From IMG/VR virus record IMGVR_UViG_3300022602_000029, positions 129,747 through 193,746 of that record: a DNA stretch of 64,000 nucleotides. One strand, 5' to 3'. Below, piece by piece: positions 1 through 64,000 of the stretch. Under the pieces are notes generated by a model. The model saw only the letters and a program-made list of their open reading frames with translations, was not told where the DNA came from and did not search any database. This DNA comes from a virus. Position 1 is the stretch's first letter. Each line of letters starts with the position of its first letter. The position numbers were made by a program, and so were the translations under genes.

Positions 1-2
1 TA

Positions 3-299
3 ATGAAGATGGATGAGCAGTATGATTTCAAGTATTATCAAAACATATTTAATCCTGGAAGCTATGACAAATGTCAGCCTTGTGATCTTAAGCAGGTATG
101 TAACGCAGGATGTACCTACAGCCAAGTTATGAATGATAATAAACCTTTAGATTCAGTTTGTGAACTATTTCACATCTATTATGAACAGGCTATGAGAGTA
201 GTAGCCGCATGTAGGAATGAACCTATCTTCCAAGACCTAATATTACATTACATTGAAAACGTAGGTGTAGAATCAGAAGGTGTAGAATGCAGGAACTAA
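3..299 (+). CDS. C-terminal SPASM-like part of a probable radical SAM protein (gene likely begins upstream of the window)
   Basis: CQPCDLKQVCNAGC is a Cx2Cx5Cx3C SPASM-type cluster motif followed by ...SVCELF; the ORF abuts the window edge. Confidence 0.7.
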   Translation: MKMDEQYDFKYYQNIFNPGSYDKCQPCDLKQVCNAGCTYSQVMNDNKPLDSVCELFHIYYEQAMRVVAACRNEPIFQDLILHYIENVGVESEGVECRN

Positions 300-604
300 A
301 AAAGAAAACCTATCGCAGTTTGGCAAGTATTCCTGTCAAGGTAGAGATGCAGCCCGTTGAACATGCTACTGATCGTGTATTGACTACAGAAGAACTACAA
401 GAGCAGATAGAAGAAGCACGTAAAGGCAAGGCCAAGGTAGATAGTAAGTATGTAGGTTTCGAGTTAGATGAACGCGGACATCTATTTGAATATAAACTAG
501 ACTATGTTTCTTTTTTATCCGATATGAGTTATATCATCAAAGAAGCTAAAAAGAGACCAAAAGAAAACAGATACAAAAATACTCACGAGATGATTATACA
601 ATGA
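287..604 (+). CDS. hypothetical protein in radical SAM cluster
   Basis: 105-aa ORF overlapping both neighbours (ATGA coupling at 601); no recognised motif. Confidence 0.6.
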   Translation: MQELKKKTYRSLASIPVKVEMQPVEHATDRVLTTEELQEQIEEARKGKAKVDSKYVGFELDERGHLFEYKLDYVSFLSDMSYIIKEAKKRPKENRYKNTHEMIIQ

Positions 605-1494
605 TACCCATCATACAGGAAAATCCAGGATTAGGTTTCTATGTAGGAGATTCTACAGATAAACCCACACCTGTAGGGTCTGGTGTGAATGTAATCTATT
701 TTACGAATAAATGTAATCTGGCCTGTACCTACTGCTATGAAGATCTTCCAGGTCGTCCTCCGCAGATAATGACGCGAGAAGATATACGTAAATCAATAGA
801 TATGATATTATCCAGAGAGAATCCTGATAACCAGACCTTGATAGTATTATTTGGAGGAGAAGCTACTCTAGAATGGGAAAATGTCTGCTACTGCATGGAG
901 TATGCCTACAGTAAAAAGACTAACATACACTTTAATCTCACTACTAATGGTATAAAATATCTCAGTCAAAAGTTTATCGACGAAACTAAAACTAACTTTT
1001 TCTACAGTATGGGCCTATTAAGCATAGATATCAGCTTTGATGGTGTTGGTAATGGGGACAGAGTATTCCACAACGGATCGGATTCTACCCTTTCTATGAT
1101 CAGAGTTTTTGGAAATCTCTTGAAGAATAACGTGAAGTTTAGGATAAGATACACTATGCATCATAGAAATATCAATAATATCTATGAAGATATATCTATG
1201 ATCATCAATAAGTTCCGTCCTACGAGATTAATCACCAGTGTAGCCTGGGATACATTACAAGACGGTGATAGATCTAAACTAGAGTCAGCAAAAGAACTGT
1301 TCAGAAAAGACTGGATAAATAAAAAAATAACTATTCCTGTCTGCGAATTCTTTTGTGATATGTGTAGCGGATGCGGAGAGAGGAAAGAATTGAAAACATA
1401 CTACACAGATGAAGGTAACGTAACTACTTATGGTAACTATGAAAACGCTCCAAAGTTCCATGATTTTAAAGAAAAGGTAACAATATGTCAGTAA
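601..1494 (+). CDS. radical SAM protein (anaerobic sulfatase-maturase/peptide-maturase-like)
   Basis: CNLACTYC (CxxxCxxC, nt 712-735), FGGEA, TTNG, ISFDG; short C-terminal CEFFCDMCSGC cluster. Confidence 0.9.
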   Translation: MIPIIQENPGLGFYVGDSTDKPTPVGSGVNVIYFTNKCNLACTYCYEDLPGRPPQIMTREDIRKSIDMILSRENPDNQTLIVLFGGEATLEWENVCYCMEYAYSKKTNIHFNLTTNGIKYLSQKFIDETKTNFFYSMGLLSIDISFDGVGNGDRVFHNGSDSTLSMIRVFGNLLKNNVKFRIRYTMHHRNINNIYEDISMIINKFRPTRLITSVAWDTLQDGDRSKLESAKELFRKDWINKKITIPVCEFFCDMCSGCGERKELKTYYTDEGNVTTYGNYENAPKFHDFKEKVTICQ

Positions 1495-1859
1495 TCGAAA
1501 AAATGAACCAAATAGCGTCTCTGATAGGTGAGATCAAACAGGAAGATGAAAATGCTGGAAATCTTCTGGCAGAAGGGTTTCTTCTATCAGCTAAACTAAT
1601 GCAGGAGATAACAGAAGCTGGAAATAGAGACAAGATTGATATTTCAGAACATTTAGCGATGATCGGAAGAGTTTTTGGTTTCACCGTGGAAGACCTAGTA
1701 AAATTTGTATTACAGAATAACTTCCAAAGCGTCGAATCAGACAAAGAACCTGATCCGGCCACATTAGAATTTATAACCAGCGATCTAGACGACTATGAAA
1801 AATTCTTAGCACAGAATAAAGCAAAGGAAGACCTAGATTTCCTATCTAAGGAGATTTAA
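1485..1859 (+). CDS. hypothetical acidic helical protein
   Basis: 124-aa ORF coupled between the rSAM gene and the Cys-rich gene; supplies the AAGGAG RBS of the next gene. Confidence 0.65.
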   Translation: MSVIEKMNQIASLIGEIKQEDENAGNLLAEGFLLSAKLMQEITEAGNRDKIDISEHLAMIGRVFGFTVEDLVKFVLQNNFQSVESDKEPDPATLEFITSDLDDYEKFLAQNKAKEDLDFLSKEI

Positions 1860-1861
1860 AA

Positions 1862-2650
1862 ATGACCTATTGTTCTTGCCTAGCCTGCGGTTCAGTTTGC
1901 TGTAACGCCACTGGCGGGGGTACTTGTGGACCTCAAGGATGTTGTGCTTCCTACGCTACAGCCTCATTAAGTTATAGTACAGGTATATGTGGCGCCGGAA
2001 GTTGTTCCTACACACCTACTTCTCTATCAGGAGTGATCTGTGGAGCTTGTTTTTGCCAACTATTGACTAATGTCTGCTGTGAAATGTGTAGAAGGAATCG
2101 TAGTGCTCCTAGCGGATGGGGACAGAGTAATCCTATTAATCACTCTGATTTTAACAGTTTGGTAAACTATATCAACCAATCTAGTTGTTGGCCTGCCGCT
2201 TGCTATCAAAGCTATTGTAATGGTAGTACGACTCCATGTAGTCAATCTAGTGCTGGAGCTCCATCGGGGGTTCCCGCAAACGCTAACGCAGGAGATGTAA
2301 TTTATAGTAGCTGTATAAATGCCTTAGTCAGCGCCATAGTTACTGCTGGTAATGCCTGTACCTGTAACTGCAACTACTGTACATGTAACTGCAACTACTG
2401 TACCTGTAACTGTAACTATACATGTACCTGTAACTGTAACTACAGTGATATCAGATTGAAAAAGAATATCAAACTATTGAAAACTATTAAGGGTATAAAC
2501 ATCTACAGTTTTAACTATGAATGGGATGACACAGAACAGATAGGAGTGATGGCACAAGAATTATTAGAATCAGGACATGACTATGCTGTCACTACAGATT
2601 CGAATGGGTTTTATATGGTTGATTACAGCAAACTACCAGTGAAGATGTAA
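1862..2650 (+). CDS. Cys-rich virion/fibre-like protein with C-terminal peptidase S74 intramolecular chaperone
   Basis: 33 Cys in the first 194 aa; residue 195 begins SDIRLKKNI...GVMAQEL...VDYSKL, the S74 chaperone signature; strong RBS aaggag. Confidence 0.85.
   Translation: MTYCSCLACGSVCCNATGGGTCGPQGCCASYATASLSYSTGICGAGSCSYTPTSLSGVICGACFCQLLTNVCCEMCRRNRSAPSGWGQSNPINHSDFNSLVNYINQSSCWPAACYQSYCNGSTTPCSQSSAGAPSGVPANANAGDVIYSSCINALVSAIVTAGNACTCNCNYCTCNCNYCTCNCNYTCTCNCNYSDIRLKKNIKLLKTIKGINIYSFNYEWDDTEQIGVMAQELLESGHDYAVTTDSNGFYMVDYSKLPVKM
2357..2443 (+). repeat. 4 x 21-bp coding tandem repeat encoding CTCNCNY
   Basis: tgtacctgtaactgcaactac-type units at 2357, 2378, 2399 and 2423, with one extra Thr codon before unit 4; in frame, with synonymous variation. 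Confidence 0.97.
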
Positions 2651-2659
2651 GGAAGTAAA

Positions 2660-3058
2660 ATGGATTATAAAGAAGTAGAAGGAATAGATGCTAACACATA
2701 CGCAGGTAAAGCCGCTCAGGCCTGTAAGGTAAAAGCGAGAGGTATATTGGGAGATGATCTTTTAACTTTTAAACTTATTGATTTTGTATCATTTATTATG
2801 ATAAACAATCGGTTTTTAAATAAAGGGATTATCATAACTGATGAAAACAAAGAAGAAGGATATATCAAGATTATAGAAACAGGAGATGAATCTCTAATAT
2901 CCGATCTAGAAAAGTACCTAGATCTTAGGGATAGTATTAAGAGTATAGAAAATTCTAAGAATGAATACTCTGATATCATCAATAAACTTAAATCATTGCA
3001 GGATCATAATGATAGAGATTCAGTCAATGCTATAGTCGAAGAATATCTAAGACGATAA
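2660..3058 (+). CDS. hypothetical protein, possible partner/chaperone of the Cys-rich protein
   Basis: 132-aa helical ORF with RBS aaggaag directly after the Cys-rich gene; role inferred from position only. Confidence 0.6.
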   Translation: MDYKEVEGIDANTYAGKAAQACKVKARGILGDDLLTFKLIDFVSFIMINNRFLNKGIIITDENKEEGYIKIIETGDESLISDLEKYLDLRDSIKSIENSKNEYSDIINKLKSLQDHNDRDSVNAIVEEYLRR

Positions 3059-3074
3059 GTTATAGGAAAAATCA

Positions 3075-4082
3075 ATGTTAATAATAGTAAATACGATCGA
3101 TTCAATCAATAGAAATCTTATAGGATTACGACTATTAGAAACATTCAACGACTTTAAGATAGACAACTTGACTGTGAAGATTGAAGGAATGGCCAGCAGT
3201 TTAACTAACTATGTTCTATATAACGAACAAGGATCAATAGTATATCCTACAGAACCAGTTGATACAGATGCTTTGGAAAAACTTATATCTTTCCAAAACG
3301 ATAGACTGTCAATAACTAGATCAGACCTACTAATCAAATTAGATTTTGCTTCTGTTGAGCATGATTATGGAATATTAAATAATCCTATCATGGAAAATCT
3401 AGATCAACCGTTAAACACTTACGAAGCTCAGTTAGATGCTTATCGTAATGATAGCAATAGTTGCAGAGTGATCGTTGGTATTTTTGGAAAATGGTTCATA
3501 GACAAGATGAGACAAGATATAGGAGCCGATAAGGTCAAGGTCCTAAATATTGTCAGGAATCCATCTGTTTGTTTTGTCTTAAATCAGACTCAAAATAAAC
3601 AAAACGATCTATTTAAAGAATATAAACATTTAAGAAAATCAATATTAAATGCCGTAAGTTTATCTAGATTTGATGATATCACCACAGTCAAGTTTGAAGA
3701 TATGTTATCATCAGGATCGATAATCTTTGATGGTGTTACTATCACATTACCTGAATCGTATCAAAACCATAATAATCTGTTGACAGCATACGAATATCAT
3801 AATCTGATATCTAAAGCTACTGATCAAAATCTAGATCAGTTTAACCAAGAGTATTCAAACTACGAATTAGATCATTTTGTAGATATTACCGCAGAAGAAA
3901 AAACACAACAGACTCCGCCTCCAATCGGACTTTACGGATTTGTAAAAATTAAAGATCATATCACTTTTACAAATCAAAAACTTGGATTAAATATTGCCGA
4001 GGAGACATTGACTCCTTTAAGCATGAACATTTTTACATCTCTCGGATATAATCCGTTATCACTTTCTCAAATATCTAGTTGA
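3075..4082 (+). CDS. hypothetical protein, weak sulfotransferase-like motifs
   Basis: KVLNIVRNP and VKFEDML resemble sulfotransferase 3'-PB and downstream motifs; no clear 5'-PSB loop. Confidence 0.4.
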   Translation: MLIIVNTIDSINRNLIGLRLLETFNDFKIDNLTVKIEGMASSLTNYVLYNEQGSIVYPTEPVDTDALEKLISFQNDRLSITRSDLLIKLDFASVEHDYGILNNPIMENLDQPLNTYEAQLDAYRNDSNSCRVIVGIFGKWFIDKMRQDIGADKVKVLNIVRNPSVCFVLNQTQNKQNDLFKEYKHLRKSILNAVSLSRFDDITTVKFEDMLSSGSIIFDGVTITLPESYQNHNNLLTAYEYHNLISKATDQNLDQFNQEYSNYELDHFVDITAEEKTQQTPPPIGLYGFVKIKDHITFTNQKLGLNIAEETLTPLSMNIFTSLGYNPLSLSQISS

Positions 4083-5023
4083 GATTTAAAAATATCGAGC
4101 AGTACAAAATGTCTAAGATATTTAATCTCAAGCAATATGATCTAGTCTTCACTACTTCGTTTTATATCAAACACGGAGTGTCTGGACACATGTATGAGTT
4201 GATTGATTATTATTATATTTGTAAAAAGTCTGGAATCAACTGTGCTATCCTTTTAGCAGACGGCGTTGACAAACAAACATTTTTCAATGCGATCAAATAC
4301 AAATACAACTTTGACATAGATATCCTAAAGGATACACACCAATGTCATAACCCTAGAATTATTAGAACTAAGAATATCTGCATCGTAGATGGTTCCTGGA
4401 GAGTTAATGACTGTACAATATATGCAGACAACGCATTCTTATTAAGATGCTCAGAAGACGACTATACTTGGTTTGATACCAGTAAGTCAATTAAGCAAAC
4501 ACATCTTATGCAGGACTTTAAACTGTATCCAGAACGATACCGAGACTTAAACATTAAGGTTGTTGATTATGTTAAGAAAATACTTTGGAGCAAATATGTA
4601 CAGCCCAAACCGACTAATAACGATACCGGTTTGTTTTATCTAACAACTAACTGTAGAGCAATCCCTGCAGAAGAAGTTAAAGCTATTATGGATAAGGGTA
4701 TATGTACAAATTATATTATAGTCACTGACCGTCCTAATCTTTACCAACCTCTGTTGGCTGATAATGTATCTATAGCACAGGCTCCATTACAGAATATATT
4801 TGAACATTTTGACACCTACATATATACTAAGACAGAATTACAGTCTGATTGCAGTCCTAGGTTTATTGTTGAGTGTGCTATGTTTGGTAAAAACGTTGTT
4901 TACGAAATTGATTATCTATGCGCAGGTGTAGAACGTAGAAAACAGGACATAGATGCAGACTTATCAAGTTTAGAATTAACTACAGATGATTACTTTGTAG
5001 AATACGTAAAACAGTTTATATGA
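4079..5023 (+). CDS. putative GT-B-like glycosyltransferase (start TTG 4079 or ATG 4109)
   Basis: C-terminal DCSPRFIVECAMFGKNV resembles the GT-B nucleotide-binding segment; N-terminal HGVSGH loop. Confidence 0.45.
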   Translation: MRFKNIEQYKMSKIFNLKQYDLVFTTSFYIKHGVSGHMYELIDYYYICKKSGINCAILLADGVDKQTFFNAIKYKYNFDIDILKDTHQCHNPRIIRTKNICIVDGSWRVNDCTIYADNAFLLRCSEDDYTWFDTSKSIKQTHLMQDFKLYPERYRDLNIKVVDYVKKILWSKYVQPKPTNNDTGLFYLTTNCRAIPAEEVKAIMDKGICTNYIIVTDRPNLYQPLLADNVSIAQAPLQNIFEHFDTYIYTKTELQSDCSPRFIVECAMFGKNVVYEIDYLCAGVERRKQDIDADLSSLELTTDDYFVEYVKQFI

Positions 5024-6072
5024 TACCTATTAGAACAGAGTCCAATCATCTCGCTGAATTAAGTTCCGCAGGGCTAGAGCTTGATCTTATAACACAACCC
5101 TGTGTTCGTGCTAGATTAGATACAGGTACATTTTGTAATTACGACTGTGAGTTTTGTTACTACAGAGATAAACTAGATGTTAAGACAGAGTTTGATATTG
5201 TAAAAGAACGTGCAGACTATTTGCTTGCCTACGGTATCAAACAAGTAGACCTAAGTGGAGGAGAAAGCTCTGTAAGCCCTGATTGGTTTAAGATACTAGA
5301 CTATTGTAATGAACGCTTTGAACACGTTAGTTGCCTAAGTCACGGAGGTAGATTTGCCAATATTGAATTCCTACAGGAGTCAATGGAGCATGGACTAAAA
5401 GAAATCTTGTTTAGCCTACACGGAGCAACAGCAGAAACACATGATGCTATTACCAATCGTAAAGGATCCTTCAAACGTATCCTTCAAGCAATCAAGAATG
5501 CACAAGAGCTAGGATGTGTAGTACGAATTAACTGTACTGTCTATCACAAGAACTATCATCAACTGGTAAACATCTATGCTGACCTAATTAATGGAATCAA
5601 ACCTTTAGAAGTTAATTTTATTACATTAAACTATTGGGATGATGTTTACATTGATAATGTTACCTACAAAGATATGACTGACAACATTAAAAGTTGTATT
5701 GATATCTTAGACAAGGGTATGATCATCAATGTCCGTTATGTGCCTTATTGTTACATGAAAGGCTATGAGAAATATGTGTGTGATCAATATCAACACATAT
5801 ACGATATCTATGATTGGAATAAGGAAATGTATTCTAATGTGATTGATGTTAGTAAAACCTATACACAGGAACAAAAGATACAGTTTGCCTATGATGCTTG
5901 TAAGAAGTTTCGTGCTAGGTTTTATCGTAAACAAGTTGATTGCCTGAAGTGCAAACACTTCTATATTTGTGATGGTATTGAAAGAGAAATAGCTGACAAG
6001 AATCCTGTGTTTCCAGAAGCAGGAGATAAGATCAAACAGGTTAATTTTTATAGAGCAGTACATTTCAAATGA
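5020..6072 (+). CDS. radical SAM protein with C-terminal Cys cluster
   Basis: CNYDCEFC (nt 5134-5157), LSGGES, SLHG, C-terminal CLKCKHFYICDG. Confidence 0.9.
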   Translation: MIPIRTESNHLAELSSAGLELDLITQPCVRARLDTGTFCNYDCEFCYYRDKLDVKTEFDIVKERADYLLAYGIKQVDLSGGESSVSPDWFKILDYCNERFEHVSCLSHGGRFANIEFLQESMEHGLKEILFSLHGATAETHDAITNRKGSFKRILQAIKNAQELGCVVRINCTVYHKNYHQLVNIYADLINGIKPLEVNFITLNYWDDVYIDNVTYKDMTDNIKSCIDILDKGMIINVRYVPYCYMKGYEKYVCDQYQHIYDIYDWNKEMYSNVIDVSKTYTQEQKIQFAYDACKKFRARFYRKQVDCLKCKHFYICDGIEREIADKNPVFPEAGDKIKQVNFYRAVHFK

Positions 6073-6680
6073 AACTGTCTATATTAATTCTTACACACAA
6101 TCGTCCTAAATTATTCAAACGTTGTTTGGAAAGTGTTCTCACACAGATAACTCCAGAAGTTGAAGTGTTGGTTAATAATGACAGTTGCGATATTGAAGAG
6201 ATTGTTCATTCGCAGGTACAATATTTTTATAACAAGTTTGATAGCCTATGTGAGATATATCAATTCCTACTATCAAAGGCGCAGGGAACCTATGTGTACT
6301 ATTTAGAAGATGATGATTATCTTGTTACTGATTTTCTAGAACAAACATTAGATGCAGATTTGATTGTTGGTAATTACTGTCCTAAATATGCAACAGAAGA
6401 CATGCTGACTTTTATGACTATGTATAACAACAACAGAGTAACATCGGCTGAGTTTTTATCTAATCTTAATACAGAACATCTGCAACTATCGCAACACATA
6501 TACAAGCGTGAACATATAGTAGATTTTAATTTTCCAAATGACAGTAACGTACACAACGATATTAAACTAACAATACACGCGGCTAACAAAGCAAGGGCTA
6601 TTAGAACAGTAAACAAAGTGTTTTACTTTCAAACAATAGATGGTGGAGATAATATCTCTTTTCCTAAACATGAACTATAG
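6069..6680 (+). CDS. glycosyltransferase family 2-like (GT-A)
   Basis: LSILILTHNRP...CLESVL N-terminus, VNND, YYLEDDD acidic motif. Confidence 0.8.
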   Translation: MKLSILILTHNRPKLFKRCLESVLTQITPEVEVLVNNDSCDIEEIVHSQVQYFYNKFDSLCEIYQFLLSKAQGTYVYYLEDDDYLVTDFLEQTLDADLIVGNYCPKYATEDMLTFMTMYNNNRVTSAEFLSNLNTEHLQLSQHIYKREHIVDFNFPNDSNVHNDIKLTIHAANKARAIRTVNKVFYFQTIDGGDNISFPKHEL

Positions 6681-7572
6681 CAAGCAACATCACATCGACC
6701 AAGACCCTGATCATATCAACGTGCATTGGGATGTTCTTACGATCTGTCAGTTAAAGTGTAGCTATTGTTATGCTCGTAATGAGTATGGAAAGAAGTGGGG
6801 TAAGCTGGGCAGTCGTGAAATCGCCGACGGAGTATTAGAAGCACTGAACAGAAGTAGCTTACCATTTAACCTAGGATTGTTGGGCGGAGAGCCTACACTA
6901 AGCCCGCACTATTATTACATCTTAAATCGTATTAGTGAGATGGAAAAGTTTAATAAAGTTTATGTTGTAACTAATGGAGAAAAGGACTTTGCTACGCACC
7001 CAGACTATGAAAAGATTGCTTTCTTGTTTAGTTATCATCCTGCTGATTGTACAAATAGGGATCGGTTTGTTTCTAATGTAAAACTAATGAAGGATCGTGG
7101 CTATAAAGTTAAAGTTAACGTAATGTTACATCACGGCAAGCAGTATTGGCCATTGATCAAAGAAATGTTTGAAATATGCGATGCTATAGGTGTCAAAGCA
7201 CATCCACACTTTATATATGGTAAAAGTGTACACCAACTGTTTAACTATCGTAAAGCCTTTTGGGATTACTTTAGTTTCTTAAAAGAAAGAGACAGAGAAC
7301 TAGTCTATGGCGATGAACTTAAGAACGATTACGAAATCTTTAGCGAACGTCTAACAAACTTCGAAGGCTGGAGTTGTTACAACAACAACTATGAGCTAGA
7401 TGTCTACGGTCAAGTGATTAAGTTCTGCTTAGACAATGAGCGTAAGAGCCTTCTTGAGAATCCAGACTTCTTTAAAAACATAACCAAGACCGTACCTATG
7501 ACATGCCCTCACAAGGCCTGCAACTGTGATGGCTTACTCAAACAACTTAAGGTGAATCCAAATGCAAGTTGA
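6670..7572 (+). CDS. radical SAM protein with short C-terminal Cys-rich domain
   Basis: CQLKCSYC, LGGEPT, VTNG; C-terminal GWSC...FC...CPHKACNC; start moved to the coupled ATG at 6670. Confidence 0.88.
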   Translation: MNYSKQHHIDQDPDHINVHWDVLTICQLKCSYCYARNEYGKKWGKLGSREIADGVLEALNRSSLPFNLGLLGGEPTLSPHYYYILNRISEMEKFNKVYVVTNGEKDFATHPDYEKIAFLFSYHPADCTNRDRFVSNVKLMKDRGYKVKVNVMLHHGKQYWPLIKEMFEICDAIGVKAHPHFIYGKSVHQLFNYRKAFWDYFSFLKERDRELVYGDELKNDYEIFSERLTNFEGWSCYNNNYELDVYGQVIKFCLDNERKSLLENPDFFKNITKTVPMTCPHKACNCDGLLKQLKVNPNAS

Positions 7573-8308
7573 ATGGGAAGTCACAATGAAGTGTAACTAC
7601 AACTGTTACTATTGCTCTAACCTAGACAAGAGCATACACCATATCACTGATCACGAAGTCCTGCGCAACTTTATCAAAATTTTGGGAGAAACTTATCCAG
7701 GTGTGGAGATATTCCTGTTTGGAGGAGAGCCATTTGTGCATCCTGAAATAGGTTTCATCATTAAATGCTTTAACGAATTTAATATTCCATTTGTAATACA
7801 AACTAATCTAAGCAAATACAGTATTGAAGTTATGAAAACTATCGATTCTCCTTATATACTACAGGCTAGCATACATCCTACAGAAATATCACACCAAGAC
7901 CTCGAAGACATCCTTAAAGAAAATATCGTATGTAGAGTTGTTGATGTAATGTTCAGTGGCAAGGAAGCCTTGTGGTACTATTTTAAAGTAAAAGAAAGCA
8001 CAACTGGTAAAGTATATCTTACTCCAGTTACAGATTTTGGAGATGGCCGCAGTGATACCGCTTTACAGGAATACTTGAGTTTAAAAAATGATCCTAACTA
8101 TAATAAGATAATAAAATTTGAGGAAATAGAAAGGCTAGGCAAGCCTAGATCAGAACTGTGGGCTACAATATCCTTTAGTCCTAAAGGAAAGCCCTGTCTA
8201 TACAAAGACAAATACTTTCTGTACAGTCCACAACTAGAGATGTACAACTGTTGCTATAGAATTAAAACGGACGGCATCTGCCCAAAAAGCAAATGCTTCT
8301 TAATGTAA
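7562..8308 (+). CDS. compact radical SAM protein
   Basis: CNYNCYYC, FGGEPF, QTNL; C-terminal PCLY...NCCYR...CPKSKC. Confidence 0.88.
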   Translation: MQVEWEVTMKCNYNCYYCSNLDKSIHHITDHEVLRNFIKILGETYPGVEIFLFGGEPFVHPEIGFIIKCFNEFNIPFVIQTNLSKYSIEVMKTIDSPYILQASIHPTEISHQDLEDILKENIVCRVVDVMFSGKEALWYYFKVKESTTGKVYLTPVTDFGDGRSDTALQEYLSLKNDPNYNKIIKFEEIERLGKPRSELWATISFSPKGKPCLYKDKYFLYSPQLEMYNCCYRIKTDGICPKSKCFLM

Positions 8309-8748
8309 TGTTTAAGAATATATTTGACGGATACTCGGAAGCAATATCAAATGGCGCAGAAACTACGCTAGCATTCATATTGGATAACAAAAGAGCTATT
8401 GTTAATGAAGTAGGGTTTTTTGGATTTAAACAGTTTACCTTAAACTATCGTATATATTTTGATAACAAACGCAAAGACAGAATAATAAAAGACCTACACA
8501 AATATGTGTTAAGTAAAGAAGAGGAACATAAGAGCGACCTAGCAATAGGACATAATGCTATTACCAAACTACACTTGCCAAGAGAGTTAGAAATACAGAT
8601 TGTTGAATTTATGTTTGATCGTATGAAAGACACATATCTGGTAAAGTATAAACATCTTGAAAATTTACCTAACTCATTTGTTGTTAAAAAGCATTTAGTA
8701 ATAGATTATGTCTACACAAAGATTCTAAGAAAGAAGGAGATAAGATGA
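8308..8748 (+). CDS. hypothetical protein
   Basis: TAATG-coupled start at 8308; basic 146-aa ORF. Confidence 0.6.
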   Translation: MFKNIFDGYSEAISNGAETTLAFILDNKRAIVNEVGFFGFKQFTLNYRIYFDNKRKDRIIKDLHKYVLSKEEEHKSDLAIGHNAITKLHLPRELEIQIVEFMFDRMKDTYLVKYKHLENLPNSFVVKKHLVIDYVYTKILRKKEIR

Positions 8749-9557
8749 GATACTTAATTGCCGGAGCATTTAGCAAGTCAATTCCTATAATCAAGTTCCT
8801 TGGACAGCGTATTGTAGACAGCACACAGTTAGTTGTCTATGACGGAATCAATAAATGTCGTTGGAATGGAGGACGCATTAATAGAGATGTTTATTACAAA
8901 GACTCTCTTATCGACTATTATTACAGTAAAGGTATTAGTATCGCATTAACATTTAGTAATCATAAGATTAACATTGATGATCCTTTAGGTAATGAGTTAT
9001 TGAAAAAGTTTCATAGGAAAGGCAATGCGCTTATTATCATCAATGATGATCTGCGTAGACATGTGCGTGAGAACTTTCCTAAGTACGATTTAATCTACAG
9101 CATTACAGGTATGGGCTTACTCAATATTCCATTGCAGGATGAAGATATTGCTTTTTATAAACAACTTGAACAAGATTATGACTGGATAGTTCCTCGATTT
9201 GAGCATATATTTGATCCTCGATCCTCTGAGCTTGACAAAACCAAATGGGAAGTTATGTTAAACGATACATGTGTTTATGGGTGTAAACATTGGGACGAAC
9301 ATTTTAAGGCTATCGCAGATGAAAACACTGCTGGCCGTCCTTACAGCAAAGAAGTAGAAGAGTGTTGGTTACCAAAGTTTGATTTTAACAAAGACAGCAA
9401 ATATGAATGCATGGATATCAAACCAGAGGCCATGCGCAAGTTACTAGAATCTGGAGTCAAAAGTTTCAAGATTACAGGTAGGGAAATGACTGATGAGGAA
9501 TACTATGGTGAGTTGACTAGATTTGTAGATCGAAGCTTGACGGCACTAAAGGAATAA
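8745..9557 (+). CDS. U32-family (UbiU/UbiV/TrhP-like) protein
   Basis: WNGGRINR, LNDTCVYGC, later Cys residues (ECW, ECM) and FKITGRE, resembling the U32 K-x-x-G-R motif. Confidence 0.65.
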   Translation: MRYLIAGAFSKSIPIIKFLGQRIVDSTQLVVYDGINKCRWNGGRINRDVYYKDSLIDYYYSKGISIALTFSNHKINIDDPLGNELLKKFHRKGNALIIINDDLRRHVRENFPKYDLIYSITGMGLLNIPLQDEDIAFYKQLEQDYDWIVPRFEHIFDPRSSELDKTKWEVMLNDTCVYGCKHWDEHFKAIADENTAGRPYSKEVEECWLPKFDFNKDSKYECMDIKPEAMRKLLESGVKSFKITGREMTDEEYYGELTRFVDRSLTALKE

Positions 9558-9570
9558 GATATAATAACAT

Positions 9571-10644
9571 ATGGCAGACTGGAAAAAACTAAAGATAGTT
9601 AGAGATAAAGAGGACATGCAGGTCGGGCAGATTAGACCGATGCGTTCTTATAACGTGCTCAGCGAAATAGAACAGGGCGGTATTGACTATGACTATATGG
9701 TTACTTTCCGTATCACAGAAGCTTGCGATCTAAAGTGTAACTACTGCCATTGGCATAGCGGAGCACATTACAAATATGAAGACATCATAACCACTATTGA
9801 TAGATTATTTGATTTTTTTATCAAACAAGATTTTAAATCTGTACTATTTTATTATCATGGCGGAGAACCTACTCGACATCCTAGATGCCTAGATATCCTA
9901 AAATATATACACCAAAAAGGTATAGACAAAGGAATAGATGCCTATAACGAGATGCAGACCAATCTTACCATTAAAGAAGATAAACTTCGTGCTATGCTCC
10001 CTTATTGCGATCAGTTTAATGCCAGTTTTCATTATTTAGAATTAAAAAGATTAAACAAACTTAAAGACTTTGACCACAACTGGGAAGTTATTAAGCAGTT
10101 AGAAATACCTATCCATAATATGGATATAATGATGGAGAATGTTGAACGAGGGGATAGATGGTATCAAGGTAAGACTGTAGAGGTCATACCTGAAGAGTTT
10201 TATAATAAAGTAGTCGATTATCTTAAGTATGACAAGATCCAAAACTGCGAGATGATCTATGGATTTTGCCATTATGTTTATCCGGAAGATGTAGCCGAAA
10301 AGCATATGGCATTTTATAAACAGCATAACAAAACAGAACAACGATACGAGATAGATGATATTATATATACCACCAACGACCTATTCAAACTAGGTATAGA
10401 TGCACGCGGATGGAAATGTGCGGCAGGTCAGGAATCTATCACTATCAATGGAGATGGTAATGTTTTCCATTGCGGAATACATATGACAAATTTTATACGT
10501 GATAGCCAGCCCGAGACTCCTTATACCAATCTAGTTAATGACAAACTCGCGATCACCAAACTATCAGTGCTGTATAAAACAGGTACTATCTGTCGCTGGG
10601 ATTATTGTGGCGGAGATTTCTATCTCAGTAGGGGCCCAAAATGA
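9571..10644 (+). CDS. radical SAM protein with C-terminal Cys-rich domain
   Basis: CDLKCNYC, HGGEPT, QTNL; C-terminal GWKCAAG...FHCG...CRWDYC. Confidence 0.9.
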   Translation: MADWKKLKIVRDKEDMQVGQIRPMRSYNVLSEIEQGGIDYDYMVTFRITEACDLKCNYCHWHSGAHYKYEDIITTIDRLFDFFIKQDFKSVLFYYHGGEPTRHPRCLDILKYIHQKGIDKGIDAYNEMQTNLTIKEDKLRAMLPYCDQFNASFHYLELKRLNKLKDFDHNWEVIKQLEIPIHNMDIMMENVERGDRWYQGKTVEVIPEEFYNKVVDYLKYDKIQNCEMIYGFCHYVYPEDVAEKHMAFYKQHNKTEQRYEIDDIIYTTNDLFKLGIDARGWKCAAGQESITINGDGNVFHCGIHMTNFIRDSQPETPYTNLVNDKLAITKLSVLYKTGTICRWDYCGGDFYLSRGPK

Positions 10645-11234
10645 AAACCATATCATTATTTCCTATAGATGTTTATACTAAGAAAATAGATGTCGACTGG
10701 AACCAATCTCAGATATTAGAAAGACTAGACAGGTATTTTCTAGATCAAAAACATAACGGAGTAGTGGATAATGATCTACATAAGGAAGTTTTGTTCAAAC
10801 CCCTAGTAGAATTTATGGATGTGGCTGTTGCTGAATATTGGAAAATATTAGACTACGATACTGGATATCCAGTATCGATAAGTCAGCTTTGGGCGAATAG
10901 ATATGACCAGGGCGATCTCTATCCTCATAATCTGGACAATGATAGTCCTGCTATCGTAACCTGCGTATTCTATGTTAGCAAGGATTCTGCAGAACAAGGC
11001 AATCTGTTTTTCGGAGACCCTAACCATTTATTGATTAAGACACAACCGCTCAGTACTAATCGTAGGTACCAGAGCCAACCGGAGTTCGATGGAAGGACTG
11101 GGGACCTAATCTGTTTCCCGAGCTGGCTACAGCATGGCATAAAACCTAATCACACTGATATCCCTAGACTGTCTATAGCGGCTAACTATGAGCTTAAAGG
11201 TTTGAATACGATTAAAAAGGCTATGACCAAATGA
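10641..11234 (+). CDS. 2OG-Fe(II) oxygenase-like (phage TIGR02466-type)
   Basis: WANRY...PHN...CVFY...FPSWLQH...RLSIAAN double-stranded beta-helix pattern. Confidence 0.75.
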   Translation: MKTISLFPIDVYTKKIDVDWNQSQILERLDRYFLDQKHNGVVDNDLHKEVLFKPLVEFMDVAVAEYWKILDYDTGYPVSISQLWANRYDQGDLYPHNLDNDSPAIVTCVFYVSKDSAEQGNLFFGDPNHLLIKTQPLSTNRRYQSQPEFDGRTGDLICFPSWLQHGIKPNHTDIPRLSIAANYELKGLNTIKKAMTK

Positions 11235-11809
11235 AAGTAAAACTAACAGGATGGAATGGATTCCTTTCGACCAAACTGAGAGAAAACAATAGCATAGAAT
11301 GGGTAGACGATGGTCTATGTGATATACTCTTTCTCATGGGAGGACCTACATTCACAGAGAGCGAGTTAGGACAACATGATGCACAGGTAATGCATCAATA
11401 CGTACGAGAGACGATAAAGATCATAGATAGATTTCCAGGGCATATTATTTTTGCTAGTTCAACAGGAGTAGATGATATTAGATTGGATCACAAAGGATCT
11501 ACCTGTTATAATCTAGCTAAACTGTATTTAGAAAACTATCTTATTAATAACACCGATCGATATACTATCTTGAGGATAGGAACTATTATATCAAACTCTC
11601 TCGATGATATAGCTAAGATGAAATCTGACCGGATCCAACCGCAGATACAGAATGGTATATTTCCGTCTGAATGGGAAGATTACTATTTGGACATCGATCA
11701 GTTTGTAAATACAACTATAGATGTTATCCTTGGCGAGACTTATGGTATTGTAGAATATCCCTTGATTAAACTAACGACAGCACAACTAACTAAAATGAGC
11801 AAAAAATGA
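11231..11809 (+). CDS. short NAD-dependent epimerase/dehydratase-like protein
   Basis: TGWNGF, FASST, YNLAK (YxxxK), ILRIG. Confidence 0.65.
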   Translation: MKVKLTGWNGFLSTKLRENNSIEWVDDGLCDILFLMGGPTFTESELGQHDAQVMHQYVRETIKIIDRFPGHIIFASSTGVDDIRLDHKGSTCYNLAKLYLENYLINNTDRYTILRIGTIISNSLDDIAKMKSDRIQPQIQNGIFPSEWEDYYLDIDQFVNTTIDVILGETYGIVEYPLIKLTTAQLTKMSKK

Positions 11810-12687
11810 TAAACGTCAAAATCGGAGGAGCAGTACAAAAATATGAATTGATATTGTTGTGGAATATCAAAAATAAAACTCTGATTAAAGATCTCCAGGT
11901 TACTTATTATGACATGCCTAATAACTGTGCATGGAATGGTGGACGTGTGAATCGCACTATCGACTTGACTGAAAAAATCGTTTCTACCTATAATAAGTTT
12001 AAGTATGGAATATGTTTAGGATTCACAAATAATGTTATATTAGATGTCGGTGATGAAATAGGAAATATGTTATTAAAAATGGTAACAGGTGAAAACAATC
12101 CTAACAAACTACACGGAGTCGTTTTATGTAGCGAGACATTGCGTAGGTACCTTCGTAAGAATTATCCGGAGTTAATATTAACCTATAGCATAACAGGACA
12201 CCCTACGACTGATCAGTTGAACTTCGAGGGATATTACAAAGAGCTCGAAGCCAAATATGATGTCATTGTTCCTAAATATAGTCATTTGAATAATGTCCTT
12301 GACCTATTAGAAGCAGGCAAGCTAACCGGTAGCAAATATGAAATATTAATCAATGATAACTGTAACGTTACTTGCCAGTTCTATTCCGAGCATTTCGCAC
12401 AGATATCACACTTGAATAGTTCTATAAAACATCCTTGGGAAGAAGATCATGAAAGGTCATACCATATAGAGATCAAACCAAAGATCAAGGCAGGTCCTAT
12501 CACTAAAGAAGCTAACTGCGTACAAGATGATGTGAGAGTATCTCTACTACAGAGATTTTATGATACAGGAGTTAGGCATTTTAAGATAAGTGGAAGAGAT
12601 CTAGAAGATATAGAATTTGAACACAGGTTGCCTGAACATCTTAGAGAGATACAAAAAATTGAAGTACGCAATAATCTTCTCAGTTGA
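11806..12687 (+). CDS. second U32-family protein (paralog of 8745-9557)
   Basis: WNGGRVNR, GFTN, INDNCNVTC, ANCV, FKISGRD. Confidence 0.65.
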   Translation: MINVKIGGAVQKYELILLWNIKNKTLIKDLQVTYYDMPNNCAWNGGRVNRTIDLTEKIVSTYNKFKYGICLGFTNNVILDVGDEIGNMLLKMVTGENNPNKLHGVVLCSETLRRYLRKNYPELILTYSITGHPTTDQLNFEGYYKELEAKYDVIVPKYSHLNNVLDLLEAGKLTGSKYEILINDNCNVTCQFYSEHFAQISHLNSSIKHPWEEDHERSYHIEIKPKIKAGPITKEANCVQDDVRVSLLQRFYDTGVRHFKISGRDLEDIEFEHRLPEHLREIQKIEVRNNLLS

Positions 12688-13456
12688 GAATAATAATGAT
12701 GTAACCTATGAGAAGATGTCCATAGCGTTAGCCTGTAGTATAAGAGATTATCTACCCGACATCGATATCTACTGCGGAACCTTCACTAATCCGGTAACGT
12801 CATATACACGTCTGTGGTTCCATAGATTAAAAGTAAAATATATAGAAGATTTAATCTTTAAGGATTTGCCTCCCGCTAATCCTAAGATGTTCCTACGGAC
12901 ATTTACCAAAGACTATTTTGCCAAAAAACTTTTAGATCATTATGACTATCTAATATATCTGGACGTAGATGTATTGATGTTAGGTATTCCAAACTTTGAT
13001 TTTGATCCTACTGGTCCTATGGTACTAGTGGATACTATGCCTAACTGGATAGTAAACTTCCATAGACGATACCTAGATGATTTAGAGGAAAGTCTCTACT
13101 ATAACTGGATAGAAATCATCAACCAACACAACAAAAAAATATTTGATCTAGATTATAAAGATCCCTATGTGTTAGATATACATAATGCTGATGTTCTAAT
13201 ATCTAATAGGATCAATAGTTCTAACTTAATCTTGATAGAACAAAATATAGGAGGATATCATTGCGCAAAAATATCCAAACCTACACATGTTTTTTATCAC
13301 TATGACTCACTAGGCGATGCGGGTAGTTTACATAACATAGAAAGCACACATCCTGTCCAATATCAAAAATATTTAAAACTATTTGAAGAGACCTTAAATA
13401 TCAGGGTAATATCTATAGTTGGTTATTGGGAAAAAGTAGCAAAGGAATATTCATGA
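12659..13456 (+). CDS. putative GT-A-like glycosyltransferase (start uncertain, TTG 12659 or 12617)
   Basis: YEKMSIALACSI...YLIYLDVDV (DxD motif), GT8-like layout. Confidence 0.5.
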   Translation: MKYAIIFSVENNNDVTYEKMSIALACSIRDYLPDIDIYCGTFTNPVTSYTRLWFHRLKVKYIEDLIFKDLPPANPKMFLRTFTKDYFAKKLLDHYDYLIYLDVDVLMLGIPNFDFDPTGPMVLVDTMPNWIVNFHRRYLDDLEESLYYNWIEIINQHNKKIFDLDYKDPYVLDIHNADVLISNRINSSNLILIEQNIGGYHCAKISKPTHVFYHYDSLGDAGSLHNIESTHPVQYQKYLKLFEETLNIRVISIVGYWEKVAKEYS

Positions 13457-14151
13457 ATCTAAGAGAAGAACTGCTCAGGCACAGTTATAAGTACCGATTG
13501 ACACATATAGCTTCTGCTCTATCCCAGTTAGATTATCTAGAAGAACTGTTTACGAAACAACTAGTTGTTCCTTATAGAGATAAAATTGTTATAGGAAAAG
13601 TTTTTGGAGGGCAATCTTATTTCCTGGTTTGGAAAAAACTAGGTTACCTAGATAACTTACCTAATCTTGAATGCTTACCTGTAGTTAAACATGATGAAAT
13701 ACCTTTCATTGATTTCGCTGAGTTTTCTATAGGAAATGCTTTGGGTGTAGCAGCCGGTATAGCAATGACAACAGATAAAATGATTTGGACTAATATATCA
13801 GATAGTGCCCTACAGATGGGCAATACACTAGAAGCCATACAGTTTTGTGGTCACAATAGATTAAAAAACATGTTAGTCACAGTTGATATGAATAATGGAC
13901 AGGTAACAGGAAAGACCGAAGATATATTACCTGTAGAACCTGTAGTTGATTTTTTTAGAAACTATGGATGGGATGTGAATTTTGATCTAGAAAACTTCAA
14001 AGTAGGAGATCGCCCTAAAGTATTCATTTTAAGGAATAAAAAAGGCAAGGGTATTAAATCGATAGAAAAGGATATAAGGAAATGGCATTACAAGAAAATA
14101 GAAACATACGCAGAATTACAATCGTTGGTGGAGGAACTTCGGGATACCTAG
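13453..14151 (+). CDS. transketolase-like N-terminal (TPP-binding) subunit, divergent
   Basis: THIASALS, SIGNALGVAAGIA, SDSALQMG..LEA...VDMN (GDG..N-like), KWH; coupled ATG at 13453. Confidence 0.75.
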   Translation: MNLREELLRHSYKYRLTHIASALSQLDYLEELFTKQLVVPYRDKIVIGKVFGGQSYFLVWKKLGYLDNLPNLECLPVVKHDEIPFIDFAEFSIGNALGVAAGIAMTTDKMIWTNISDSALQMGNTLEAIQFCGHNRLKNMLVTVDMNNGQVTGKTEDILPVEPVVDFFRNYGWDVNFDLENFKVGDRPKVFILRNKKGKGIKSIEKDIRKWHYKKIETYAELQSLVEELRDT

Positions 14152-15353
14152 CCGCATTTTATCTATCTAAAAACTATCCTGAAAAAGAAATCACTTGGAT
14201 ATTTCCAGAAGAAAATAATCCCATTGGAGTCGGAGAAGCGTTGGTTCCTAAAAGTAGCGATTTTCTATTGTCTATAGGAATTAGTCATAAAGATATTTTA
14301 AAATACTGTAATGGAACTTTAAAGCTAGGAATACTTTTTGATGGATTCAATAAAAAAGGAGAGGATTTCTTTTTTCCTTTTGGTATTGGAGTAGATGATA
14401 AACACAACGGGTCTAGCATCAACTATATCATGCAGAAAGATCTAATACCTGATACTATATTAGAATATAGAGATATGGCCACACATTTTAATACTGTAGA
14501 GTTCGCAAAATATCTAGATACAAAGACACATGAGCTCGATAATCTTAAAATACTAAGAAATGAAGTAACCCTAACTGACTTAGAAGGTACATATGATCTA
14601 TTGATAGATAGCACAGGATTTAAAAGACATATGAGTAAACAACCGGATAACTTTGAGGATATAAGTCATATCATTCCAAATAATCGGGCGTTGACCTGTA
14701 GAATCAAATACACTGATAAAAGTAAACAATGTAAACCATACAGTCTATTCAAAGCTATGGATTATGGATGGTGTTGGCATATTCCTTTAGGAGATAAGTT
14801 ATCTTTTGGATATGTCCACGATAATAAGTTCGATGTAAGAGAAGAGTTTATTTCTCATGTTAAAGACTATATGGGTATCGATCCTTTAGAAATAAATGTG
14901 ATTGACTTTATCACAGGAAGAAATAAAGTGCACCTCAAGGATAATATCGTGAGCATCGGTCTCGCTAGTACTTTTGTAGAACCGATAGAATCTACAGGTA
15001 TATATCTGATAATATCAGCTATAGAAAGATTAAAACTCTATATCGATGGAGGAATAACAGAACATGAATATAATCTACAAACCAACGAAACATTTGATGG
15101 CATAGTTAACTTTATTGCGGCACATTACAAATATTCTAAGAGAGATAACGAATATTGGAATCATTATAAAAATCTAAAGGTTGAAAATTATAAAGAGACT
15201 AGGTTATTTCCTGTAGAAGCATGGAGATATGTCCTTAGTGGATTTGGATTGAATGAATATCCTAAAGAAAGCATGGATCCTAGAGAGTTCATTAACATAC
15301 AGAAAGGAACTCCTTATGTGAAATGGTTAGAAAGTATAAGGAGTGAACCATGA
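14082..15353 (+). CDS. tryptophan-halogenase-family flavin-dependent halogenase
   Basis: GGGTSG, GVGEA, TLKLGI (catalytic Lys), WCWHIP (WxWxIP), FVEPIESTG. Confidence 0.88.
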   Translation: MALQENRNIRRITIVGGGTSGYLAAFYLSKNYPEKEITWIFPEENNPIGVGEALVPKSSDFLLSIGISHKDILKYCNGTLKLGILFDGFNKKGEDFFFPFGIGVDDKHNGSSINYIMQKDLIPDTILEYRDMATHFNTVEFAKYLDTKTHELDNLKILRNEVTLTDLEGTYDLLIDSTGFKRHMSKQPDNFEDISHIIPNNRALTCRIKYTDKSKQCKPYSLFKAMDYGWCWHIPLGDKLSFGYVHDNKFDVREEFISHVKDYMGIDPLEINVIDFITGRNKVHLKDNIVSIGLASTFVEPIESTGIYLIISAIERLKLYIDGGITEHEYNLQTNETFDGIVNFIAAHYKYSKRDNEYWNHYKNLKVENYKETRLFPVEAWRYVLSGFGLNEYPKESMDPREFINIQKGTPYVKWLESIRSEP

Positions 15354-15832
15354 GAAAAACCCTTCACAAGTTGTTATCGAGATTAAATCATCCTGATGTT
15401 TATCTCCTGCATTCCGATATGTGGAAATGGGATAATACAAAATATAATTGTATTAACTGCGGGGTACAAGAACCCAATATGGTTAATATGGCCGCGGGTC
15501 TAGCTAGCCAGGGTAAGACTGTGTTCGTCTATGGAGTCTGCGGTTATGTTCTCTATAAATGCTATGAGCAGATGAAATATAATGTACGAGGTTGGGCTGA
15601 CACCAAAGGATCTGTGATATTTGTTAACGCAGGACATAACGGGGCGTATGCCCATCAAGGAAAGGGCGGATTCATTCCAGAAGATGCTGATTTATGCACT
15701 CTATTACAAATACCTGTTTATACTCCTGAAGATCGAAGTACCTTTGTAAAATATGTAAAAGATTCTATTAGACAACCTCACGGATCTCGCCTCATAAGAT
15801 TAGGATGGGATGATGAAGTATGGAAGAAGTAA
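15350..15832 (+). CDS. transketolase-like pyrimidine-binding subunit, truncated
   Basis: GVQEPNMVNMAAGLA, CYEQMK, IRL; only 160 aa, lacks the C-terminal domain. Confidence 0.75.
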   Translation: MRKTLHKLLSRLNHPDVYLLHSDMWKWDNTKYNCINCGVQEPNMVNMAAGLASQGKTVFVYGVCGYVLYKCYEQMKYNVRGWADTKGSVIFVNAGHNGAYAHQGKGGFIPEDADLCTLLQIPVYTPEDRSTFVKYVKDSIRQPHGSRLIRLGWDDEVWKK

Positions 15833-16449
15833 AACTACCTCTCTATAGAAGTTTCATACCTACTGACAGTATCCCTTGGAAGCAAATAAATGCCGATCTT
15901 GATAGAGGAGATACTGATTATAGAGATGTAGAGAAAGGAGTCACTACCGCTGGATTAGGCCTCAGAGTTGACTTAGAACCTTGGGCATCGGGCTATAAGT
16001 CTGCAGTAATAGATGTCGTAAATAGATTTATTCCCTCGTCTATAAAACAAGAATATAATAGTTGGACTGATATGCATTGGATCAATAGAACATGTAGAGA
16101 CGGACATGTTAGGAAACATATACATTACCCTTGTGATCTAGCTGTGGTTTGGTATTTGGATATTCCCGAAAGAAGCGGGCATTTCGTTATGCATTTTGAC
16201 AACAAAGATCATGTAATCCCTGTATCGACTGGAGATTTCATAGCCTTTCCTGGAAGTATACTACATTATTCTCAACCTAGTCAAACTGATTCTCCGAGAT
16301 ATGTTATGGCATCTAATGTGCTTTGGACTGAATCGACTTTATATTCCCTCAGAGATAAATTATCAAATCATGAAATAAATTCCTATATTGAAAAAGTATT
16401 TTATGAAAGACAAGAACACCTAATAAGAGATATGATGGAAAAGTTATGA
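15820..16449 (+). CDS. 2OG-Fe(II) oxygenase-like
   Basis: WINR...KHIH...VWYL...FPGSILH...RYVMASN. Confidence 0.75.
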   Translation: MEEVKLPLYRSFIPTDSIPWKQINADLDRGDTDYRDVEKGVTTAGLGLRVDLEPWASGYKSAVIDVVNRFIPSSIKQEYNSWTDMHWINRTCRDGHVRKHIHYPCDLAVVWYLDIPERSGHFVMHFDNKDHVIPVSTGDFIAFPGSILHYSQPSQTDSPRYVMASNVLWTESTLYSLRDKLSNHEINSYIEKVFYERQEHLIRDMMEKL

Positions 16450-17054
16450 ATGTTGCTGTAACAGGACTAAACGGATTTATTGGCAGATATCTAGTCAAAG
16501 CCCTGACTGAAAAAGGATTTATCGTAGACAACAACGCTAAACATATTAGTCGTGTTTACCACCTGGCTTGTCCTGCTACAACTGAACGAATCAACTCAGA
16601 TCCTCTAGCAGTAATGGATACTATACTGGATATGACGAGGAGGACCATTAAGATGTGGCCAAATGCAAGATTCATAAATGCCAGTTCTATAGGAGCTTCT
16701 CAGATTGATGATGTTGACACCAGTCCACAAACAGCGTACAATATAGCTAAGAGGTGTATGGAAATTTATCTCATACATAGTAACATCATGTTTACCAACT
16801 ATAGATTACCTGCGGTATACGGAGAAGGTATGCATGATGATCATTTTATTAAGAGGTGTGTGGATCATACAGCTTATAAGCCAGAGGATCCTGATAAGCC
16901 CTATTGGATCGCCCACGTAGAAGATGTGGTAGAATCTATGGTAGCTTTAGAACCCATTAAGATGGAAAAAATAACAGTAGGTGAAATATATGAATTATTT
17001 AATTCTGGGAGGCGCGGGCTTCATAGGCCAACACCTAACCCGAGCATTGTTTGA
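16446..17054 (+). CDS. NAD-dependent epimerase/dehydratase
   Basis: TGLNGFIG, YHLACPA, NASS, YNIAK, RLPAVYG. Confidence 0.8.
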   Translation: MNVAVTGLNGFIGRYLVKALTEKGFIVDNNAKHISRVYHLACPATTERINSDPLAVMDTILDMTRRTIKMWPNARFINASSIGASQIDDVDTSPQTAYNIAKRCMEIYLIHSNIMFTNYRLPAVYGEGMHDDHFIKRCVDHTAYKPEDPDKPYWIAHVEDVVESMVALEPIKMEKITVGEIYELFNSGRRGLHRPTPNPSIV

Positions 17055-17925
17055 GCAGAAGGAAAGGCATGTTGGAGTTACAGTAATAGACAACTTAAAG
17101 ACTTCTAATAGAGAATGTCTAGAACAGTTCAGAGAATATAAAAATCTATTTAGATTCATAGAAGCTGACCTTACGACCATAGACGACGAAGAATTTTTAA
17201 AGATAGCTCGCAAGCACGATAAGATATTTCATCTAGCAGGAAGTGTAGGAGTCGAGAATGTAGATAAAAATCCTAGCGAAACTCTGTTCAATAACCTAGC
17301 TCTAGCTAACAAGCTCATTCCTTTATTTCAAAAATTAAGGAATAGACACATTACATTCGCTAGTACTAGCGAGATATACGGTGAAGGTCCATTCTATGAA
17401 GAAGCAAATGCCAGTATTGGTCCAAGCAGTAAACTACGATGGGGATATGCCAGTGCTAAACTCACTACAGAGTTTATGATACGGGCCAGCGAGTTTCCTT
17501 ATACTATCGTAAGGTTCTTCAATATAGTAGGTCCAGGACAGTTAGGAGATTATGGCATGGTATTGCCCCGTATGATATATGCGGCCAAAAATAACAAAGA
17601 CATAATAGTTTACGGAGACGGTAATCAAGTACGTAGTTTTTGTCATGTATATGACGCCGTCGATGGATTGATCAAACTGTCTGATACTAATGGAGAATTG
17701 TTCAACATAGGTAACGACCTTCCTATCAGTATCAAAGATTTGGCACAACGGGTTATCGACTTATCAGGATCTCAATCTAAAATACAACTAGTTCCTTATG
17801 AACAGGTGTTCAGCAAACATCATGGGGATATCTACAAACGTATTCCTGATTTAACAAAGATAAAAAATGCCATAGGATATCAACCCAAATACGGATTAGA
17901 TGATATTATTAAAGATATGTTATGA
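16990..17925 (+). CDS. NDP-sugar epimerase/decarboxylase (extended SDR)
   Basis: GGAGFIG, HLAG, ASTSEIYG, YASAK, RFFNIVGP, QVRSFCHV; ATG at 16990 with RBS aggtga. Confidence 0.9.
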   Translation: MNYLILGGAGFIGQHLTRALFEQKERHVGVTVIDNLKTSNRECLEQFREYKNLFRFIEADLTTIDDEEFLKIARKHDKIFHLAGSVGVENVDKNPSETLFNNLALANKLIPLFQKLRNRHITFASTSEIYGEGPFYEEANASIGPSSKLRWGYASAKLTTEFMIRASEFPYTIVRFFNIVGPGQLGDYGMVLPRMIYAAKNNKDIIVYGDGNQVRSFCHVYDAVDGLIKLSDTNGELFNIGNDLPISIKDLAQRVIDLSGSQSKIQLVPYEQVFSKHHGDIYKRIPDLTKIKNAIGYQPKYGLDDIIKDML

Positions 17926-18605
17926 TTTATACATACAAAGCCAAGGTCAAGGCCACTACGAGGTCTAGATGTCTAGATCCCTACACAGAAGAATTCTTGC
18001 GAGGAGCAGGTAACTTCTTCTTGGCTAGATGGTTTTATTATTTTAATCATGATTTATATGATCCTGTATTGATATGGAATATGACGGATTTATCAAAGAT
18101 AGTTTTAGAGTTTGGGAATAATCGATATATAGGTAAGATGATACGTGCCGAAAGAGGAGAAGAAATTTGGTTAGATGCTAATTTTATATCTCCCTACCCT
18201 TGGAATAAAACAATAGATGATCTAGAAGTAGGTGATCTTATTAGGACCACCGATCGTGTAGATTTCCCTACTAATATGGAGGACCTTATGACTGTAGGAC
18301 GATTTCAAGGTAAACTCTATGAAGAAGTAGTAAGACCTACATTAAGGAATGCTAATCTAAGTTCGAGATTTTTTAACATATCTGCTCCTGGTAAACCGTT
18401 GTTACCTGAAGGATACACAGTAGCGAAGGCTTTTGCTAAACGTGTACTACCTCATCATTATATTATAAGGATGGATGGTAAGGATTGTGATATGCTAGGA
18501 GAAGGATCTCGTCCTTTGAAAAAAATATACACAGTAGAAGAATATGGCGGAATTATTCCTGCTGTTACAGAAATGTTTTTTGATGCTAAGGAAACGATGA
18601 AATGA
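17922..18605 (+). CDS. hypothetical protein
   Basis: 227-aa ORF coupled on both sides; no motif recognised. Confidence 0.6.
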   Translation: MIYTYKAKVKATTRSRCLDPYTEEFLRGAGNFFLARWFYYFNHDLYDPVLIWNMTDLSKIVLEFGNNRYIGKMIRAERGEEIWLDANFISPYPWNKTIDDLEVGDLIRTTDRVDFPTNMEDLMTVGRFQGKLYEEVVRPTLRNANLSSRFFNISAPGKPLLPEGYTVAKAFAKRVLPHHYIIRMDGKDCDMLGEGSRPLKKIYTVEEYGGIIPAVTEMFFDAKETMK

Positions 18606-19264
18606 AAATAACAGCTATGGTTCCAGTAAGAAAAGGATCGCAGAGGGTCAAATCTAAAAATTCTAAATCTTTCTCAGATACAAGTTTATTAGATATAAGA
18701 CTAAATCTATTAAAAAACGTCAATGGGCTAGATCAGATTATAGTTAGCACGGATTGCGAAGAATGTACCAGCATAGCAAAATCACATAACGTAGAAGTGA
18801 TAGCGAGAGATCCTTACTATGCTGGAGACATTCCTAATAATGAATTCCTTAAGAATCTAGCAGAATGCTGTCCAGGAGATGCTATGATGTATTCAGTAGT
18901 AACAAATCCATTCCTAAGAAAATCAACGATAGAAAAGAATTTAAACTTGTTTAGGCAAGGTGGAATGGATAGCATAATGTCAGTCTCTCTAGAAAAGAAG
19001 TTCCTATGGTTAGATGGAAAACCGATCAACTATGAAGCTACCAGGGCTCCCAGGAGTCAGTTACTTCCAGAGATAGTATCTCTTAACTTTGCTATGTCGA
19101 TCATAGAAACAAAAAAGATGATAGAGAAAGAAAATCTAATAGGAGATAATCCACTGCTCATCACTTTAGATAAAATACAAAGCATAGATATAGATGACGA
19201 GGAAGATTTTATGATAGCAGAGACACTTTATGAAAAACTAGGATTTGATTGGATATTACAATGA
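18602..19264 (+). CDS. acylneuraminate cytidylyltransferase (NeuA/CMP-sugar synthetase)-like
   Basis: PVRKGSQRVKSKN, VSTD, PRSQLLP, DIDDEEDF. Confidence 0.88.
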   Translation: MKITAMVPVRKGSQRVKSKNSKSFSDTSLLDIRLNLLKNVNGLDQIIVSTDCEECTSIAKSHNVEVIARDPYYAGDIPNNEFLKNLAECCPGDAMMYSVVTNPFLRKSTIEKNLNLFRQGGMDSIMSVSLEKKFLWLDGKPINYEATRAPRSQLLPEIVSLNFAMSIIETKKMIEKENLIGDNPLLITLDKIQSIDIDDEEDFMIAETLYEKLGFDWILQ

Positions 19265-19917
19265 AAATACTTTTCATATTTGCTCATCCTGATGATGAGG
19301 TTTTTGGTCCTGCCGGGACTATTACAGATCTAGCTACTAACAATAATGTCCTAGTAGTTTCTTTATGTAACGGAGCTCGTCCGGGTAATCCAGAAGTCGC
19401 TGAAGGTAGGATAGAGGCCTTTAAAAAATCTTGTGAAACTATGGGAGCGGAGTGGAGAATATATTCTACTCCAGATTGCGCACTAAGTTATGACGATACT
19501 TTAAAGACTATTGAAAATATTGTCAGCCAAGAAATACCCGATATAGTATATACGCACAACATATCCGATATACACAGAGATCACAGATTAGTAGCAGAGT
19601 GTTGCATGGTTGCCTGTAGACCTAAACCATCTAGCACAGTTAAAGAGTTGTATATGTGCGAACTACCTGCTAGTACAGACTGGAGCTTTGGACAGATAGA
19701 ACCTATCTTTAATCCTAATGTCTATAAAGATGTTTCAGATCTTATAGGAATAAAAGAACAAGTCATGATGTTATATGGAACAGAAGTATATGAACATCCG
19801 GACGCTAGATCTATAGAAAGTATGAAAACGATGGCCAAAAATCGAGGAAGACAATCAGGAGTCAGTTACGCAGAAGCGTTTCAACTGGTATTCTCTCTTG
19901 ACCGTAAAAATCGCTGA
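19261..19917 (+). CDS. PIG-L/LmbE-family N-acetyl-sugar deacetylase
   Basis: AHPDDE, DIHRDH, YAEAF. Confidence 0.9.
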   Translation: MKILFIFAHPDDEVFGPAGTITDLATNNNVLVVSLCNGARPGNPEVAEGRIEAFKKSCETMGAEWRIYSTPDCALSYDDTLKTIENIVSQEIPDIVYTHNISDIHRDHRLVAECCMVACRPKPSSTVKELYMCELPASTDWSFGQIEPIFNPNVYKDVSDLIGIKEQVMMLYGTEVYEHPDARSIESMKTMAKNRGRQSGVSYAEAFQLVFSLDRKNR

Positions 19918-20398
19918 TTCCGAAAGTTTTAAGGAGAGAGGTATACATACCATTCTGGTCATCGTTATAAGGATAACAAAACTTGTGAGGTTTGAATCCT
20001 AGATTCTTATCAAACTCTAGAAGCATCTTTTTAGTATCTTCAATAATATAGGACATTTTATCAATGATCTTATTAAAATCTTTCAGCTTTTTATGCTCGT
20101 GACCATGTCCGCCTATAGTAACTTGTGGATCATTCATAAGTTCTTTTATCTGTTTCCAAGTCATATAATCTTCTTTATTTCCTTTGAATGCTTTCTCATG
20201 GGCCTCGTGGCAGGTGGGAAAATCTAGAGATTGTGTATTCTCGCAGATTATGTTGGTTGAGATAAAGAATATCTTTTCAGTATCGATCTTACTTAATCGA
20301 TCAAAATAATAGTATTGGCTATACAATCCATCATCGAAGGTCAGTATATAATCCTTTAATGGCAGTTTAAATATCTCTTCTGAGATATGATGTATCAT
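19862..20398 (-). CDS. polysaccharide deacetylase (NodB/CE4)-like
   Basis: LTFDDG, GGHGHEH, FCYPY; start moved to ATG 20398. Confidence 0.85.
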   Translation of the reverse strand: MIHHISEEIFKLPLKDYILTFDDGLYSQYYYFDRLSKIDTEKIFFISTNIICENTQSLDFPTCHEAHEKAFKGNKEDYMTWKQIKELMNDPQVTIGGHGHEHKKLKDFNKIIDKMSYIIEDTKKMLLEFDKNLGFKPHKFCYPYNDDQNGMYTSLLKTFGISDFYGQERIPVETLLRN

Positions 20399-20409
20399 GA
20401 GTACTTCCA

Positions 20410-21078
20410 TCAAAATGTATATCCAAATATATCTAGGTCTTCTTCTAGCCACCTGTAGGCGATCGCCTGTGTTTCGCTATCATAATATTCTCTATAGTTA
20501 TTATGCAGACTAGTATTAGTATGTTGCATGGGCGCATAACATTTTAGCAGGTCCTGTATCTTGACAAAATCTCTTTCTATATATTCTAGTTTAACTACGA
20601 TATCAGGAATAATATTATTAAAGAAAAAGCATTGGGTTTCTTTGTCTTTCTTGTTAAACATAGACAATCTCAGGAGATCGGAATCTCTAGAAACAGCATT
20701 CTTGATCCAATACCGGAAACCCTTATTATAGTTTATTAACAGTTTAAGATCTTCTTCTACATCGTAGCTAACGACCTCTTCAGATCCTTGATTATTCTTC
20801 CTACGATGAATCCTTTTTTTTGAATCCTGTCCTAGGAAATGGAATATACTTACCAGCCTATCATAGGGATTACGGACAAACCCAAAAGTAGTTCCATAAT
20901 CCGGCCACATTTTTTTTATTTCGTCTAGAGATTCGTGAGTAAGCATATTAGGATATCTAGGATCTGTAGGTAAATCTCTATCGGTGATATTGGCCAAGGC
21001 CCAAAACTTGAAGCTAGTTGAGCCTACTCTAGGCACATTCCTAAACGTAGCAGGAACTGCTGGAAAATGTATGGGCAT
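20410..21078 (-). CDS. sulfotransferase family 2 protein
   Basis: VPRVGSTS (5'-PSB), FVRNPYDRLVS (3'-PB), C-terminal YREYYD; start 21078 lies one base after the iscA stop. Confidence 0.85.
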   Translation of the reverse strand: MPIHFPAVPATFRNVPRVGSTSFKFWALANITDRDLPTDPRYPNMLTHESLDEIKKMWPDYGTTFGFVRNPYDRLVSIFHFLGQDSKKRIHRRKNNQGSEEVVSYDVEEDLKLLINYNKGFRYWIKNAVSRDSDLLRLSMFNKKDKETQCFFFNNIIPDIVVKLEYIERDFVKIQDLLKCYAPMQHTNTSLHNNYREYYDSETQAIAYRWLEEDLDIFGYTF

Positions 21079-21079
21079 T

Positions 21080-21406
21080 TTAGACCCTAAAACTTTCTCC
21101 ACATCCGCAACGATCTCTCTCATTTGGATTTTGGAATTCAAATCCTTCATTAAGTCCGTTGCGCACGAAATCTACAGTCATATTCAAAAGATATGGTTCG
21201 TGCTTTTTATCTACCAGAACTACGAAATCATCTTGGGCATAGTTTATGGTACTATCATCGTCTTTATACTCGTCTACGTATTCTAATACATAAGCCAGTC
21301 CGCTACATCCGGTAGTCTTGACTCCGATCCTTATTCCTGCGCCTTTACCTCTCTTAAGGAGGTAGTTTTTGATTTTCTTTTTTGCTTGCTCTGTTATGGT
21401 AATCAT
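21080..21406 (-). CDS. iscA: A-type Fe-S carrier IscA
   Basis: GVKTTGCSGLAY...NPNERDRCGCGESF. Confidence 0.93.
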   Translation of the reverse strand: MITITEQAKKKIKNYLLKRGKGAGIRIGVKTTGCSGLAYVLEYVDEYKDDDSTINYAQDDFVVLVDKKHEPYLLNMTVDFVRNGLNEGFEFQNPNERDRCGCGESFRV

Positions 21407-21411
21407 GCTAT

Positions 21412-21426
21412 TATTTAAGATAAATA
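21412..21426. promoter_or_regulatory. back-to-back divergent TAAATA late-promoter motifs
   Basis: tattta 21412-21417 (minus strand, 5 nt before the iscA ATG) and taaata 21421-21426 (plus strand). Confidence 0.65.
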
Positions 21427-21445
21427 TAACTCTAGGAGAACTTAT

Positions 21446-21757
21446 ATGAAGAAACTACTCTTTACACTTATACTAGCATCTTTAGCCACAGCTTCGCAAG
21501 CCTGTTGTTATCGTGGTTATTATCATCACGGCGGATATTATGGTCCAGGAGTGGGGTGGGTCGCTCCTGCACTAGTGGGCGGAGTTATCGGATATGAAAT
21601 AGCTCGCCCAAATACAATAGTTGTAGAACAACAGCAACCCCCTGTAGTTTATGTACAGCCACAGCCTGTAGTACAACAGCCTCCTGTGGGATATCACTGG
21701 CAACAGATGATTGATCCGCAAACTAACACAACAAAAATAGTATTGGTGCCAAATTGA
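21446..21757 (+). CDS. secreted Gly/Pro/Gln-rich small protein
   Basis: signal peptide MKKLLFTLILASLATASQA, YYHHGGYYG and QQQPPVVY tracts; RBS aggag. Confidence 0.75.
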   Translation: MKKLLFTLILASLATASQACCYRGYYHHGGYYGPGVGWVAPALVGGVIGYEIARPNTIVVEQQQPPVVYVQPQPVVQQPPVGYHWQQMIDPQTNTTKIVLVPN

Positions 21758-21888
21758 TGAAACTACGCAAACTAAGAAAAAAACTATATAAGGCTATCTT
21801 TAAACATGATCTAGCCAAAGAGAAAAAAGTTTGGTTTAAGATCCTTAAGAAGTCCGTTCGACATAAACATACAGAGGATATTAGATAA
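21757..21888 (+). CDS. 43-aa basic peptide (not in ORF track)
   Basis: MKLRKLRKKLYKAIFKHDLAKEKKVWFKILKKSVRHKHTEDIR; TGATG-coupled upstream and TAATG-coupled to iscU. Confidence 0.7.
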   Translation: MKLRKLRKKLYKAIFKHDLAKEKKVWFKILKKSVRHKHTEDIR

Positions 21889-22274
21889 TGGCATATTCTG
21901 AGAAAGTTATTGATCACTATGAGAATCCCCGCAATGTAGGTAGCTTCGGAAAAGACGATGCTGATGTTGGAACCGGCATGGTTGGTGCTCCTGCTTGTGG
22001 TGATGTAATGAAACTACAGATAAAGGTTGAAGATGGAATCATCACAGACGCCCGATTCAAGACATACGGTTGTGGTTCAGCGATTGCGTCAAGCTCTCTT
22101 GTTACAGAATGGGTTAAAGGCAAGACACTGGACGAAGCCAGAGCTCTTAAGAATAGCACGATTGCTGAAGAGCTTGCTCTCCCCCCAGTTAAAATCCACT
22201 GTTCAATCCTTGCCGAAGACGCAATCAAAGCGGCAGTAGATGACTATCGAAACAAACATAAGGAGACGGTATAA
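21888..22274 (+). CDS. iscU: Fe-S scaffold IscU
   Basis: [52 protein letters not shown]. Confidence 0.97.
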
Positions 22275-22609
22275 TGGAAATAATGACTATAACTGAATCA
22301 GCCGCAGGTAAGATAGCTGAGTTATTAGCAGAAGAAAACGAACCTAATCTAAAGATACGTTGTTTCGTACAAGGTGGTGGATGTAGTGGTATGCAGTATG
22401 GATTTGATTTCGATGAAGATCAAAACGAAGACGATTTCGTTATTGAATCAAACGGTGCTACATTATTAGTAGACAGCATGAGCTATCAATACCTAACTGG
22501 CGCTACGATTGACTATAAAGAAGACCTACAAGGTAGCCAATTCGTTATTAAAAATCCAAATGCCCAAACAACTTGCGGATGCGGTAGCTCATTTAGTGTG
22601 GCGGAATAA
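22274..22609 (+). CDS. erpA: A-type Fe-S carrier ErpA
   Basis: [36 protein letters not shown]. Confidence 0.9.
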
Positions 22610-22615
22610 CAACAG

Positions 22616-22644
22616 TTGACAAAGTTGGTAAAATCCTGTACAAT
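22616..22644 (+). promoter_or_regulatory. sigma70-type promoter of the ligase operon
   Basis: TTGACA-17 nt-TACAAT. Confidence 0.8.
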
Positions 22645-22673
22645 AGTAGCATGACAACACACAGGAGTACCAG

Positions 22674-23996
22674 ATGAGCGACAACTGCGACAGAGTTATT
22701 AGGTCATTAGAAGAACATGCCAGCCGCCTTAATAAAGAACAGATCTTAGAAGCAGAGGCATCGTCTAGTAACACCGAACTATTTGACGGTATGAGATTAG
22801 CATTAGATAATCTTATCACTTTCGGTGTAAAGAAAGTACCTACACACGGAGGCCCTGACGGACAGGGATTACCGTGGGTCGCTTTCGTAGAACTAGCAGA
22901 ACTATTGGCCAAACGACAACTAACAGGTGATGATGCTAAGACTGCTATCGAACTAGCGTTGTCAGCCAGTACTAAATCACAATGGAATGATTGGTATAGG
23001 CGCATCCTTATCAAAGACCTGCGTTGTGGTGTATCAGAAAAAACAGTTAATAAAGTTCTAAAAGCATTTCCAGATATCAAACCAGTACCTGTATTTGAAT
23101 GCATGTTGGCACATGATGGTGCCAATCACGAGAAAAAGATAGCAGGTAAGAAGATACTAGAACCTAAACTAGATGGTGTCCGTGTGATCACTGTGGTTAA
23201 CTATGAACTACGCACAGTACAACAGTTCAGTCGTAATGGTAAAGAACTGGTAAACTTTTCTCATATCACTGAAGCCCTAACTAAACATATCGATGATTTT
23301 GGTCGCAGTTATATTTTAGACGGAGAAATCATCAGTAGCAGTTTCCAAGACCTCATGAAACAGGTACATAGGAAAGATGATGTTAAGGCAGATGATGCCA
23401 AGTTAATGTTATTTGATATCTTACCACTTAGCGAGTTCCGTAACGGTAAGAGCGTGATGACACAAAAGGTCCGCAGTAATCTCTTAAAGACATTCAGCAA
23501 AGTATGGGAACAGGTTCCTAGCATTGGTATAGTTCCACAGACAGAGGTAGATCTTGATGGAGCCGTTGGGGAAATACAGTTCAAACAGTTTAATAAAGAT
23601 GCTATTGATGCCGGCTACGAAGGTATAATGATCAAAGATCCAAAAGCCCTTTATGAATGTAAGCGTAGCACAGCCTGGTTAAAACAGAAACCATTTATCG
23701 AAGTATCATTGACCGTAACAGCGATTGAAGAAGGAACGGGAAGAAATGAAGGAAAACTTGGTGCTCTTATCTGTGATGGTACCGATGATGGTCGGCGCAT
23801 CATCGTTAATGTTGGCAGTGGATTTAGTGATGAACAACGGGAGACTTTCTGGGCTGATCAAGAAGCTATGGTCGGACAGGTGGTCGAAGTCCGAGCAGAT
23901 GCGGCGACTAGGAGCCAGGACAGCGAAGATATCTACTCGCTCAGGTTTCCTAGGTTTCTTCGATTCCGTGGTTTTGCGAAAGGTGAAAAGATCTAA
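22674..23996 (+). CDS. ATP-dependent DNA ligase
   Basis: EPKLDGVR (KxDG), LDGE, EGIMIK, WLKQK, SLRFPRF. Confidence 0.95.
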   Translation: MSDNCDRVIRSLEEHASRLNKEQILEAEASSSNTELFDGMRLALDNLITFGVKKVPTHGGPDGQGLPWVAFVELAELLAKRQLTGDDAKTAIELALSASTKSQWNDWYRRILIKDLRCGVSEKTVNKVLKAFPDIKPVPVFECMLAHDGANHEKKIAGKKILEPKLDGVRVITVVNYELRTVQQFSRNGKELVNFSHITEALTKHIDDFGRSYILDGEIISSSFQDLMKQVHRKDDVKADDAKLMLFDILPLSEFRNGKSVMTQKVRSNLLKTFSKVWEQVPSIGIVPQTEVDLDGAVGEIQFKQFNKDAIDAGYEGIMIKDPKALYECKRSTAWLKQKPFIEVSLTVTAIEEGTGRNEGKLGALICDGTDDGRRIIVNVGSGFSDEQRETFWADQEAMVGQVVEVRADAATRSQDSEDIYSLRFPRFLRFRGFAKGEKI

Positions 23997-23997
23997 T

Positions 23998-24240
23998 ATG
24001 GATAAAGGCGCAATCAAAGAATTCATGTATGGTGGGCTCAAAGAGATCCTGTCTAATAGGCATTATTACTATTCTAGCGGAGCAGGAACAGACTACAGCC
24101 ATCTAACAGAAGTGGGAGAAATAGTGGTGGTAGATTTTGTAAATCTAGTGGCTAGAACCATGTTAGAGTCCGAAGAGAAAGAGTTAAATACCCGTGCTAA
24201 AGAACTAGTAGTTAAAGGATTAAAAGGAGAATCAATCTAA
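23998..24240 (+). CDS. hypothetical protein (80 aa)
   Basis: ATG one base after the ligase stop; the longer track ORF from 23725 overlaps the ligase and is rejected. Confidence 0.7.
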
Positions 24241-24241
24241 A

Positions 24242-24460
24242 GTGGCAAAAGAAGATGTTATAGAGATGACCGGAGTAGTCGAAGAAGTATTACCCAACGC
24301 TATGTTTCGCGTTAAGATAAATGAAACACACAAGATCACAGCAGTGATCAGTGGCAAGATGCGCCAACACCGTATACAGATCCTGCAAGGGGATCGAGTA
24401 AAGATCGAAATGAGTCCATACGATCTTACTCGCGGGCGTGTAGTTTATAGAGAAAAATAA
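24242..24460 (+). CDS. infA: translation initiation factor IF-1
   Basis: [24 protein letters not shown]...ISGKMR...[18 protein letters not shown]; GTG start. Confidence 0.96.
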
Positions 24461-24462
24461 TC

Positions 24463-24978
24463 TTATTGCCCTAGATAGGGAGCCCAGCTGGGGTGATGGA
24501 TATCAAAAGGCAGTTTCTTGCGGCGATCTACCAGCTGATAATAGCTGGGTTTAAATGGCTTGAACTTAGGAACGATCTTGCGATTATTTCCTTTTTTGCT
24601 ATTACAATCAGCGCAGGCAGTTACAGTATTCTCAAAAGTAGTCTTTCCACCATGTGATACAGGTAGCACATGATCTAACGTAGCTGTCTTGCGGTCTACT
24701 TGATCTTCGCAATAGACGCATTTCCATCCGTCCCTTAAGAAAACATTCTGTTTTGAGAAACGAACAGTGGTTTTGGTCTTTTGATATTCAGTCAACATGA
24801 TAACAGCAGGAACACGGGTTTCCCATCGGGCGCTGTGGACTACCCAATCTTCGTACCATTCTAGTACGTGGGCCTTTTCTAATACCATATATTTGATACT
24901 TTCTTCCCAGCTGATTATACTTAGAGGAAGCAGACTAACTGGGTTAGCGTCTGAATTTAAAACTAAAACACCGTTCAT
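24463..24978 (-). CDS. HNH endonuclease (McrA-like)
   Basis: VLVLN, CVYC, TLDHVLPVSHGG, NTVTACADCNSKKG. Confidence 0.9.
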   Translation of the reverse strand: MNGVLVLNSDANPVSLLPLSIISWEESIKYMVLEKAHVLEWYEDWVVHSARWETRVPAVIMLTEYQKTKTTVRFSKQNVFLRDGWKCVYCEDQVDRKTATLDHVLPVSHGGKTTFENTVTACADCNSKKGNNRKIVPKFKPFKPSYYQLVDRRKKLPFDIHHPSWAPYLGQ

Positions 24979-25065
24979 GATAATATTTATGGTTGAGTTG
25001 ATTACCGTTTTATTATAGCAGTTTCCAGGAAAATGAGCAATACTAGTTCTGGAATAAATACCTGT

Positions 25066-26643
25066 ATGACCACTGCAACCATACTCGTTATCAATACAGG
25101 CACATCTCCAAACGCTGGGGATGGAGATACGCTAAGAACAGCCTTTAATAAAGTAAACTACAACTTCTCCCTAGTGGAAGAACAGATCAACTCCATAGTG
25201 GCCTTTACGGGCACAGTGACGGTAGTAGCCAATCTAGGTGATATCACCATAACCGGTCCTGTGATCAGCACCACAGGAACTAATGAATCTATTGTGCTAG
25301 CGCCTAACGGAACTGGAACAGTTATAGTTAACGGAACGCTAGAACCTTTATCGGGAATCCAGTTTCCTAACGGAACCATATTAACTACAGCTATTAATAC
25401 CAGTAGCATAACGGTCAGCGAAATGTATACCAGCACTGGGGTGACCTATATACAGAATCAAGTCAACAATGTGACTACATTGAGATTCGACACAGACGCT
25501 GGCTTTACTGTGAGCGATATAGGATCTGGACAGGCCTTTGTCAGCATGAACAGTACTTTCAAGTATTGGGTCATAGACGGAGAACCTACCTTAATAGCCA
25601 ACGGATTAGATACCATGCACTTCAAAAAGGGCACAGGTATCAACATAATCAGTAGCGCCACAGATGTACCACAGAGCATACAGTTTAATCTAGCACCTGC
25701 TACGACCAGCACCTTAGGTGGTATAATAGTGGGACAGGGATTGGCAATAAATGCTCAAGGTATATTAACAGCCACTAACCTTGCCAGCACGGGAGAAGTA
25801 GTGTTTAGCCAAACTACTATGTATCCTCAGGCCAATAATCTAGACCTAGTAATATCTAATCAATATGCCACGGTAGGAAACTACATCTTAGTACCAGCAG
25901 TGAATGACAATGTTACAGCATTGACCTTGCTAGGACAAAATGGATTGTTGATCACTACCACGACATCTAGCAATGCTCCTATAGTGATAAGTCCAAACGA
26001 TGACCTAAACGGTCCCGGGGATGTTCAGATATATGCCCAGGGTGCCTATGATTATACTGCTGGAGTTTATATGGCCAGCACAGTATCTCAAGTGTTCCTA
26101 TATCCTAGCGATGTGCTGCCGTCATTGGTATCTGCTTCTACAAATGAAACCGTGGGCACTTTAGATCTGGCCACTAGGCGTAATCACAGTATCAGTATCA
26201 GGCCGGGCGGTATAGACAGCAGTACAGGCACAGTCTATATGAATGGTACTCTTGTGGTCAACAGCGTCAATATATTAAATGGCAGCAAGATAGGAAATGC
26301 CACTACAGGAACATCCGCCGGTGGAAGCGGTGTTACCAGCAGTACCTATCTCACCCAAGCTGTACAGTTAAATCTATCTGCTTTCGTGCAGAAGCTGACT
26401 AGCGGTGCCTACTACTTACCTCCTGGTATTGAAGGACAACAGGTATATTTTGCACCAGTGACTGGCGCCACTAGCGGAACTAATATCGCTGTATGGATGC
26501 AGGTCATACGCAGTTTTTCAAACAACACAGCTTCAACATCAACTAATAGAGAATGGTTCCCGTTCTATAGTTCAAGCGTAGGGTTACCGTATGCTATCTA
26601 TACAGACGGTGCGTGGAATCTCAGTACCAATAACATAGTATAA
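25066..26643 (+). CDS. baseplate/tail fibre protein with T4 gp9/gp10-like N-terminus
   Basis: INTGTSPNAGDGDTLRTAFNKVNYNF, ATTSTLGGIIVG repeat; start moved to 25066 because TAAATA lies 5 nt upstream. Confidence 0.75.
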   Translation: MTTATILVINTGTSPNAGDGDTLRTAFNKVNYNFSLVEEQINSIVAFTGTVTVVANLGDITITGPVISTTGTNESIVLAPNGTGTVIVNGTLEPLSGIQFPNGTILTTAINTSSITVSEMYTSTGVTYIQNQVNNVTTLRFDTDAGFTVSDIGSGQAFVSMNSTFKYWVIDGEPTLIANGLDTMHFKKGTGINIISSATDVPQSIQFNLAPATTSTLGGIIVGQGLAINAQGILTATNLASTGEVVFSQTTMYPQANNLDLVISNQYATVGNYILVPAVNDNVTALTLLGQNGLLITTTTSSNAPIVISPNDDLNGPGDVQIYAQGAYDYTAGVYMASTVSQVFLYPSDVLPSLVSASTNETVGTLDLATRRNHSISIRPGGIDSSTGTVYMNGTLVVNSVNILNGSKIGNATTGTSAGGSGVTSSTYLTQAVQLNLSAFVQKLTSGAYYLPPGIEGQQVYFAPVTGATSGTNIAVWMQVIRSFSNNTASTSTNREWFPFYSSSVGLPYAIYTDGAWNLSTNNIV

Positions 26644-26647
26644 TATT

Positions 26648-29600
26648 ATGACCATAAGAAAAATAGCATCGGGGCAGGTAAACACAACACTAGCAAACTA
26701 TGTGGGAGAAAACGGACATCTTTTCTATGATCCTACTTCCAGGATAATACGAATAAGTGATGGACATACTCCCGGCGGAGTACAGTTTAATTTTCAGTTC
26801 GCAACTACTACAACCACTGGAGCTGTTAAAATAGGATCTGGAATAGCAGTAGACTCTAGCGGTACTATCAGCGTAGATATAGCACAGCTTGATATAGACA
26901 TACAGGCACTGACTACTGATGTATTACCTGCTACTAACTTGGCATATAATCTAGGTAGTCCAACAAAGCAATGGAAAAGTCTCTATGTAGGCACCAGCAC
27001 AATATATCTCGGTGGTATTTCATTGAGTGTCAATACTAGCACAGGTCAGTTGATTATCAATAATACCAGCACAGCTATCTATTCAGCAGAAGATGGAACT
27101 GTGGTTTTTCCTACAGGAATTGTTTTTAATACCGCGAGCTCTATCGTACTACCTATTGGCGGTTATATTACATCCGTAGATGGTGGCAGTCCTTCTTTAG
27201 TGGCATCACAAGGTAATGCCGCAGTGATCAGCAACGCTAGCTCTTTTAATCAACTATATGCTTGGGATAACGGGGTTTCTATCCAAACTAGCGCTAATAA
27301 CAGCGGAACTACCTTTACCACATGGGCTTTTAATAATAATGGTAGTTTAACAGCACCGGGCAATATCAATTGGTCTACAAACTATACCATAGATGGAAGT
27401 AGCGCCACTAATGGTATTGCCATGACCACCGATCGTGGAACTATATTGTTTGGTAATCATCCTGAAGTTGGGGGTGTCACCCACTTCCACATCATGAAGC
27501 AAAATCCCGAAGCTGTTGATCTTATATTTGGAGATGATTCTAATAATGTTACAATGCTATCAGGGTCTGGTCCTGGCAGTGGCGGGGTTAAGGTTACTAC
27601 GCAAGATTATTATGGAACAGGTAATCTATATAATTGGAATTTTGATAGTTCTGGTAGTTTGACCGTTCCTGGTAATATTTCAATGCCCTATCAATCTTGG
27701 ATAGACCTTAACGGCGATGACACTAACTGGCGTATAGGAATGAATTTGAATGCTTATTCCAAATCATTCGCAACAAGTACTATCGATATTGTAGTTGGCC
27801 AAGGTTCGGTAGGACCAGATGGATTTTCAGTTGGACAAACAGGAGGCCAAAGCATATTTGAACTCAACGGATATGATAGATCAGCCTACTTCTTGGGGTC
27901 AGTAAATATCAGTGACACATTAAATTTACAAGGTAATACTTCAAACATTAATTTTGCCAATAATGTTTCTATATATAGTAGTAGTAATGGACTCATTGAT
28001 ATCAGTTCAGGTGCCGCAGATATAACGGTTCAAAACGGTGTAGTATCTATAGTAGTAAACAATCAAAATGCTCAAAGCAAAACTTGGATTTTTGATTACT
28101 CTAGTGCCACTGGTGCCACTATAACATTTCCTGACACTTCAGTACAATCTACAGCCTGGACTGGATCCACAAGTACCTTAGTAAACGGCACATGGACCGC
28201 AGTATTGAGTAACACCGGAACTTTGCGTGTACAAAATCTCCAGGTACTAGGTACATTAACTACCATCAATAAAGAAAGCGTTACCGTTGAAACCGTAGGA
28301 ACCCTAAACTTTACCGATACTACTGTACAAACCACAGCGTGGAATACAGCAACAACTGTTTATTATAACCAGATCAGGAATACTCCTAATTTTATATCTA
28401 GTTCCAGTATTAGTGTCAACACCGGCAGTGCTATCACAACAGGTAGCCTAGCTTACAATCCATTAACCAGCGTATTCACGTTCAATCCAACTGCGCCTTT
28501 CAACACCGCTACCTTAGTAGCCACTGCCGTAACTGCCAACAGCTTAGGCAATGGTGTTATCTCCATTGCTAACACCAGTGCGTCTACTAGCACCAATACT
28601 GGTGCTCTGGTAGTAGCAGGTGGTGCGGGTATAAACGGCAACGTAAACATAGGGGGTGCGGTACTAATAGGTACCAATACCAATCTTTATGTTAACGCCC
28701 AGGGACTTTCTCCATTAGGTGGCGGGTATTTCAATGTATCACCAGTACAATCAAAATATCCATTTAATAATATATTTGGAGGAGTGAATACTGCCAATAC
28801 TTCTGTGATACAGGCGCTATCTCTAGGTGGAACACTTATAGGTACTACTATCACACAATACTCATATCTGATGCAGAATGGGGGTAGCTGGAATCCGCCT
28901 GCTAATGGTATAATGAATGGTGGAAATAGCACATATCTATTTGGTCTAGATCAGCAACCTACATGGGGTAATACAGCTACATCGGCAGTGGGAACACCAT
29001 TTGGTATCTATCTCAATCGTATTTTCTTAAACGCAGGCCCGTCTTCCACCGGCACGGTAACCAATGTCTATCACATTGGAATTAATAATATAAATGCTGA
29101 TGCCGCATCTAGTGCTACTATAACTAATGTCTATGGTATCTATCAAGCAAACTTTGCCCAATCAAATAATGTAAGTATAACCAATGCTTATGGATTCTAT
29201 GGTAGACAGACTACAACTGGTGCCACAGCTACCAACTGGAACTTGTACATGCAGGGCAATGCTCCTAACTATATGGCGGGGAACCTATATATAGGAACTA
29301 CAGCGCAAAGCGGCGGAGCGATATTAACAGTCAACGGTGGAGTATATGTCAACGGCATACTGACTGCTACTACTATAGCTGCCACATCTAGTATCACTAT
29401 CAATGGATATGCTGTATCTACCGCAACATCATTTAATACAGCTACCTTGGTAGCTAACGCAGTAAATGCACAGATAGCCACTACAACTACTAACTTTAAC
29501 ACAGCTACTTTGGTAGCCAACGCGGTAAATGCGCAGATAGCCACTACAACTACTAACTTTAACACAGCTACTTTGGTAAACATAGCACAAAACGTAGTAG

Positions 29601-31201
29601 GTGGTATTGGTGTTAGTTCGCTAGTAGCAGGCACTGGAACAAATATCAGCGCATCGAGCGGTACTGTTACTATTTGGACGACTGCTACAGGCGGAACATT
29701 TAATACATCAACATTAGTAGCCAACGCAGTAAATGCACAGATAGCGACTACAGCTACTAACTTCAATACCGCTACCTTGGTAGCTAATTCCGTTAATGCA
29801 CAGATAGCGACTACAGCTACTAACTTCAACACAGCAACGCTGGTCAATATAGCACAAAACGTAGTAGGTGGTATTGGTGTTAGTTCGTTAACTGCTGGTA
29901 CAGGAACCGTAGTATCGGCTAGTTCAGGAAGTGTAACTATATGGATCAACACCGCTACATTGATGGCGACAGCCGTCACAGCTCTTAACGCTAGCGGAGT
30001 CAGCGCTACTACTACCAGCACACTAACCGCTGGTACATATACAGCCGTGTTAAGTTCAGCTACAGGAGTATTGAGTGTTCCGGGCACCATAGCAGGTACG
30101 GCTAACACCAGCACGGTACAGATACAGTCTACCTATAACAACAGCACAGGTACTTGGTCGTTTAACTACAATGGTACTACAGGTACAGTCACATTCCCAG
30201 ATGGTACTGTTCAAACCACGGCCTACAGCACCGGTTCTTTGACCGTTAATACAGCCAGTTTCACTGGAGGTATAGTTAATATAGGCAGCGGAAGCAGTGG
30301 TGCTATATTCCAGACACTAGTAGGTGGTTCTTCGTTCGCTTTGTATTCGAGCAATCTAGTACAGTCAGCACAAAACTACGCATTGGCTTATAATGGCGCT
30401 TCATTGAATCTCAATGCTCCAACTAGTGGCGGTATCTACAGCAGTATCAACAATTCGATTATTACTACCTTAAACTCTACCGGACTGCAGATAAATTCTG
30501 CCACTGCTAGCACATCGACTACGACTGGTGCTTTACAGGTAACTGGTGGCGTTGGTGTCGGTGGTACTGTTACAGCCAGCAAGTTTGTTGGTGATGGGTC
30601 AAGTCTAACCAATATAACATTGAATCAGGCGGGAAATATTATTGGTACACAGACGAACGTGACCCTAGTGGCTGGTACTTCGACATACCTATTTGACAAT
30701 ACCGGAACATTGACCATGCCTTACAATGGCGACATTGTGATGACAGGTACTAATGCTAATATTATAGTAGGTGGCAATATAACAATGCCTAACCGTCCAG
30801 CGTTCCGTGTATATGGCAATAGTAACACAGGCATAAGTTCTACAACAACAATTACCAGCAGTAATTTTACACTTGATTATCAACAAGGTTCGGCTCTAAA
30901 TACATCAACTGGTATATTCACTGCTCCTGTTGCTGGCTTGTACATGGTAACTCTAGACATTAGAACCAACAGTAATACTAACGGCTCTATTGGACAAGGA
31001 ATAGTTAGAAAAACTGTGGCCATAGGCGGTGCAACATCAACCCAAATCATGGTTGAGTTTGGTGCAAATACTACTATGAATCATGCGGGCGGTAGTACTA
31101 TTGTTAAGATGGCATTAAATGATACTCTTCAAGTTATTGTTACTAGCGGAACACTGAATTTTGACAGTAATGATAGTTGGGCAGTAGCCTTCATGGGATA
31201 A
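26648..31201 (+). CDS. long tail fibre protein with C-terminal C1q-like domain
   Basis: 1517 aa, S/T/G/N-rich; GHLFYD..IRISDGHTPGG N-terminus; C-terminal PAFRV...FTAPVAGLY...AFMG. Confidence 0.8.
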   Translation: MTIRKIASGQVNTTLANYVGENGHLFYDPTSRIIRISDGHTPGGVQFNFQFATTTTTGAVKIGSGIAVDSSGTISVDIAQLDIDIQALTTDVLPATNLAYNLGSPTKQWKSLYVGTSTIYLGGISLSVNTSTGQLIINNTSTAIYSAEDGTVVFPTGIVFNTASSIVLPIGGYITSVDGGSPSLVASQGNAAVISNASSFNQLYAWDNGVSIQTSANNSGTTFTTWAFNNNGSLTAPGNINWSTNYTIDGSSATNGIAMTTDRGTILFGNHPEVGGVTHFHIMKQNPEAVDLIFGDDSNNVTMLSGSGPGSGGVKVTTQDYYGTGNLYNWNFDSSGSLTVPGNISMPYQSWIDLNGDDTNWRIGMNLNAYSKSFATSTIDIVVGQGSVGPDGFSVGQTGGQSIFELNGYDRSAYFLGSVNISDTLNLQGNTSNINFANNVSIYSSSNGLIDISSGAADITVQNGVVSIVVNNQNAQSKTWIFDYSSATGATITFPDTSVQSTAWTGSTSTLVNGTWTAVLSNTGTLRVQNLQVLGTLTTINKESVTVETVGTLNFTDTTVQTTAWNTATTVYYNQIRNTPNFISSSSISVNTGSAITTGSLAYNPLTSVFTFNPTAPFNTATLVATAVTANSLGNGVISIANTSASTSTNTGALVVAGGAGINGNVNIGGAVLIGTNTNLYVNAQGLSPLGGGYFNVSPVQSKYPFNNIFGGVNTANTSVIQALSLGGTLIGTTITQYSYLMQNGGSWNPPANGIMNGGNSTYLFGLDQQPTWGNTATSAVGTPFGIYLNRIFLNAGPSSTGTVTNVYHIGINNINADAASSATITNVYGIYQANFAQSNNVSITNAYGFYGRQTTTGATATNWNLYMQGNAPNYMAGNLYIGTTAQSGGAILTVNGGVYVNGILTATTIAATSSITINGYAVSTATSFNTATLVANAVNAQIATTTTNFNTATLVANAVNAQIATTTTNFNTATLVNIAQNVVGGIGVSSLVAGTGTNISASSGTVTIWTTATGGTFNTSTLVANAVNAQIATTATNFNTATLVANSVNAQIATTATNFNTATLVNIAQNVVGGIGVSSLTAGTGTVVSASSGSVTIWINTATLMATAVTALNASGVSATTTSTLTAGTYTAVLSSATGVLSVPGTIAGTANTSTVQIQSTYNNSTGTWSFNYNGTTGTVTFPDGTVQTTAYSTGSLTVNTASFTGGIVNIGSGSSGAIFQTLVGGSSFALYSSNLVQSAQNYALAYNGASLNLNAPTSGGIYSSINNSIITTLNSTGLQINSATASTSTTTGALQVTGGVGVGGTVTASKFVGDGSSLTNITLNQAGNIIGTQTNVTLVAGTSTYLFDNTGTLTMPYNGDIVMTGTNANIIVGGNITMPNRPAFRVYGNSNTGISSTTTITSSNFTLDYQQGSALNTSTGIFTAPVAGLYMVTLDIRTNSNTNGSIGQGIVRKTVAIGGATSTQIMVEFGANTTMNHAGGSTIVKMALNDTLQVIVTSGTLNFDSNDSWAVAFMG
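29432..29945 (+). repeat. nested coding repeats in the tail fibre
   Basis: 63-bp FNTATLVANAVNAQIATTTTN units arranged in two blocks offset by 267 bp (starting 29432 and 29699). Confidence 0.9.
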
Positions 31202-31204
31202 CAT

Positions 31205-31708
31205 ATGGCAATTAAGAAACACGATTTAAAAAACTGGAAACCTGTTGATACAACTAATCCATTAGCTAGTCTAGCATCTGAAATTAATGATAACTTAGCT
31301 GATATCGATGCTCGTCTTAATTCATTAGGTGTTGTGGGCAAAGGATTTGCATCAGGTTATGTAGATGCTGGACAGTTTGTTATATTAGACAATCTTAAGT
31401 TTAGTGTAACAACGGGCGGGCAAAGAGGTTTAAGTTGTGCTACGGTAACAGGTACATCAATGCTCGCTATATCTGCCAGCTATGCTATGATTAACGGCGG
31501 TCGAGGTGGTGACGCAACAAACTGGGCATCAATGCCAATATACACAACAACTCCAAGTAGTTCGTGGTTTGGTTGGAGTTTTCCTAACGCGGGCGACGGT
31601 TCTACATATAACATACAAGAAGTTGCTACACAGCGTTTCTACAGAGTTACACTAATGATTGGCCCGGGTTACACAAAGAACTTCATCAGCATTGAAAGAT
31701 TAATATGA
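31205..31708 (+). CDS. tail-associated hypothetical protein
   Basis: 167-aa ORF within the fibre operon; beta-rich C-terminus. Confidence 0.6.
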   Translation: MAIKKHDLKNWKPVDTTNPLASLASEINDNLADIDARLNSLGVVGKGFASGYVDAGQFVILDNLKFSVTTGGQRGLSCATVTGTSMLAISASYAMINGGRGGDATNWASMPIYTTTPSSSWFGWSFPNAGDGSTYNIQEVATQRFYRVTLMIGPGYTKNFISIERLI

Positions 31709-32403
31709 TATTACAAGGTGTAACAGTAAAAGGAACATCAATAGTTGATTCTTACATCACCACACAGAATCTGGCAATATGGATTGATGCCAATAACTCA
31801 TCTAGCTATCCAGGTACAGGCACTACTATAACTGATTTATCTGGCAATGGTAGCACACAGAATCTAGGTACAGCCGCCCAGTTTGTCACGGTTGGCGGAG
31901 CTAAATGCTTTGACTGTTCTGCTACTTATGGCATAGCAGCCGCATCAATAGGTCCTACTTTACCCACCACGGGCTTTACCTATATCGCCTGGGCTCGAAT
32001 GATAGCCAGCTCAGCTACTTTTAGAACTTTATTTAGAGCTAGTCCCAACGATCATCCCCTGCTGATTAATTCTGGAACTAACGATCTAGGCATGTGGGAT
32101 AATAACGTCTCTACCTTTTATCCTAGCGGATATTCAGTAGCTAATTTGGCCAATACTTGGGTTCAATGGGCAGTTACCGGAGACAGCGCAGGCGAGAGTT
32201 TTTACATCAATGGACAGTATGTAGGGCAAGTTACTGCACAAACCGCCGCAGGCAATAGCCACAATATTACAGGCAATGTAAGTGGTACTAGTGGCGCACA
32301 ACCTTTCGGATACATCGCAAACACATTTTTGTACACCGCCAAATTGTCTCAAATACAGATACAGCAGAACTACGGTGCTTATAAAACACAGTTCGGGGTA
32401 TAA
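31705..32403 (+). CDS. LamG/concanavalin A-like domain virion protein
   Basis: LAIWIDANNSSSYPGTG..ITDLSGNG, FTYIAW, FYINGQ, YTAKLS..QIQQNY. Confidence 0.8.
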   Translation: MILQGVTVKGTSIVDSYITTQNLAIWIDANNSSSYPGTGTTITDLSGNGSTQNLGTAAQFVTVGGAKCFDCSATYGIAAASIGPTLPTTGFTYIAWARMIASSATFRTLFRASPNDHPLLINSGTNDLGMWDNNVSTFYPSGYSVANLANTWVQWAVTGDSAGESFYINGQYVGQVTAQTAAGNSHNITGNVSGTSGAQPFGYIANTFLYTAKLSQIQIQQNYGAYKTQFGV

Positions 32404-32467
32404 TAACTCAGTAAATATATTTGAAAAACAATACAAAATATTTCATTTCCTAGGTCAAAAATAATAT

Positions 32468-33991
32468 ATGGCAATTTATACTCCGGGCACAATAATACAG
32501 GCCACTTATACTGCAACTGGTGTCCCACCTAGTGCTCCTATTTCTATAAAAACTTCATTTGTCAGCAATAGCCTAGCGGGCAGTTTACAGTTCACTGGTG
32601 GGGCTACAAGCCATAGCGCACCTTATCTAAGTCTAGTTCCGGGTATATCAATAGCAGGAGGCGCCTATACCGTAGAGGGATGGTTTCAACTGCCAAACTT
32701 TACACAGGCCTATGGTTTAATGGGAGCTAACGCATCTGCTGGTATGAGTTTATTTGTAGTTAGTAATACTGCTTTTACTACTGACAGTTATGGTGGTCTC
32801 GGCCAGAGGACCTATACCGTGCCTACTATGTTGCCCAATGTTTGGTATTATTTTGCTTTGACTCGAAATGCTGGCCAGACAGAAACACTTTTTATTGGAT
32901 CAGCGACAAGTACCTTAGCCTATAAGGCCACAGGAGCCGCGGGAGGAACTAATGTTAACGGAGGACAGCAAACTAATACTTTGAACTATGGAGCTAACCC
33001 TACTAATGATATCGGTACCTATTATGGACAGGCTTGGCCTGGTTATCTGACAAATATAAGAGCGACTGTTGGAACCAGTGTCTATGACCCGACACAACCT
33101 AGCATACCAGTTCCAAATGCTCCGCTGGCTGTGGTAACTAATACGCAGTATTTGATGCTAGGCAGCTCAGTGACCGGTGATGCTAGCGGCACACAGACCG
33201 TTACTAATCACAGTGTAACCACATCGGCTCTTAAACCTTTATTAACTACAGTTATTGGCAATCCAATGATGGTAGGTGCTGTAGGTACCTATACCGGATC
33301 ATTGATAACTAGTGGACTCGTTTATAATCTGGACATGGTCAATTATTCGCCAACGACATCTACTTGGACTGATACTGTTAACAGTTATAGTTTCCAGTTT
33401 TTTAATGGTAACGGGACAACCAGTCCAGGAGCTCCTCCAGTAACCAACACAGGAACTAACCAAGCCTATTTTCTTACAACTAACACTTGGTGGGCCAAGT
33501 GTCAAAGTGGTGGCATAATGCCCAGTGCAGCCAGTTATACTAAGGGAGCAGTCATACGTGGACTGAACACACCATCAGCTCCAATGGGCGCAGGATATTT
33601 GCAATGCAGTTTTGAAGCTAGAGATACTACATGGTTTAATAATGGACTTGCGACATTTGCCGCAGGTAATCACTATAACGGAGCATCCTACAGTGATGTC
33701 ACACAGACTGTGGGATCAGAAAGCTCAAGTACTTGGTACTATGTGAGTGTGTCTTACGATACTGGTAACGGTTGGACGCTGTATGTAAACGGCCGTCTAG
33801 TGGGTACGTCTAGTACAAAATTGCCTTCGCAGGGCGGCACTACCCCAGTTATTGGTGCTACTCAAACTGTTCCAGGATTTAACGGTAATATTGCCGCGGC
33901 TCACGCATATAATAGGACTTTGACTCCAGTAGAACATTCAAACAATGCCTACTATTGGCTGACTAGATACAATGGCCCTAACCCTGCTTGA
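32468..33991 (+). CDS. virion protein with two LamG-like domains
   Basis: YTVEGWF...WYYFALTR...GYLTNIR and WYYVSVSY...LYVNG...AYNRTLT. Confidence 0.75.
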   Translation: MAIYTPGTIIQATYTATGVPPSAPISIKTSFVSNSLAGSLQFTGGATSHSAPYLSLVPGISIAGGAYTVEGWFQLPNFTQAYGLMGANASAGMSLFVVSNTAFTTDSYGGLGQRTYTVPTMLPNVWYYFALTRNAGQTETLFIGSATSTLAYKATGAAGGTNVNGGQQTNTLNYGANPTNDIGTYYGQAWPGYLTNIRATVGTSVYDPTQPSIPVPNAPLAVVTNTQYLMLGSSVTGDASGTQTVTNHSVTTSALKPLLTTVIGNPMMVGAVGTYTGSLITSGLVYNLDMVNYSPTTSTWTDTVNSYSFQFFNGNGTTSPGAPPVTNTGTNQAYFLTTNTWWAKCQSGGIMPSAASYTKGAVIRGLNTPSAPMGAGYLQCSFEARDTTWFNNGLATFAAGNHYNGASYSDVTQTVGSESSSTWYYVSVSYDTGNGWTLYVNGRLVGTSSTKLPSQGGTTPVIGATQTVPGFNGNIAAAHAYNRTLTPVEHSNNAYYWLTRYNGPNPA

Positions 33992-34056
33992 TTTGGACTT
34001 TAATCATTACTAGCCCAACTGCATAAATATAAAATAACGAATTTAAGGAATAACTG

Positions 34057-36306
34057 ATGTCACGCAATCTAACTACGAACTATAGATATCAAGACGCTAT
34101 GCCACAGCGTGTACGAGATGTACTAGGCAGACTAAAAGTATCTATTCATCAAAATATATATGAAGCTGACTTCGAGTATGGCCCCCAACCTTTACGTTGG
34201 GAACAATATGTACAGACTTTCGATGGAGTCAGTGGAATCACAGCTATTCCTAGCAGCGGCGGTGTGCGTATGCGTGTAGGTACTACACTAGGTGATATTA
34301 CCATACGTCAAAGCCGTCCTTATCACAGATATCAACCAGGTAAGACCATGTTCATGGCTACCGGTCTAAACCTAGGAACTGCTCTTACAGGTAACCTACA
34401 ACGAGTGGGATTCTTTGATGATTCAAACGGTGTGTTCTTTGAACAGGGAGTATCTACACCTGGTAATCCATTTGGTATGCACACAGTGGTACGCACTGAC
34501 GTAGGCGGAACAGTTTATGAAACACGTACTCCTTTAGATCAATGGTCAGGAGATCCGTCATTGATCAATAAGCTAGATTTTGCCAAGATACAGATGTTTT
34601 GGATAGAATATGGATGGTACGGTGCAGGTGCAACACGTTGGGGCTTCTGGCTAGATGGTGAGCCATTCATCGCTCATCAGATTGGTTGGGGTAACTATCA
34701 GAATCCTTACAATCTAAATTCACAGACTACACCTTGGGCACGTACAGGTAACTTACCAGTTCGCTATGAACAACGTAACACAGCAGGTACAGCAGTATTA
34801 AATGACATGTACCACTATGGCGTATCAGTTATCGTAGAAGGACGCACAGATGACCAACGCGGATTTACCTACGCATATGGATTACCAAACACAGTACAGA
34901 CCCGTGTCGTAGCACCAAGCACCAATAGATTTCCATTGTTGACCATACGCGGACGTCAGCTAGGTACCCAGGAATATGGCACAGTATACGCTACCAGCGG
35001 CACCAATACCCCTATCACCAGCTTATCGAGTGCTACCACAGCATTCACTATCGTTAACGCTTCTACTATCAGCAATATCATAACAGTAAGCACGTTAACA
35101 CAGGGAACTGTCCAAACTGGTATGCAGATACAGGGAACAGGTATGCCCTGGGGAGTCTCTGTAGTTACACAGCTTACCGCCAATAACAATCCTGCCGCTA
35201 CTATCACTACAACTAACACAGTCGCAGTAGGATCTGGAACTATATTCTTGTCAACATGGACAGGAGTAGCCACGGGGCAGCTGGTATCTGCTGCCGGCAT
35301 ACCTAACGGCACGTTCGTGGGAACCACAGCCAGTGGCGTGATCACTCTAGTAGATAAGTTTGGTATCAGCGTATCGATCACACAGCAGATATCCAGTGCT
35401 ACTACTGTAAGTTTCTATACGCCCGGAGTAGCCGGAACCTACCAGCTAAGCCAGACACCGTCTTTGCTAGTTTATTCTACACAGACATCGGTACAGGGAT
35501 TCGTACAGCAGTTTAATATCGCCAGTGCTAATCTTCCTGTAAACTATTATCAAGGACGTGTGGTATTTTTCCCCTATCTAGGTACACAGGGTAACGGAAT
35601 GATGGCACGTATAACCGCTAATAGCAGTAGCACATTATATTGCGTAGATAACGTAGTTGGCCTACAACTGAGCGCACTACCTACTGTTGGTACCATAGCT
35701 ACACCATCTATGACAGCCGGCACGATTGGCAACAATACATTCACTGTATCTAGCATATCAGGCATAGTAGCAGGATTGGCAGTAAGTGGTACAGGTATAT
35801 CCTCCGGAAGCCTAGTGACCTATGTTACCGGTACCACAGTTACAGTCAACCTACCCTTATACAGTAATGTCAGCGGTAATGCTACTTTCGTACAGGGCTA
35901 CTGCATAGGATTAGCCAATCGTGGACAGCTATTACCCAAGCGATTGATGGTCAGTTCTGATTATCGTTGTGTGGTTGAGCTGATCAGCGGAGGGACTACC
36001 AATCCAGTAGTTTTCAATGGACAGCAACCAAACTATGTTCCTATGTCACAAATCGGTAGTCCCAACTCATTCGCTGAACGAGATTATATATCTACAGCTA
36101 CAGTGAACAACACCGGTGAGGTGGTATTTGCCTTTACACTAGCGGCTGGATCAGGATTACAAGATATCGATCTCAGCTACTTCTTCCCCTTATACAACAA
36201 CATCCGCGGTAATCAGATCGATACGCTAACACTAGCGATCACCACGGTACCGGGTACGACTGCTACAGTAGGTGGACACTTGATTTGCCAGGAGGCTATG
36301 AGTTAA
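34057..36306 (+). CDS. putative structural protein (749 aa)
   Basis: RLKVS...YQPGK...RVGFFD...GNLPVRYE pattern with a Thr-rich insert; TAAATA at 34024. Confidence 0.6.
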   Translation: MSRNLTTNYRYQDAMPQRVRDVLGRLKVSIHQNIYEADFEYGPQPLRWEQYVQTFDGVSGITAIPSSGGVRMRVGTTLGDITIRQSRPYHRYQPGKTMFMATGLNLGTALTGNLQRVGFFDDSNGVFFEQGVSTPGNPFGMHTVVRTDVGGTVYETRTPLDQWSGDPSLINKLDFAKIQMFWIEYGWYGAGATRWGFWLDGEPFIAHQIGWGNYQNPYNLNSQTTPWARTGNLPVRYEQRNTAGTAVLNDMYHYGVSVIVEGRTDDQRGFTYAYGLPNTVQTRVVAPSTNRFPLLTIRGRQLGTQEYGTVYATSGTNTPITSLSSATTAFTIVNASTISNIITVSTLTQGTVQTGMQIQGTGMPWGVSVVTQLTANNNPAATITTTNTVAVGSGTIFLSTWTGVATGQLVSAAGIPNGTFVGTTASGVITLVDKFGISVSITQQISSATTVSFYTPGVAGTYQLSQTPSLLVYSTQTSVQGFVQQFNIASANLPVNYYQGRVVFFPYLGTQGNGMMARITANSSSTLYCVDNVVGLQLSALPTVGTIATPSMTAGTIGNNTFTVSSISGIVAGLAVSGTGISSGSLVTYVTGTTVTVNLPLYSNVSGNATFVQGYCIGLANRGQLLPKRLMVSSDYRCVVELISGGTTNPVVFNGQQPNYVPMSQIGSPNSFAERDYISTATVNNTGEVVFAFTLAAGSGLQDIDLSYFFPLYNNIRGNQIDTLTLAITTVPGTTATVGGHLICQEAMS

Positions 36307-36307
36307 T

Positions 36308-36619
36308 ATGAAAGCAAGCGAAATACTACGAGGACTAGCTGATCTACTATCTGGCCTTGAACTTAAATCAGCACAACCGGTAGAACAACCACAGCAGGGT
36401 GTGTCTCTGATACAGGTCACTGCCGATAACACAGATCACAGCGATGCCAACAAGTTCCTTCCTCCTCTGCAGGCTAAACTAGAGCTACTGAAAAAAGCTA
36501 CTGGAGTAGAAAGCGTATACGATCAACAAGGTGACGATCTAGATCGCATGAAACAGATGGCAGGTATACATCCTGTAGCACTCGACGCAGCCGGTGATTC
36601 TGAACCACTAGACATCTAA
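36308..36619 (+). CDS. hypothetical protein
   Basis: 103-aa ORF, PPLQAKLELLKKATG. Confidence 0.65.
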   Translation: MKASEILRGLADLLSGLELKSAQPVEQPQQGVSLIQVTADNTDHSDANKFLPPLQAKLELLKKATGVESVYDQQGDDLDRMKQMAGIHPVALDAAGDSEPLDI

Positions 36620-36629
36620 GGAGCTCTCG

Positions 36630-38972
36630 ATGGGAACTCCTATACAGAAGTTATTTACAGATAGAAAAAACGCAAATGGTTCTACCTACGTAGGTGAGAT
36701 AAATCGCCTGTGGTATGATCCACAAACAGGGTTCCGTGTCAGCGATGGAGTCACTCCAGGAGGACAACCTGCCGTAGTGGCAGTCTCTACTGCTAGCATC
36801 GGGGATCTAGTCATTACTGGTTCCACTATCTCAACAATCAATACTAACGAACCTCTCAATTTGAATAGCAACGGTACTGGTACTGTTAGTGTGTCTGGGG
36901 CTTTTAACGTAAGAACACCGACAGGTATATTAGTCATGGAGGTGCCTCAGAATGGATTTGTTAATTTCTATGCCGCACAACAAAATGTAAGTGATACAGC
37001 ATTTGAGATCATTGGTAGTGCTGATGGCGCAAGTTTTCATCCAACTAACACGGGTGTTATGCTCCAGGTAACTGGTAATCCAGGTGTTAGCAGTCGTATA
37101 TATAATGATAGCGAAGGTAGCTACCCAGTTTATACTGGTCGTAGATATAATGGTACCGCCAGTAGTCCTTCGGCAGTACAGGACGGTGAAGATATAGTTC
37201 GATATGGCGGAGCTGCTTACAATGGCTCCGTGTTACCGTCATTGGGTAATGCTCGTATGACATACAATGCCATCGGCGCACAAACTCCTTCAAACGGCGG
37301 TAGTTCAATAACATTCTTTACTACTCCTGTTAATAATGCCACTAGTGCTATCGCACCGGTCATGACCTTGACCAATAGTGTGATCACTGTGGCCGCCAAT
37401 TTTGTGCCCAGCATGGACGTGGCTTATGATCTTGGTATGCCATCTAGTAGATGGCGTACCATATATGTAGGTACTGGATCGGTATATATTCAAGATGCTA
37501 TATTGGGAACTAACGCTGAAATCACAGTTAGTAATGGTGTTATGCAGATCAACGGTGCTAACCAACTACAGGTTGGACAGTTAAAGTTCATCAATAACAC
37601 TATTGAATCTACCTCTACTAACATCAATATTCAGTTGGGCTATGCAGGAGATTCGGGTAACTTTACCATTAATCGCTCGATGGTATTGTCCAACGCAGGC
37701 GGATTGACATTCTCAGATGGTACCACACAGACCACAGCGGCCATCCCGTTGACCACCAAAGGAATCAGTTTAGGGGTAGCCACACTAGGAGTAGATGGCA
37801 AGCTGTTGTCTACTCAGATTCCCACAAGTTTGACCAGTGCTGTGACATTTGCTGGTGGATGGAACGCCAGCACAAACTCTCCCTATTTAACTAACAATAC
37901 TAGCACGTATACGACAGGCACAGAATTCGTAATTACAGTCGGCGGTACGCAGAATTTAGGCGGAGGCAGTGTATATTATTCAACTGGCTCGTTTATTCTC
38001 TATGGTGGCGGAGTTTGGAACTACAGCCCACAGATTTCAAACTTTACCAGCATAACTGGCACTAACCACATCAGTGTCAATTCACCAACTGGCGCTATAC
38101 AGGTCACCAGTGATGCTACCAGTGGTAATACTCCATTAACAATAGTATCAAGAGATAGTAGTGGAAACTTCCAAGCAAATACCATAACTGCTAACCTATC
38201 AGGAAATGTCACCGGTAACGTTACCGGGTCTTTAACGGGCAATGCACAGACAGCAAATAAATTAAGTTCAGCGGTCAGTATCAATGGAGTGAGCTTCGAC
38301 GGATCCACGAACATTCAAGTCAATAATACAGCTACACTGACATTTGGTACAGGTATCAATGGCGGTAGTTATAATGGATCGACTCCTGTAACTATCACTT
38401 TGAATACAGCTACCTTGATGGCTAATGCTTTAAACGCAAGTAATGCAAGTAATATAACTGGCGGATATGTTAGCAGTATTACCGCAGGTACAAGCACAGC
38501 GATTTCAACAGGAACTGGAGCTATTACTATATGGAATACATATTCACTACCTGTAGCAACTACATCAACCTTGGGTGGTGTTGAAGTTGATGGGACAACT
38601 ATATCAGTTAATGGTAGCGGAGTTATTAGCTCATTACAATCTTTAACAACAAGTTCAACTAGTGCTACGGCTATTACAGTACCTCTTAATGGTCCAGGTA
38701 TGTTTATATACAACCCAAGCACTAATGGTAACTCAACTATAACATTGGCTAATTTTACACCAGGTCGTATTGTTCGTATGTTTATCACTCCAAATGGCGG
38801 TAGCAATACACAACAATTTATTTTTAATAACGTGCCGGCTGGGCAAACAAGTATTGGAAAAAACAACCCTGTATTACAACATCCTGGCGGATATAGTATG
38901 ATATTAGCTGAAATATATTGTACATCGTCGGCAGTAGGCGGAGTTTACATTAACTTCGCGGGCGCACAATAA
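36630..38972 (+). CDS. tail fibre protein
   Basis: N-terminus parallels 26648 (VGE..RLWYD...RVSDGVTPGG); GVATLGVDGKL, ATTSTLGGV and INGVSFDGS fibre motifs. Confidence 0.75.
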   Translation: MGTPIQKLFTDRKNANGSTYVGEINRLWYDPQTGFRVSDGVTPGGQPAVVAVSTASIGDLVITGSTISTINTNEPLNLNSNGTGTVSVSGAFNVRTPTGILVMEVPQNGFVNFYAAQQNVSDTAFEIIGSADGASFHPTNTGVMLQVTGNPGVSSRIYNDSEGSYPVYTGRRYNGTASSPSAVQDGEDIVRYGGAAYNGSVLPSLGNARMTYNAIGAQTPSNGGSSITFFTTPVNNATSAIAPVMTLTNSVITVAANFVPSMDVAYDLGMPSSRWRTIYVGTGSVYIQDAILGTNAEITVSNGVMQINGANQLQVGQLKFINNTIESTSTNINIQLGYAGDSGNFTINRSMVLSNAGGLTFSDGTTQTTAAIPLTTKGISLGVATLGVDGKLLSTQIPTSLTSAVTFAGGWNASTNSPYLTNNTSTYTTGTEFVITVGGTQNLGGGSVYYSTGSFILYGGGVWNYSPQISNFTSITGTNHISVNSPTGAIQVTSDATSGNTPLTIVSRDSSGNFQANTITANLSGNVTGNVTGSLTGNAQTANKLSSAVSINGVSFDGSTNIQVNNTATLTFGTGINGGSYNGSTPVTITLNTATLMANALNASNASNITGGYVSSITAGTSTAISTGTGAITIWNTYSLPVATTSTLGGVEVDGTTISVNGSGVISSLQSLTTSSTSATAITVPLNGPGMFIYNPSTNGNSTITLANFTPGRIVRMFITPNGGSNTQQFIFNNVPAGQTSIGKNNPVLQHPGGYSMILAEIYCTSSAVGGVYINFAGAQ

Positions 38973-39016
38973 TCAATCTCGAATAATAAATAATATACCA
39001 ACTTTAAGGAAGTAAA

Positions 39017-39850
39017 ATGAAAAAACTAGTAACATCGCTTTTTATTGCTCTAGTAGCATTAATCAGCACACAAGCACACGCTTGGAATCAACGTGCTCCA
39101 TTTCCAGTAGAACAGTGTAAAGTACACGCACCCTATGGATTTCCACAATCAGCAAGACCCATCCAACCTCTATGCCAACAGGCCTATCTAGTAGGATACG
39201 ATGCTCCTGCTAAACTACCAGAGTTCGTTATGTATGAACTACTGCCACAGAACGCACTAGGCTGTGTAGCACGCACCAACGCTTTCGCTGCCAACCAGTT
39301 CGTACCTAACGGTGCTACACCCAAGGACTATGCGGCTACTGGCTACGACAAAGGACACATGGCTCCGGATGGTGATCTATCTTGGGACACACAGGTAGAG
39401 TTTGAAAGTTTCCTAATGACTAACATGAGCCCACAAGCTGGTTCATTAAACAGAGGTATCTGGAAACTGCTAGAAACTTCAGTACGAGGATGGGCGGTAC
39501 AAGGTAACAACTCATACACAGTTATCGCAGGTGGCGTTTATGCTCCAGGCGACAAAACTATTGGTGCCGGTGTTGTAGTTCCACATGCGTTCTACAAGAT
39601 CGTTATCAATAATCAGACAGGACAAGTAGCAGGTTGGATGTTTCCACACGTAGCACCTTATCCTAACCTAGGCAATGATCTAACCAAGTTCCGTATGCCA
39701 ATCGCACAGATAGAACAACAGGGCGGGGTCAAGTATCCATTACCAGCAAACGCTCAAGAACTACAGCCAGGCAAAGAATGGCCCGTGGATTTTGGAAAAC
39801 TAACACAGGCGAAACGTGCTAAATGCGGTGCTAACGCCAGTGACGATTAA
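39017..39850 (+). CDS. secreted DNA/RNA non-specific endonuclease (NucA/EndoG family)
   Basis: signal peptide, [32 protein letters not shown]. Confidence 0.92.
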
Positions 39851-39861
39851 AGAGAAAAGAA

Positions 39862-40068
39862 ATGGCAACAGGAACAGTAAAATGGTTTAACACAGTTAAG
39901 GGCTTTGGATTTATAACACCCGATAGTGGTGGGGCAGATGTATTCGTACATTACTCGCAGATACAGTCAGAAGGTTATAAAAATCTAAAAGAAAACGAAA
40001 AAGTACAGTTTGATCTAGTAAGCACACCCAAAGGCGATCTAGCTAATAATGTAACTATCCTAAACTAA
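39862..40068 (+). CDS. cspA: cold-shock (CspA-family) protein
   Basis: [15 protein letters not shown] (RNP1), DVFVHYS (RNP2); family-level call. Confidence 0.93.
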
Positions 40069-40075
40069 AATAAAT

Positions 40076-40110
40076 AAAGGATACGCCTAAAAAACGTATC
40101 CTTTATCTTT
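40076..40110 (+). terminator. intrinsic terminator after csp
   Basis: aaaggatacg-9 nt loop-cgtatccttt followed by a T-rich tail. Confidence 0.7.
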
Positions 40111-40121
40111 GGCAGGAATTT

Positions 40122-40946
40122 ATGAAAACATTTAGAGATTATCTCAAAGAAGCAGAACAGGCAGCCGCCGCTGATGAGCCGCCAGAGAAAAAGACTAAAA
40201 CTAAAGTTCGTCCCGATACATCAGCGTTTGATAGAGCCTTCGCAGGACCTAGCCAAGATAATCCATTAGCGAATAGAGAACCAGAGCGCAGAAATCAAGA
40301 ACCAGAGGCGCCTAGAGATCCTAGAACCAATCAAAGTAGTAAAGTCAACACTAGAAATAAGACCTCTGGACTAAGCACACCTGGCATGTCCGCTAAACTA
40401 GCAGGTATGCGTGACATAGCACCACACCCAGATGATGTGCCTGCTAATCCAGAAGAACCTACTACGGATATAGCTCATAGAGTAGATCCAGATAACTTGC
40501 CATCAGTGGCAGGCCAGGCTCTACAAGCGGCCGGTGTAGTAAATCCAGAATGGCACAAGGTAGCTAATCTACCAGGTAACATGAAACGTGCTATACAGTC
40601 ATTAGGTCGCCATCTGTTTGGATCTATGACACGTACTAGGACAGAAGACATACAGATGATTGCCAACCTAGGCGGACAGGGACCTAACAGCACAGCTGAA
40701 GTCCGTGCCGTGGCTAACTGGATACGGGACAACGGAGATGATCTAGGTCCGGGCGATATCGATTTCGCGACCAGCATACCTGGATACAACGCAGAGATAC
40801 ATAACTATGTAGCCGCAGGAATACATTGGCTATTAGTAAGAGATGAGTTTGGACAGTATATATACAGCTGGCCAGAACAGGACAGCATAGGATACCAAGG
40901 GCAGGAAAGATTAGGTCGTCCAGAACAACGCAGATTAGGTAGGTAA
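40122..40946 (+). CDS. hypothetical protein, possible internal head protein
   Basis: N-terminus MKTFRDYLKE resembles T4 capsid-targeting sequences; disordered N-half. Confidence 0.6.
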   Translation: MKTFRDYLKEAEQAAAADEPPEKKTKTKVRPDTSAFDRAFAGPSQDNPLANREPERRNQEPEAPRDPRTNQSSKVNTRNKTSGLSTPGMSAKLAGMRDIAPHPDDVPANPEEPTTDIAHRVDPDNLPSVAGQALQAAGVVNPEWHKVANLPGNMKRAIQSLGRHLFGSMTRTRTEDIQMIANLGGQGPNSTAEVRAVANWIRDNGDDLGPGDIDFATSIPGYNAEIHNYVAAGIHWLLVRDEFGQYIYSWPEQDSIGYQGQERLGRPEQRRLGR

Positions 40947-40953
40947 ATAGATC

Positions 40954-41832
40954 ATGAGACCAGAACGATTAAGATTATTCGCACAGCTAGCAGAAGGACT
41001 GATGGAAGTTAGCTCTACTAGCGAAAAACTATGGAACCATCCAGGTGCCATACAGATAATGAAACATCTACATAGCGAGATGGAACTAGCACATGACACA
41101 GAGTGGGAAGACCTTCCACGTATATTCTGGAGCGAATTCAAAGATACACGCACAGGCAAGTGGGTGCTTATCAAAGGAACCAAAGGCACAGGTGCTATCA
41201 AATCACTAGGTAATGGCACTTATCTAGCCGTAGGTAGCAATGGTGCCCAGGTACAAAGCCAAGAAGAAACCAAAGGTGGTAGGGTAGAAGCTTTTCTCAA
41301 ACCTATCATAGGTAATCCTGGTGCTATGTTTAGTGCAGAACAAGGCACAGCGGTAAAAGATAAACAACAGGCCCGTGCTCGCAATGCTGTTCCGCCAGAA
41401 GGTCAACAGGTCAGTGCTGAGACCATAGTGAAGAAATTCAAACCCATGTGGAAGAAAGCCATAGAGCATGCCATATCTGACATGCGAGGATTCGTCGTGA
41501 TCCAAGTCAAGAATGGAGCTTTTGAGAAAGCACAGAGAAAACTGAAACAGCTAATGGCATTACGTGCTCTAGATGATTCACTGGACGAAGGAGATGAAGC
41601 ACCAGAATTAATAAAGAAGGCTGTAGGTAGTGCTATAACTCTAGCAGCCGGGCATTTCTATCCCGAAGAGACAGGTGAGATAACAAGGGGATACGGTGGT
41701 TATGGTGGCACATATGGTTTAAGAGCAGAGAATCCAGAAGGTGTTAAAATGCTATTAGCAGACCTAAGCAACGGAGATACTACCAAGATGGGAGTGATCC
41801 TAGGATTTTTTAAGAGGAGCCTCTTACAATGA
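40954..41832 (+). CDS. hypothetical protein
   Basis: 292-aa ORF; TAAATA 4 nt upstream of the ATG. Confidence 0.7.
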   Translation: MRPERLRLFAQLAEGLMEVSSTSEKLWNHPGAIQIMKHLHSEMELAHDTEWEDLPRIFWSEFKDTRTGKWVLIKGTKGTGAIKSLGNGTYLAVGSNGAQVQSQEETKGGRVEAFLKPIIGNPGAMFSAEQGTAVKDKQQARARNAVPPEGQQVSAETIVKKFKPMWKKAIEHAISDMRGFVVIQVKNGAFEKAQRKLKQLMALRALDDSLDEGDEAPELIKKAVGSAITLAAGHFYPEETGEITRGYGGYGGTYGLRAENPEGVKMLLADLSNGDTTKMGVILGFFKRSLLQ

Positions 41833-42887
41833 AACTAAGCCAAGTAATGGCGGAAGCAAACGCCGCAGTCAAAGTATTAAGAGATCCCAAGCGGGTCGAG
41901 AAACTAGCCCTCGCCTTCAGACACGATCACAGCGTTCCACATAATGCGGTAGCTAAACTAGGATCGAAACCAACTGATGAAGACATAGTTAAATTATGGA
42001 GTTCACTTTTAGATCAAAGTTTAGACCTCAGCAGAAAGAGCCCCACTAAACCTAATCTATCAGCTGATGGTAGGTTCGATGATTGGTTGACTAAATTATA
42101 TATTAATGGTGCTGTGGATTTCGAAGACATAAGTGGAGAAGGCGGAGACGCATTGTGGAAATGGTTAACCCTATCTAGAGGTCGTGTATTAAAACCACAG
42201 GACCAAGACTTCAATAGATTTGAGAGCATCCAACAACTTAGTAATAGGATGAATAGTGGGTATTACAGAGGCGCCCTTGAACGCCTTAAGAACCAAGGCG
42301 AAATACAGAAGCTTAAGAAGTTCGCCAAGATGATCACCGTATATAAAGACGATAGGTTTACCTGTATAATTCCCTTAAACTATGGAGCTACCGCTGTGTT
42401 CAATAACGCAGAAGGATTCCAGGCTAACTTCTGCACAGGTGGCAGCAGTGGAATAACCTGGTTTAGACGATACGCACCGGATGGTATCATAGTCTGCGTA
42501 TTGGATGCCAAAAATGTAGATACTAAAAACGGTAAATGGCAATTCCATGCCCCTACACGCCAGATAGTTAACGCCCAACAGGACGATAGGGGGGATGTCA
42601 GCGGCAATGATCAAAGGTTTGCTGAACTGTTTCCAGGACTAATGAAGAAAATCATAGCAGGCATAGAAGCCAAGGCAGATGAGATAAAACAGGCCAGCGA
42701 TACTGTAGACAATGGATTTACTGATGCTCGCGATAGGCCAAGCAAACTAGTCGATGGTGGATATGATATACCTAGAGAAATACAGAGGATAGAACGCACC
42801 TTTCCTATCAGCACAGCTTCTACCGAACCAGGTGCAGGCAGATTACCGGGAACACGAGAACAGCCAGGCGGAGAAGAGCTAAGATAA
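41829..42887 (+). CDS. hypothetical protein
   Basis: 352-aa ORF; NFCTG...WFRRY...KWQFH segment. Confidence 0.7.
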   Translation: MKLSQVMAEANAAVKVLRDPKRVEKLALAFRHDHSVPHNAVAKLGSKPTDEDIVKLWSSLLDQSLDLSRKSPTKPNLSADGRFDDWLTKLYINGAVDFEDISGEGGDALWKWLTLSRGRVLKPQDQDFNRFESIQQLSNRMNSGYYRGALERLKNQGEIQKLKKFAKMITVYKDDRFTCIIPLNYGATAVFNNAEGFQANFCTGGSSGITWFRRYAPDGIIVCVLDAKNVDTKNGKWQFHAPTRQIVNAQQDDRGDVSGNDQRFAELFPGLMKKIIAGIEAKADEIKQASDTVDNGFTDARDRPSKLVDGGYDIPREIQRIERTFPISTASTEPGAGRLPGTREQPGGEELR

Positions 42888-42972
42888 CACGTACCTTAGG
42901 ACCGTGTGCCCGGCTGCTGGGCTATCATTAGAACCGCCATTCGGATGATAGAAGTGAGCTATAAATATTATT

Positions 42973-43398
42973 ATGAGATTATACCAAATACTAAAAGAAG
43001 ATCATAGAAAGATAAAGATGACCGGACTACAGCAGTTCGTTGATATCATGCGTGATTTCTTACCCTTGGCTATGGAAGAGCTTAAGATCAAAGAGCTACC
43101 TCACATACGCTTAGAAAAGTATATATCAGACTCATCACAGCCTACTTTTGGTAAATTTGTTCACACCGAGAATGTTATACATCTAGGAATAGAAAACAGG
43201 CATCCCCTCGATGTAATGAGAACTCTAGCACACGAGCTAACACATTTCAAACAAGGTAGAGAGAATAGGCTTAACGATACTAGCGGACAAACAGGTAGCC
43301 CCATAGAAAACGAAGCCCACGAAGTCGCAGGTATCATCATGCGTAACTTTGGTAAACGCTATCCTCATTACTTCACAGACGATCCTATCATACTATAG
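42973..43398 (+). CDS. putative HExxH zinc metallopeptidase
   Basis: RTLAHELTHFKQ...ENEAH; TATAAATA 5 nt upstream. Confidence 0.7.
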   Translation: MRLYQILKEDHRKIKMTGLQQFVDIMRDFLPLAMEELKIKELPHIRLEKYISDSSQPTFGKFVHTENVIHLGIENRHPLDVMRTLAHELTHFKQGRENRLNDTSGQTGSPIENEAHEVAGIIMRNFGKRYPHYFTDDPIIL

Positions 43399-43402
43399 TC
43401 GT

Positions 43403-43429
43403 AAAAAAAGGACTGTATCTCTACAGTCC
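43403..43429 (-). terminator. intrinsic terminator of the leftward cassette
   Basis: on the minus strand ggactgta-GAGA-tacagtcc followed by TTTTTTT. Confidence 0.85.
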
Positions 43430-43451
43430 CCAGTGGCTCTATGAGCAAGGT

Positions 43452-43718
43452 TTATTTCTTGGTATTGCCATTTACAAAACTATACATTTTCTCTGCTGTT
43501 TCTAAGATTGTTTCTAATCCGGGAAATGTTGGCATAGACACAGTTGTTTTTAACTGTCCGTCTTTGTCTTTTTCAGCAGTCATCTGCCATCCTGCAAATT
43601 TAGTCTGAAAATCTTCTGTTACATAGTCCTTGGCCATTCCTAGAATATCTGCGCGGATCTCGTAACCGTTCTTGTTGAATTTAACTTCTGGTAATTTTGG
43701 TGTTTCAAATGTTGACAT
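43452..43718 (-). CDS. small hypothetical protein
   Basis: 88 aa with strong aaggag RBS, upstream TAAATA (43774-43779) and downstream terminator. Confidence 0.8.
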   Translation of the reverse strand: MSTFETPKLPEVKFNKNGYEIRADILGMAKDYVTEDFQTKFAGWQMTAEKDKDGQLKTTVSMPTFPGLETILETAEKMYSFVNGNTKK

Positions 43719-43790
43719 GTTTTTCTCCTTGTGTGTTAATGTCTGTGTATAAACAGCAACTTCGCTGTCTATGTATTTAGTATACAGTTA

Positions 43791-44348
43791 TTAGGCCAGT
43801 AAAGCAAATGGTCTGGTTATTCTCTTAGTGAGATAATCAGCCATACCTAGATTATTTTCAGCTACTTCATTCACATAGGTCATAGGAGTAGCTATAGGTA
43901 ACTTTATCTCTGCTAGAGTCTCTCCTGAACAGTTTTCCATAGTAATACCGTATTTCTTACAGAGATGCTTGATCCTAGTGTTGCTGGTCAAACAAACCAT
44001 AGAACCTTTTAATATATGATGTGTACGACAATATTGTATACAACGTTTCATGAGTAGATTTCCTAAGCCCTGTCCTTGATAGTCTTCTAGGACGCTGAAT
44101 GCCAGTTCCATCTCTCCCTCTAAGGCTATATGCCCTACCGCTATAAACTCTAAACTATCATTCTCTATAGCAAAGAGAACATGCTGATCACTACAGGTTT
44201 CAAACTTATCACAAAGTGTGTCGATGACTTGATCGCTAACTGGAATGCCAAAGCGAAGTATCTTAGATTCTGTGCCAAGAAGTTTAAGGTGCGAGCGATA
44301 CTTAGGATATTCATGAGGCAATACCCTACGAACTGTTTGATAAGACAT
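43791..44348 (-). CDS. GNAT-family acetyltransferase
   Basis: ELAFSVLEDYQGQGLGNLLM (motif A, QxxGxG). Confidence 0.85.
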   Translation of the reverse strand: MSYQTVRRVLPHEYPKYRSHLKLLGTESKILRFGIPVSDQVIDTLCDKFETCSDQHVLFAIENDSLEFIAVGHIALEGEMELAFSVLEDYQGQGLGNLLMKRCIQYCRTHHILKGSMVCLTSNTRIKHLCKKYGITMENCSGETLAEIKLPIATPMTYVNEVAENNLGMADYLTKRITRPFALLA

Positions 44349-44349
44349 A

Positions 44350-44451
44350 TTATCTTGTTAGTGTTAGGTAAACAAGTATAGCTACAACTGATAGTATAGC
44401 AAATTTTGGACCGTATTCTCGTTCTTCCCATTTTTTAATCAGCTTGGCCAT
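44350..44451 (-). CDS. 33-aa single-TM peptide (not in track)
   Basis: MAKLIKKWEEREYGPKFAILSVVAILVYLTLTR; ends one base before the GNAT ATG. Confidence 0.6.
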   Translation of the reverse strand: MAKLIKKWEEREYGPKFAILSVVAILVYLTLTR

Positions 44452-44453
44452 GA

Positions 44454-44549
44454 TCAGCTGCCTCGAGTGCCTTTGATGATCATTTCAGCTTTTGCCATGC
44501 GTGCGGCAACTACAGCTTCCATTAAATTTTTAAAAAAACGTTTAATCAT
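44454..44549 (-). CDS. 31-aa amphipathic peptide (not in track)
   Basis: MIKRFFKNLMEAVVAARMAKAEMIIKGTRGS; TAATG-coupled to the upstream ORF. Confidence 0.6.
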   Translation of the reverse strand: MIKRFFKNLMEAVVAARMAKAEMIIKGTRGS

Positions 44550-44710
44550 TATACATTCCCCCAAACGTTGCCGCGACGTTGATCATAGTAACGGGCCCAG
44601 TGCTCTACTTCTGCGCCATTTGTAGGACGCTTACTAGCAATAAATGCTTCTAGCCCACTTTGTGGACGAATTTCAAAAAACTTGATAAGTTTTGTTAATA
44701 GTTTTGACAT
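44549..44710 (-). CDS. 53-aa protein, possibly DUF3563-like (not in track)
   Basis: MSKLLTKLIKFFEIRPQSGLEAFIASKRPTNGAEVEHWARYYDQRRGNVWGNV; RBS aaggag, TATAAATA at 44757-44764. Confidence 0.7.
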   Translation of the reverse strand: MSKLLTKLIKFFEIRPQSGLEAFIASKRPTNGAEVEHWARYYDQRRGNVWGNV

Positions 44711-44865
44711 TTTGTGTCTCCTTTTGATGTGTGTCTATTAGTGTTTTCACTAATAGTATTTATACTAGTATATGTGCGACCGCACAAGAATACAAGGTTT
44801 TATTAATCCAAATATTTTATTATAATAGCGATACACGAAACCATAAATACCAAAAGGGATAAAAA

Positions 44866-45168
44866 GTGCAAAGAAAAACCCGTAGCCTGTTAGAAGAACT
44901 CAATGACATCTCGATCAAGAAAGATCAAGAAGCTTTTATTGAAGCCCGTGCAGGTCATGTTATAGACAGTGCTATAAATCTGTTGACCTTGATTAGAGAA
45001 AACTTTAGCCCTGATGAAGCCTACGAGCTAGAACGTAGATTGATCAATAGCATCAAGGGATCTGATCCCGCCAAGTTTACCCGAGGAATCCGTAAGCTAC
45101 GCGACAGCAAAGAAACTGCTAAACATCTCACATTGATAGAGGGTGATGTTAAACCCGAAGAAAACTAA
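44866..45168 (+). CDS. hypothetical helical protein
   Basis: GTG start, TAAATA at 44844. Confidence 0.7.
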   Translation: MQRKTRSLLEELNDISIKKDQEAFIEARAGHVIDSAINLLTLIRENFSPDEAYELERRLINSIKGSDPAKFTRGIRKLRDSKETAKHLTLIEGDVKPEEN

Positions 45169-45253
45169 TACATTACGGGCTATTTTTTCCAAACTGGCTA
45201 AATAGTTGTACACCGACCTCGGAGCGAGGTCTATAAATTTAAGGAGAACTAAA

Positions 45254-45721
45254 ATGGGTGGAATTTCAAGAGTACATGGTGGCTTACTAGCACCAAAAAA
45301 CTTCGCAGGCGTTAATCTACAAGACTTCACACTAACTTTCTGGGTTGGCGATGCAGCCGTTGTATGGAGCGACTATACATATAATGGTGTCGTTAACACA
45401 GGCGCCAGTATCTATGCTACACAAGGTACAAGTCCAGGTGGCGCATTTGATCAGATCTTCCGTAATGCTACAGGCAATATCGGAACAGTTAGCCGTGTTG
45501 GTACACTACAAAGCACAAGCACATCAGCTACATTAAACTTCGCAGTTGAAGTACTAGGTTCTGACTATCTAAGCACAGGTACATTAGGTACAGGTAGCTC
45601 AGAAGATTCAACATATGCTTATGCTACAATCGCTGCCGCATTACAAGGTCGTATCCAAGCACTAGGAACAGTTAATAACGTTCACTTATCAAGTGCCACA
45701 GTTGCTAACTTTGTATATTAA
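45254..45721 (+). CDS. putative abundant virion structural protein (155 aa)
   Basis: strong taaggag RBS at the true ATG 45254, TAAATA at 45199, own terminator; A/G/T-rich composition. Confidence 0.6.
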   Translation: MGGISRVHGGLLAPKNFAGVNLQDFTLTFWVGDAAVVWSDYTYNGVVNTGASIYATQGTSPGGAFDQIFRNATGNIGTVSRVGTLQSTSTSATLNFAVEVLGSDYLSTGTLGTGSSEDSTYAYATIAAALQGRIQALGTVNNVHLSSATVANFVY

Positions 45722-45749
45722 TCGGTAACTAACAGTTTACTTACTGTAG

Positions 45750-45780
45750 AAAGGCATCTTTTTTAGATGCCTTTTTCTTT
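45750..45780 (+). terminator. intrinsic terminator
   Basis: aaaggcatct-ttttt-agatgccttt then ttcttt. Confidence 0.85.
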
Positions 45781-45808
45781 GGCCATAAATATCATAAAGT
45801 AGGTAGTT

Positions 45809-46234
45809 ATGGAAATAATAGAAATAAAAACACTGATCGATGTCACGAACACAAACAAAAGCCGGCCGAATCAAGGTAAAGCGCTTGAACATGATCAGTA
45901 TAGGAATTACACAACATTGATGCAGACGATAGGGCTACGGTGTATAATACAGTACGATAGCAATCCCACGGTAGAAAATCTAGACCTAAAGAATCAGGGA
46001 TTTGGATCTGCTTATAAAGGCAAACACAATATCTGGACATTTCGATTCCGTCCGGATCGCACGGGAGCTTTTGAAGAGAATGGCGATCCAGTAGGCCTAC
46101 TCAAGAATGATATGAACGAGATACCTATCATAGGAAAACTAACTGAGACGATAAATATTGATAAGGCTGTTTTTTACACATGTGAATCTCAGCATAAAAA
46201 TACAATCATCAAGGCAATCACAGGCAACTCTTAG
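45809..46234 (+). CDS. hypothetical protein
   Basis: 141-aa ORF, TAAATA at 45786. Confidence 0.65.
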   Translation: MEIIEIKTLIDVTNTNKSRPNQGKALEHDQYRNYTTLMQTIGLRCIIQYDSNPTVENLDLKNQGFGSAYKGKHNIWTFRFRPDRTGAFEENGDPVGLLKNDMNEIPIIGKLTETINIDKAVFYTCESQHKNTIIKAITGNS

Positions 46235-46270
46235 GCAACTATATAGCAGTAAAAACGTTTAAGGAGAGCC

Positions 46271-46633
46271 ATGATGGCTACAGCGACATTTAAAAAACCA
46301 CGAACTAGTATAGAAGCAGTACCGCAACTTGCGACCCTACCTGAGAGAGTAGCCGTGGTCGAAATTAAAGTCCAGACTATCGAAATAAAGATAGATGATC
46401 TTAAAGGTGATGTGAAGGAAATGCACGATTGCCTAGACAGGACTAGAGATGGTATCATGGAACAGTTGAAATCTATGAGTGACGAAGCTGAAAGAGCACA
46501 TCAAGCATTAGGAACTAAGATCAGTTCCCTAGAAAAATTCAAAGAAAAATGGACCTATATGGCTATCGGTGCCGCTGGCATACTAGGTTTCGCTAGTGGA
46601 CATTTAACAACTTTACTCAAAGCCCTAGCATGA
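46271..46633 (+). CDS. coiled-coil protein with C-terminal TM helix (holin-like architecture)
   Basis: heptad region followed by WTYMAIGAAGILGFASG; RBS aaggag. Confidence 0.5.
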   Translation: MMATATFKKPRTSIEAVPQLATLPERVAVVEIKVQTIEIKIDDLKGDVKEMHDCLDRTRDGIMEQLKSMSDEAERAHQALGTKISSLEKFKEKWTYMAIGAAGILGFASGHLTTLLKALA

Positions 46634-47334
46634 GAGCAAGAGAATTCGTAGTACAAGAACAGCGCACAGATGAGTTTATACAGGCTCTGGCTCCTATAGC
46701 CGCAAGAGGTGCGAAGATAGCAGGAGATGCGTTAGCTGCCGGAGCTAAGACAGCGGTCCAGGTCGGTGGCAAGGTAGCACAAACAGTCGGCAACGCTGTC
46801 TCTGGGACAGCAAAGACCGTAGGTAATCTAGCATCAAATAGGTCTCAAGATATAGTTTATGGAATATATGGCAACGCTCAAAATATAGGTCAAGGAATAA
46901 AAACTACAGCCCAACAGGCATCTGATGGTTACGAATCAGGACAACAGATGGGGCAGAAACTAGCTGGACAGATAACCCCTCAATCACAACAGCAACGTCA
47001 GAATACTGTCAATAAGATAGTTAGGGATCAAGGAAACAAACAGATCGGAGCTGTTAGGAACGATCTTAATAAAATAAAAAATCAAATACCGGATATGGAT
47101 GTGCAGAAAACTGTACAGGCATTGAAGGCTACGCAAGATGGTAAGAAACTGAATCCTGTCGATAACCAGAATCTTGCCGCTATAGGTAAAGAAGTCGCTA
47201 CCGCAGTGTTAGATGATCCTGCGGCAACTACTCGTTTAAATGCTATGCTTGGAAAAGGCAACGCAGAAAACGATAAAGAACAGCAAACACTCACCAACAA
47301 GATAGCTACAAACGGCCAAACAAGATCTCGGTAA
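46630..47334 (+). CDS. Gln/Ala/Gly-rich hypothetical protein
   Basis: MRAREF N-terminus, low complexity. Confidence 0.6.
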   Translation: MRAREFVVQEQRTDEFIQALAPIAARGAKIAGDALAAGAKTAVQVGGKVAQTVGNAVSGTAKTVGNLASNRSQDIVYGIYGNAQNIGQGIKTTAQQASDGYESGQQMGQKLAGQITPQSQQQRQNTVNKIVRDQGNKQIGAVRNDLNKIKNQIPDMDVQKTVQALKATQDGKKLNPVDNQNLAAIGKEVATAVLDDPAATTRLNAMLGKGNAENDKEQQTLTNKIATNGQTRSR

Positions 47335-47352
47335 AACACAATAAATATCAGT

Positions 47353-47568
47353 ATGAGAATACATCACATACTCGACGGCATATCTATTATCATCACTAAC
47401 GAAGAGCGCGGCTTTATGTCTAAGAACGACGACCGTAGCATCAACATAGAATCATTAGATGATCACGAACAATGGATAGCCCAAAACCTAGTACGCAAAG
47501 GTGTTTATACACTAAGTAAAGATAAGAAACATATCACTAGGATAGATAATGCTAGACAAAGTTTATAA
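47353..47568 (+). CDS. small hypothetical protein
   Basis: 71 aa; TAAATA 5 nt upstream. Confidence 0.65.
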   Translation: MRIHHILDGISIIITNEERGFMSKNDDRSINIESLDDHEQWIAQNLVRKGVYTLSKDKKHITRIDNARQSL

Positions 47569-48001
47569 AAAACTAGAGCCTCTCGCTAAAGGTATAGAGA
47601 AAAACCTTAGAAATAAAGGATTCGTCGTACCTACAGAAAACTCTGATGGCACCATCACTGTAGGCCGCTATACTATACAGAAAAAGCGTTCAGGATTTTA
47701 CAAGATATCAAATATCCTAGGAGAGACCATAGTTGATCATATAAACTTGCCCCAGACTGCGGCATTATTAGCAAATAATCTAGCCCTAGGACGCTGGGTA
47801 GATGATCGACTACTCACGCAGGATAGGCAATATGGGTATAATCTGTTTGAAGAGCAACAGGCCAAACGTATAATAGAAAATCACAAAGACTGGGATAAAG
47901 TCGATGTCATGCATACCAAGTTGGACATAGTGAGCAGGAAGAAGATATCAGCTAAACAAAGCATCATGTTTAGTTTTGAGAAACTGCGTAATGTGAGATA
48001 A
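47549..48001 (+). CDS. hypothetical protein
   Basis: 150-aa ORF overlapping the upstream gene. Confidence 0.65.
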   Translation: MLDKVYKKLEPLAKGIEKNLRNKGFVVPTENSDGTITVGRYTIQKKRSGFYKISNILGETIVDHINLPQTAALLANNLALGRWVDDRLLTQDRQYGYNLFEEQQAKRIIENHKDWDKVDVMHTKLDIVSRKKISAKQSIMFSFEKLRNVR

Positions 48002-48028
48002 ATATATTATCATTTTCTGGAACCTAGC

Positions 48029-49675
48029 ATGATTACATCAGATTTAAATAGTAAGTTATCGGCCGCCGCACTGAACGAAAACATGTTCAAAAAGTTTGGC
48101 ACTAAGATAAACTTTGACAAGTATACGAGAGAAGAACTTGAGAACTATCGTAACCTACTTCGAACCAATATACATCAAATAGAAACCACTAGTAACTTTA
48201 ACGATCTACTGAGCAATGAAGATTACCAGAAAGACAAATACATGGTAGGAGTCATCAATACCAAGATCAAAGAGATGCTAGGCGAAAGTAGACTGCTAGC
48301 AGAAAAAAGTAAGAGTCCAAAACAAGCAAGAACCATGGCCGCCGCCGCACATGATCCCGAATTCGCTAAGAAGGTAGGAATCAAACAGAGTGTCGCTAAG
48401 GAGTTTAACAAGGCCGACAAAGGCACCAAACAACTCAGCCATGCTATGAAGAAAAAGAAAACTAAAGAAAGTTACGAAGAAAAAGATCGCCCGGCAGTAG
48501 ATCGTAAGAATGAAAAAACACAAGGAAAGCCAAAACAATCTCCGAGTCCCGAAGAGCGTTTTAAAGATGTCGGCAGTAACAAGCCAGCATTTCTAAGAAA
48601 GAAACATATCCCCAAGGAAAGTATCATGAAAACAACAGAAGCTTCTAAGAAGAAAAAAGGCGATGGTAACCTAGCCAACAACTATCCTCCCTATGACAAA
48701 GTAACACGCGGTGATGTTATTGCCGGAGCTAAAGGTGAAGACCAAATGGGTGGCAAGAAGAAGACCAAAGAAGCCACAGCCAGCAAGTTTGATAAGAAAG
48801 AAGTTACTTGGACTGACAAGAGTGGCAAGAAGAATCCGGCCACACGCTATACACGTAAGAGTAGCACGTTCTCTAATGGCACAGATGATAAGAAAAAAGA
48901 AAAAGATGTAAAAGAACTTTTTGATTATTCCTCTGGACCAAACAAAGGTGGTAGAAGCAATCCTTCAAAAGACAAACTAGCACAACGTGGAGGCCGTAAT
49001 ACTCCAGCTGGAGATCCAACGGGATATAAAGCCATAGCTTCGGGTGAAGACAAAAAAGCCAAAGGCATGTATGGCATCAATGGACCAAAGGGTAAACTAC
49101 CTAAAGAGTCTATGAGAGAAGCACAGCAGATCTTCCGCAACCATGTTAAGATCGTTAACGAAAGTCTACGCACACTACTACGCGAAGACGAAGAAGGCAA
49201 AGCAAAAGCTATCACAGCGGCCAGTGATATGGTAAATGACTTTACAACATGGATGCAACGTGTTGGACAGTATCAGACTAAGAGCATGATAGAACTAGCA
49301 GATACTATCCGCGGTGAGTTTGGCCAGGCAGAAGCCGAAGCATTTAAATCTGCAGTGGCTCCGGCGCTACAGGCTACATTAGAAACTATGACACAACAAC
49401 GTGAAGCTATCAGCCACGCTGTAGCTGTCCTAGCTGGCGAAGCCACTGGTGAAGAAATGGGCGGAATGAGTGGCGGGGAAGTTCCTGACATGTCAGGTGG
49501 TGGTGCCGCTGATACCATGAATCCAGAAGTAGGTGGCGATGAGTTTGGCGCTAGTGATGCGGCAGCAGGCGGAATGGAGGCCAGTGGTCGTGAGCTACGT
49601 GAACAACATAGACTCGCACAGGTTAAACAAAAAATCGCTGAATCACAAGCTCTAATGGCCATACTTAGCAAATGA
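48029..49675 (+). CDS. charged modular protein, possible prohead core/internal protein
   Basis: 548 aa; Lys-rich modules separated by xKE(S/A) sites, acidic Gly-rich C-terminus; TAAATA at 47999. Confidence 0.6.
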   Translation: MITSDLNSKLSAAALNENMFKKFGTKINFDKYTREELENYRNLLRTNIHQIETTSNFNDLLSNEDYQKDKYMVGVINTKIKEMLGESRLLAEKSKSPKQARTMAAAAHDPEFAKKVGIKQSVAKEFNKADKGTKQLSHAMKKKKTKESYEEKDRPAVDRKNEKTQGKPKQSPSPEERFKDVGSNKPAFLRKKHIPKESIMKTTEASKKKKGDGNLANNYPPYDKVTRGDVIAGAKGEDQMGGKKKTKEATASKFDKKEVTWTDKSGKKNPATRYTRKSSTFSNGTDDKKKEKDVKELFDYSSGPNKGGRSNPSKDKLAQRGGRNTPAGDPTGYKAIASGEDKKAKGMYGINGPKGKLPKESMREAQQIFRNHVKIVNESLRTLLREDEEGKAKAITAASDMVNDFTTWMQRVGQYQTKSMIELADTIRGEFGQAEAEAFKSAVAPALQATLETMTQQREAISHAVAVLAGEATGEEMGGMSGGEVPDMSGGGAADTMNPEVGGDEFGASDAAAGGMEASGRELREQHRLAQVKQKIAESQALMAILSK

Positions 49676-50058
49676 GATTATTTGAAGTAGAAGACAACGT
49701 AGCACAAAATCTCGTTGTCTTGCTTAGACAGCAGGTTGGTCGTACAGACAGCGTGAGCCACGACAAGGCTCCGCAGACACTAACTTATCCTGCTCTGGCC
49801 CATATGTTGAACATGATGGGATTCCCTGGCTTAACCAAAGAAAGCCTTAAACAGCTCTACGATAAAAATGATGAGTTGAAAAAAGTCATACGCGATCCTA
49901 TGCCTGCCGGACAAGACCCCAATGGTAAAGAAGCTGATTTGATAGTATTAAAAACAGCAGAAGAAAAAGAAAAAGATGTGCCAGCGACAGCAGGTGGCGG
50001 AAAGAGTGTAGACGCTATGGCTAAGTCTGGTGCTAACTATAAACCAGAATTGAGTTGA
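49672..50058 (+). CDS. hypothetical protein
   Basis: 128-aa ORF, MRLFEVE N-terminus. Confidence 0.65.
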   Translation: MRLFEVEDNVAQNLVVLLRQQVGRTDSVSHDKAPQTLTYPALAHMLNMMGFPGLTKESLKQLYDKNDELKKVIRDPMPAGQDPNGKEADLIVLKTAEEKEKDVPATAGGGKSVDAMAKSGANYKPELS

Positions 50059-50083
50059 CAAACCAATAAAAATGTAGTATATT
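50055..50083 (+). promoter_or_regulatory. sigma70-type promoter of the exonuclease
   Basis: TTGACA-17 nt-TATATT, 5 nt before ATG 50089. Confidence 0.75.
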
Positions 50084-50088
50084 CATGT

Positions 50089-50811
50089 ATGACATATACT
50101 CCACCTCCGTTCATCGAACGGTTCCAATACAAAAACTGTAAACAGATTAATGATCCCATAACACATAAACGTGTTTACCTTACTCCTGATGGAGAGAAAC
50201 TACCTAGTGTAACCACGATCCTGAGTGCTACTAAAGACATGACCCATCTTAATGAATGGAAGAAACGTGTTGGGGTAGAGAACGCACAACGGATCACTAC
50301 AGAAGCCGCAGGAGTAGGAACAGCCATGCATGCTAACCTAGAACGATTCCTTATAGGCGAACAGAGACAGCCTGGAAACAATGTGGTACATGTTCAGGCC
50401 AACAAGATGGCCGATCAGATCATCGAACAAGGATTAAAAGATGTAGATGAAGTATGGGCTATGGAACAGAGTTTATATTTTCCAGGGCTTTATAGCGGAA
50501 CTACAGATCTAGTGGCCGTGTACAAAGGAAATCCTAGCGTATGCGATTACAAACAAACCAACAAACCTAAGAAAGAAGAATGGGTAGAAGACTACTATAT
50601 GCAGTTGATGGCCTATATATTAGCACATAATGAAATCTACGGCACTGATATAAGAGAAGGACATATTTTTATGTGCAGTAGAGATTTCCAATATCAACAG
50701 TTTGATCTTTGGCCCAAAGATTTCAATCGCTGGCAAGATGCCTGGCTAAACAAGGTAGAAGAATATTATACTACAGGATTGCAAGGCCTAAAGCAAATGC
50801 TCACACAGTAA
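50089..50811 (+). CDS. PD-(D/E)xK exonuclease
   Basis: PSVTTIL, GTAMH, EQSL, GTTDLV, CDYKQT, QLMAY. Confidence 0.88.
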   Translation: MTYTPPPFIERFQYKNCKQINDPITHKRVYLTPDGEKLPSVTTILSATKDMTHLNEWKKRVGVENAQRITTEAAGVGTAMHANLERFLIGEQRQPGNNVVHVQANKMADQIIEQGLKDVDEVWAMEQSLYFPGLYSGTTDLVAVYKGNPSVCDYKQTNKPKKEEWVEDYYMQLMAYILAHNEIYGTDIREGHIFMCSRDFQYQQFDLWPKDFNRWQDAWLNKVEEYYTTGLQGLKQMLTQ

Positions 50812-50838
50812 GATAAATATCAAACTAGGGGATATTAT

Positions 50839-52578
50839 ATGGCTGTTATAGAGATTGCTAAGATACAGGTAAGAAGAGGTCAAGAAGGCCAAGTAGGAAT
50901 GCCACAGTTAGATAGTGGTGAGTTTGGTTGGGCTATAGATACACAGACCCTTTATATCGGTAATGGCAGTGTAGATGAAGGTGCTCCTGCTGTAGGCAAT
51001 ACCGAAGTAGTTACAGCCAATAACATATCAAACTTTTTCAATATCAAGGCTGCCTACAACTATGGTAGTAGCGCAGGAACTCCTTATAGCGTTGTAGGAA
51101 CTTTTCCTATCAACAATACTGTAACAAGGACCGTAGCCGGCAAACTAGATGATTTCGTAAATGTTATAGATTTTGGAGCCATAGCAGATTGGAATGGCAC
51201 ATCTGGCACTGATAACACAGCGGCGTTCCAAGCGGCTATATATAATATATATCTACAGAATCCTACTAACTCTATCAGTGACAAACCTCTAAGGATTCCT
51301 GCAGGACGTTATTATTTTAGTAGCACTGTCTATATCCCCCCTAATGTAACCATAGTGGGAGATGGTCCCGATAAAACTATCTTAGTCACTTCTTCAACGA
51401 ATGCCAATCTATTACAGTTGTGTGATGGAACCAGCTTAGGTTATGGAAACAATCCCTATATAGTTTTTATTCCTGGACAGAATAATATAACCAGCAGTGG
51501 ACGTCCTCAAAACATCCACATAGAAGGTATGACGCTGTCGTACAGCACAGCAGGTGCTTTACCTAACTATGTACCGTTGTTAAGCCTAGATTGCGCAACT
51601 AACTCTCAGATAATCAACTGTAAGTTTGCGGGAGCCTACAACGCCGGTAATATCGCCAACAGCGATTTTAATAATCAATATGATGGCTATGTGGGTATAG
51701 ATATACGTAGCCAAGGAAATTCTCCTAATGTGGTGGTAACTGAAAAAATCTTGATCGAGAACTGTGTTTTCTCAGGATTGAAATACGGAATCAAATCTAC
51801 ATATGACTGCTATGATATTATTATCAACAACAATATATTTGAAATATTGAATAGAGGTATCAACTGGGCTCCTAGCCTAGCGGTCTATGCTACACAAGGT
51901 CCTTTTAGATCTAGAATCACATCTAATATCTTCAATAACATCTATAATGAAGGAATATATGTAGGAGGCAGTAACGGAATATCAACCGATCATGTATCGA
52001 GTTTCAACTCATTCAATGGTGTAGGCATACACCTAAGCCAGAATGGCTATAGCGATCTAAATGCTGCCACTCCTGTGATAAGATTCCTGAGCCCTGGTAA
52101 CGTTTCTATCGAAGATAAGTTTTATAGAGACGATGCTATTAAAAAGACCAGTGTCATTCCTACTCTATATCTTCCTAATGTAGCAGGAAAAAATCTAGTT
52201 AGCAGTAATGTAGCTTATACGGCAACACTAGTTAATTCTCCAGGAACAAGTATTACACTAGTTAATATTCCGTATGCGTCTAACGATCAAATGATCAACC
52301 TACAGTATCTATATAGTGGAGCAGGAGTGAGTGGACATCCTCAATCCTTTGTCAGCAGGAAAGGTTCATTGAGTCTAGGTATATCTAGCATCATACAGTC
52401 AGCTACTGTGACAGACAACTTTACCTATTCTATATCTGGAGGTGGTTATGATCCAGAACCACTAGCAGGTCTACAGTTTACAGCATCGTTAAATACTATC
52501 ACAAACTATATAAACATTTCTTACACAGGCGCTTACATAGCCGGAACGATTGAATATCAATATAACTATATCGGTTAA
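50839..52578 (+). CDS. baseplate/tailspike-like protein with pectin-lyase-like beta-helix
   Basis: KIQVRRG...QLDSGEFGWAIDTQTLYIG N-terminus; VNVIDFGA...DNTAAFQAAI...IPAGRY beta-helix start. Confidence 0.75.
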   Translation: MAVIEIAKIQVRRGQEGQVGMPQLDSGEFGWAIDTQTLYIGNGSVDEGAPAVGNTEVVTANNISNFFNIKAAYNYGSSAGTPYSVVGTFPINNTVTRTVAGKLDDFVNVIDFGAIADWNGTSGTDNTAAFQAAIYNIYLQNPTNSISDKPLRIPAGRYYFSSTVYIPPNVTIVGDGPDKTILVTSSTNANLLQLCDGTSLGYGNNPYIVFIPGQNNITSSGRPQNIHIEGMTLSYSTAGALPNYVPLLSLDCATNSQIINCKFAGAYNAGNIANSDFNNQYDGYVGIDIRSQGNSPNVVVTEKILIENCVFSGLKYGIKSTYDCYDIIINNNIFEILNRGINWAPSLAVYATQGPFRSRITSNIFNNIYNEGIYVGGSNGISTDHVSSFNSFNGVGIHLSQNGYSDLNAATPVIRFLSPGNVSIEDKFYRDDAIKKTSVIPTLYLPNVAGKNLVSSNVAYTATLVNSPGTSITLVNIPYASNDQMINLQYLYSGAGVSGHPQSFVSRKGSLSLGISSIIQSATVTDNFTYSISGGGYDPEPLAGLQFTASLNTITNYINISYTGAYIAGTIEYQYNYIG

Positions 52579-53013
52579 ATGCAATACACAGAAGTAGAAC
52601 ATCAGCTCGATGATTGGGTCAGGTTTAGGCATGGCCTCGAGCAATCAGCCAATCCATTAGAAGAGATAGCAAACTATTGGAGCCGTATCAGGCTTATACA
52701 ATACAATCATAATATCGATCCATACTATGCCGCCAGTTGGCCAAATCCTTGGCAGATAATAGCAGAAGGACAATATGATGATTTAACCATAGCTATTATA
52801 ATCGGTTATACCATCAAGCTCACAGATAGATATAGAGATAGCAAGGTCGAAGTTAGGATACAAGTTGACCAAGACCGAACTAAAGTATATAATCTAGTAT
52901 ACGTGGATGACACTTACGTACTAAATTATGACAGGTACAAAGTAGTTAAAGCCCAAGATATCGATGATTCGTTTTTCATAGAAAATCAGGTTGTGCTAGC
53001 AAGGCCTAGGTAA
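52579..53013 (+). CDS. hypothetical protein
   Basis: 144-aa ORF immediately after the spike gene. Confidence 0.65.
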   Translation: MQYTEVEHQLDDWVRFRHGLEQSANPLEEIANYWSRIRLIQYNHNIDPYYAASWPNPWQIIAEGQYDDLTIAIIIGYTIKLTDRYRDSKVEVRIQVDQDRTKVYNLVYVDDTYVLNYDRYKVVKAQDIDDSFFIENQVVLARPR

Positions 53014-53068
53014 ATATTTTCCTAGGTAAGTCGATCCCAAAAGAATAATAACACACAAAAGGTAAAGT

Positions 53069-55417
53069 ATGACTACAGTTGTTAAGCGCAACGGAGAGAG
53101 AGTTCCATTAGATATTAGTAAAATACAGAGACAGGTGGCACACGCATGCAGGGGGATAGACGGAGTAAGTCCTAGCATGATAGAGATCAAGGCACAGATA
53201 GAAATACACGATGGCATGACCACAGAGACTATAGACGAGCTGTTGCTCAAGGCCATGGTAGACCTAATAGACGAAACAGAAAATCCAGAAATCAATAATG
53301 TAAACTATCAATATGTGGCCGGACGACAACGTGTCAGCATGTTGAGAAAAGAAGTATACGGTAGTTATGATCCTCCTAAACTTTATCAAATAGTTAAAAC
53401 AAATGTTGACGCAGGCATGTATACCACAGATCTCCTGACGTGGTACACGGAGGATGAATGGAACATCATTGATCTATTCATCGATCATACCAAAGATGAA
53501 GAATATACCTATGCCGCTATAGCACAGCTGACAGAAAAATATTTGGTGCAGAATCGTGCAACAGGACAGATATACGAAACACCGCAGGTGCGTTACGCTA
53601 TCGCGGCCGCTACTGCCTTCCATAATGAACCACAAGAAAAGAGATTGAAGTATGTTAAAGAATATTATGAATGCGCTAGTGATGGACATTTCACTCTTGC
53701 TACTCCTGTGCTCGCTGGGCTTGGTACTACTACTAAGCAGTTTAGCTCTTGTGTGCTTATTACTAGTGATGATACTCTTGACAGCATTTTTGCCGCCGGA
53801 GAAATGATGGCCAAGTATGCCAGCAAGCGTGCCGGCATAGGATTAGAGATTGGACGCATACGCCCATTAGGAAGCCCCATAAGGAATGGAGAGATCAAAC
53901 ACACTGGTCTAATCCCATTCCTGAAGAAATGGTTTGCTGATCTGCGTTCATGTAGCCAAGGTGGTATCCGTAATGCCAGCTGTACTGTTACATTCCCAGT
54001 CTGGCACGCACAGTTCGAAGATTTGATCGTTCTAAAGAATAATCAAGGAACAGAGGAAGTACGTGTAAGGCAAATGGACTATTCAGTAGTGGTCAACAAA
54101 ATGTTTTGGAATCGTTACAAGAAGGGAGAGAATATCACCCTATTCGATCCACATGAAGTGCCGGATCTGTATCAAGCCTATTATAGAGATAGTGAAGAGT
54201 TTGAAAGGTTGTATACAAACTATGAGAAGCATCCGACGATTAAAAAGAAAGTCCTATCAGCAGATGAGATATTCAAAAATGGAATACTTAAAGAGAGGAC
54301 TGATACTGGGCGCATATATCTTGTCAATATCGACAATGTCATCAGCCAGGGTCCATTTGATACAACGACAGATCCGATTTATCAATCAAATCTATGCCAA
54401 GAAATACTTTTACCCACGAAGCCTTTCCAACGTATTGAAGATCCAGAGGGACGAATTGCTCTTTGCACTCTTGGCAGTATAAACTGGGGAGCTTTTAAAA
54501 ATCCCCAGGATATGCGCAAGGCCAGCCGTATGCTGGTCCGTAGCCTTAGCAATCTATTGAACTATCAGGATTTCCTCAGCATACAGAGTGAACTAGCTAA
54601 TAAAGAGTTTGAACCATTGGGAGTTGGTATCACTAATCTAGCCTACTGGCATGCCAAGCGTAATCTAAAATATGGACAAAGCGAAGCACTGACAGAAGTA
54701 AAACGATGGATGGAACATCAGGCCTATTATCTAACCGAAGCCAGTGTAGAGCTAGCTGAAGAACGCGGAGCCTGCCAACGTAGTGAATATACCTACTATG
54801 GTAAGGGAGTATTTCCCTGGGAACGGCGCAATCCAGGAGTCGATGAACTAGTGGATTTCGCACCTAGCATGGATTGGGAACCACTGCGTGAAAGGATGAA
54901 ACTACACGGTATCCGTAACGCAACACTAATGGCTGTAGCACCAGTAGAATCTAGTTCGGTAGTGTTGAACTCTACCAATGGCATAGAAATGCCGATGGAA
55001 TTGATCAGCGTTAAAGAATCAAAGGCCGGATCGTTCGTGCAGGTAGTTCCAGAGTACAAACGTCTAAAGAGCCGTTACCAGTTGATGTGGGACCAAACTG
55101 ACTGTCTAGGATATTTGAAGACAGCCTGTGTGTTGGCAGCCTATATCGATCAAAGTTTGAGTACAAATACTTTTTACAATCCTGCCCATTATTCCGGCAA
55201 TAAGGTACCGGCGACTTTAATCGCCAAAAACCTTATGTTGGCTTACAAATGGGGATTGAAAACCATCTATTACAGCCTTATTAATAAGGTTGGTGCGAAA
55301 TCATCAGTAACTGGAACGGTAGCTGTAAATGGCGGTCATTCAGTACCGGTACTTACGAGTGAACCAATTACTGTGTATGCCGAAGAAGAAGAGGATTGTC
55401 TTGCCTGCAAATTGTAA
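53069..55417 (+). CDS. nrdA: ribonucleotide reductase class Ia alpha subunit with ATP cone
   Basis: VVKRNG ATP cone, QFSSCVL, SNLCQEI, LCTLGS, APVESSS, C-terminal CLAC. Confidence 0.97.
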   Translation: MTTVVKRNGERVPLDISKIQRQVAHACRGIDGVSPSMIEIKAQIEIHDGMTTETIDELLLKAMVDLIDETENPEINNVNYQYVAGRQRVSMLRKEVYGSYDPPKLYQIVKTNVDAGMYTTDLLTWYTEDEWNIIDLFIDHTKDEEYTYAAIAQLTEKYLVQNRATGQIYETPQVRYAIAAATAFHNEPQEKRLKYVKEYYECASDGHFTLATPVLAGLGTTTKQFSSCVLITSDDTLDSIFAAGEMMAKYASKRAGIGLEIGRIRPLGSPIRNGEIKHTGLIPFLKKWFADLRSCSQGGIRNASCTVTFPVWHAQFEDLIVLKNNQGTEEVRVRQMDYSVVVNKMFWNRYKKGENITLFDPHEVPDLYQAYYRDSEEFERLYTNYEKHPTIKKKVLSADEIFKNGILKERTDTGRIYLVNIDNVISQGPFDTTTDPIYQSNLCQEILLPTKPFQRIEDPEGRIALCTLGSINWGAFKNPQDMRKASRMLVRSLSNLLNYQDFLSIQSELANKEFEPLGVGITNLAYWHAKRNLKYGQSEALTEVKRWMEHQAYYLTEASVELAEERGACQRSEYTYYGKGVFPWERRNPGVDELVDFAPSMDWEPLRERMKLHGIRNATLMAVAPVESSSVVLNSTNGIEMPMELISVKESKAGSFVQVVPEYKRLKSRYQLMWDQTDCLGYLKTACVLAAYIDQSLSTNTFYNPAHYSGNKVPATLIAKNLMLAYKWGLKTIYYSLINKVGAKSSVTGTVAVNGGHSVPVLTSEPITVYAEEEEDCLACKL

Positions 55418-55464
55418 TTCTGTAACAAAAGAATAGTATATTATTCTTTTATGATAAATAAAGT

Positions 55465-56178
55465 ATGGATTACAAAAAACATTACGATCTGCTTATAGAA
55501 AGAAGTCAAAATAGGGTTTTAGAAGGATATACTGAAAGGCATCATATAATTCCTAAATGCCTTAATGGATCTGATGATGTATCTAATATTGCTATTTTAT
55601 CCCCTGAAGAGCATTTTTTAGCGCATCTACTTTTGGTAAAAATTTATCCAAACTGCCAGCCTTTAGTAAATGCCGCAATCATCATGACTACTCATCATAC
55701 TACGCAGAGAGCCAATAACAAATTGTTTGGGTGGTTAAGACGACGAGCATCAGAAGCAATGAAACAGCGAATAAAAGAAAACGGTCATCCCAGAGGCTTT
55801 TTAGGAAAAAAACATACAGGTGATGCTCTAGAAAAAGTAAAGTCTGCACAAAGGTCATCTGCTATTGCTAAAAGAGTTAAGATCTATGCGTATAATATGG
55901 ACGGAACTTTTTACAAAGACTATGACTCTATTAATGAGTGTGCTGACGATTTACAAACAAGCCCATCTAATGTAAAATATACAGCAGATGGAGAATTTAA
56001 GCACTGCCGAGGAAAACAGCTTAGGTACAATTATCAAGAGGTTATTGAAAAATACATTCATCCAAACTCTAATAAAAAATTAGAAAGTATTTGCCCGCAT
56101 TGTAGTAAAATAGGATCAGGACCTATAATGAAGCGTTTTCACTTTGATAAATGTAAACATAAAAGAGATAAAAAATGA
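55465..56178 (+). mobile_element. free-standing HNH homing endonuclease between nrdA and nrdB
   Basis: ERHHIIPKC...N...EEHFLAH HNH core, NUMOD-like GFLGKKHT and AYNMDG, C-terminal CPHC...HFDKC; own TAAATA at 55455. Confidence 0.85.
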
Positions 56179-57272
56179 GTAAAGAACAATACGACCTATC
56201 CACACCCACCAACTACTTAAAGAGACGCATGTTCCTTGATGGAACAGTTACAGTACAACGTTTCGAAGAATACCGACAACCTAAGGTAGCCAAATACGAA
56301 GAATTGGCAAGAGGTTTCTTCTGGGTGCCAGAAGAGATATCACTTACTAAAGATAAGATCGACCACAAGGAGGCCAGTGATGCTGTCAAGCATATTTTTA
56401 CTAGTAATCTACTCCGTCAGACTGCTCTGGATAGTATCCAAGGCCGCGCACCAAATCAGGTCTTTGGACCAGTAGTAAGCATTCCAGAGTTGGAAGCATT
56501 GATCAGTAACTGGAGTTTCTTTGAAACGAATATTCATAGCAAGTCTTATAGTCATATCATCCGTAACGTCTATGGTGTACCAAAGGATGAATTCAACAAG
56601 ATACACGATACAGCAGAGATAATCAGCATGGCCTCGAACATAGGCAAATACTATGAAGACCTGCATATACTAAACTGTTTTAAACAGGTCAGTCCCGGAA
56701 CTGTACAGGAAGACAGCCATATTAAAGCAATCTGGCTAGCACTTAATGCCAGCTACGCCTTAGAAGCACTGCGCTTTATGGTGTCATTTGCTACAAGCCT
56801 GGCTATGGTAGAGAACAAGATCTATATCGGTAATGGCAATATCATCAGTTTGATACTGCAGGATGAGATATTACACGCAGAGTGGACTGCCTTTATCATC
56901 AATCAAGTGGTTAAAGAGGATGAGCGGTTTGTCAAGGCCAAAGCTGAGTGCGAACAGGAAGTATATGACATGTATATGAGTGTTATCTCGGAGGAAAAGG
57001 CTTGGGCTGATTATCTGTTTATCAAAGGTCCTGTCATCGGATTGAATGCGGCTATATTAAAAGATTTCGTTGATTACACAGCATTCGCCCGATTGAAAGA
57101 GATAGGAATCAAATATGAAGCCGATCATCCTCGCCAAAGTCCTATACCTTGGTTCAACAAGCACGTAAATATCAATAAGAAACAATCAGCACTGCAGGAG
57201 ACCGAAAGCACCAACTATGTGATCGGTGTCATGAGCGATGCTGTTGAGTATGACGATCTACCAGATCTATAA
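56175..57272 (+). CDS. nrdB: ribonucleotide reductase class Ia beta subunit
   Basis: FFWVPEEI, ETNIHSKSY, EALRF, DEILH. Confidence 0.97.
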   Translation: MSKEQYDLSTPTNYLKRRMFLDGTVTVQRFEEYRQPKVAKYEELARGFFWVPEEISLTKDKIDHKEASDAVKHIFTSNLLRQTALDSIQGRAPNQVFGPVVSIPELEALISNWSFFETNIHSKSYSHIIRNVYGVPKDEFNKIHDTAEIISMASNIGKYYEDLHILNCFKQVSPGTVQEDSHIKAIWLALNASYALEALRFMVSFATSLAMVENKIYIGNGNIISLILQDEILHAEWTAFIINQVVKEDERFVKAKAECEQEVYDMYMSVISEEKAWADYLFIKGPVIGLNAAILKDFVDYTAFARLKEIGIKYEADHPRQSPIPWFNKHVNINKKQSALQETESTNYVIGVMSDAVEYDDLPDL

Positions 57273-57281
57273 GGAGTTAAA

Positions 57282-57512
57282 ATGAAAGCAATAGTTTGGT
57301 CCAAATATCATTGTCCGTATTGTGAGCAGGCAAAAAACCTGCTCAAGACAAAAGGATATGCTATCGAAGAGCGCAAAATCGGAGATGGCTATACGAAAGA
57401 AGAGTTATTAGAATCAGTGCCTAACGCTAGGACGGTGCCTCAGATATTCTTAGATGGAGCACTTATAGGCGGCTTCGATGACCTACGCAAACATTTCAAT
57501 ACGGTGATATGA
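57282..57512 (+). CDS. glutaredoxin
   Basis: CPYC, RTVPQIF, GGFDDL. Confidence 0.95.
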   Translation: MKAIVWSKYHCPYCEQAKNLLKTKGYAIEERKIGDGYTKEELLESVPNARTVPQIFLDGALIGGFDDLRKHFNTVI

Positions 57513-58030
57513 TGACCTGGTGGCCCACCGTGACCGATGGAAACAAAATCACCGTGACTGATAAGAGCGATGATAGTGCTACGGGTTTAATAGCTCAGAA
57601 TGTCAGTGACGTTTTACCAGAAGCGATCTTAGAAGATCTATTAACTATATCATCTACTACCGGTTCAGGATCAGGCAGCCTTTTAGGTAGTGGATTAAAT
57701 TCAACTTACCAGTGGAATACAGCTAATAACTATCATCAGGTAGTAGTCAATAATCAGCCTTCCTATGTCTATCAAACGAATGGTTATAGTAACATAACAA
57801 CCGGTACGCCCGGTATACGAGTCACAGGCGATGCTGAGTTTGATGGAGATGTCAAAATCAAAGGCGTCAACATCACTGAGACCATAGAAAAGATAAACGC
57901 TAGATTGGGTATACTGGTTCCTGACCCTGACAAGCTAGAACATTTTGAAGCACTCAAGAAAGCCTACGCACACTACAAAACTTTGGAAGCCTTATGCGAA
58001 CTTCCGATAGAAGAAAAAGATGACAAGTGA
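57509..58030 (+). CDS. hypothetical protein
   Basis: 173 aa; contains a GLIAQNVSDVLPEA S74-like fragment. Confidence 0.65.
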   Translation: MMTWWPTVTDGNKITVTDKSDDSATGLIAQNVSDVLPEAILEDLLTISSTTGSGSGSLLGSGLNSTYQWNTANNYHQVVVNNQPSYVYQTNGYSNITTGTPGIRVTGDAEFDGDVKIKGVNITETIEKINARLGILVPDPDKLEHFEALKKAYAHYKTLEALCELPIEEKDDK

Positions 58031-58175
58031 AGAGTTGAAAAAAATCACCGATCTAGAAAGACAGTTGAAACTTTTAACCCAACAGGTCTTTGAGTTAAAT
58101 AAACGCATGCAGTGGCTTGAGCGAGAAAATGGTCGCCGTAAAGCCGAGATACAACAAGCACAACGCAAAGGATAA
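58020..58175 (+). CDS. 51-aa coiled-coil protein (not in track)
   Basis: MTSEELKKITDLERQLKLLTQQVFELNKRMQWLERENGRRKAEIQQAQRKG; fills the gap and ends one base before the next ATG. Confidence 0.7.
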   Translation: MTSEELKKITDLERQLKLLTQQVFELNKRMQWLERENGRRKAEIQQAQRKG

Positions 58176-58176
58176 T

Positions 58177-58464
58177 ATGCTTTTACAAAAACAGATAGCA
58201 CCAAATGATGTAGTAAGCATCAAACTGATCAATGGAGATGAGTTGATCGCACGCTTCTTATCAGAAGATACCAACATGATAACTATTGAACGACCATTGG
58301 CATTGACTATGGGACAGCAGGGATTAGGAATGATACCTTGGGTGTTTCTAGGAGATCGTAAAGAGATGTCTCTAAAGAAAGATCATGTGTTTGTCATGGT
58401 ACCAGCAAAGAAAGATGCCGCCGACCAGTACATGGAAGGCACCACCGGCATAGCATTGAGATAA
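58177..58464 (+). CDS. small beta-rich (Sm-like?) phage protein
   Basis: VSIKLINGDELIARF...ERPL...PW; start moved to 58177. Confidence 0.6.
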   Translation: MLLQKQIAPNDVVSIKLINGDELIARFLSEDTNMITIERPLALTMGQQGLGMIPWVFLGDRKEMSLKKDHVFVMVPAKKDAADQYMEGTTGIALR

Positions 58465-58468
58465 TAGT

Positions 58469-59689
58469 ATGGCACTTCCAATCAGTCCCACTGCGAGTGC
58501 TACAGGTGCTGCCCCAGCAGTTGCCACCGGAGCTAGTTTCTTATCGGGCGTAGGAGCGGCGGCTTTAAATCCAGCTACCTGGGTAGCGGCGGCGGCCGCA
58601 CCGGCTATCGCAATAGGAGCGGGAGCAGTGTTAGGTGTTATAAAAGCAGTGCTTGGTCCATGGAGACTAGCTCCTGCCTTCAGTCTAACATTGGGAGGAC
58701 TGCCTGGTATGAAACAGTTATCAGGACTAGCCGCGATCAAACAGTTTACCAGTACAATAGCCACGGCGGCAAAACAGAGTCTGCAGGATTATAACAAGAT
58801 TAATAACCAACTGAGTAATGCCTTACTTTCTATAATAGGGTTAGGACCTAAGTCAACAAATGGAACTCCTGCCTCGGTTATTGGGGTCGATAGTACCAAA
58901 TACAACCCTTATCATATTCCTTTGAATAACGCATGGGTAGGTATGTCTTATTTTTCGACGGCTACGACTTCAACCGTAATATACCTGGCAGGCCATACAG
59001 GTACTTCGGTGGGATCTTATTGGTGGAATACAGTGGCACCAGCCTTTGCTAGTACCCTAAGTAATTCATTACAGAGTATATTTTATTCTGCAGAATTATT
59101 TACAGATGCCCTGTGCGGACTCAGTCCAGGTTCTGGAGTATTAACTATAGAGACTATAATCCAAGACAACCTAAATAGTCCAACTAGTATTATAACTGCT
59201 ACCACAGTATTGCCAGCAGGTAGCACCGCATCCTCAACATCTAGTATACTCGTACCATCCCTTCAGACTTTTGCAGCCACGATGTATTTTCCAAACTATA
59301 TCAATTCTGCTACAACCGCTCTCACTAATCTTTTGATTGATGCCAACACATCTACTACTACTCTTGCGCAACTTACAGCTGATTTTAGTTTTTTGAACTC
59401 CTGTACTCAAATTTTAAACAACATAGTGACGACAGATCTGTCTTACCAAACGGCTTATTTGAATCAAGGCGCACAGATCAGTAACGCCGGAAACACAGCC
59501 AACCTATTGAGCCAGATACGCCAAACACAGCCGTCCGGCACTACCGCTCTTTACCAAAGCATAATAGATCCTACGCAGTACCAGGCTATAAATGTTTTAG
59601 CCAGTATCAACGACCTAGCTTCCCCAAATACTGCCACTGTACAGGCCGCCCTAGCAACATTAGGTGTTTCTACTTCTACAAATAAATAA
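58469..59689 (+). CDS. Ala/Ser/Thr-rich putative virion or membrane-associated protein
   Basis: 406 aa, hydrophobic Ala-rich N-terminus. Confidence 0.55.
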   Translation: MALPISPTASATGAAPAVATGASFLSGVGAAALNPATWVAAAAAPAIAIGAGAVLGVIKAVLGPWRLAPAFSLTLGGLPGMKQLSGLAAIKQFTSTIATAAKQSLQDYNKINNQLSNALLSIIGLGPKSTNGTPASVIGVDSTKYNPYHIPLNNAWVGMSYFSTATTSTVIYLAGHTGTSVGSYWWNTVAPAFASTLSNSLQSIFYSAELFTDALCGLSPGSGVLTIETIIQDNLNSPTSIITATTVLPAGSTASSTSSILVPSLQTFAATMYFPNYINSATTALTNLLIDANTSTTTLAQLTADFSFLNSCTQILNNIVTTDLSYQTAYLNQGAQISNAGNTANLLSQIRQTQPSGTTALYQSIIDPTQYQAINVLASINDLASPNTATVQAALATLGVSTSTNK

Positions 59690-59802
59690 CTTGGTACAAA
59701 CAGCGTACCAGCGTAGCAGAGTTTAGACATAGTCGGGCGAGACTTTCTGTTTGGGTCGTCAGGTTGGCAACAGTCCGAAAATTGTTGCGTTTGGAAAAAG
59801 AT

Positions 59803-59925
59803 ATGTGCGAGATCGAATGGTATTACAAATTCTCAGTTTATTTTACTTTAACTGTGTTCATGGGTGTTCCTTTATTTTCAATAATTTTAGTATTGAGACA
59901 TCTATTCGTAAATCAAAAAGGTTGA
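59803..59925 (+). CDS. possible 40-aa TM peptide
   Basis: MCEIEWYYKFSVYFTLTVFMGVPLFSIILVLRHLFVNQKG; weak RBS. Confidence 0.35.
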   Translation: MCEIEWYYKFSVYFTLTVFMGVPLFSIILVLRHLFVNQKG

Positions 59926-59950
59926 CATATCCTTCCAGATAGTGTAACAT
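59922..59950 (+). promoter_or_regulatory. sigma70-type promoter of the tmRNA gene
   Basis: TTGACA-17 nt-TAACAT. Confidence 0.75.
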
Positions 59951-59956
59951 ACAAGT

Positions 59957-60273
59957 ATTCGTTGAAGGTAGAAGTATAGAGGGCAAGACGCCGGGGCAGT
60001 ACCGGCCAGGTCCACCACAAGCACATTGATTAAGTCTGCGGTATTGGCAACAGTATTTGGTCTACCGAAGCGGTAGGGTAAGTGTGCTTTTGATGGGCCT
60101 GCACTAGTATCGATTGACTCTGGAGGGCTACTGGAGAATCGGCAAAGCAGAAGCCGTAGGATTGGGGTAACCCGGTCGTAGAAGCAAAACCTTTAAATGC
60201 AAACGATGAAGTTTTCGCATTGGCAGCCTAAACGCCGCCTAGGGTAAGACATACCTCGTAACAGAAACTCAGG
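59957..60273 (+). ncRNA. ssrA: circularly permuted two-piece tmRNA (outer ends approximate)
   Basis: acceptor piece ends GCCGG-GGCAGTA-CCGGC-CAGGTCC-ACCA (60017); intervening segment 60018-60094; coding piece starts GGGCCTG (60095) and pairs to give G3-U70; tag frame 60199-60231 reads ANDEVFALAA-stop. Confidence 0.93.
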
Positions 60274-60296
60274 ACCCGCTTCGGCGGGTTTCTTTT
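60274..60296 (+). terminator. intrinsic terminator after tmRNA
   Basis: acccgc-TTCG-gcgggt then ttctttt. Confidence 0.9.
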
Positions 60297-60393
60297 GGCA
60301 AAAATACCTCTTTACAAGCGACCATTAAGTATATATACTAAATATTCTGCTGGAGTAATCCAGTATTTTTTTAATATTAAAAGGAAATCGAAA

Positions 60394-60852
60394 ATGAAGA
60401 AAACTCTATTAGCCGCGCTATTAGCTACTCTAGCAATTAGTGCATCAGCATTAGAAATCGGTGTAGTAGGCAGTGGTGAGTTTGTAAAAGGTTCACACAC
60501 TCCAGTAGATGGTATGGGTTTGACATTAGGTCAACACTTTGGCGCTTTCAGTGCAACAGTTGAAGCAGATCGCCAATCGACTACTAACGTAAACAAATAT
60601 AGCCTAATCGGTGGTTATGATGTTGCTACAGTAGCCGGCGCGACAGTTACAGCTAAGGCCGGTGTTGGATACAATGACAACCAAGCTGTTGTTCATAGCA
60701 ATCGTTATTTTGCTTTAGTTGGCGCAGGTATTAGTTATCCAGTAACTAAATCTGTTGCTGTAACAGCTGACTATCGTTATCAAGCTGATCGTAATCCAGT
60801 ACATCAACTTGATGGTAGCACAGTATTAGTTGGTGCTAAGTATTCATTCTAA
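60394..60852 (+). CDS. small outer-membrane beta-barrel protein (OmpA-TM/OmpX/Lom-like)
   Basis: signal peptide MKKTLLAALLATLAISASA, amphipathic strands, C-terminal GAKYSF beta-signal; RBS aagga; TAAATA at 60339. Confidence 0.8.
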   Translation: MKKTLLAALLATLAISASALEIGVVGSGEFVKGSHTPVDGMGLTLGQHFGAFSATVEADRQSTTNVNKYSLIGGYDVATVAGATVTAKAGVGYNDNQAVVHSNRYFALVGAGISYPVTKSVAVTADYRYQADRNPVHQLDGSTVLVGAKYSF

Positions 60853-60870
60853 TCTATCAGGTTAGTCATC

Positions 60871-60898
60871 ATAGGGCTCTTCGGAGCCCTATCTTTTT
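60871..60898 (+). terminator. intrinsic terminator after the OMP gene
   Basis: atagggctc-TTCG-gagccctat then cttttt. Confidence 0.9.
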
Positions 60899-60959
60899 CT
60901 ATATAGATAATGACTAATACAGTTATTAGAAAATACAATAGCTTTTACCTATAAAATCC

Positions 60960-60988
60960 TTGATTTCAATAGTAAATACTATTACAAT
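60960..60988 (+). promoter_or_regulatory. sigma70-type promoter of ahpC
   Basis: TTGATT-17 nt-TACAAT; ATAG-N7-CTAT box at 60938-60952 just upstream. Confidence 0.65.
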
Positions 60989-61047
60989 ATTATATCAGCG
61001 TAAACACTGATACGCAGTTTTTCATTCACACACATAAGGAGATTAAT

Positions 61048-61587
61048 ATGAAAACAATCGGAGATAAACTTACATCATTTGCTGTAACAGGCGTTAAGCC
61101 AGGACAGCCAACAGACGCTTTCTTTGATATCACAGAGCAGAGCTTTGAAGGAAAGTGGAAAGTTATCGTGTTTTATCCAAAGGATTTTACATTCGTATGC
61201 CCCACAGAAATCGTAGCATATGATAAACTTAACAGTGATTTTGAAGATCGTGACGCAGTTCTATTAACAGGTAGCACAGACAATGAGTTCTGTAAACTAG
61301 CATGGCAAAAATCACATCCAGACTTGATCAACATCAAACACAACCAATTCGCAGACACACAGCGTGGTGAGTTGAGTTTAGCTGAACAACTTGGTGTATT
61401 CTATGCGCCAGCGGGTGCCGCACTACGTGCCACATTTATTGTTGATCCAGACAATACAATCCAACACGTTACTGTCAACAACTTGGATGTGGGTCGTAGC
61501 CCAGAAGAAACTCTGCGTATTCTTGACGCATTACAAACTGGCGAACTATGTGCCTGCAATCGAGTAGTAGGCGGAGAGACGCTCTAA
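61048..61587 (+). CDS. ahpC: peroxiredoxin AhpC
   Basis: FYPKDFTFVCPTEI, LRATFIVDP, GELCACN. Confidence 0.95.
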   Translation: MKTIGDKLTSFAVTGVKPGQPTDAFFDITEQSFEGKWKVIVFYPKDFTFVCPTEIVAYDKLNSDFEDRDAVLLTGSTDNEFCKLAWQKSHPDLINIKHNQFADTQRGELSLAEQLGVFYAPAGAALRATFIVDPDNTIQHVTVNNLDVGRSPEETLRILDALQTGELCACNRVVGGETL

Positions 61588-62213
61588 TGTTGAAAATCCA
61601 AAATTCTAACTTAGAGCCGTTAGGCTATTACAATAAACCATGCGATGAGTCTAAACTAAGTGATAATCCCACTTATCTCATGGCTCCGAATGGTTTTAGT
61701 TTAACTGAATTAGAAATTGAATTGGTCCGAGCTGCCGGTGGTAGTTTTTATAGCGAAACAGATATAGCACAAAAAACTGACTGGTTTGTACAAACACCTG
61801 ATGCTAAAGAAGGTGTAGTAATGAACCACAGTTTTATGCTCTATCGCAGAGGTTACGAAGGAGAAGCTAGCGATCAGTTATGGAAGATGTCCGCTACTGA
61901 TCCTAGAATCCATAGAATATTACAACAGAGACCTCGTTGGGGGCTAGATATCAGTTTAGAATACATATTGGCGGATGGCACAATGATTGAAATATTACAT
62001 TGGGAATATGATGCCGATCAATGGGAACCCATTGAAGAACTAAGGCAGTTGTATGAACCAAAAATATTATCTATCGATTGGGAAGATGGCGCTCGCGAAA
62101 TGTTGAAACGAAAAGACGAATGGCACCATCTAGGATGGTTCCCTCAAAGCAAATACAAATGTGATTACTTTGGATTTGTACCGGAAAACTTTGGACAGGT
62201 ACTTTGGAAATAG
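61587..62213 (+). CDS. hypothetical protein between ahpC and ahpD
   Basis: TAATG-coupled start at 61587; Trp-rich 208 aa. Confidence 0.7.
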   Translation: MLKIQNSNLEPLGYYNKPCDESKLSDNPTYLMAPNGFSLTELEIELVRAAGGSFYSETDIAQKTDWFVQTPDAKEGVVMNHSFMLYRRGYEGEASDQLWKMSATDPRIHRILQQRPRWGLDISLEYILADGTMIEILHWEYDADQWEPIEELRQLYEPKILSIDWEDGAREMLKRKDEWHHLGWFPQSKYKCDYFGFVPENFGQVLWK

Positions 62214-62222
62214 GAGATATAA

Positions 62223-62729
62223 ATGAGTTTTAATGAAACGATCAAAGGCGCTTTACCAGATTACGCAAAGGATACTAAGTTAAACTTAGATGCTGTCCTA
62301 TTACGTAGTACTTTGGATGCAGATGTAGCTATGGGGTGTGCTGTAGCCGCACTTGCCGCAACTGGTAACGGTAAAGTATTAAGTATCTTGTTAGCAGATG
62401 CTCCAGTACATGCAGAGTCAGCAATGACAGCCGCAAGCATCATGGCACAGAACAATGTATGGTATCCATATGTTGAAATGGCTGATGACGAACAGCTAAA
62501 AGGTTTGCCAGCACAGTTACGTATGAACGCAATCGCAAGTCATGGTGGAACTACAAAGGCAAACTTTGAAGCATTTAGTCTTGCGGCCAGTATTGTGGGC
62601 AAGTGTCATTTCTGCGTAAAGGCTCACTACGACACATTGAAGAAGGAAGGCTACACAGTAGAAAATCTTCGAGATATTGGTCGCATTGCCGCAGTAATGA
62701 ATTCTGTTGCCAAGGTTTTAAATAGCTGA
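62223..62729 (+). CDS. ahpD: alkyl hydroperoxide reductase AhpD
   Basis: LPDYAKDTKLNL, MAQNNVWY, FEAFSLAASIVGKCHFCV (CxxC). Confidence 0.92.
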   Translation: MSFNETIKGALPDYAKDTKLNLDAVLLRSTLDADVAMGCAVAALAATGNGKVLSILLADAPVHAESAMTAASIMAQNNVWYPYVEMADDEQLKGLPAQLRMNAIASHGGTTKANFEAFSLAASIVGKCHFCVKAHYDTLKKEGYTVENLRDIGRIAAVMNSVAKVLNS

Positions 62730-62767
62730 TCATACTTTAGTATTACTTTAAATGGTAAAATCGTCGA

Positions 62768-62796
62768 TTGACATTTTACCATTTTCCTTTTATAAT
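62768..62796 (+). promoter_or_regulatory. consensus sigma70 (early) promoter
   Basis: TTGACA-17 nt-TATAAT followed by aaggagg RBS. Confidence 0.9.
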
Positions 62797-62814
62797 AATA
62801 CAAAGGAGGCGCAT

Positions 62815-63141
62815 ATGTCGTCAATAAAAACGCTTGAGAGTTTAGGTGAGTTCTGTAAACAGAATTCTGGTGATTTCCAAATCTGGTCTGGCAAGAGCGG
62901 AACTTATTATTGGAATGTTGGACGTAGCACGCCCGGCGGATTAGTAAATGGTGTGGTACGTAAGTTAGCAGGTACTGATGCTAGTGGGACCAAGATTTGG
63001 ACAGTAGCAGGATCATTCAAGATCGCCGATGATGGTACTATTCTACGTTTTACGGGACTAGCCAAAAAAGATCAAACATTGATTTCTAGCCTAGGATCTG
63101 TTAAAATCAAAGCTGAACAACTAGTTAAAGAAACGGTATAA
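62815..63141 (+). CDS. hypothetical protein (108 aa)
   Basis: ATG 62815 follows the promoter and RBS; the track's upstream extension overlaps the promoter. Confidence 0.75.
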   Translation: MSSIKTLESLGEFCKQNSGDFQIWSGKSGTYYWNVGRSTPGGLVNGVVRKLAGTDASGTKIWTVAGSFKIADDGTILRFTGLAKKDQTLISSLGSVKIKAEQLVKETV

Positions 63142-63144
63142 ACT

Positions 63145-63537
63145 ATGACGATGCATCTACATCACCCTAGCCTTAGTCTCACCGGTAAGAAAAAAGGTAA
63201 AGTTAAGTTTCGCAACGCCGATGAAGCACGCAAGGCACGAGAGCTTGACGCCAGCTGGAAAGATCTAAAGAAAAACTGGGGTGTTGAAGAAGAACAACGT
63301 CGTAGGACCAGGGCTATGTCAGCTGAAACGTTGACCTATAAACTAAGTACTCCTGTTGGACGTACTACAGGCCACAGTATTCCTAGCCTTAACTCTGGAG
63401 CTGGCGTAGCTACATTGGCGCCAGCAAAGGTATATACTGGTACTAAAGTAAAAGGTATCGCTACCATGCATAAGAGTAACGCTGTTCCTGTTTTCAGTGA
63501 CGAAGAGGCTATTGATATTTCTAGGATGAGAAGATAA
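63145..63537 (+). CDS. basic hypothetical phage protein
   Basis: 130 aa; YTGT..KGIATMHKSNAVPVF C-terminal motif. Confidence 0.7.
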   Translation: MTMHLHHPSLSLTGKKKGKVKFRNADEARKARELDASWKDLKKNWGVEEEQRRRTRAMSAETLTYKLSTPVGRTTGHSIPSLNSGAGVATLAPAKVYTGTKVKGIATMHKSNAVPVFSDEEAIDISRMRR

Positions 63538-64000
63538 TGAAACCAACATTAAATGATAAACTTATAGCATACCTAGCCCTTATAAGTGGCTTGAGTATCA
63601 GCGGTATCGCTGAATACTATTCTATCATGGGACTGATAGCTATCTATCCTGCTATGATAGTTCCTGTAGTGATTATGGGAGGAGTTATCGGTCTAGGCAA
63701 GATAAGCGGGTTGATATGGCTAAAACAAAACTGGGAATGGAGTCCTAGATTTATCAAAGCCTATCTTGTTCCTTGTATAGCTGTAATGATGTTTATAACA
63801 TCGGTGGGATGTTTTGGTTTCTTAAGCAAAGCCCATAGTGATCAGACCTTGGTCAGTGGAGATGTACAGGCTAAGATAGCAGTATATGATGAAAAGATTA
63901 AAGTAGAAAAGGATAATATAGATGCGAATAGGAAGGTCCTCGGACAACTTGATGCGGCAGTGGATCAGATTATGGCACGCTCGGACGACGAGAAAGGTGC
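63537..64000 (+). CDS. membrane protein, truncated by the window end (not in track)
   Basis: TAATG-coupled; open to 64000; MKPTLNDKLIAYLALISG... with about three hydrophobic segments then a charged coiled-coil. Confidence 0.75.
   Translation, partial: MKPTLNDKLIAYLALISGLSISGIAEYYSIMGLIAIYPAMIVPVVIMGGVIGLGKISGLIWLKQNWEWSPRFIKAYLVPCIAVMMFITSVGCFGFLSKAHSDQTLVSGDVQAKIAVYDEKIKVEKDNIDANRKVLGQLDAAVDQIMARSDDEKG

Follow-up and report, generated by a model that had tools for sequence, protein, structure and literature searches.

The analysis described here suggests that a T4-like phage crosslinks one of its own proteins, probably a protein of the virus particle. The respective locus (record IMGVR_UViG_3300022602_000029 from IMG/VR, of which a stretch of 64,000 nucleotides, positions 129,747 to 193,746, is referred to below as the window) appears to be a phage-encoded, RiPP-like maturation cassette in which three radical SAM (rSAM) enzymes would act on the C-terminal (CTCNCNY)4 segment of an adjacent 262-aa protein. 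Most likely, these enzymes would connect the sulfur of each Cys involved with a carbon atom in the Asn or Asp located three residues further on, i.e., C1 to N4 and C3 to N6 of each heptad, and the resulting links would be ranthionine-type thioethers. The C-terminal S74 domain would then fold, probably trimerise the stapled segment and cut itself off at S195, yielding a 194-aa chain with the heptad block at its C-terminus that would be incorporated in the virion. The Fe-S clusters would be provided by the products of the phage IscU and IscA-type genes. The proposal that this is a virion protein folded by its chaperone, with thioether-type crosslinks introduced into the heptads by the rSAMs, is given about even odds. 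A more elaborate version, under which each rSAM clade makes a link of its own, the heptads become polycyclic cages and the S74-folded trimer is a stapled virion tip that resists proteases and reduction, is put forward more tentatively, as a possibility that falls somewhat short of even.

Organization of the locus

The genes of the cassette (Table 1) overlap or are separated by gaps of 2-10 nt, an arrangement that fits a single operon. The 193.7-kb record contains 7 rSAM genes, all located within 12.5 kb around the Cys-heptad gene, and no rSAM gene is found near the other two S74 genes of the record. The Cys-heptad gene itself belongs to a low-GC auxiliary island that also contains sugar-modifying genes and lies outside the structural block. 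The features named in a preliminary description of the window, namely the SPASM-type gene tail at its left end, an rSAM gene downstream and a 33-Cys protein fused to an S74 domain, are all present, and the Isc genes to which it alluded are represented by an IscU gene and two IscA-type genes (positions 21080-22609).

Table 1. Coordinates of the cassette and of associated genes (window positions unless marked as genome positions)
Feature	Position	Strand	Comment
rSAM/SPASM clade A gene, 368 aa	genome 127827-128933		directly upstream of the window
rSAM/SPASM clade B gene, 374 aa	genome 128921-130045		start upstream of the window
C-terminal 98 aa of clade B, SPASM Cys motif	3-299	+	CX2CX5CX3C...C in 25/25 clade members
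Small acidic protein without Cys (cluster 8), 105 aa	287-604	+	between rSAM B and rSAM C
rSAM clade C, 297 aa	601-1494	+	CX3CX2C at 38-45; 4-Cys CX3CX2CX2C at 248-258
Small helical acidic protein (cluster 9), 124 aa	1485-1859	+	directly upstream of the Cys-heptad gene
Cys-heptad protein, 262 aa	1862-2650	+	Cys-rich 1-49, helical body 55-165, heptads 166-194, S74 195-262
(CTCNCNY)x3-T-CTCNCNY	2357-2443	+	proposed modification site
S74 intramolecular chaperone/auto-processing domain	2444-2647	+	S195...K200 dyad
132-aa partner (cluster 4, phrog_25260)	2660-3058	+	
335-aa protein (cluster 6)	3075-4082	+	window-type loci only
GT-B-fold glycosyltransferase-like protein, 314 aa (cluster 3, phrog_24441)	4079-5023	+	
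More island genes	5020-10644	+	conserved in window-type loci only
Island rSAMs	5020-6072, 6640-7572, 7562-8308, 9571-10644	+	
GT2	6069-6680	+	island gene
IscA-type	21080-21406	-	phage's own Fe-S assembly
IscU	21888-22274	+	phage's own Fe-S assembly
IscA-type	22274-22609	+	phage's own Fe-S assembly

Coupling of the Cys-heptad gene to rSAM genes

The Cys-heptad gene adjoins rSAM genes in 41 of the 46 viral records in which it was found, and these records usually encode 7-11 rSAMs that cluster at this gene. Among independent metagenome and genome loci with at least 4 kb of upstream flank, an rSAM gene is present within 6 kb in 35 of 36, and two or more in 32; the same cassette is also present in NCBI and ENA assemblies. 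The few heptad genes without an rSAM in the same contig (L017/L018/L111 and L027) all come from fragments. The adjacent rSAMs form three deep clades (A, B and C), and nearly every lineage contributes one member to each of these. The gene order varies by lineage (A-B-8-C-9-CYS in some, B-x-C-A-CYS in others) and the flanks are unrelated, so that the coupling reflects more than frozen synteny. Thus, the linkage of rSAM and Cys-repeat genes that had been proposed from the window is very strong and survives gene rearrangements, and homologues devoid of rSAM neighbours are not common. A tblastn and megablast comparison of the gene and of window positions 1-8000 with GenBank phage records produced no match, possibly because of the low-complexity filter; the Campylobacter phage members discussed below were found through IMG/VR.

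The radical SAM enzymes

All three cassette enzymes belong to the radical SAM superfamily (PF04055, 42.5-51.6 bits against the cut-off of 29.5, with 42.5 for clade C), and the CX3CX2C cluster motif, located at residues 12-19 in clade B, is kept in 92-100% of the members of each clade. The seven SPASM Cys of clade B (C250, C268, C300, C303, C309, C313 and C329) are all 100% conserved and those of clade A are conserved at 96-100%; the Pfam SPASM model matches clade A only. Clade C has no 7-Cys SPASM motif, and its conserved auxiliary Cys are limited to residues 248, 252, 255 and 258.

Among the best 25 of the 51-58 NCBIfam matches per protein, the leading ones for all three rSAMs are PapB, SCIFF and Cys-repeat peptide maturases, and TIGR04463 (the CrpC family) is absent from these. 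The top-scoring model is PapB (NF047865; 127, 71.6 and 80.8 bits, E 9e-37, 6e-20 and 1e-22), although none of the three reaches the equivalog cut-off of 340 bits for a PapB-type ranthipeptide maturase and all are far under every curated family cut-off. Among solved structures, the thioether maturase CteB (5WGG, E 3.5e-16) is the closest relative, and the similarity spans the rSAM as well as the SPASM part. The nearest relatives of the phage enzymes are thus thioether RiPP maturases, in agreement with the enzyme class suggested in the preliminary description.

The same enzymes could, however, modify the same substrate by other radical chemistry, namely formation of a Tyr-to-carbon cyclophane (Y7-C-T triad) or a sactionine (a link to the alpha-carbon), oxidation or epimerisation of Cys, or three reactions by the three clades. 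Compatible with this alternative, the models for cyclophane (YhhB), sactipeptide and anSME enzymes match at similarly low scores, three non-redundant rSAM clades are retained everywhere, the auxiliary Cys motif of clade C differs, and the invariance of Tyr7 in the heptads equals that of Cys. Nevertheless, the top models, as well as the closest relative with a solved structure, represent Cys-thioether enzymes, and the C-x-x-N/D spacing fits the CrpA precedent considered below; other chemistry on the heptads accordingly appears unlikely, and ranthionine-type links are preferred.

No N-terminal RRE is present in the phage rSAMs, in which residue 6 aligns with residue 101 of CteB and which begin at the rSAM motif. 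Searches of Pfam and PHROG detect no PqqD match, indicative of a stand-alone RRE, among the small neighbour proteins. The small proteins encoded between the rSAMs, considered as candidate RRE-like adaptors, match no family. In distant lineages, the small inter-rSAM proteins align poorly (22% mean identity), and one of these is acyl-carrier-protein-like.

The Cys-heptad protein

None of the 33 Cys of the 262-aa protein lies outside residues 1-194: 12 belong to the heptad segment (166-194), and the other 21 are found in residues 1-165. The DNA that encodes the heptads is a tandem repeat (TRF: period 21, 4.0 copies), and the copies show synonymous differences only. Each heptad contains two overlapping C-x-x-[N/D/Q] motifs: in an alignment of 120 sequences, Cys at heptad positions 1, 3 and 5 is invariant or at least 90% conserved, and position 4 (N, D or Q), position 6 (N or D) and position 7 (Y) are all near-invariant. 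The search pattern matched 504 heptads, all with Cys at positions 1, 3 and 5, which the pattern itself fixes. For the third Cys (C5), there is no obvious acceptor. The count of 33 Cys that drew attention to this protein is correct but does not describe a conserved feature: conservation is confined to the 12 Cys of the heptads, 95 of the 120 close homologues contain no Cys before the heptads, and the 21 additional N-terminal Cys are a peculiarity of this phage. The possibility that the latter are added C-x-x-N/D/Q/E sites was rejected (3 observed against 2.8 expected).

The tip of T4 gp37 contains HxH-iron sites along the trimer axis, and the heptads might likewise represent a metal or Fe-S array that stabilises such an axis, or else stores or delivers clusters for the phage rSAMs, which would leave the protein unmodified. 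The CxCxC spacing, with which three thiols of a strand point to the same side, would suit such an array, as would the metal-site-like C-x2-H-x3-C-x2-H motifs found at the N-terminus in distant lineages, the lack of C-x-x-N/D enrichment among the 21 extra Cys of this phage, the investment of the phage in Fe-S supply (IscU and IscA-type genes), and the failure of AF2, which operates without ligands, to produce a confident structure for the heptads. A metal array leaves unexplained, however, why three peptide-maturase-like rSAMs are invariably found next to the gene whereas the presence of other rSAMs varies, and why N4, N6 and Y7 are conserved as strongly as Cys; furthermore, a dedicated IscU and two IscA-type carriers are already present. 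This explanation is considered quite improbable, and enzymatic crosslinking of the heptads is preferred.

The remainder of the protein offers few structural clues. A Foldseek comparison of the AF2 monomer with PDB yields no match at E<=0.001, and the best hit in a wide VIA-align search with the same model (Z 5.2) is at the chance level for helical models, so the body (residues 55-165) has no recognisable fold. Prediction of a homotrimer from three full copies with the 120-row alignment gave a score of 0.00 and a fold pLDDT <50, which is no verdict either way.

The S74 domain and the virion

The C-terminal domain is recognised by the Pfam profile Peptidase_S74 (PF13884; residues 195-236, 34.4 bits against the cut-off of 22). 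The sequence S195-D-I-R-L-K200 directly follows the heptads and corresponds to SDxRLK, i.e., the Ser nucleophile with Lys five residues on; this Ser-Lys junction is kept in 119 of the 120 close homologues, and S195, D196, R198 and K200 are invariant in the 120-sequence alignment. The domain is modelled with pLDDT of 87-95, and its matches to solved ICA folds are both weak (the MyRF ICA, 7dc3, Z 3.3, 53 aligned residues, 23% identity; 3gud, Z 3.1). The fusion of the Cys-rich protein with an S74 domain, noted at the outset, thus holds for the window protein and its close homologues and breaks down in many other lineages. In some of these, S74 is split over two genes, a 12-residue stub on the substrate and a separate 88-103-aa gene, and in others the protein stops exactly at the last heptad or carries a Hint-like domain instead. 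The S74 domain is therefore neither essential to the system nor a defining part of it; the retention of the chaperone as a split gene speaks for a dependence of the heptad block on a chaperone for folding.

Evidence on the particle comes from Campylobacter phages. Published MS/MS data list gene 3-9 of phage IBB_35, as a single entry with 2.6% coverage, among 38 virion proteins. This gene is the orthologue of CPt10_1891 (CPT_0180), which has the same heptads, and its product contains six such heptads; it is a distant member of the family, with only the helix-plus-heptad part in common with the window protein. The rSAM CPt10_1931 falls within clade A. Collagen-like tail-fibre genes immediately precede the heptad gene in some contigs. 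Heptads also occur in proteins of 463-851 aa; the heptad-S74 module as the tip of long tail fibres was considered and rejected, with only 9 matches among longer proteins, none of which is a classical long fibre. Thus, of the earlier suggestion that the protein is a virion fibre or tip, a virion location gains support from the distant Campylobacter phage member, whereas the protein is not a classical long fibre and its body shows no recognisable fold.

An alternative in which the product acts outside the virion, as a released or intracellular RiPP-like effector (e.g., against the host or competitors) with S74 as a removable follower domain, agrees with the position of the gene in an auxiliary island rather than in the structural block, with the small size of the protein and the absence of a fibre-like fold match for its body, and with the lineages that end at the last heptad or have a Hint-like domain in place of S74, but is highly doubtful given that the PHROG matches of the S74 domain are all tail fibre, virion or ejection proteins, that other known S74 domains belong to fibres and spikes, that IBB_35 gene 3-9 is found in virions, and that tail-fibre genes are neighbours in some contigs.

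Comparison with known systems

The closest precedent for the proposed modification is CrpC/CrpA from Methanococcus voltae, in which a SPASM rSAM with three [4Fe-4S] clusters forms ranthionine thioethers on a large Cys-repeat protein that is encoded adjacently; the CrpA repeats contain C-X-X-Q/D, and a beta-helix is predicted for the repeat region with low confidence (PMC13692751, 2026). In both systems, a SPASM rSAM is encoded next to a Cys-repeat protein rather than a short peptide, and the phage C-x-x-[N/D/Q] is a motif of the CrpA type. Unlike the archaeal, cellular CrpC/CrpA, the phage system is viral and includes three rSAMs without RRE instead of one enzyme with an RRE; the CrpA repeats consist of 17 or 34 residues, compared to the phage heptads, and CrpA has no self-cleaving chaperone. 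PapB-PapA (freyrasin) and CteB-CteA (5WGG/5WHY) share with the phage system the 7-Cys SPASM motif and an adjacent Cys-rich substrate. They differ in the N-terminal RRE that the phage rSAMs lack, in score (72-127 bits for the phage proteins vs the 340-bit cut-off), in motif (CX3D for PapB vs C-x-x-N within a heptad) and in substrate, given that the phage enzymes would act on a 194-aa protein whose body is folded. The S74 domain resembles those of phage endosialidases, tailspikes and fibres (3GUD; also the MyRF ICA, 7DC3) in its C-terminal position, Ser-x4-Lys junction and confident model, but follows a 29-residue Cys heptad block, whereas the known S74 domains follow a triple beta-helix or coiled coil of ordinary composition.

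The phage also resembles the carriers of rSAM islands among Campylobacter group II and marine T4-like phages, in that all are T4-like and encode 7-12 rSAMs along with Fe-S assembly proteins of their own. The 11-12 rSAM genes of the Campylobacter group II phages CP220 and CPt10 have been unexplained since 2010 (PMC2853527), and up to 12 were reported in 2017 for marine T4-like environmental genomes (PMC5332604). In both studies, the rSAMs were read as host-metabolism helpers, no substrate was proposed, and the 21-bp intragenic repeat was noted merely as a DNA repeat (PMC2853527, PMC5332604). The preliminary description had likewise named no assigned substrate for phage multi-rSAM clusters; in the searchable literature, no paper ties these rSAMs to the heptad protein or assigns them any substrate.

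If the proposed reading is correct, the cassette would explain the long-puzzling rSAM clusters of Campylobacter group II and marine and freshwater T4-like phages. It provides a concrete, testable substrate, and cultured phages are available (CP220, CPt10, CP21 and IBB_35). RiPP-type radical crosslinking would then be used to build a virus particle protein, extending the single recent archaeal case of protein-level ranthionine links, and the stapled-tip version would imply the first virus structural protein crosslinked enzymatically by RiPP-type radical chemistry. For protein engineering, the system would offer a minimal target motif of 7 residues, together with three Cys-stapling enzymes that need no leader. 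Folding chaperones that act in trans could be studied in a natural example, the split S74 of the relatives.

Other genes of the cassette and the island

A T4 late-promoter motif (TATAAATA) is located 36 nt upstream of the first rSAM gene in this genome; it is present in only 3 of 25 distinct related loci and so gives no general support for late expression. The cluster 8 protein is encoded at the same position in all window-type loci and matches no Pfam or PHROG family; it is possibly an accessory or substrate-handling factor. In 33 loci, the gene of the 132-aa partner either immediately follows the Cys-heptad gene or is located one to three genes further on, and that of the GT-B-like protein is present in 32 loci; both products travel with the cassette and may contribute extra steps. 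Atlas look-ups were uninformative for the 132-aa partner and hinted weakly at a glycosyltransferase for the 314-aa protein, an assignment that the fold comparison then settled. The GT-B-like protein has no Pfam match; its model (pLDDT 93) has 33 PDB matches at E<=1e-3, all of them GT-B proteins (SPY, MurG, HMW1C, WaaG and OGT), which points to a predicted GT-B fold with two Rossmann domains.

Organization of the cassette and the Cys-heptad family

The window opens with a cassette of genes that overlap or are spaced by 2-10 nt (window 3-3058; see table), and a further radical SAM (rSAM)/SPASM gene lies immediately upstream. The positions of the rSAM gene tail, the rSAM gene and the Cys-rich gene in the preliminary description were borne out. 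The product of the Cys-rich (Cys-heptad) gene indeed contains 33 cysteines, every one before residue 195, and the heptads are followed by the S74 chaperone, with S195-DIRLK leading into a Pfam S74 match of 34.4 bits (cut-off 22). The heptad block (residues 166-194) reads CTCNCNY three times, a single T and CTCNCNY once more, and accounts for 12 of the 33 cysteines. The four 21-bp DNA copies of the heptad differ at synonymous sites only, so that the peptide is what selection keeps constant.

A search of 5.8 billion proteins detects 680 relatives at E<=0.001. The 120 best share a common plan, namely a variable N-terminus, an ERxRRG motif, an INxLIxxIxxAG helix, the heptads and SDxRLK. Heptad cysteines 1, 3 and 5 are each shared by 90% or more of the sequences in the 120-sequence alignment, if not invariant. 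A pattern that itself fixes Cys at these positions collects 504 heptads, whose variable second position holds T, L, V or S; N (D, Q) occupies position 4, N (D) position 6 and Y position 7. Exactly four heptads are present in 106 of the 120 relatives, with one extra residue ahead of the last copy. No cysteine whatever precedes the heptads in 95 of them, so the 21 N-terminal cysteines of this phage are a local peculiarity; of the 33, only the 12 heptad cysteines are conserved in the family, the other 21 being lineage-specific. Among these 21, the motif C-x-x-N/D/Q/E is not enriched (3 observed vs 2.8 expected).

Distant IMG/VR lineages have as many as 25 heptads and 90 cysteines per protein, and three and four tandem heptad paralogues. 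Some carry one or several N-terminal Cys/His motifs per protein (MAC.GH.NSC..H.GY, repeated GCHS.N.T), which resemble metal sites or a recognition leader; these motifs are absent from the window's own subfamily.

Features of the cassette, the low-GC island and related loci (L-numbers, loci of relatives)
Feature	Position	Strand	Remark
rSAM/SPASM, clade A, 368 aa	directly upstream of window
rSAM/SPASM gene tail, clade B	window 3-299		whole gene 374 aa, start upstream of window
105-aa Cys-free protein	window 287-604
rSAM, clade C, 297 aa	window 601-1494
Helical protein, 124 aa	window 1485-1859
Cys-rich protein, 262 aa	window 1862-2650
132-aa protein	window 2660-3058
314-aa protein	window 4079-5023
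2OG-Fe oxygenases; two epimerase/dehydratases; CMP-sugar-type cytidylyltransferase	window 8293-21150
PIG-L deacetylase; polysaccharide deacetylase; sulfotransferase	window 8293-21150
Transketolase, two pieces	window 13426-14151, 15350-15832		N-terminal; pyrimidine-binding; low-GC island
Trp-halogenase-like flavoenzyme	window 14082-15353		low-GC island
IscA-type carrier	window 21080-21406	minus	island edge
IscU	window 21888-22274		island edge, between two IscA-type genes
IscA-type carrier	window 22274-22609		island edge
Separate S74 genes	L013:11558-11824, L016:10385-10696, L024:10498-10779, L026:10332-10607, L036:11731-11997, L041:9914-10210
N-terminal Cys/His motif carriers	L016:9815-10372, L024:9875-10486, L015:9290-9865, L014:9473-10129
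Heptad relative, 346 aa	L025:5265-6305		90 Cys, ~25 heptads
Heptad relative, 356 aa	L032:9515-10585		83 Cys
Heptad relative, 252 aa	L027:9650-10408		54 Cys

Linkage to radical SAM genes

The seven rSAM genes of the record all lie inside 12.5 kb around the Cys-heptad gene. The two other S74 proteins that the genome encodes (genome 59950-66520; loci L001 and L002) are of the ordinary long type, with 792 and 1132 aa; they serve as an internal control for the linkage and have no rSAM gene nearby. Of the 46 viral records found to contain a heptad relative, 41 encode rSAMs, typically 7-11 per record and clustered within 10 kb of the heptad gene. A second, largely independent sample was drawn from metagenome, GTDB genome, NCBI and ENA contigs. 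In it, 36 loci extend 4 kb or more upstream of the heptad gene; an rSAM is found within 6 kb in 35 of these, and two or more in 32. The loci without rSAM are contig fragments: L017/L018/L111, where the heptad gene comes after a gene for a 2007-aa collagen-like tail fibre, and L027, with no rSAM in the entire 43.8-kb contig, where its neighbours, proteins of 530-760 aa, align with tail/tail-fibre PHROG profiles solely over the N-terminal part of the profiles. Thus, homologues do not commonly occur without rSAM neighbours, and the proposed linkage stands.

Clustering of neighbouring ORFs reveals a core that is kept where all else differs: two to three rSAMs belonging to a single family, together with the heptad gene, a 132-aa protein and a 270-314-aa protein. 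The 314-aa neighbour in the window models as a GT-B glycosyltransferase (pLDDT 93), with 33 PDB matches at E<=1e-3 that include the protein glycosyltransferases SPY, OGT, HMW1C and GtfA as well as MurG and WaaG, which suggests that glycosylation may be part of the maturation pathway.

Variants of the C-terminal domain

Only the closest relatives have S74 fused to the heptads. Elsewhere, in several lineages, the heptad protein stops 12 residues past the last heptad (SDxRLKxxIxY[MLF]), and the next gene (88-103 aa) matches the Pfam S74 profile from positions 16-20 to 55-57 of 58, so that the chaperone is split, its Ser-Lys strand remaining on the substrate; the product of the separate gene has an additional helix at its C-terminus. 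One of these split-off genes stands after three or four tandem heptad paralogues. Other lineages terminate exactly at ...CNCNY(S). In two longer relatives, P0125 (463 aa) and P0129 (851 aa), the place of S74 is taken by a segment that begins like a Hint domain or intein, C[IF].(A)GT.V (for P0125, Pfam Hint_2 at 27.2 bits, just below the cut-off of 28.4). This segment would give the heptads a second type of C-terminal domain that removes itself. Across these variants the heptad block stays constant, and it is the removable domain behind it that varies. That a chaperone is retained time and again argues for a need to fold this block, probably into an oligomer.

The AF2 model of the Cys-heptad protein (120 sequences; mean pLDDT 73) is confident for a three-helix body (residues 55-165) and for S74 (195-262), with pLDDT below 50 for residues 1-49 and for the heptads (residues 170-193). 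The three-helix body yields no significant fold match, and the S74 model weakly matches the MyRF ICA domain (Z 3.3) and 3GUD (Z 3.1).

Radical SAM clades and the proposed maturation

A quick maximum-likelihood tree of 76 rSAMs adjacent to heptad genes contains three deep clades, A, B and C (SH-aLRT support 96-99), to each of which nearly every lineage contributes one member. The gene order is A-B-8-C-9-CYS in loci arranged as in the window (8 and 9, the 105- and 124-aa proteins; CYS, the heptad gene) vs B-x-C-A-CYS in distant loci; thus, the rSAM set was retained through rearrangement. At a distant locus (L025:1947-2231), a small protein with an acyl-carrier-protein-like DLGIDSM motif is encoded between two rSAMs.

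Clades A and B conserve both CX3CX2C and the canonical 7-Cys SPASM set; in clade C, the only conserved motif besides CX3CX2C is CX3CX2CX2C. All three clades have the PapB ranthipeptide maturase as their best NCBIfam model; SCIFF, CcpM, CXXX-repeat and Cys-every-fifth maturases come next, and every score is far under the curated cut-offs. Among solved structures, the best match is to CteB, a SCIFF thioether synthase (5WGG, E 3.5e-16), aligned across the rSAM and SPASM parts; the first 100 residues of CteB, an RRE domain, have no counterpart in the phage rSAMs. CrpA, a large Cys-repeat protein in which C-X-X-Q/D motifs occur, receives ranthionine links from the SPASM rSAM CrpC (2026, PMC13692751), and each phage heptad contains two motifs of the CrpA type, C1-x-x-N4 and C3-x-x-N6.

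The data establish the layout of the cassette, its conservation and its coupling to rSAM genes. The most economical explanation, to which we give about an even chance, is RiPP-like maturation of a phage protein. We infer that the three rSAMs act on the Cys-heptad protein; they would staple the heptads, most likely via Cys-to-Asn/Asp thioethers, after which the chaperone would fold the block, presumably into a trimer, and, where fused, would cut itself off at S195, and the matured product would enter the virion. A different radical chemistry on the same substrate is rather unlikely.

Genomic setting

The window covers the final 64 kb of an IMG/VR virus record that is 193.7 kb long and ~54% complete according to CheckV; the record contains a gp23 capsid gene of the T4 type (PF07068, E 3e-80). 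The first 20 kb of the window form a low-GC island (34-37% vs 40-45% further on). The 38-nt gap preceding the cassette contains a T4-late-promoter-like TATAAATA (genome 127791-127798; L004:11791-11798), 36 nt ahead of the first rSAM gene; it is not conserved among the relatives (3 of 25 loci). The remainder of the island (window 8293-21150) is a mixed tailoring gene set, the putative targets of which are the Cys-heptad protein, a glycan or the host surface.

The phage has an Fe-S assembly set of its own, IscU and two IscA-type genes (window 21080-22609). Marine T4-like genomes combine up to 12 rSAM genes with IscU/ATC genes, no substrate being named (Nishimura et al. 2017, PMC5332604). A heptad block that holds a metal or Fe-S array and undergoes no covalent modification is an unlikely alternative to stapling.

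Cultured relatives

Campylobacter phages CP21 and CPt10 are among the IMG/VR records. CPt10_1891 (L030:9197-10801; 534 aa) has the family helix, C[LT]CDCNY heptads in six copies and, at its C-terminus, another Cys-rich domain (~200 aa, with more CxC motifs); CPt10_1931, a clade A rSAM, is encoded four genes downstream, amid tail genes. Full-text literature searches, which covered the repeat itself and structural proteins crosslinked by phage rSAMs, yielded no account of this system. Timms et al. (2010, PMC2853527) noted CPT_0180/CPt10_1891 only for a 21-bp intragenic repeat and took the 11-12 rSAMs as metabolic helpers. The orthologue of CPt10_1891 in phage IBB_35, gene 3-9 (1605 bp, 60.3 kDa, between a poly-dA region and RnlA), is among 38 virion proteins detected by MS/MS, with 2.6% coverage (Carvalho et al. 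2012, PMC3322345, Table S2). This is the sole experimental hint that any family member is a particle protein; the product in the present phage would likewise be a virion component, and an effector acting outside the virion seems very unlikely. In CP21, the heptad member carries the annotation putative N-acetylneuraminate pyruvate lyase, for which there seems to be no basis.

Follow-up and report, generated by a model that had tools for sequence, protein, structure and literature searches.

A predicted late operon of a T4-like aquatic phage that may crosslink and glycosylate a virion fibre protein

What would a phage modify with several dozen tailoring enzymes? The question is raised by a locus in a 64,000-nucleotide stretch (the window) of the IMG/VR virus record IMGVR_UViG_3300022602_000029, in which genes for such enzymes crowd positions 3-21078 in an AT-rich, tightly packed block. 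The full unit exceeds this interval. Its start lies some 4.5 kb upstream of the window, where Pfam searches identify an NDP-sugar dehydrogenase, a 2OG oxygenase and two radical SAM enzymes. In total the block holds approximately 36 enzyme genes, including seven for radical SAM enzymes as well as those for sugar-making enzymes, glycosyltransferases and a halogenase. Thirty-three genes run in one direction and the largest intergenic gap is at most 16 bp, which bears out the compact block of about 30 genes described in an initial annotation. The operon is roughly 26 kb long and positions 3-21078 make up most of it.

The AT-richness suspected in the annotation is also real. The GC content is 0.360 in the cluster and 0.430 in the remaining contig, and the cluster is the lowest-GC 26-kb stretch of the 193.7-kb contig. 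The same dip is common to all three complete relatives (G001-G003) and is thus an old, inherited trait and not a sign of recent acquisition. Of the suggestion that the cluster was acquired as a module, what stands is that two sub-modules occur separately elsewhere and that several genes are add-ons. At least 12 viral contigs, the complete genomes G001-G003 (202-214 kb) among them, preserve the order of the genes between the dehydrogenase and the CE4 deacetylase, and the genes are dispersed in Campylobacter phages.

The initial annotation left out the 262-aa protein round which the block is built. The genes leading up to it are as follows.

Just upstream of the window: rSAM1, radical SAM with SPASM domain (Pfam)
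3..299, + strand: last 98 aa of the 374-aa radical SAM rSAM2, whose C-terminal Cys set is SPASM-like; gene start 825 bp upstream of the window
287..604, + strand: s105, small conserved protein, position kept, 52-78% identity
601..1494, + strand: rSAM3, radical SAM whose C-terminus holds a second Cys cluster (C248, C252, C255, C258)
1485..1859, + strand: s124, small conserved protein
1862..2650, + strand: Cys-repeat fibre-type protein, 262 aa with 33 Cys (Pfam S74, PHROG), likely substrate

The Cys-repeat protein belongs to Peptidase_S74 (34.4 bits against a Pfam cut-off of 22 bits) and has tail-fibre PHROG matches. Its (CTCNCNY)x4 block ends at Y194, where the S74 intramolecular chaperone begins, and sits at the self-cleavage site of that chaperone (S195...K200 dyad). 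The SDxRxK residues S195, D196, R198 and K200 are invariant across 8 homologues; S195 and K200 presumably form the Ser...Lys cleavage dyad known in endosialidase. The repeat block is likewise invariant. Its 12 Cys are unchanged between proteins that are otherwise about 40% identical, and codon comparisons of the block give 353 synonymous differences against 59 non-synonymous ones.

Three radical SAMs of peptide-maturase type (rSAM1-3) stand ahead of this gene. Peptide maturases (PapB, SCIFF, CXXX-repeat) are the best matches of all three, which retain the CxxxCxxC motif plus auxiliary Cys sets. Both rSAM1 and rSAM2 have the C-terminal SPASM-type region and auxiliary-cluster Cys ligands of SPASM-type maturases. 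The SPASM match of rSAM1 scores 24.3 bits (Pfam cut-off 21.5), and rSAM2, with six C-terminal Cys, matches the PapB model from end to end. Among solved structures CteB (5WGG, E=3.5e-16) is its best relative, and rSAM2 is found at 76-90% identity in 12 viral contigs. None of the three reaches the equivalog cut-off of a named maturase family, the top score being 127 bits against 340 for PapB. RiPP maturases usually carry an N-terminal substrate-recognition (RRE) domain. This domain is absent from rSAM1 and rSAM2, in which CxxxCxxC begins at residue 11-12. The small protein s105, for which Pfam and PHROG searches found no family, could be a stand-alone substrate-recognition partner. The 262-aa protein itself is, judging from its sequence and setting, the likely substrate of the cluster enzymes.

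We refer to rSAM1, rSAM2, s105, rSAM3, s124 and the 262-aa protein as module A. Among the closest known systems is that of CrpC, a SPASM radical SAM of Methanococcus voltae, which installs ranthionine thioethers on the full-size Cys-repeat protein CrpA (PMC13692751). Module A resembles CrpC/CrpA, CteB and PapB in that a SPASM-type radical SAM gene lies beside the gene of a protein with a repeated Cys motif. It differs from them in being viral and part of a 36-gene tailoring operon, in having three such enzymes, none with a recognition domain at its N-terminus, and in scoring below the family cut-offs throughout. Unlike CrpA, the putative substrate is a phage fibre-type protein with S74, and its repeat has the form CxCxCxY instead of CxxQ/D. 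The radical SAMs of module A would install thioether-type crosslinks in the (CTCNCNY)x4 block, which would become the C-terminal tip of the protein once the S74 chaperone has aided assembly and cut itself off. Alternatively, the repeated Cys could serve as metal ligands and not be crosslinked.

RiPP-type radical SAMs together with a halogenase, oxygenases, glycosyltransferases and a sulfotransferase also form a natural-product-like toolkit. The Cys-rich protein might then be a RiPP precursor, tailored and freed at lysis as an antimicrobial or signal. We consider this very improbable, because the supposed precursor has a fibre-assembly chaperone and tail-fibre matches, its homologue in the Campylobacter phage CPt10 sits among tail genes, no leader protease or exporter was found, and the core block is invariant rather than diversified.

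Downstream of the fibre-type gene the block continues with enzymes of a different kind.

2660..3058, + strand: s132, small conserved protein (phrog_25260)
3075..4082, + strand: u335, poorly conserved (25-38% identity)
4079..5023, + strand: u314, predicted GT-B-fold glycosyltransferase, virus-only family (phrog_24441)
5020..6072, + strand: rSAM4, radical SAM, 47% identity to a CP220 protein
6069..6680, + strand: GT2 glycosyltransferase, short (203 aa)
6640..8308, + strand: rSAM5 and rSAM6, compact radical SAMs (6640-7572; 7562-8308)
8745..9557, + strand: U32-like a, TIM-barrel
9571..10644, + strand: rSAM7, radical SAM
10641..13456, + strand: accessory genes, namely 2OG-Fe(II) oxygenase b (10641-11234, Pfam family level), u192b (short, SDR-like), U32-like b (11806-12687, paralogue of U32-like a) and u279
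13426-14151 and 15350-15832, + strand: split transketolase-like TPP enzyme (Pfam)
14082-15353, + strand: flavin-dependent halogenase, between the transketolase halves (Trp_halogenase E=1e-66, 226 bits)
15820..19917, + strand: 2OG-Fe(II) oxygenase c (15820-16449, Pfam family level), two SDR NDP-sugar epimerase/dehydratases (16446-17054 and 16981-17925, Pfam family level), u227, PseF-like cytidylyltransferase CTP_transf_3 (18602-19264, Pfam) and PIG-L deacetylase (19249-19917, Pfam)
19862-20452, - strand: CE4 polysaccharide deacetylase (Pfam), the conserved cluster end in relatives
20410-21150, - strand: Sulfotransfer_2 enzyme (Pfam)

The AF2 model of u314 (pLDDT 92) has the two-Rossmann-domain GT-B fold. 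Foldseek returned 29 matches at E<=0.001, essentially all of them GT-B enzymes, and the lowest E-values belong to GT41-type protein glycosyltransferases. On the strength of this modelled fold, which we assign with confidence, u314 appears to be a newly recognised GT-B glycosyltransferase. The neighbouring u335 has no relationship to it when the two are compared. s132 always lies after the S74 protein, in distant phages and CP220 included, and in distant phages too u314 comes after both. rSAM4 is almost always beside u314 (9 of 13 loci examined).

All seven radical SAM genes have the CxxxCxxC motif and score above the PF04055 gathering threshold; relatives carry 1-4 copies of the rSAM5 type. 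The other enzyme classes named in the initial annotation hold at family level by Pfam, with the exception of U32. The U32 match of U32-like a covers 40 residues only and stays below threshold (18.4 against 22.4 bits), and a Pfam search with U32-like b gave no match. The U32 protein 5d88 (TM 0.49-0.53) is one of many TIM barrels matched, and the fold is not clearly set apart from the rest. C38, C176 and C180 of U32-like a are invariant and C207 is nearly so.

The halogenase matches PF04820 and has both the GxGxxG and WxWxIP motifs, as GGGTSG at 16 and WCWHIP at 230. Its K81, in CNGTLKLG, is a candidate catalytic Lys of the kind seen in PrnA/RebH. The gene is optional, being found in 3 of 5 related records. 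The PseF-like match of the cytidylyltransferase scores 57.8 bits against a 205.7-bit cut-off. A NeuB/PseI-type synthase was sought as its CMP-nonulosonate or CMP-Kdo partner; NeuB is absent from all four genomes and the contig has no sugar-acid synthase to match the CMP-transferase. The family matches of the radical SAM and sugar enzymes all lie below curated equivalog cut-offs, and hence no reaction can be named.

We group as module B s132, u314, rSAM4, the GT2 enzyme, rSAM5-7, the TIM-barrel U32-like protein, the split TPP enzyme and the sugar genes (SDR epimerase/dehydratases, two deacetylases and the NDP-sugar dehydrogenase); drawn more widely, the module takes in the S74 protein as well. 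Module B would produce an unusual activated sugar within the cytoplasm and transfer it to the fibre or to a neighbouring virion protein. Three add-on 2OG oxygenases, the third of which is upstream of the window, the cytidylyltransferase and the sulfotransferase would add further decoration. An APS kinase encoded elsewhere in the contig, among the compared genomes in this one only, could supply PAPS to the sulfotransferase. Missing from G001-G003 are the three 2OG oxygenases, the CMP-transferase, the sulfotransferase, u227, u279, u192b and U32-like b. The accessory genes of 10641..13456 recur in some related contigs (L015, L073, L091), one of which (L073) carries a sulfotransferase 46% identical to that of the cluster, and a u279 homologue is present in CP220.

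In this contig, Fe-S assembly genes directly adjoin the other end of the block (21080-22609).

21080-21406, - strand: IscA-type (Fe-S_biosyn)
21888-22274, + strand: IscU/NifU_N (NifU_N 179.8 bits)
22274-22609, + strand: IscA-type (Fe-S_biosyn)

The two IscA-type genes score 71 and 78 bits for Fe-S_biosyn, and together with the IscU scaffold they provide the A-type carriers of an ISC system. IscU is also found in G001 and G003 at other genome positions. The adjoining IscU/IscA proteins would feed the many Fe-S clusters needed by the cluster enzymes.

The initial annotation had the cluster decorating virion proteins or the host surface rather than DNA. Late timing bears on this choice. The contig holds ten copies of the T4 late-promoter motif TATAAATA, all intergenic, and nine of them are located 13-40 nt ahead of an ORF, which in three cases is a virion structural gene. 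One copy lies 36 nt before rSAM1 and heads the 33-gene run, and the operon is therefore probably expressed late. Virion proteins are the better half of the alternative given this motif, the S74-chaperoned fibre-type protein within the operon, the three flanking radical SAMs of peptide-maturase kind and the GT-B glycosyltransferase after the fibre gene.

The host surface is weakened as a target. The T4-like cyanophage P-SSM2 has 24 'LPS' genes that were proposed to alter the host surface (PMC1079782), and the dehydrogenase, epimerases, deacetylases, GT2 enzyme, sulfotransferase and cytidylyltransferase seen here are typical of surface-polysaccharide loci. Remodelling of a host-surface glycan during infection, for example to block superinfection, is nevertheless improbable. 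Hydrophobic 19-mers of the sort that span membranes are absent from all cluster enzymes, and Pfam and hydrophobicity searches of the cluster found no flippase, polymerase or membrane-bound initiating phosphoglycosyltransferase. The late-promoter motif and the embedded fibre gene speak against it as well, and surface-glycan loci are not known to carry seven radical SAMs. The P-SSM2 clusters are described without a radical SAM set, a Cys-repeat fibre gene or a halogenase, whereas the pathway here is wholly soluble and lies within a predicted late fibre operon.

DNA hypermodification in phages does involve glycosyltransferases and radical SAMs, and guanine is fully substituted in the Campylobacter relatives. 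The phage bases might receive a sugar or another group as a defence against restriction, a reading to which we assign the lowest probability of those considered. As the initial annotation had stated, hallmark genes are lacking: TGT/DpdA, QueC and ThyA-family (dNMP hydroxymethylase) genes are absent from this contig (G000), G001 and G003, with the limit that the Pfam model used for TGT/DpdA could miss distant genes of DpdA3 type. The complete relatives G001 and G003 carry the same cluster without these genes. The 7-deazaguanine route of CP220 needs only one radical SAM, QueE, which has no homologue here, and late timing (predicted) and an embedded fibre gene fit poorly. DNA is thus disfavoured as far as the known routes go.

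The reading that we prefer is that of a late operon whose products, encoded in two separable modules, crosslink and glycosylate a virion fibre, and from the sequence evidence we place it at about even probability. A T4-like aquatic phage would chemically mature one of its own particle proteins by means of a late operon of approximately 26 kb. Chemical modification of its own particle protein by such an operon has never been shown for a virus, and no paper was found that describes module A or module B. Mycobacteriophage virion proteins are reportedly decorated by phage glycosyltransferases encoded beside structural genes, an observation credited to Freeman and colleagues in 2023. There, one or two glycosyltransferases use host sugar nucleotides. 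The locus described here shares the placement of phage glycosyltransferase genes beside a structural gene and differs in having about 20 sugar-pathway and radical enzymes alongside the transferases.

The two modules might also be unrelated neighbours, with module A maturing the Cys-repeat protein and module B acting as an independent sugar pathway on a non-virion target (a soluble metabolite, a host molecule or precursor supply). Module A is found without B in L025-L029 and L034-L037, and B without A within reach in L089, L090, L092, L098, L099 and L101. The Cys-repeat protein is therefore not necessarily a target of B. The genes of CP220, moreover, are scattered over its genome. We regard independent systems as unlikely, but as less so than the other alternatives. 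In the B-only loci the first B genes still come after either a long fibre-like protein or an ORF of S74 type, A and B form one gap-free operon in all members of the close clade, and aquatic and Campylobacter phages have inherited the two sets together.

About 15 cluster genes recur in the cultured Campylobacter group II phages CP220, CPt10 and CP21, where they are dispersed rather than gathered in one operon. These include homologues of rSAM1-4, u314, s132, the dehydrogenase, both transketolase halves, the epimerase, the PIG-L and CE4 deacetylases and the Cys-repeat protein. The 11-12 radical SAM genes of these phages have been termed 'highly unusual' and a metabolic benefit was suggested; the 21-bp repeat was treated as repeat DNA only, and no link was drawn between the radical SAM enzymes and the repeat protein (PMC2853527). 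The halogenase is also present in CP21 and IBB_35.

The viral contig is 193,746 bp long, and the window is its final 64 kb. Its capsid gene is of the T4 gp23 type, and identity between its structural proteins and their cyanomyovirus counterparts is approximately 34%. The CheckV completeness of 54% is probably an underestimate: relatives that have terminal repeats measure 202-214 kb, so little of the genome is probably missing from the 193.7-kb contig. The tailoring-enzyme cluster described in the initial annotation is present and extends beyond the window on the upstream side, and Fe-S genes follow it downstream. Four further cluster genes lie upstream, encoding an NDP-sugar dehydrogenase, a 2OG oxygenase, a radical SAM enzyme with a SPASM domain and a 374-aa radical SAM enzyme, the tail of which forms the first ORF of the window. 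This brings the radical SAM genes of the cluster to seven (rSAM1 to rSAM7). From rSAM1 to the PIG-L deacetylase, 33 genes run in the same direction and the largest gap is at most 16 bp. Directly downstream of the cluster (window 21080-22609) are two genes for IscA-type carriers, with one for an IscU scaffold (E=3e-53) between them. The complete relatives G001 and G003 encode IscU as well, at other genomic locations. The G001 copy contains an in-frame TAA. Between the IscA and IscU genes here is a 103-aa ORF (window 21446-21757, plus strand) with no family match; its lipoprotein-type signal (…ASQAC) leads into a tail rich in Gly, Tyr, Pro and Gln. No tRNA genes were found in the window, and neither the cluster nor the 25 kb that follow it matched any deposited phage by megablast.

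The cluster was noted at the outset to be more AT-rich than its surroundings, and it is in fact the 26-kb stretch with the highest AT content in the contig (GC 0.360 versus 0.430). Recent acquisition is rejected as the explanation because the same dip is present in all three diverged complete relatives, which makes AT-richness an inherited property of the cluster. The proposal that the genes were acquired as a module survives only in the form of old separable modules plus add-ons that are absent from the complete relatives. A DNA ligase gene is downstream of the cluster here (22674-23996) and upstream in some relatives (L016:1015-2322, L074:49), so a rearrangement has affected either the cluster or the sequence flanking it.

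The enzyme classes first listed were all recovered at the Pfam family level with the exception of U32. Within the window these are five radical SAM genes and the C-terminus of a sixth (3-299), two 2OG oxygenases, a Trp_halogenase-family enzyme (E=1e-66), a transketolase-like enzyme in two pieces (N half and Pyr half), two SDR epimerase/dehydratases, a CTP_transf_3 cytidylyltransferase, PIG-L and CE4 deacetylases, a Sulfotransfer_2 enzyme and a GT2 glycosyltransferase. All radical SAMs of the cluster retain CxxxCxxC, and the halogenase carries both of its signature motifs (GGGTSG and WCWHIP). The U32-like ORF has a weak Pfam match (18.4 bits against a cut-off of 22.4); its AlphaFold model (pLDDT 86) is a TIM barrel to which the solved U32 protein 5d88 is no better match than other TIM barrels. 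NCBIfam profiles named no sugar enzyme or radical SAM of the cluster at the equivalog level. The ORF u314 belongs to no Pfam family and has a predicted GT-B glycosyltransferase fold (pLDDT 92). The structures matched at the lowest E-values are GT41-type enzymes that glycosylate proteins; the TM-scores are modest. The ORF u335 was excluded as a paralogue of u314 by hhalign, and u227 has no relative in Pfam, PHROG or PDB. The CMP-transferase was dropped as a marker of a pseudaminic or legionaminic acid pathway because no NeuB/PseI-type synthase was found. The position of the halogenase is as follows:

Window 13426-15832: split transketolase-like enzyme with the halogenase between its halves; same layout in G002 and G005.

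In G003 the transketolase-like halves are adjacent and the halogenase follows a short SDR gene. G001 has no halogenase gene. An APS kinase domain is encoded at contig 71031-71282, approximately 58.5 kb upstream of the window; this genome is the only one of four tested that has it, and the same is true of the sulfotransferase.

Gene order is conserved. The series dehydrogenase, rSAM1, rSAM2, s105, rSAM3, s124, Cys-repeat protein, s132, u335, u314, rSAM4, GT2, rSAM5 (one to four copies), rSAM6, U32-like ORF and rSAM7 is kept in at least 12 viral contigs (s105, s124 and s132 are small conserved proteins), which shows that the genes are not randomly shuffled across relatives. Three complete or near-complete genomes (202-214 kb) continue with TK_N, in some cases the halogenase, TK_pyr, two SDRs, PIG-L and the CE4 deacetylase. 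Absent from the complete relatives G001 to G003 are the three 2OG oxygenases, u192b, a second U32-like ORF (U32-like b), u279, u227, the cytidylyltransferase and the sulfotransferase, some of which reappear in other related contigs.

Two sub-clusters can be separated across more distant phages. Module A consists of rSAM2, rSAM1, rSAM3 and the Cys-repeat protein, and occurs on its own in L025-L029 and L034-L037. Module B opens with an S74-type ORF, s132, u314 and rSAM4, and frequently continues with GT2, rSAM5-7, the transketolase halves, epimerase, PIG-L and CE4 deacetylase. It is found without module A within reach in L089, L090, L092, L098, L099 and L101. Module B is nevertheless tied to fibre-type genes where the heptad is missing: in L098 and L101 a stand-alone 107-aa S74 ORF leads into s132, in L092 the module B genes come after a 1374-aa fibre-like protein, and L094 and L097 have variant Cys repeats.

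The Cys-repeat protein (window 1862-2650) has 262 aa, of which 33 are cysteines. The last of four CTCNCNY heptads finishes at Y194 and is followed immediately by SDIRLK, with which a Peptidase_S74 intramolecular chaperone begins. PHROGs for tail-fibre and virion proteins match its C-terminal part. The same 12-Cys block is found in this slot in every close relative although the rest of the proteins are only about 40% identical, and S195 and K200 are invariant. Pairwise codon comparisons of the block gave 353 synonymous and 59 non-synonymous differences, the latter at the few variable positions, so selection acts on the peptide. A trimer prediction for residues 140-262 (three copies) scored 0.00 and is not taken as evidence on assembly in either direction. 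The three radical SAMs just upstream have peptide maturases as best matches (PapB, SCIFF and the CXXX-repeat family), all under the cut-offs, and among proteins of solved structure CteB is the best match to rSAM2. A parallel is provided by the SPASM enzyme CrpC, which puts ranthionine links on a Cys-repeat protein (PMC13692751, 2026), so that crosslinking chemistry on a full-size protein has precedent.

Campylobacter group II T4-like phages have approximately 15 cluster genes in common with this contig, dispersed over their genomes. The homologues include rSAM2 (37%), rSAM4 (47%), rSAM1, rSAM3, u314, s132, the dehydrogenase, both transketolase halves, the epimerase, PIG-L and the CE4 deacetylase; a halogenase homologue (36%) is found in CP21 and IBB_35. 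These phages also encode CPT_0180/gp145, a 534-aa homologue of the Cys-repeat protein with six or seven CTC[D/N]CNY heptads, located amid tail genes and adjoining a gp63-like fibre-attachment gene. It surfaced in pattern scans; tBLASTn of the Cys-repeat protein against phages gave no match because of the low-complexity filter. When the genome was published in 2010 (PMC2853527), the presence of 11-12 radical SAM genes was described as "highly unusual" and tentatively put down to metabolism, and the 21-bp repeat was treated simply as repetitive DNA.

The target was originally proposed to be virion proteins or the host surface and not DNA. Modification of DNA might be suspected from the modified guanine of CP220, which was dropped as the reason for the common radical SAMs: it is accounted for by a separate route whose genes (FolE, QueD, QueE, QueC and DpdA3) are all outside the cluster. 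The lack of a base-modification hallmark noted in the cluster extends to this whole contig and the complete genomes G001 and G003, where no TGT/DpdA, QueC or ThyA-type gene is present. Decoration of the host surface is weakened by the absence of membrane parts, as no cluster enzyme has a membrane-type hydrophobic segment and genes for a flippase, a polymerase and an initiating transferase are all missing. The contig has ten copies of the T4 late-promoter motif TATAAATA, every one of them between genes. Nine sit 13-40 nt ahead of an ORF, three of these ORFs matching virion structural or tail-spike families; one motif, at contig position 127791, is 36 nt ahead of rSAM1. Taken together, the missing DNA genes, the missing membrane parts and the TATAAATA positions lead us to favour a cytoplasmic, late-acting pathway directed at a particle protein.

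We give about an even chance to virion-protein maturation in which module A would crosslink the heptad tip, module B would make and transfer an unusual sugar, and further oxidation, halogenation and sulfation would be added in this genome. A broader reading is possible but rather doubtful. On this reading the virus would encode a complete and self-sufficient "post-translational factory" that combines Fe-S assembly of its own and seven radical enzymes with the means to make and transfer sugars, halogenate and sulfate, and that would turn the fibre tip into a crosslinked, glycosylated, natural-product-like structure. The tailoring logic of RiPPs and glycans would thereby act on a receptor-binding or stabilising element of the virion, in common between aquatic T4-like and Campylobacter phages.

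If this is true, phages go beyond one or two capsid-glycosylating transferases to whole biosynthetic pathways for their own particle, and the long-unexplained surplus of radical SAMs in Campylobacter phages has a function. The range of enzyme-made thioether crosslinks, now peptides plus one archaeal protein, would grow to include structural proteins of viruses, and some "auxiliary metabolic" sugar clusters of aquatic T4-like phages may really be virion-maturation genes. Enzymology also gains new targets in the invariant CxCxCxY heptad and in the GT-B family confined to viruses. Because cultured Campylobacter phages carry the key genes, the idea is directly testable in virions by mass spectrometry.

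The Cys-repeat protein varies in architecture. In this contig it has an extra N-terminal region of approximately 80 aa with 21 more cysteines (window 1862-2100) that is lacking in close relatives; L094 has a comparable Cys/Ser/Thr-rich N-terminus. Two relatives have three or four tandem Cys-repeat paralogues (L009:12696-15260 and L010:9501-11558). One copy in L010 has the full S74 domain, and its remaining copies and all four of L009 stop a few residues past the SDE.(L/V)K domain start.

Follow-up and report, generated by a model that had tools for sequence, protein, structure and literature searches.

Intramolecular chaperone (ICA) domains of the S74 type (PF13884) are typical of fibres and spikes; they occur in phage tailspikes and fibres such as endosialidase K1F and T5 pb1, and in MyRF. 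Three chains are brought together by the domain and the polypeptide is then cut immediately before a Ser by a Ser/Lys pair. Normally, S74 domains follow trimeric beta-helices.

A second group of described systems introduces thioether cross-links into Cys-rich peptides and proteins. In Methanococcus voltae, the SPASM radical SAM enzyme CrpC puts ranthionine thioethers on the Cys-repeat protein CrpA, the repeats of which hold C-X-X-Q/D motifs (PMC13692751, 2026). PapB joins Cys to the carbon adjoining the carboxylate of a downstream Asp or Glu, and a C-terminal residue can also be used (PMC12373016). CrpC/CrpA is the closest characterised system to the gene cassette described here, in which the protein P0001 combines a Cys-heptad array with a fused S74 domain and is encoded together with three radical SAM enzymes. 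Like CrpA, P0001 is a protein of more than 100 aa with C-terminal Cys repeats and a C-x-x-polar motif, and its gene adjoins one for a SPASM-type radical SAM enzyme that is related to the ranthipeptide synthases, as CrpC is. In contrast to CrpC/CrpA, P0001 is viral and not archaeal, its repeats comprise 7-8 residues instead of 17, three enzymes are present instead of one, these are devoid of an RRE-like N-terminal region, and the substrate in the P0001 family has an S74 tail or stub. The ranthipeptide systems PapB/PapA (freyrasin) and CteB/CteA (SCIFF) share the Cys-rich repetitive core with P0001 and represent the best-scoring enzyme families. However, the P0001 enzymes score far under the equivalog cut-offs, there is no short leader-core precursor, and the acceptor in the array would mostly be Asn, whereas it is Asp/Glu or Thr in PapB/PapA and CteB/CteA. 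With known S74/ICA domains P0001 has in common the C-terminal position, the Ser and Lys five residues apart at the start of the domain and the predicted cut before Ser. It differs in that the domain follows a Cys-heptad array and not a triple beta-helix or receptor-binding domain, in that the fused domain is short (68 aa) and in that S74 can be split in the P0001 family, with 12 residues including Ser, Asp and Lys on the substrate and the rest on a separate protein. A full-text literature search for 'CNCNY' returned no relevant paper, searches for phage thioether tail fibers or phage ranthipeptides no account of such a system, and a keyword search no description of a split S74.

The window, that is the whole stretch of 64,000 nucleotides that was analysed, forms the final 64 kb of an IMG/VR record of 193.7 kb, whose completeness is estimated at 54%. 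The record codes for a T4-type gp23 capsid protein, and the repeat motif is present only once in its entire length. Neither the window nor P0001 gave a match to cultured phages by megablast and tblastn, searches of a collection that may lack the genome of the window itself or very near ones, and in which the low-complexity filter may mask the repeat. In the window and its upstream DNA (locus L004) the genes are arranged in the order radical SAM 1, radical SAM 2, p105, radical SAM 3, p124, P0001 and p132. Radical SAM enzyme 1 (368 aa, SPASM) is encoded upstream of the window; the other features are collected in Table 1. The start codon of P0001 is preceded by an AGGAG ribosome-binding site 8 nt 5'.

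Table 1 Coordinates of the cassette genes and of the parts of P0001 in the window
Feature	Position	Strand	Remarks
Radical SAM enzyme 2, C-terminal (SPASM) end	3..299	+	Start upstream of the window; 374 aa, L004:10922-12046
p105, 105-aa accessory protein	287..604	+	Pfam/NCBIfam: none above threshold
Radical SAM enzyme 3, 297 aa	601..1494	+	PF04055, E 1e-10
p124, 124-aa accessory protein	1485..1859	+	No Pfam/NCBIfam family match
P0001, Cys-heptad protein with fused S74 domain	1862..2650	+	262 aa
P0001 body, aa 1-165	1862..2356	+	Cys-rich N-terminus, E-x-x-R-R, three helices (alignments, AlphaFold2)
Heptad array, aa 166-194	2357..2443	+	(CTCNCNY)x3-T-CTCNCNY, 12 Cys in 29 residues
S195-D-I-R-L-K200, predicted S74 catalytic Ser/Lys pair	2444..2461	+	Predicted cut Y194/S195
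Short fused S74/intramolecular chaperone domain, 68 aa	2444..2647	+	PF13884, AlphaFold2, alignment
p132, 132-aa conserved partner	2660..3058	+	No Pfam/NCBIfam match; Atlas search uninformative

The coordinates given for the array and for S195-DIRLK200 in a preliminary description of this DNA were all correct. In the ORF translation, codon 166 begins at 2357, Tyr194 corresponds to 2441-2443 and Ser195 to 2444-2446, Lys200 ends at 2461, and the array ends exactly at the start of the S74 domain. The S74 assignment itself, proposed at that time, was borne out by Pfam: PF13884 (Peptidase_S74) matched residues 195-236 with an E-value of 2.8e-8 and 34.4 bits compared to a cut-off of 22. Position 1 of the profile fell on Ser195, 51 of its 58 positions (1-51) were covered, and the catalytic spacing was the expected five residues (S195, K200). 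This match is far above chance. The PHROG families matched by P0001 were annotated as 'virion structural' and 'tail fiber', the matches lying in their S74-bearing ends, and the family profile and the 68-aa tail showed no meaningful match among PDB sequences.

At the DNA level, Tandem Repeats Finder described the array as 4.0 copies of period 21 with 88% matches, and the units differ from one another only by synonymous codons (ACC/ACA, TGC/TGT and TAC/TAT). Each heptad contains two C-x-x-polar motifs, C1-x-x-[N/D/Q]4 and C3-x-x-[N/D]6, position 4 being N, D or Q and position 6 N or D in the homologue arrays. A word-indexed search yielded 680 homologues of P0001 at E<=1e-3. In all of the 120 best of these, the array Cys and Tyr columns as well as S195, D196, R198 and K200 are invariant; Ser directly follows the last Tyr in 113 and is separated from it by one residue in 7. 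Repeat copy number, singled out earlier as a quantity to compare across homologues, is four in 106 of the 120, with a 7-7-7-1-7 spacing. Cys is confined to the array in 85 of the 120; the N-terminus of the P0001 body is unusually Cys-rich, with 21 extra Cys. When 30 different DNA sequences of the 29-codon array were compared, the 12 Cys and 4 Tyr columns did not vary while TGT/TGC and TAC/TAT were all freely used, and amino-acid changes clustered at heptad positions 2 and 4 and at the one-residue linker. Since these columns are invariant while both synonymous codons occur, we infer strong purifying selection on the array at the protein level. Such selection had already been deduced from the differences between the units of the one gene, and the cross-species comparison is much the stronger evidence for it.

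In the body, the alignments showed an E-x-x-R-R motif (E74, R77 and R78) that is kept family-wide and near-invariant columns at I92, N98, I147 and N153, in two upstream segments (aa 92-100 and 144-155). The likeness of these segments to virion-fibre motifs that had been proposed is weak: PHROG 5668 (tail fiber) alone aligned, from aa 137 onward, and the segments are the starts of the family's own helices. The AlphaFold2 monomer of P0001 has body helices at residues 61-77, 94-104 and 149-164 with pLDDT of about 80-93, the latter two being those in question, and an S74 part with pLDDT >90; the three-helix body overall is modelled at 80-95. The array in the same model has pLDDT <50, and no confident fold was obtained for the array of a four-unit or an 11-unit member (<50-55). 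A Foldseek search of the P0001 model against the PDB gave no match at E<=0.001 and the MyRF ICA domain as a weak one, the BFVD search gave no significant match, and the body produced generic helical-bundle matches only, with Z up to 8.3.

The three enzymes differ in their cysteine motifs. Enzymes 1 and 2 contain both the radical SAM CxxxCxxC and SPASM cysteine sets, the latter at residues 250-329 of enzyme 2; enzyme 3 has CNLACTYC at residue 38 and, as its sole further cluster motif, a short CxxxCxxCxxC at 248-258. The best NCBIfam match of all three was the PapB ranthipeptide maturase, with 71.6, 127 and 80.8 bits, where none reached the NF047865 equivalog cut-off of 340 bits. Scores against SCIFF TIGR03974 were 52-71 bits versus a cut-off of 425, and TIGR04463 was absent from the 25 best families listed for each enzyme. 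All three enzymes start with the radical SAM motif; the roughly 100 N-terminal residues of the peptide-maturase profiles have no counterpart in them, and their matches to these 450-residue profiles start near position 100. No N-terminal peptide-recognition (RRE) region was found on enzymes 1-3 in the NCBIfam profile matches, though p105, p124 or p132 might conceivably be a separate RRE-like small protein. In closer loci p105 is kept between radical SAM genes at 45-73% identity, and in closer relatives p124 is found directly 5' of the repeat gene. A p132 homologue lies directly 3' of the repeat gene or of a free-standing S74 gene in most loci, the distant ones sharing 31-51% identity.

Linkage to radical SAM genes was counted in 57 distinct loci with at least 5 kb of upstream DNA. 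At least one homologue of the enzymes was present in 55 and at least three in 47 of the 57, counts that do not represent independent events since related phages share ancestry. Identities of the homologues ranged from 23 to 90% with a median of 46%, and gene orders differed in distant lineages. In the distant loci it is enzymes 1-3 and p132 alone that accompany the repeat gene. Two distinct loci showed no radical SAM gene, namely L025 and L017 (the latter duplicated as L018 on another contig), though these contigs are only 9-23% complete.

The main rival to a cross-linked array is a trimeric beta-structure that binds metal or is locked by disulfides. S74 would nucleate the trimer and the enzymes would have another target, e.g. 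a sugar or a cofactor of the neighbouring glycosyltransferase/radical-SAM island. The tip of the T4 long tail fibre is a needle that binds iron through His-x-His motifs, and the array would be its Cys counterpart. The C-x-C-x-C-x-Y alternation would indeed set all Cys on one face of a strand, a trimeric beta-helix is what normally precedes S74, and three further radical SAM genes and a GT2 gene are located just downstream, at 5020-8308 of the window. In the low-confidence AlphaFold2 model of the 11-unit member, short strands also align weakly to Ca-binding RTX beta-rolls (Z 5.5, rmsd 2.4, 62 residues), a likeness of the model that is not reliable. However, the downstream island is not linked in distant loci, whereas enzymes 1-3 and p132 are, and the enzymes match peptide-maturase families best and not sugar or cofactor enzymes. 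Furthermore, 7- and 8-residue units are freely mixed inside the arrays of family members, an arrangement more readily reconciled with a stapled chain than with a strict helical register, and members without any S74 exist. We consider this explanation unlikely and continue with an array that would be enzymatically cross-linked.

As the first search was biased towards proteins sharing the S74 tail, a profile was built from body and array alone and searched against 1.84 billion cluster representatives. It matched 385 clusters (50% identity) at E<=1e-3 and 257 at E<=1e-10. On these matches, the P0001 family is large and undescribed, occurs in T4-like and other tailed phages, and is characterised by a predicted three-helix body and Cys heptads (C-T-C-N/D/Q-C-N-Y). 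The tail classes were counted among the best 150 of the 385 clusters. A fused S74 of 66-90 aa, as in P0001, was seen in 23 of the 150. A stub of 12 residues, SDxxΦKxxΦxYΦ, was found by pattern in 60 and, with Thr at position 5 (SDxxTK...), by eye in about 10 more, giving about 70. Another 42 end 0-5 residues past the last Tyr, 24 of them exactly at Tyr, and the remainder have other tails. By this count the stub form is about half of the family diversity. In 54 distinct stub sequences S1, D2 and K6 are 100% conserved, I9 is present in 91% and Y11 in 89%; none of the 102 distinct fused forms departs from this Ser, Asp or Lys either. The alignments thus mark the Tyr/Ser-Asp junction as a constant of the family.

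The rest of the S74 domain could be located in most of the stub-type loci. Among 97 distinct loci pooled from IMG/VR and metagenomes, a separate adjacent ORF for it was present in 27 of the 32 stub-type loci, 26 by an automatic criterion and L101 by reading. The free-standing gene is directly downstream in 26 of the 32 and lies between paralogues in L101, and in L026 and L040 it is found elsewhere in the locus. None of the 25 fused-only and none of the 13 end-only loci had a free-standing S74 gene. In L016, the stub gene (9815-10372) ends with ...SDRRLKTDIKYL-TAA; GGAG and ATG follow, and the 103-aa ORF that begins there (10385-10696), with an AGGAG and ATG of its own, aligned to positions 16-55 of the S74 profile with an E-value of 1.2e-8. 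L034 contains four tandem stub-ended paralogues and then one 88-aa S74-remainder ORF, overlapping the last stop as TAATG; a single free-standing gene following three to four tandem stub-type paralogues was also seen in L075 and L079. In the alignment, the free-standing S74 proteins (88-103 aa) start where the stub stops and extend into a C-terminal helix of the LIAPLVKAVQEL type, which is absent from the short fused form of P0001, ending shortly past ...VDYSKLP. An origin of the stubs from stop-codon read-through or sequencing error was rejected: their length is fixed at 12 in more than 50 distinct sequences, and the ORFs that follow, in frames that differ between lineages, each possess a start and an AGGAG.

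Given the free-standing gene in 27 of 32 stub loci compared to 0 of 38 fused-only and end-only loci, we regard S74 as a swappable, naturally split module and not as a required recognition peptide. As far as gene structure can tell, it is exchangeable, able to act from a separate polypeptide or to be dispensed with. Support for a Hint domain in the L073 and P0211 tails comes solely from a language-model lead; as none was found by Pfam, even at E 10, or by a PDB sequence search, such a domain is not claimed.

In the end-only class, the stop codon is placed exactly at the last Tyr or one residue on in L038, L041, L080, L089, L098, L102 and L123, as verified for L038 (...CNCNY-stop) and L041 (...CNCNYS-stop). 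The predicted cut site of P0001 therefore coincides with the natural C-terminus of relatives, which supports the mature end predicted earlier; the mature chain most likely ends at Tyr194. An alternative is that the fused S74 is degenerate and non-cleaving and stays in place as a C-terminal trimerisation knob, giving a mature chain of 262 aa. The domain is shorter than the free-standing versions and does not have their C-terminal helix, so that activity of the fused form is not guaranteed. In addition, no solved S74 was matched by sequence, and the weak MyRF ICA match was all that Foldseek gave. Against this, complete conservation of Ser, Asp and Lys in the 102 fused forms and 54 stubs is unexpected for a dead site, the domain is predicted with pLDDT >90, its Pfam score is above the cut-off, and relatives end exactly at the predicted cut. 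A non-cleaving domain is, in our opinion, distinctly improbable, and a cut before Ser195 is assumed in the following.

According to the preliminary description, the S74 chaperone would act like the follower peptide of a RiPP. In its full form this would be a true RiPP pathway, in which the S74 follower attracts the maturases before it is removed, and what is released is a diffusible Cys-stapled peptide instead of a structural protein. Genes resembling radical SAM/SPASM maturases do adjoin, the core consists of Cys-rich repeats, and it is followed by a removable extension at the C-terminus. Nevertheless, the three-enzyme cassette persists with stub-only and tail-less substrates: all three enzymes are present in 8 of the 10 end-only loci with enough upstream DNA, which argues against S74 as their recognition peptide. 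The enzymes also have no RRE-type N-terminal region, a conserved body of 130-200 aa with the invariant E-x-x-R-R remains joined to the array, some loci are situated within tail-fibre modules, and a relative sharing the module is found in virions (see below). A follower role in the sense of a recognition element is not supported by these observations. S74 is a removable C-terminal extension in a loose sense only, and in about half of the family diversity it is reduced on the substrate to the 12-residue stub. We regard a diffusible RiPP product as very improbable.

Our preferred reading combines S74-assisted assembly and self-removal with radical SAM stapling of the array in a virion-associated protein. 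By analogy to established S74 behaviour, the S74 domain would gather three chains, whereupon Ser195 and Lys200 would cut the Y194-S195 bond and leave a chain of 194 residues with the final array Tyr at its C-terminus. On the same analogy, the trimer would contain the 36 array Cys proposed in the preliminary description. The linkage of the genes and the family of the enzymes suggest that the three PapB-like radical SAM/SPASM enzymes would cross-link array Cys to nearby side chains, and the cross-links would yield a reduction-proof stapled segment in a probably virion, tail-fibre-associated protein. The S74 part would then be an assembly and exit module and not the recognition peptide of the enzymes. 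The stapling part is weakened by the fact that the usual acceptor would be Asn while PapB itself uses Asp/Glu, and PapB-type chemistry by enzyme scores of 72-127 bits compared to 340. Since it draws on family knowledge and gene linkage, we hold the combined mechanism to be slightly favoured over its negation. More tentatively, with a little less than an even chance of being correct, the family may comprise phage radical SAM stapling of a virion Cys-heptad rod, a two-piece S74 made up of a tag and a reusable chaperone for several paralogues, and maybe a Hint-like tail in a few members.

If true, virus particles would join small natural products and one archaeal protein as targets of enzymatic thioether stapling, and phages would have a new means of hardening an exposed structure against reduction and proteases. 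The series of fused, split and absent tails is a natural experiment in which an intramolecular chaperone-protease becomes intermolecular, and the 12-residue predicted self-cleaving tag with its helper is a candidate pair for protein engineering. With at least 385 clusters at 50% identity, the family is large and has no name.

A location in the virion is suggested by gene context and by cultured relatives. The repeat genes of L017 and L025 sit inside tail-fibre gene modules. In the Campylobacter phages CP21, CP220 and IBB_35, a protein of 534-539 aa contains six heptads (CP220 gp140, CP21_105 and IBB_35 gene 3-9; PHROG 26958, function unknown), the gene being placed between tail tube/sheath and baseplate genes in CP220. 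The helix and array of the CP21 orthologue aligned to the family profile with an hhalign probability of 99.6%. For vB_CcoM-IBB_35, the gene 3-9 product (60.3 kDa) is among 38 virion proteins detected by mass spectrometry with a coverage of just 2.6% (PMC3322345 supplement); it shares with the family the module and not the body. The P0001-type protein is probably part of the virion and associated with tail fibres. Similar to P0001, the Campylobacter phage proteins combine a helix with CxCxCNY heptads, six in number, and their genomes, like the P0001 loci, are rich in radical SAM genes. Unlike P0001, the protein (534 aa) has another body, no S74 and a 202-aa Cys-containing C-terminal part, and about 2-3 kb separate its gene from the closest radical SAM gene, whereas the P0001 loci have a tight three-enzyme operon. 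With these cultured relatives, the questions raised by the family can be approached at the bench.

At a number of related loci, the S74 domain that is fused to the Cys-heptad array in the 262-aa protein P0001 is naturally split in two. A 12-residue stub (SDxxΦKxxΦxYΦ) is left on the repeat protein, and the rest of the domain is encoded as a separate ORF of 88-103 aa, a single copy of which may come after as many as four tandem stub-type paralogues. In some long family members (L073:3700-4254, also L076 and the family protein P0211) a different tail begins with CFLAGTPV... 9 residues past the array, with SSEHPFW further on. It had no match in Pfam, and its top matches in a language-model search were Hint-domain clusters, with a score of 0.93. 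This tail looks like a Hint/intein-type self-cleaving domain and, if real, would represent a second kind of self-removing tail occupying the same place after the array.

Homologues of p132, the 132-aa ORF downstream of P0001 (window 2660-3058), were found in most loci, directly 3' of the repeat gene or of the free-standing S74 gene, and were present even at distant loci with 31-51% identity; neither a family, a fold nor an Atlas lead was found for p132. At its other end, P0001 carries some 20 additional cysteines within residues 1-77 (window 1862-2092), arranged in CSC, CC and CxxC patterns, whereas in 85 of 120 close homologues the cysteines are confined to the array. Other Cys/His-rich N-termini, such as MACGGH..C..H.GY, occur in distant lineages.

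A second co-oriented island with further radical SAM genes lies at window 5020-8308, running on to about 20000, and is retained alongside the cassette of three PapB-like radical SAM/SPASM genes in closer relatives only. Further into the window, the 1517-aa ORF at 26648-31201 had no PHROG match.

Coordinates of split S74 loci and of neighbouring genes
Feature	Location	Remark
Split S74	L016:9815-10696	stub + separate remainder ORF
Split S74	L034:9167-11997	stub + separate remainder ORF
Split S74, further loci	L013, L022, L024, L039, L064, L065, L075, L079, L083, L087, L093, L101, L106, L108, L120, L125 and others	
Radical SAM, second island	window 5020-6072	
GT2 glycosyltransferase, second island	window 6069-6680	
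Radical SAM, second island	window 6640-7572	
Radical SAM, second island	window 7562-8308	
UDP-glucose dehydrogenase-like	L004:7251-7991	same genome, upstream of window
2OG-Fe(II) oxygenase-like	L004:9142-9789	same genome, upstream of window
ORF near 1517-aa ORF	window 34057-36306	'virion structural protein' PHROG
ORF near 1517-aa ORF	window 48029-49675	'virion structural protein' PHROG
NrdA	window 53069-55417	

The weak structural matches in BFVD include, at rank 29, entry A0A8S5UTL8, an uncultured Myoviridae protein of 200 aa that UniProt lists as 'Six-cysteine peptide SCIFF'; it may be a Cys-heptad family member filed under SCIFF by an annotation pipeline. The heptad gene of Campylobacter phage CP21 bears the label 'putative N-acetylneuraminate pyruvate lyase', for which the present analysis found no support. 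The six 21-bp heptad repeats of phage CP220 (L049, record 161808-161933) were annotated by its authors only as 'Repetitive region x.1-x.6', and in IBB_35 (L052) a 'polydeoxyadenosyl region' lies immediately upstream of the heptad gene.
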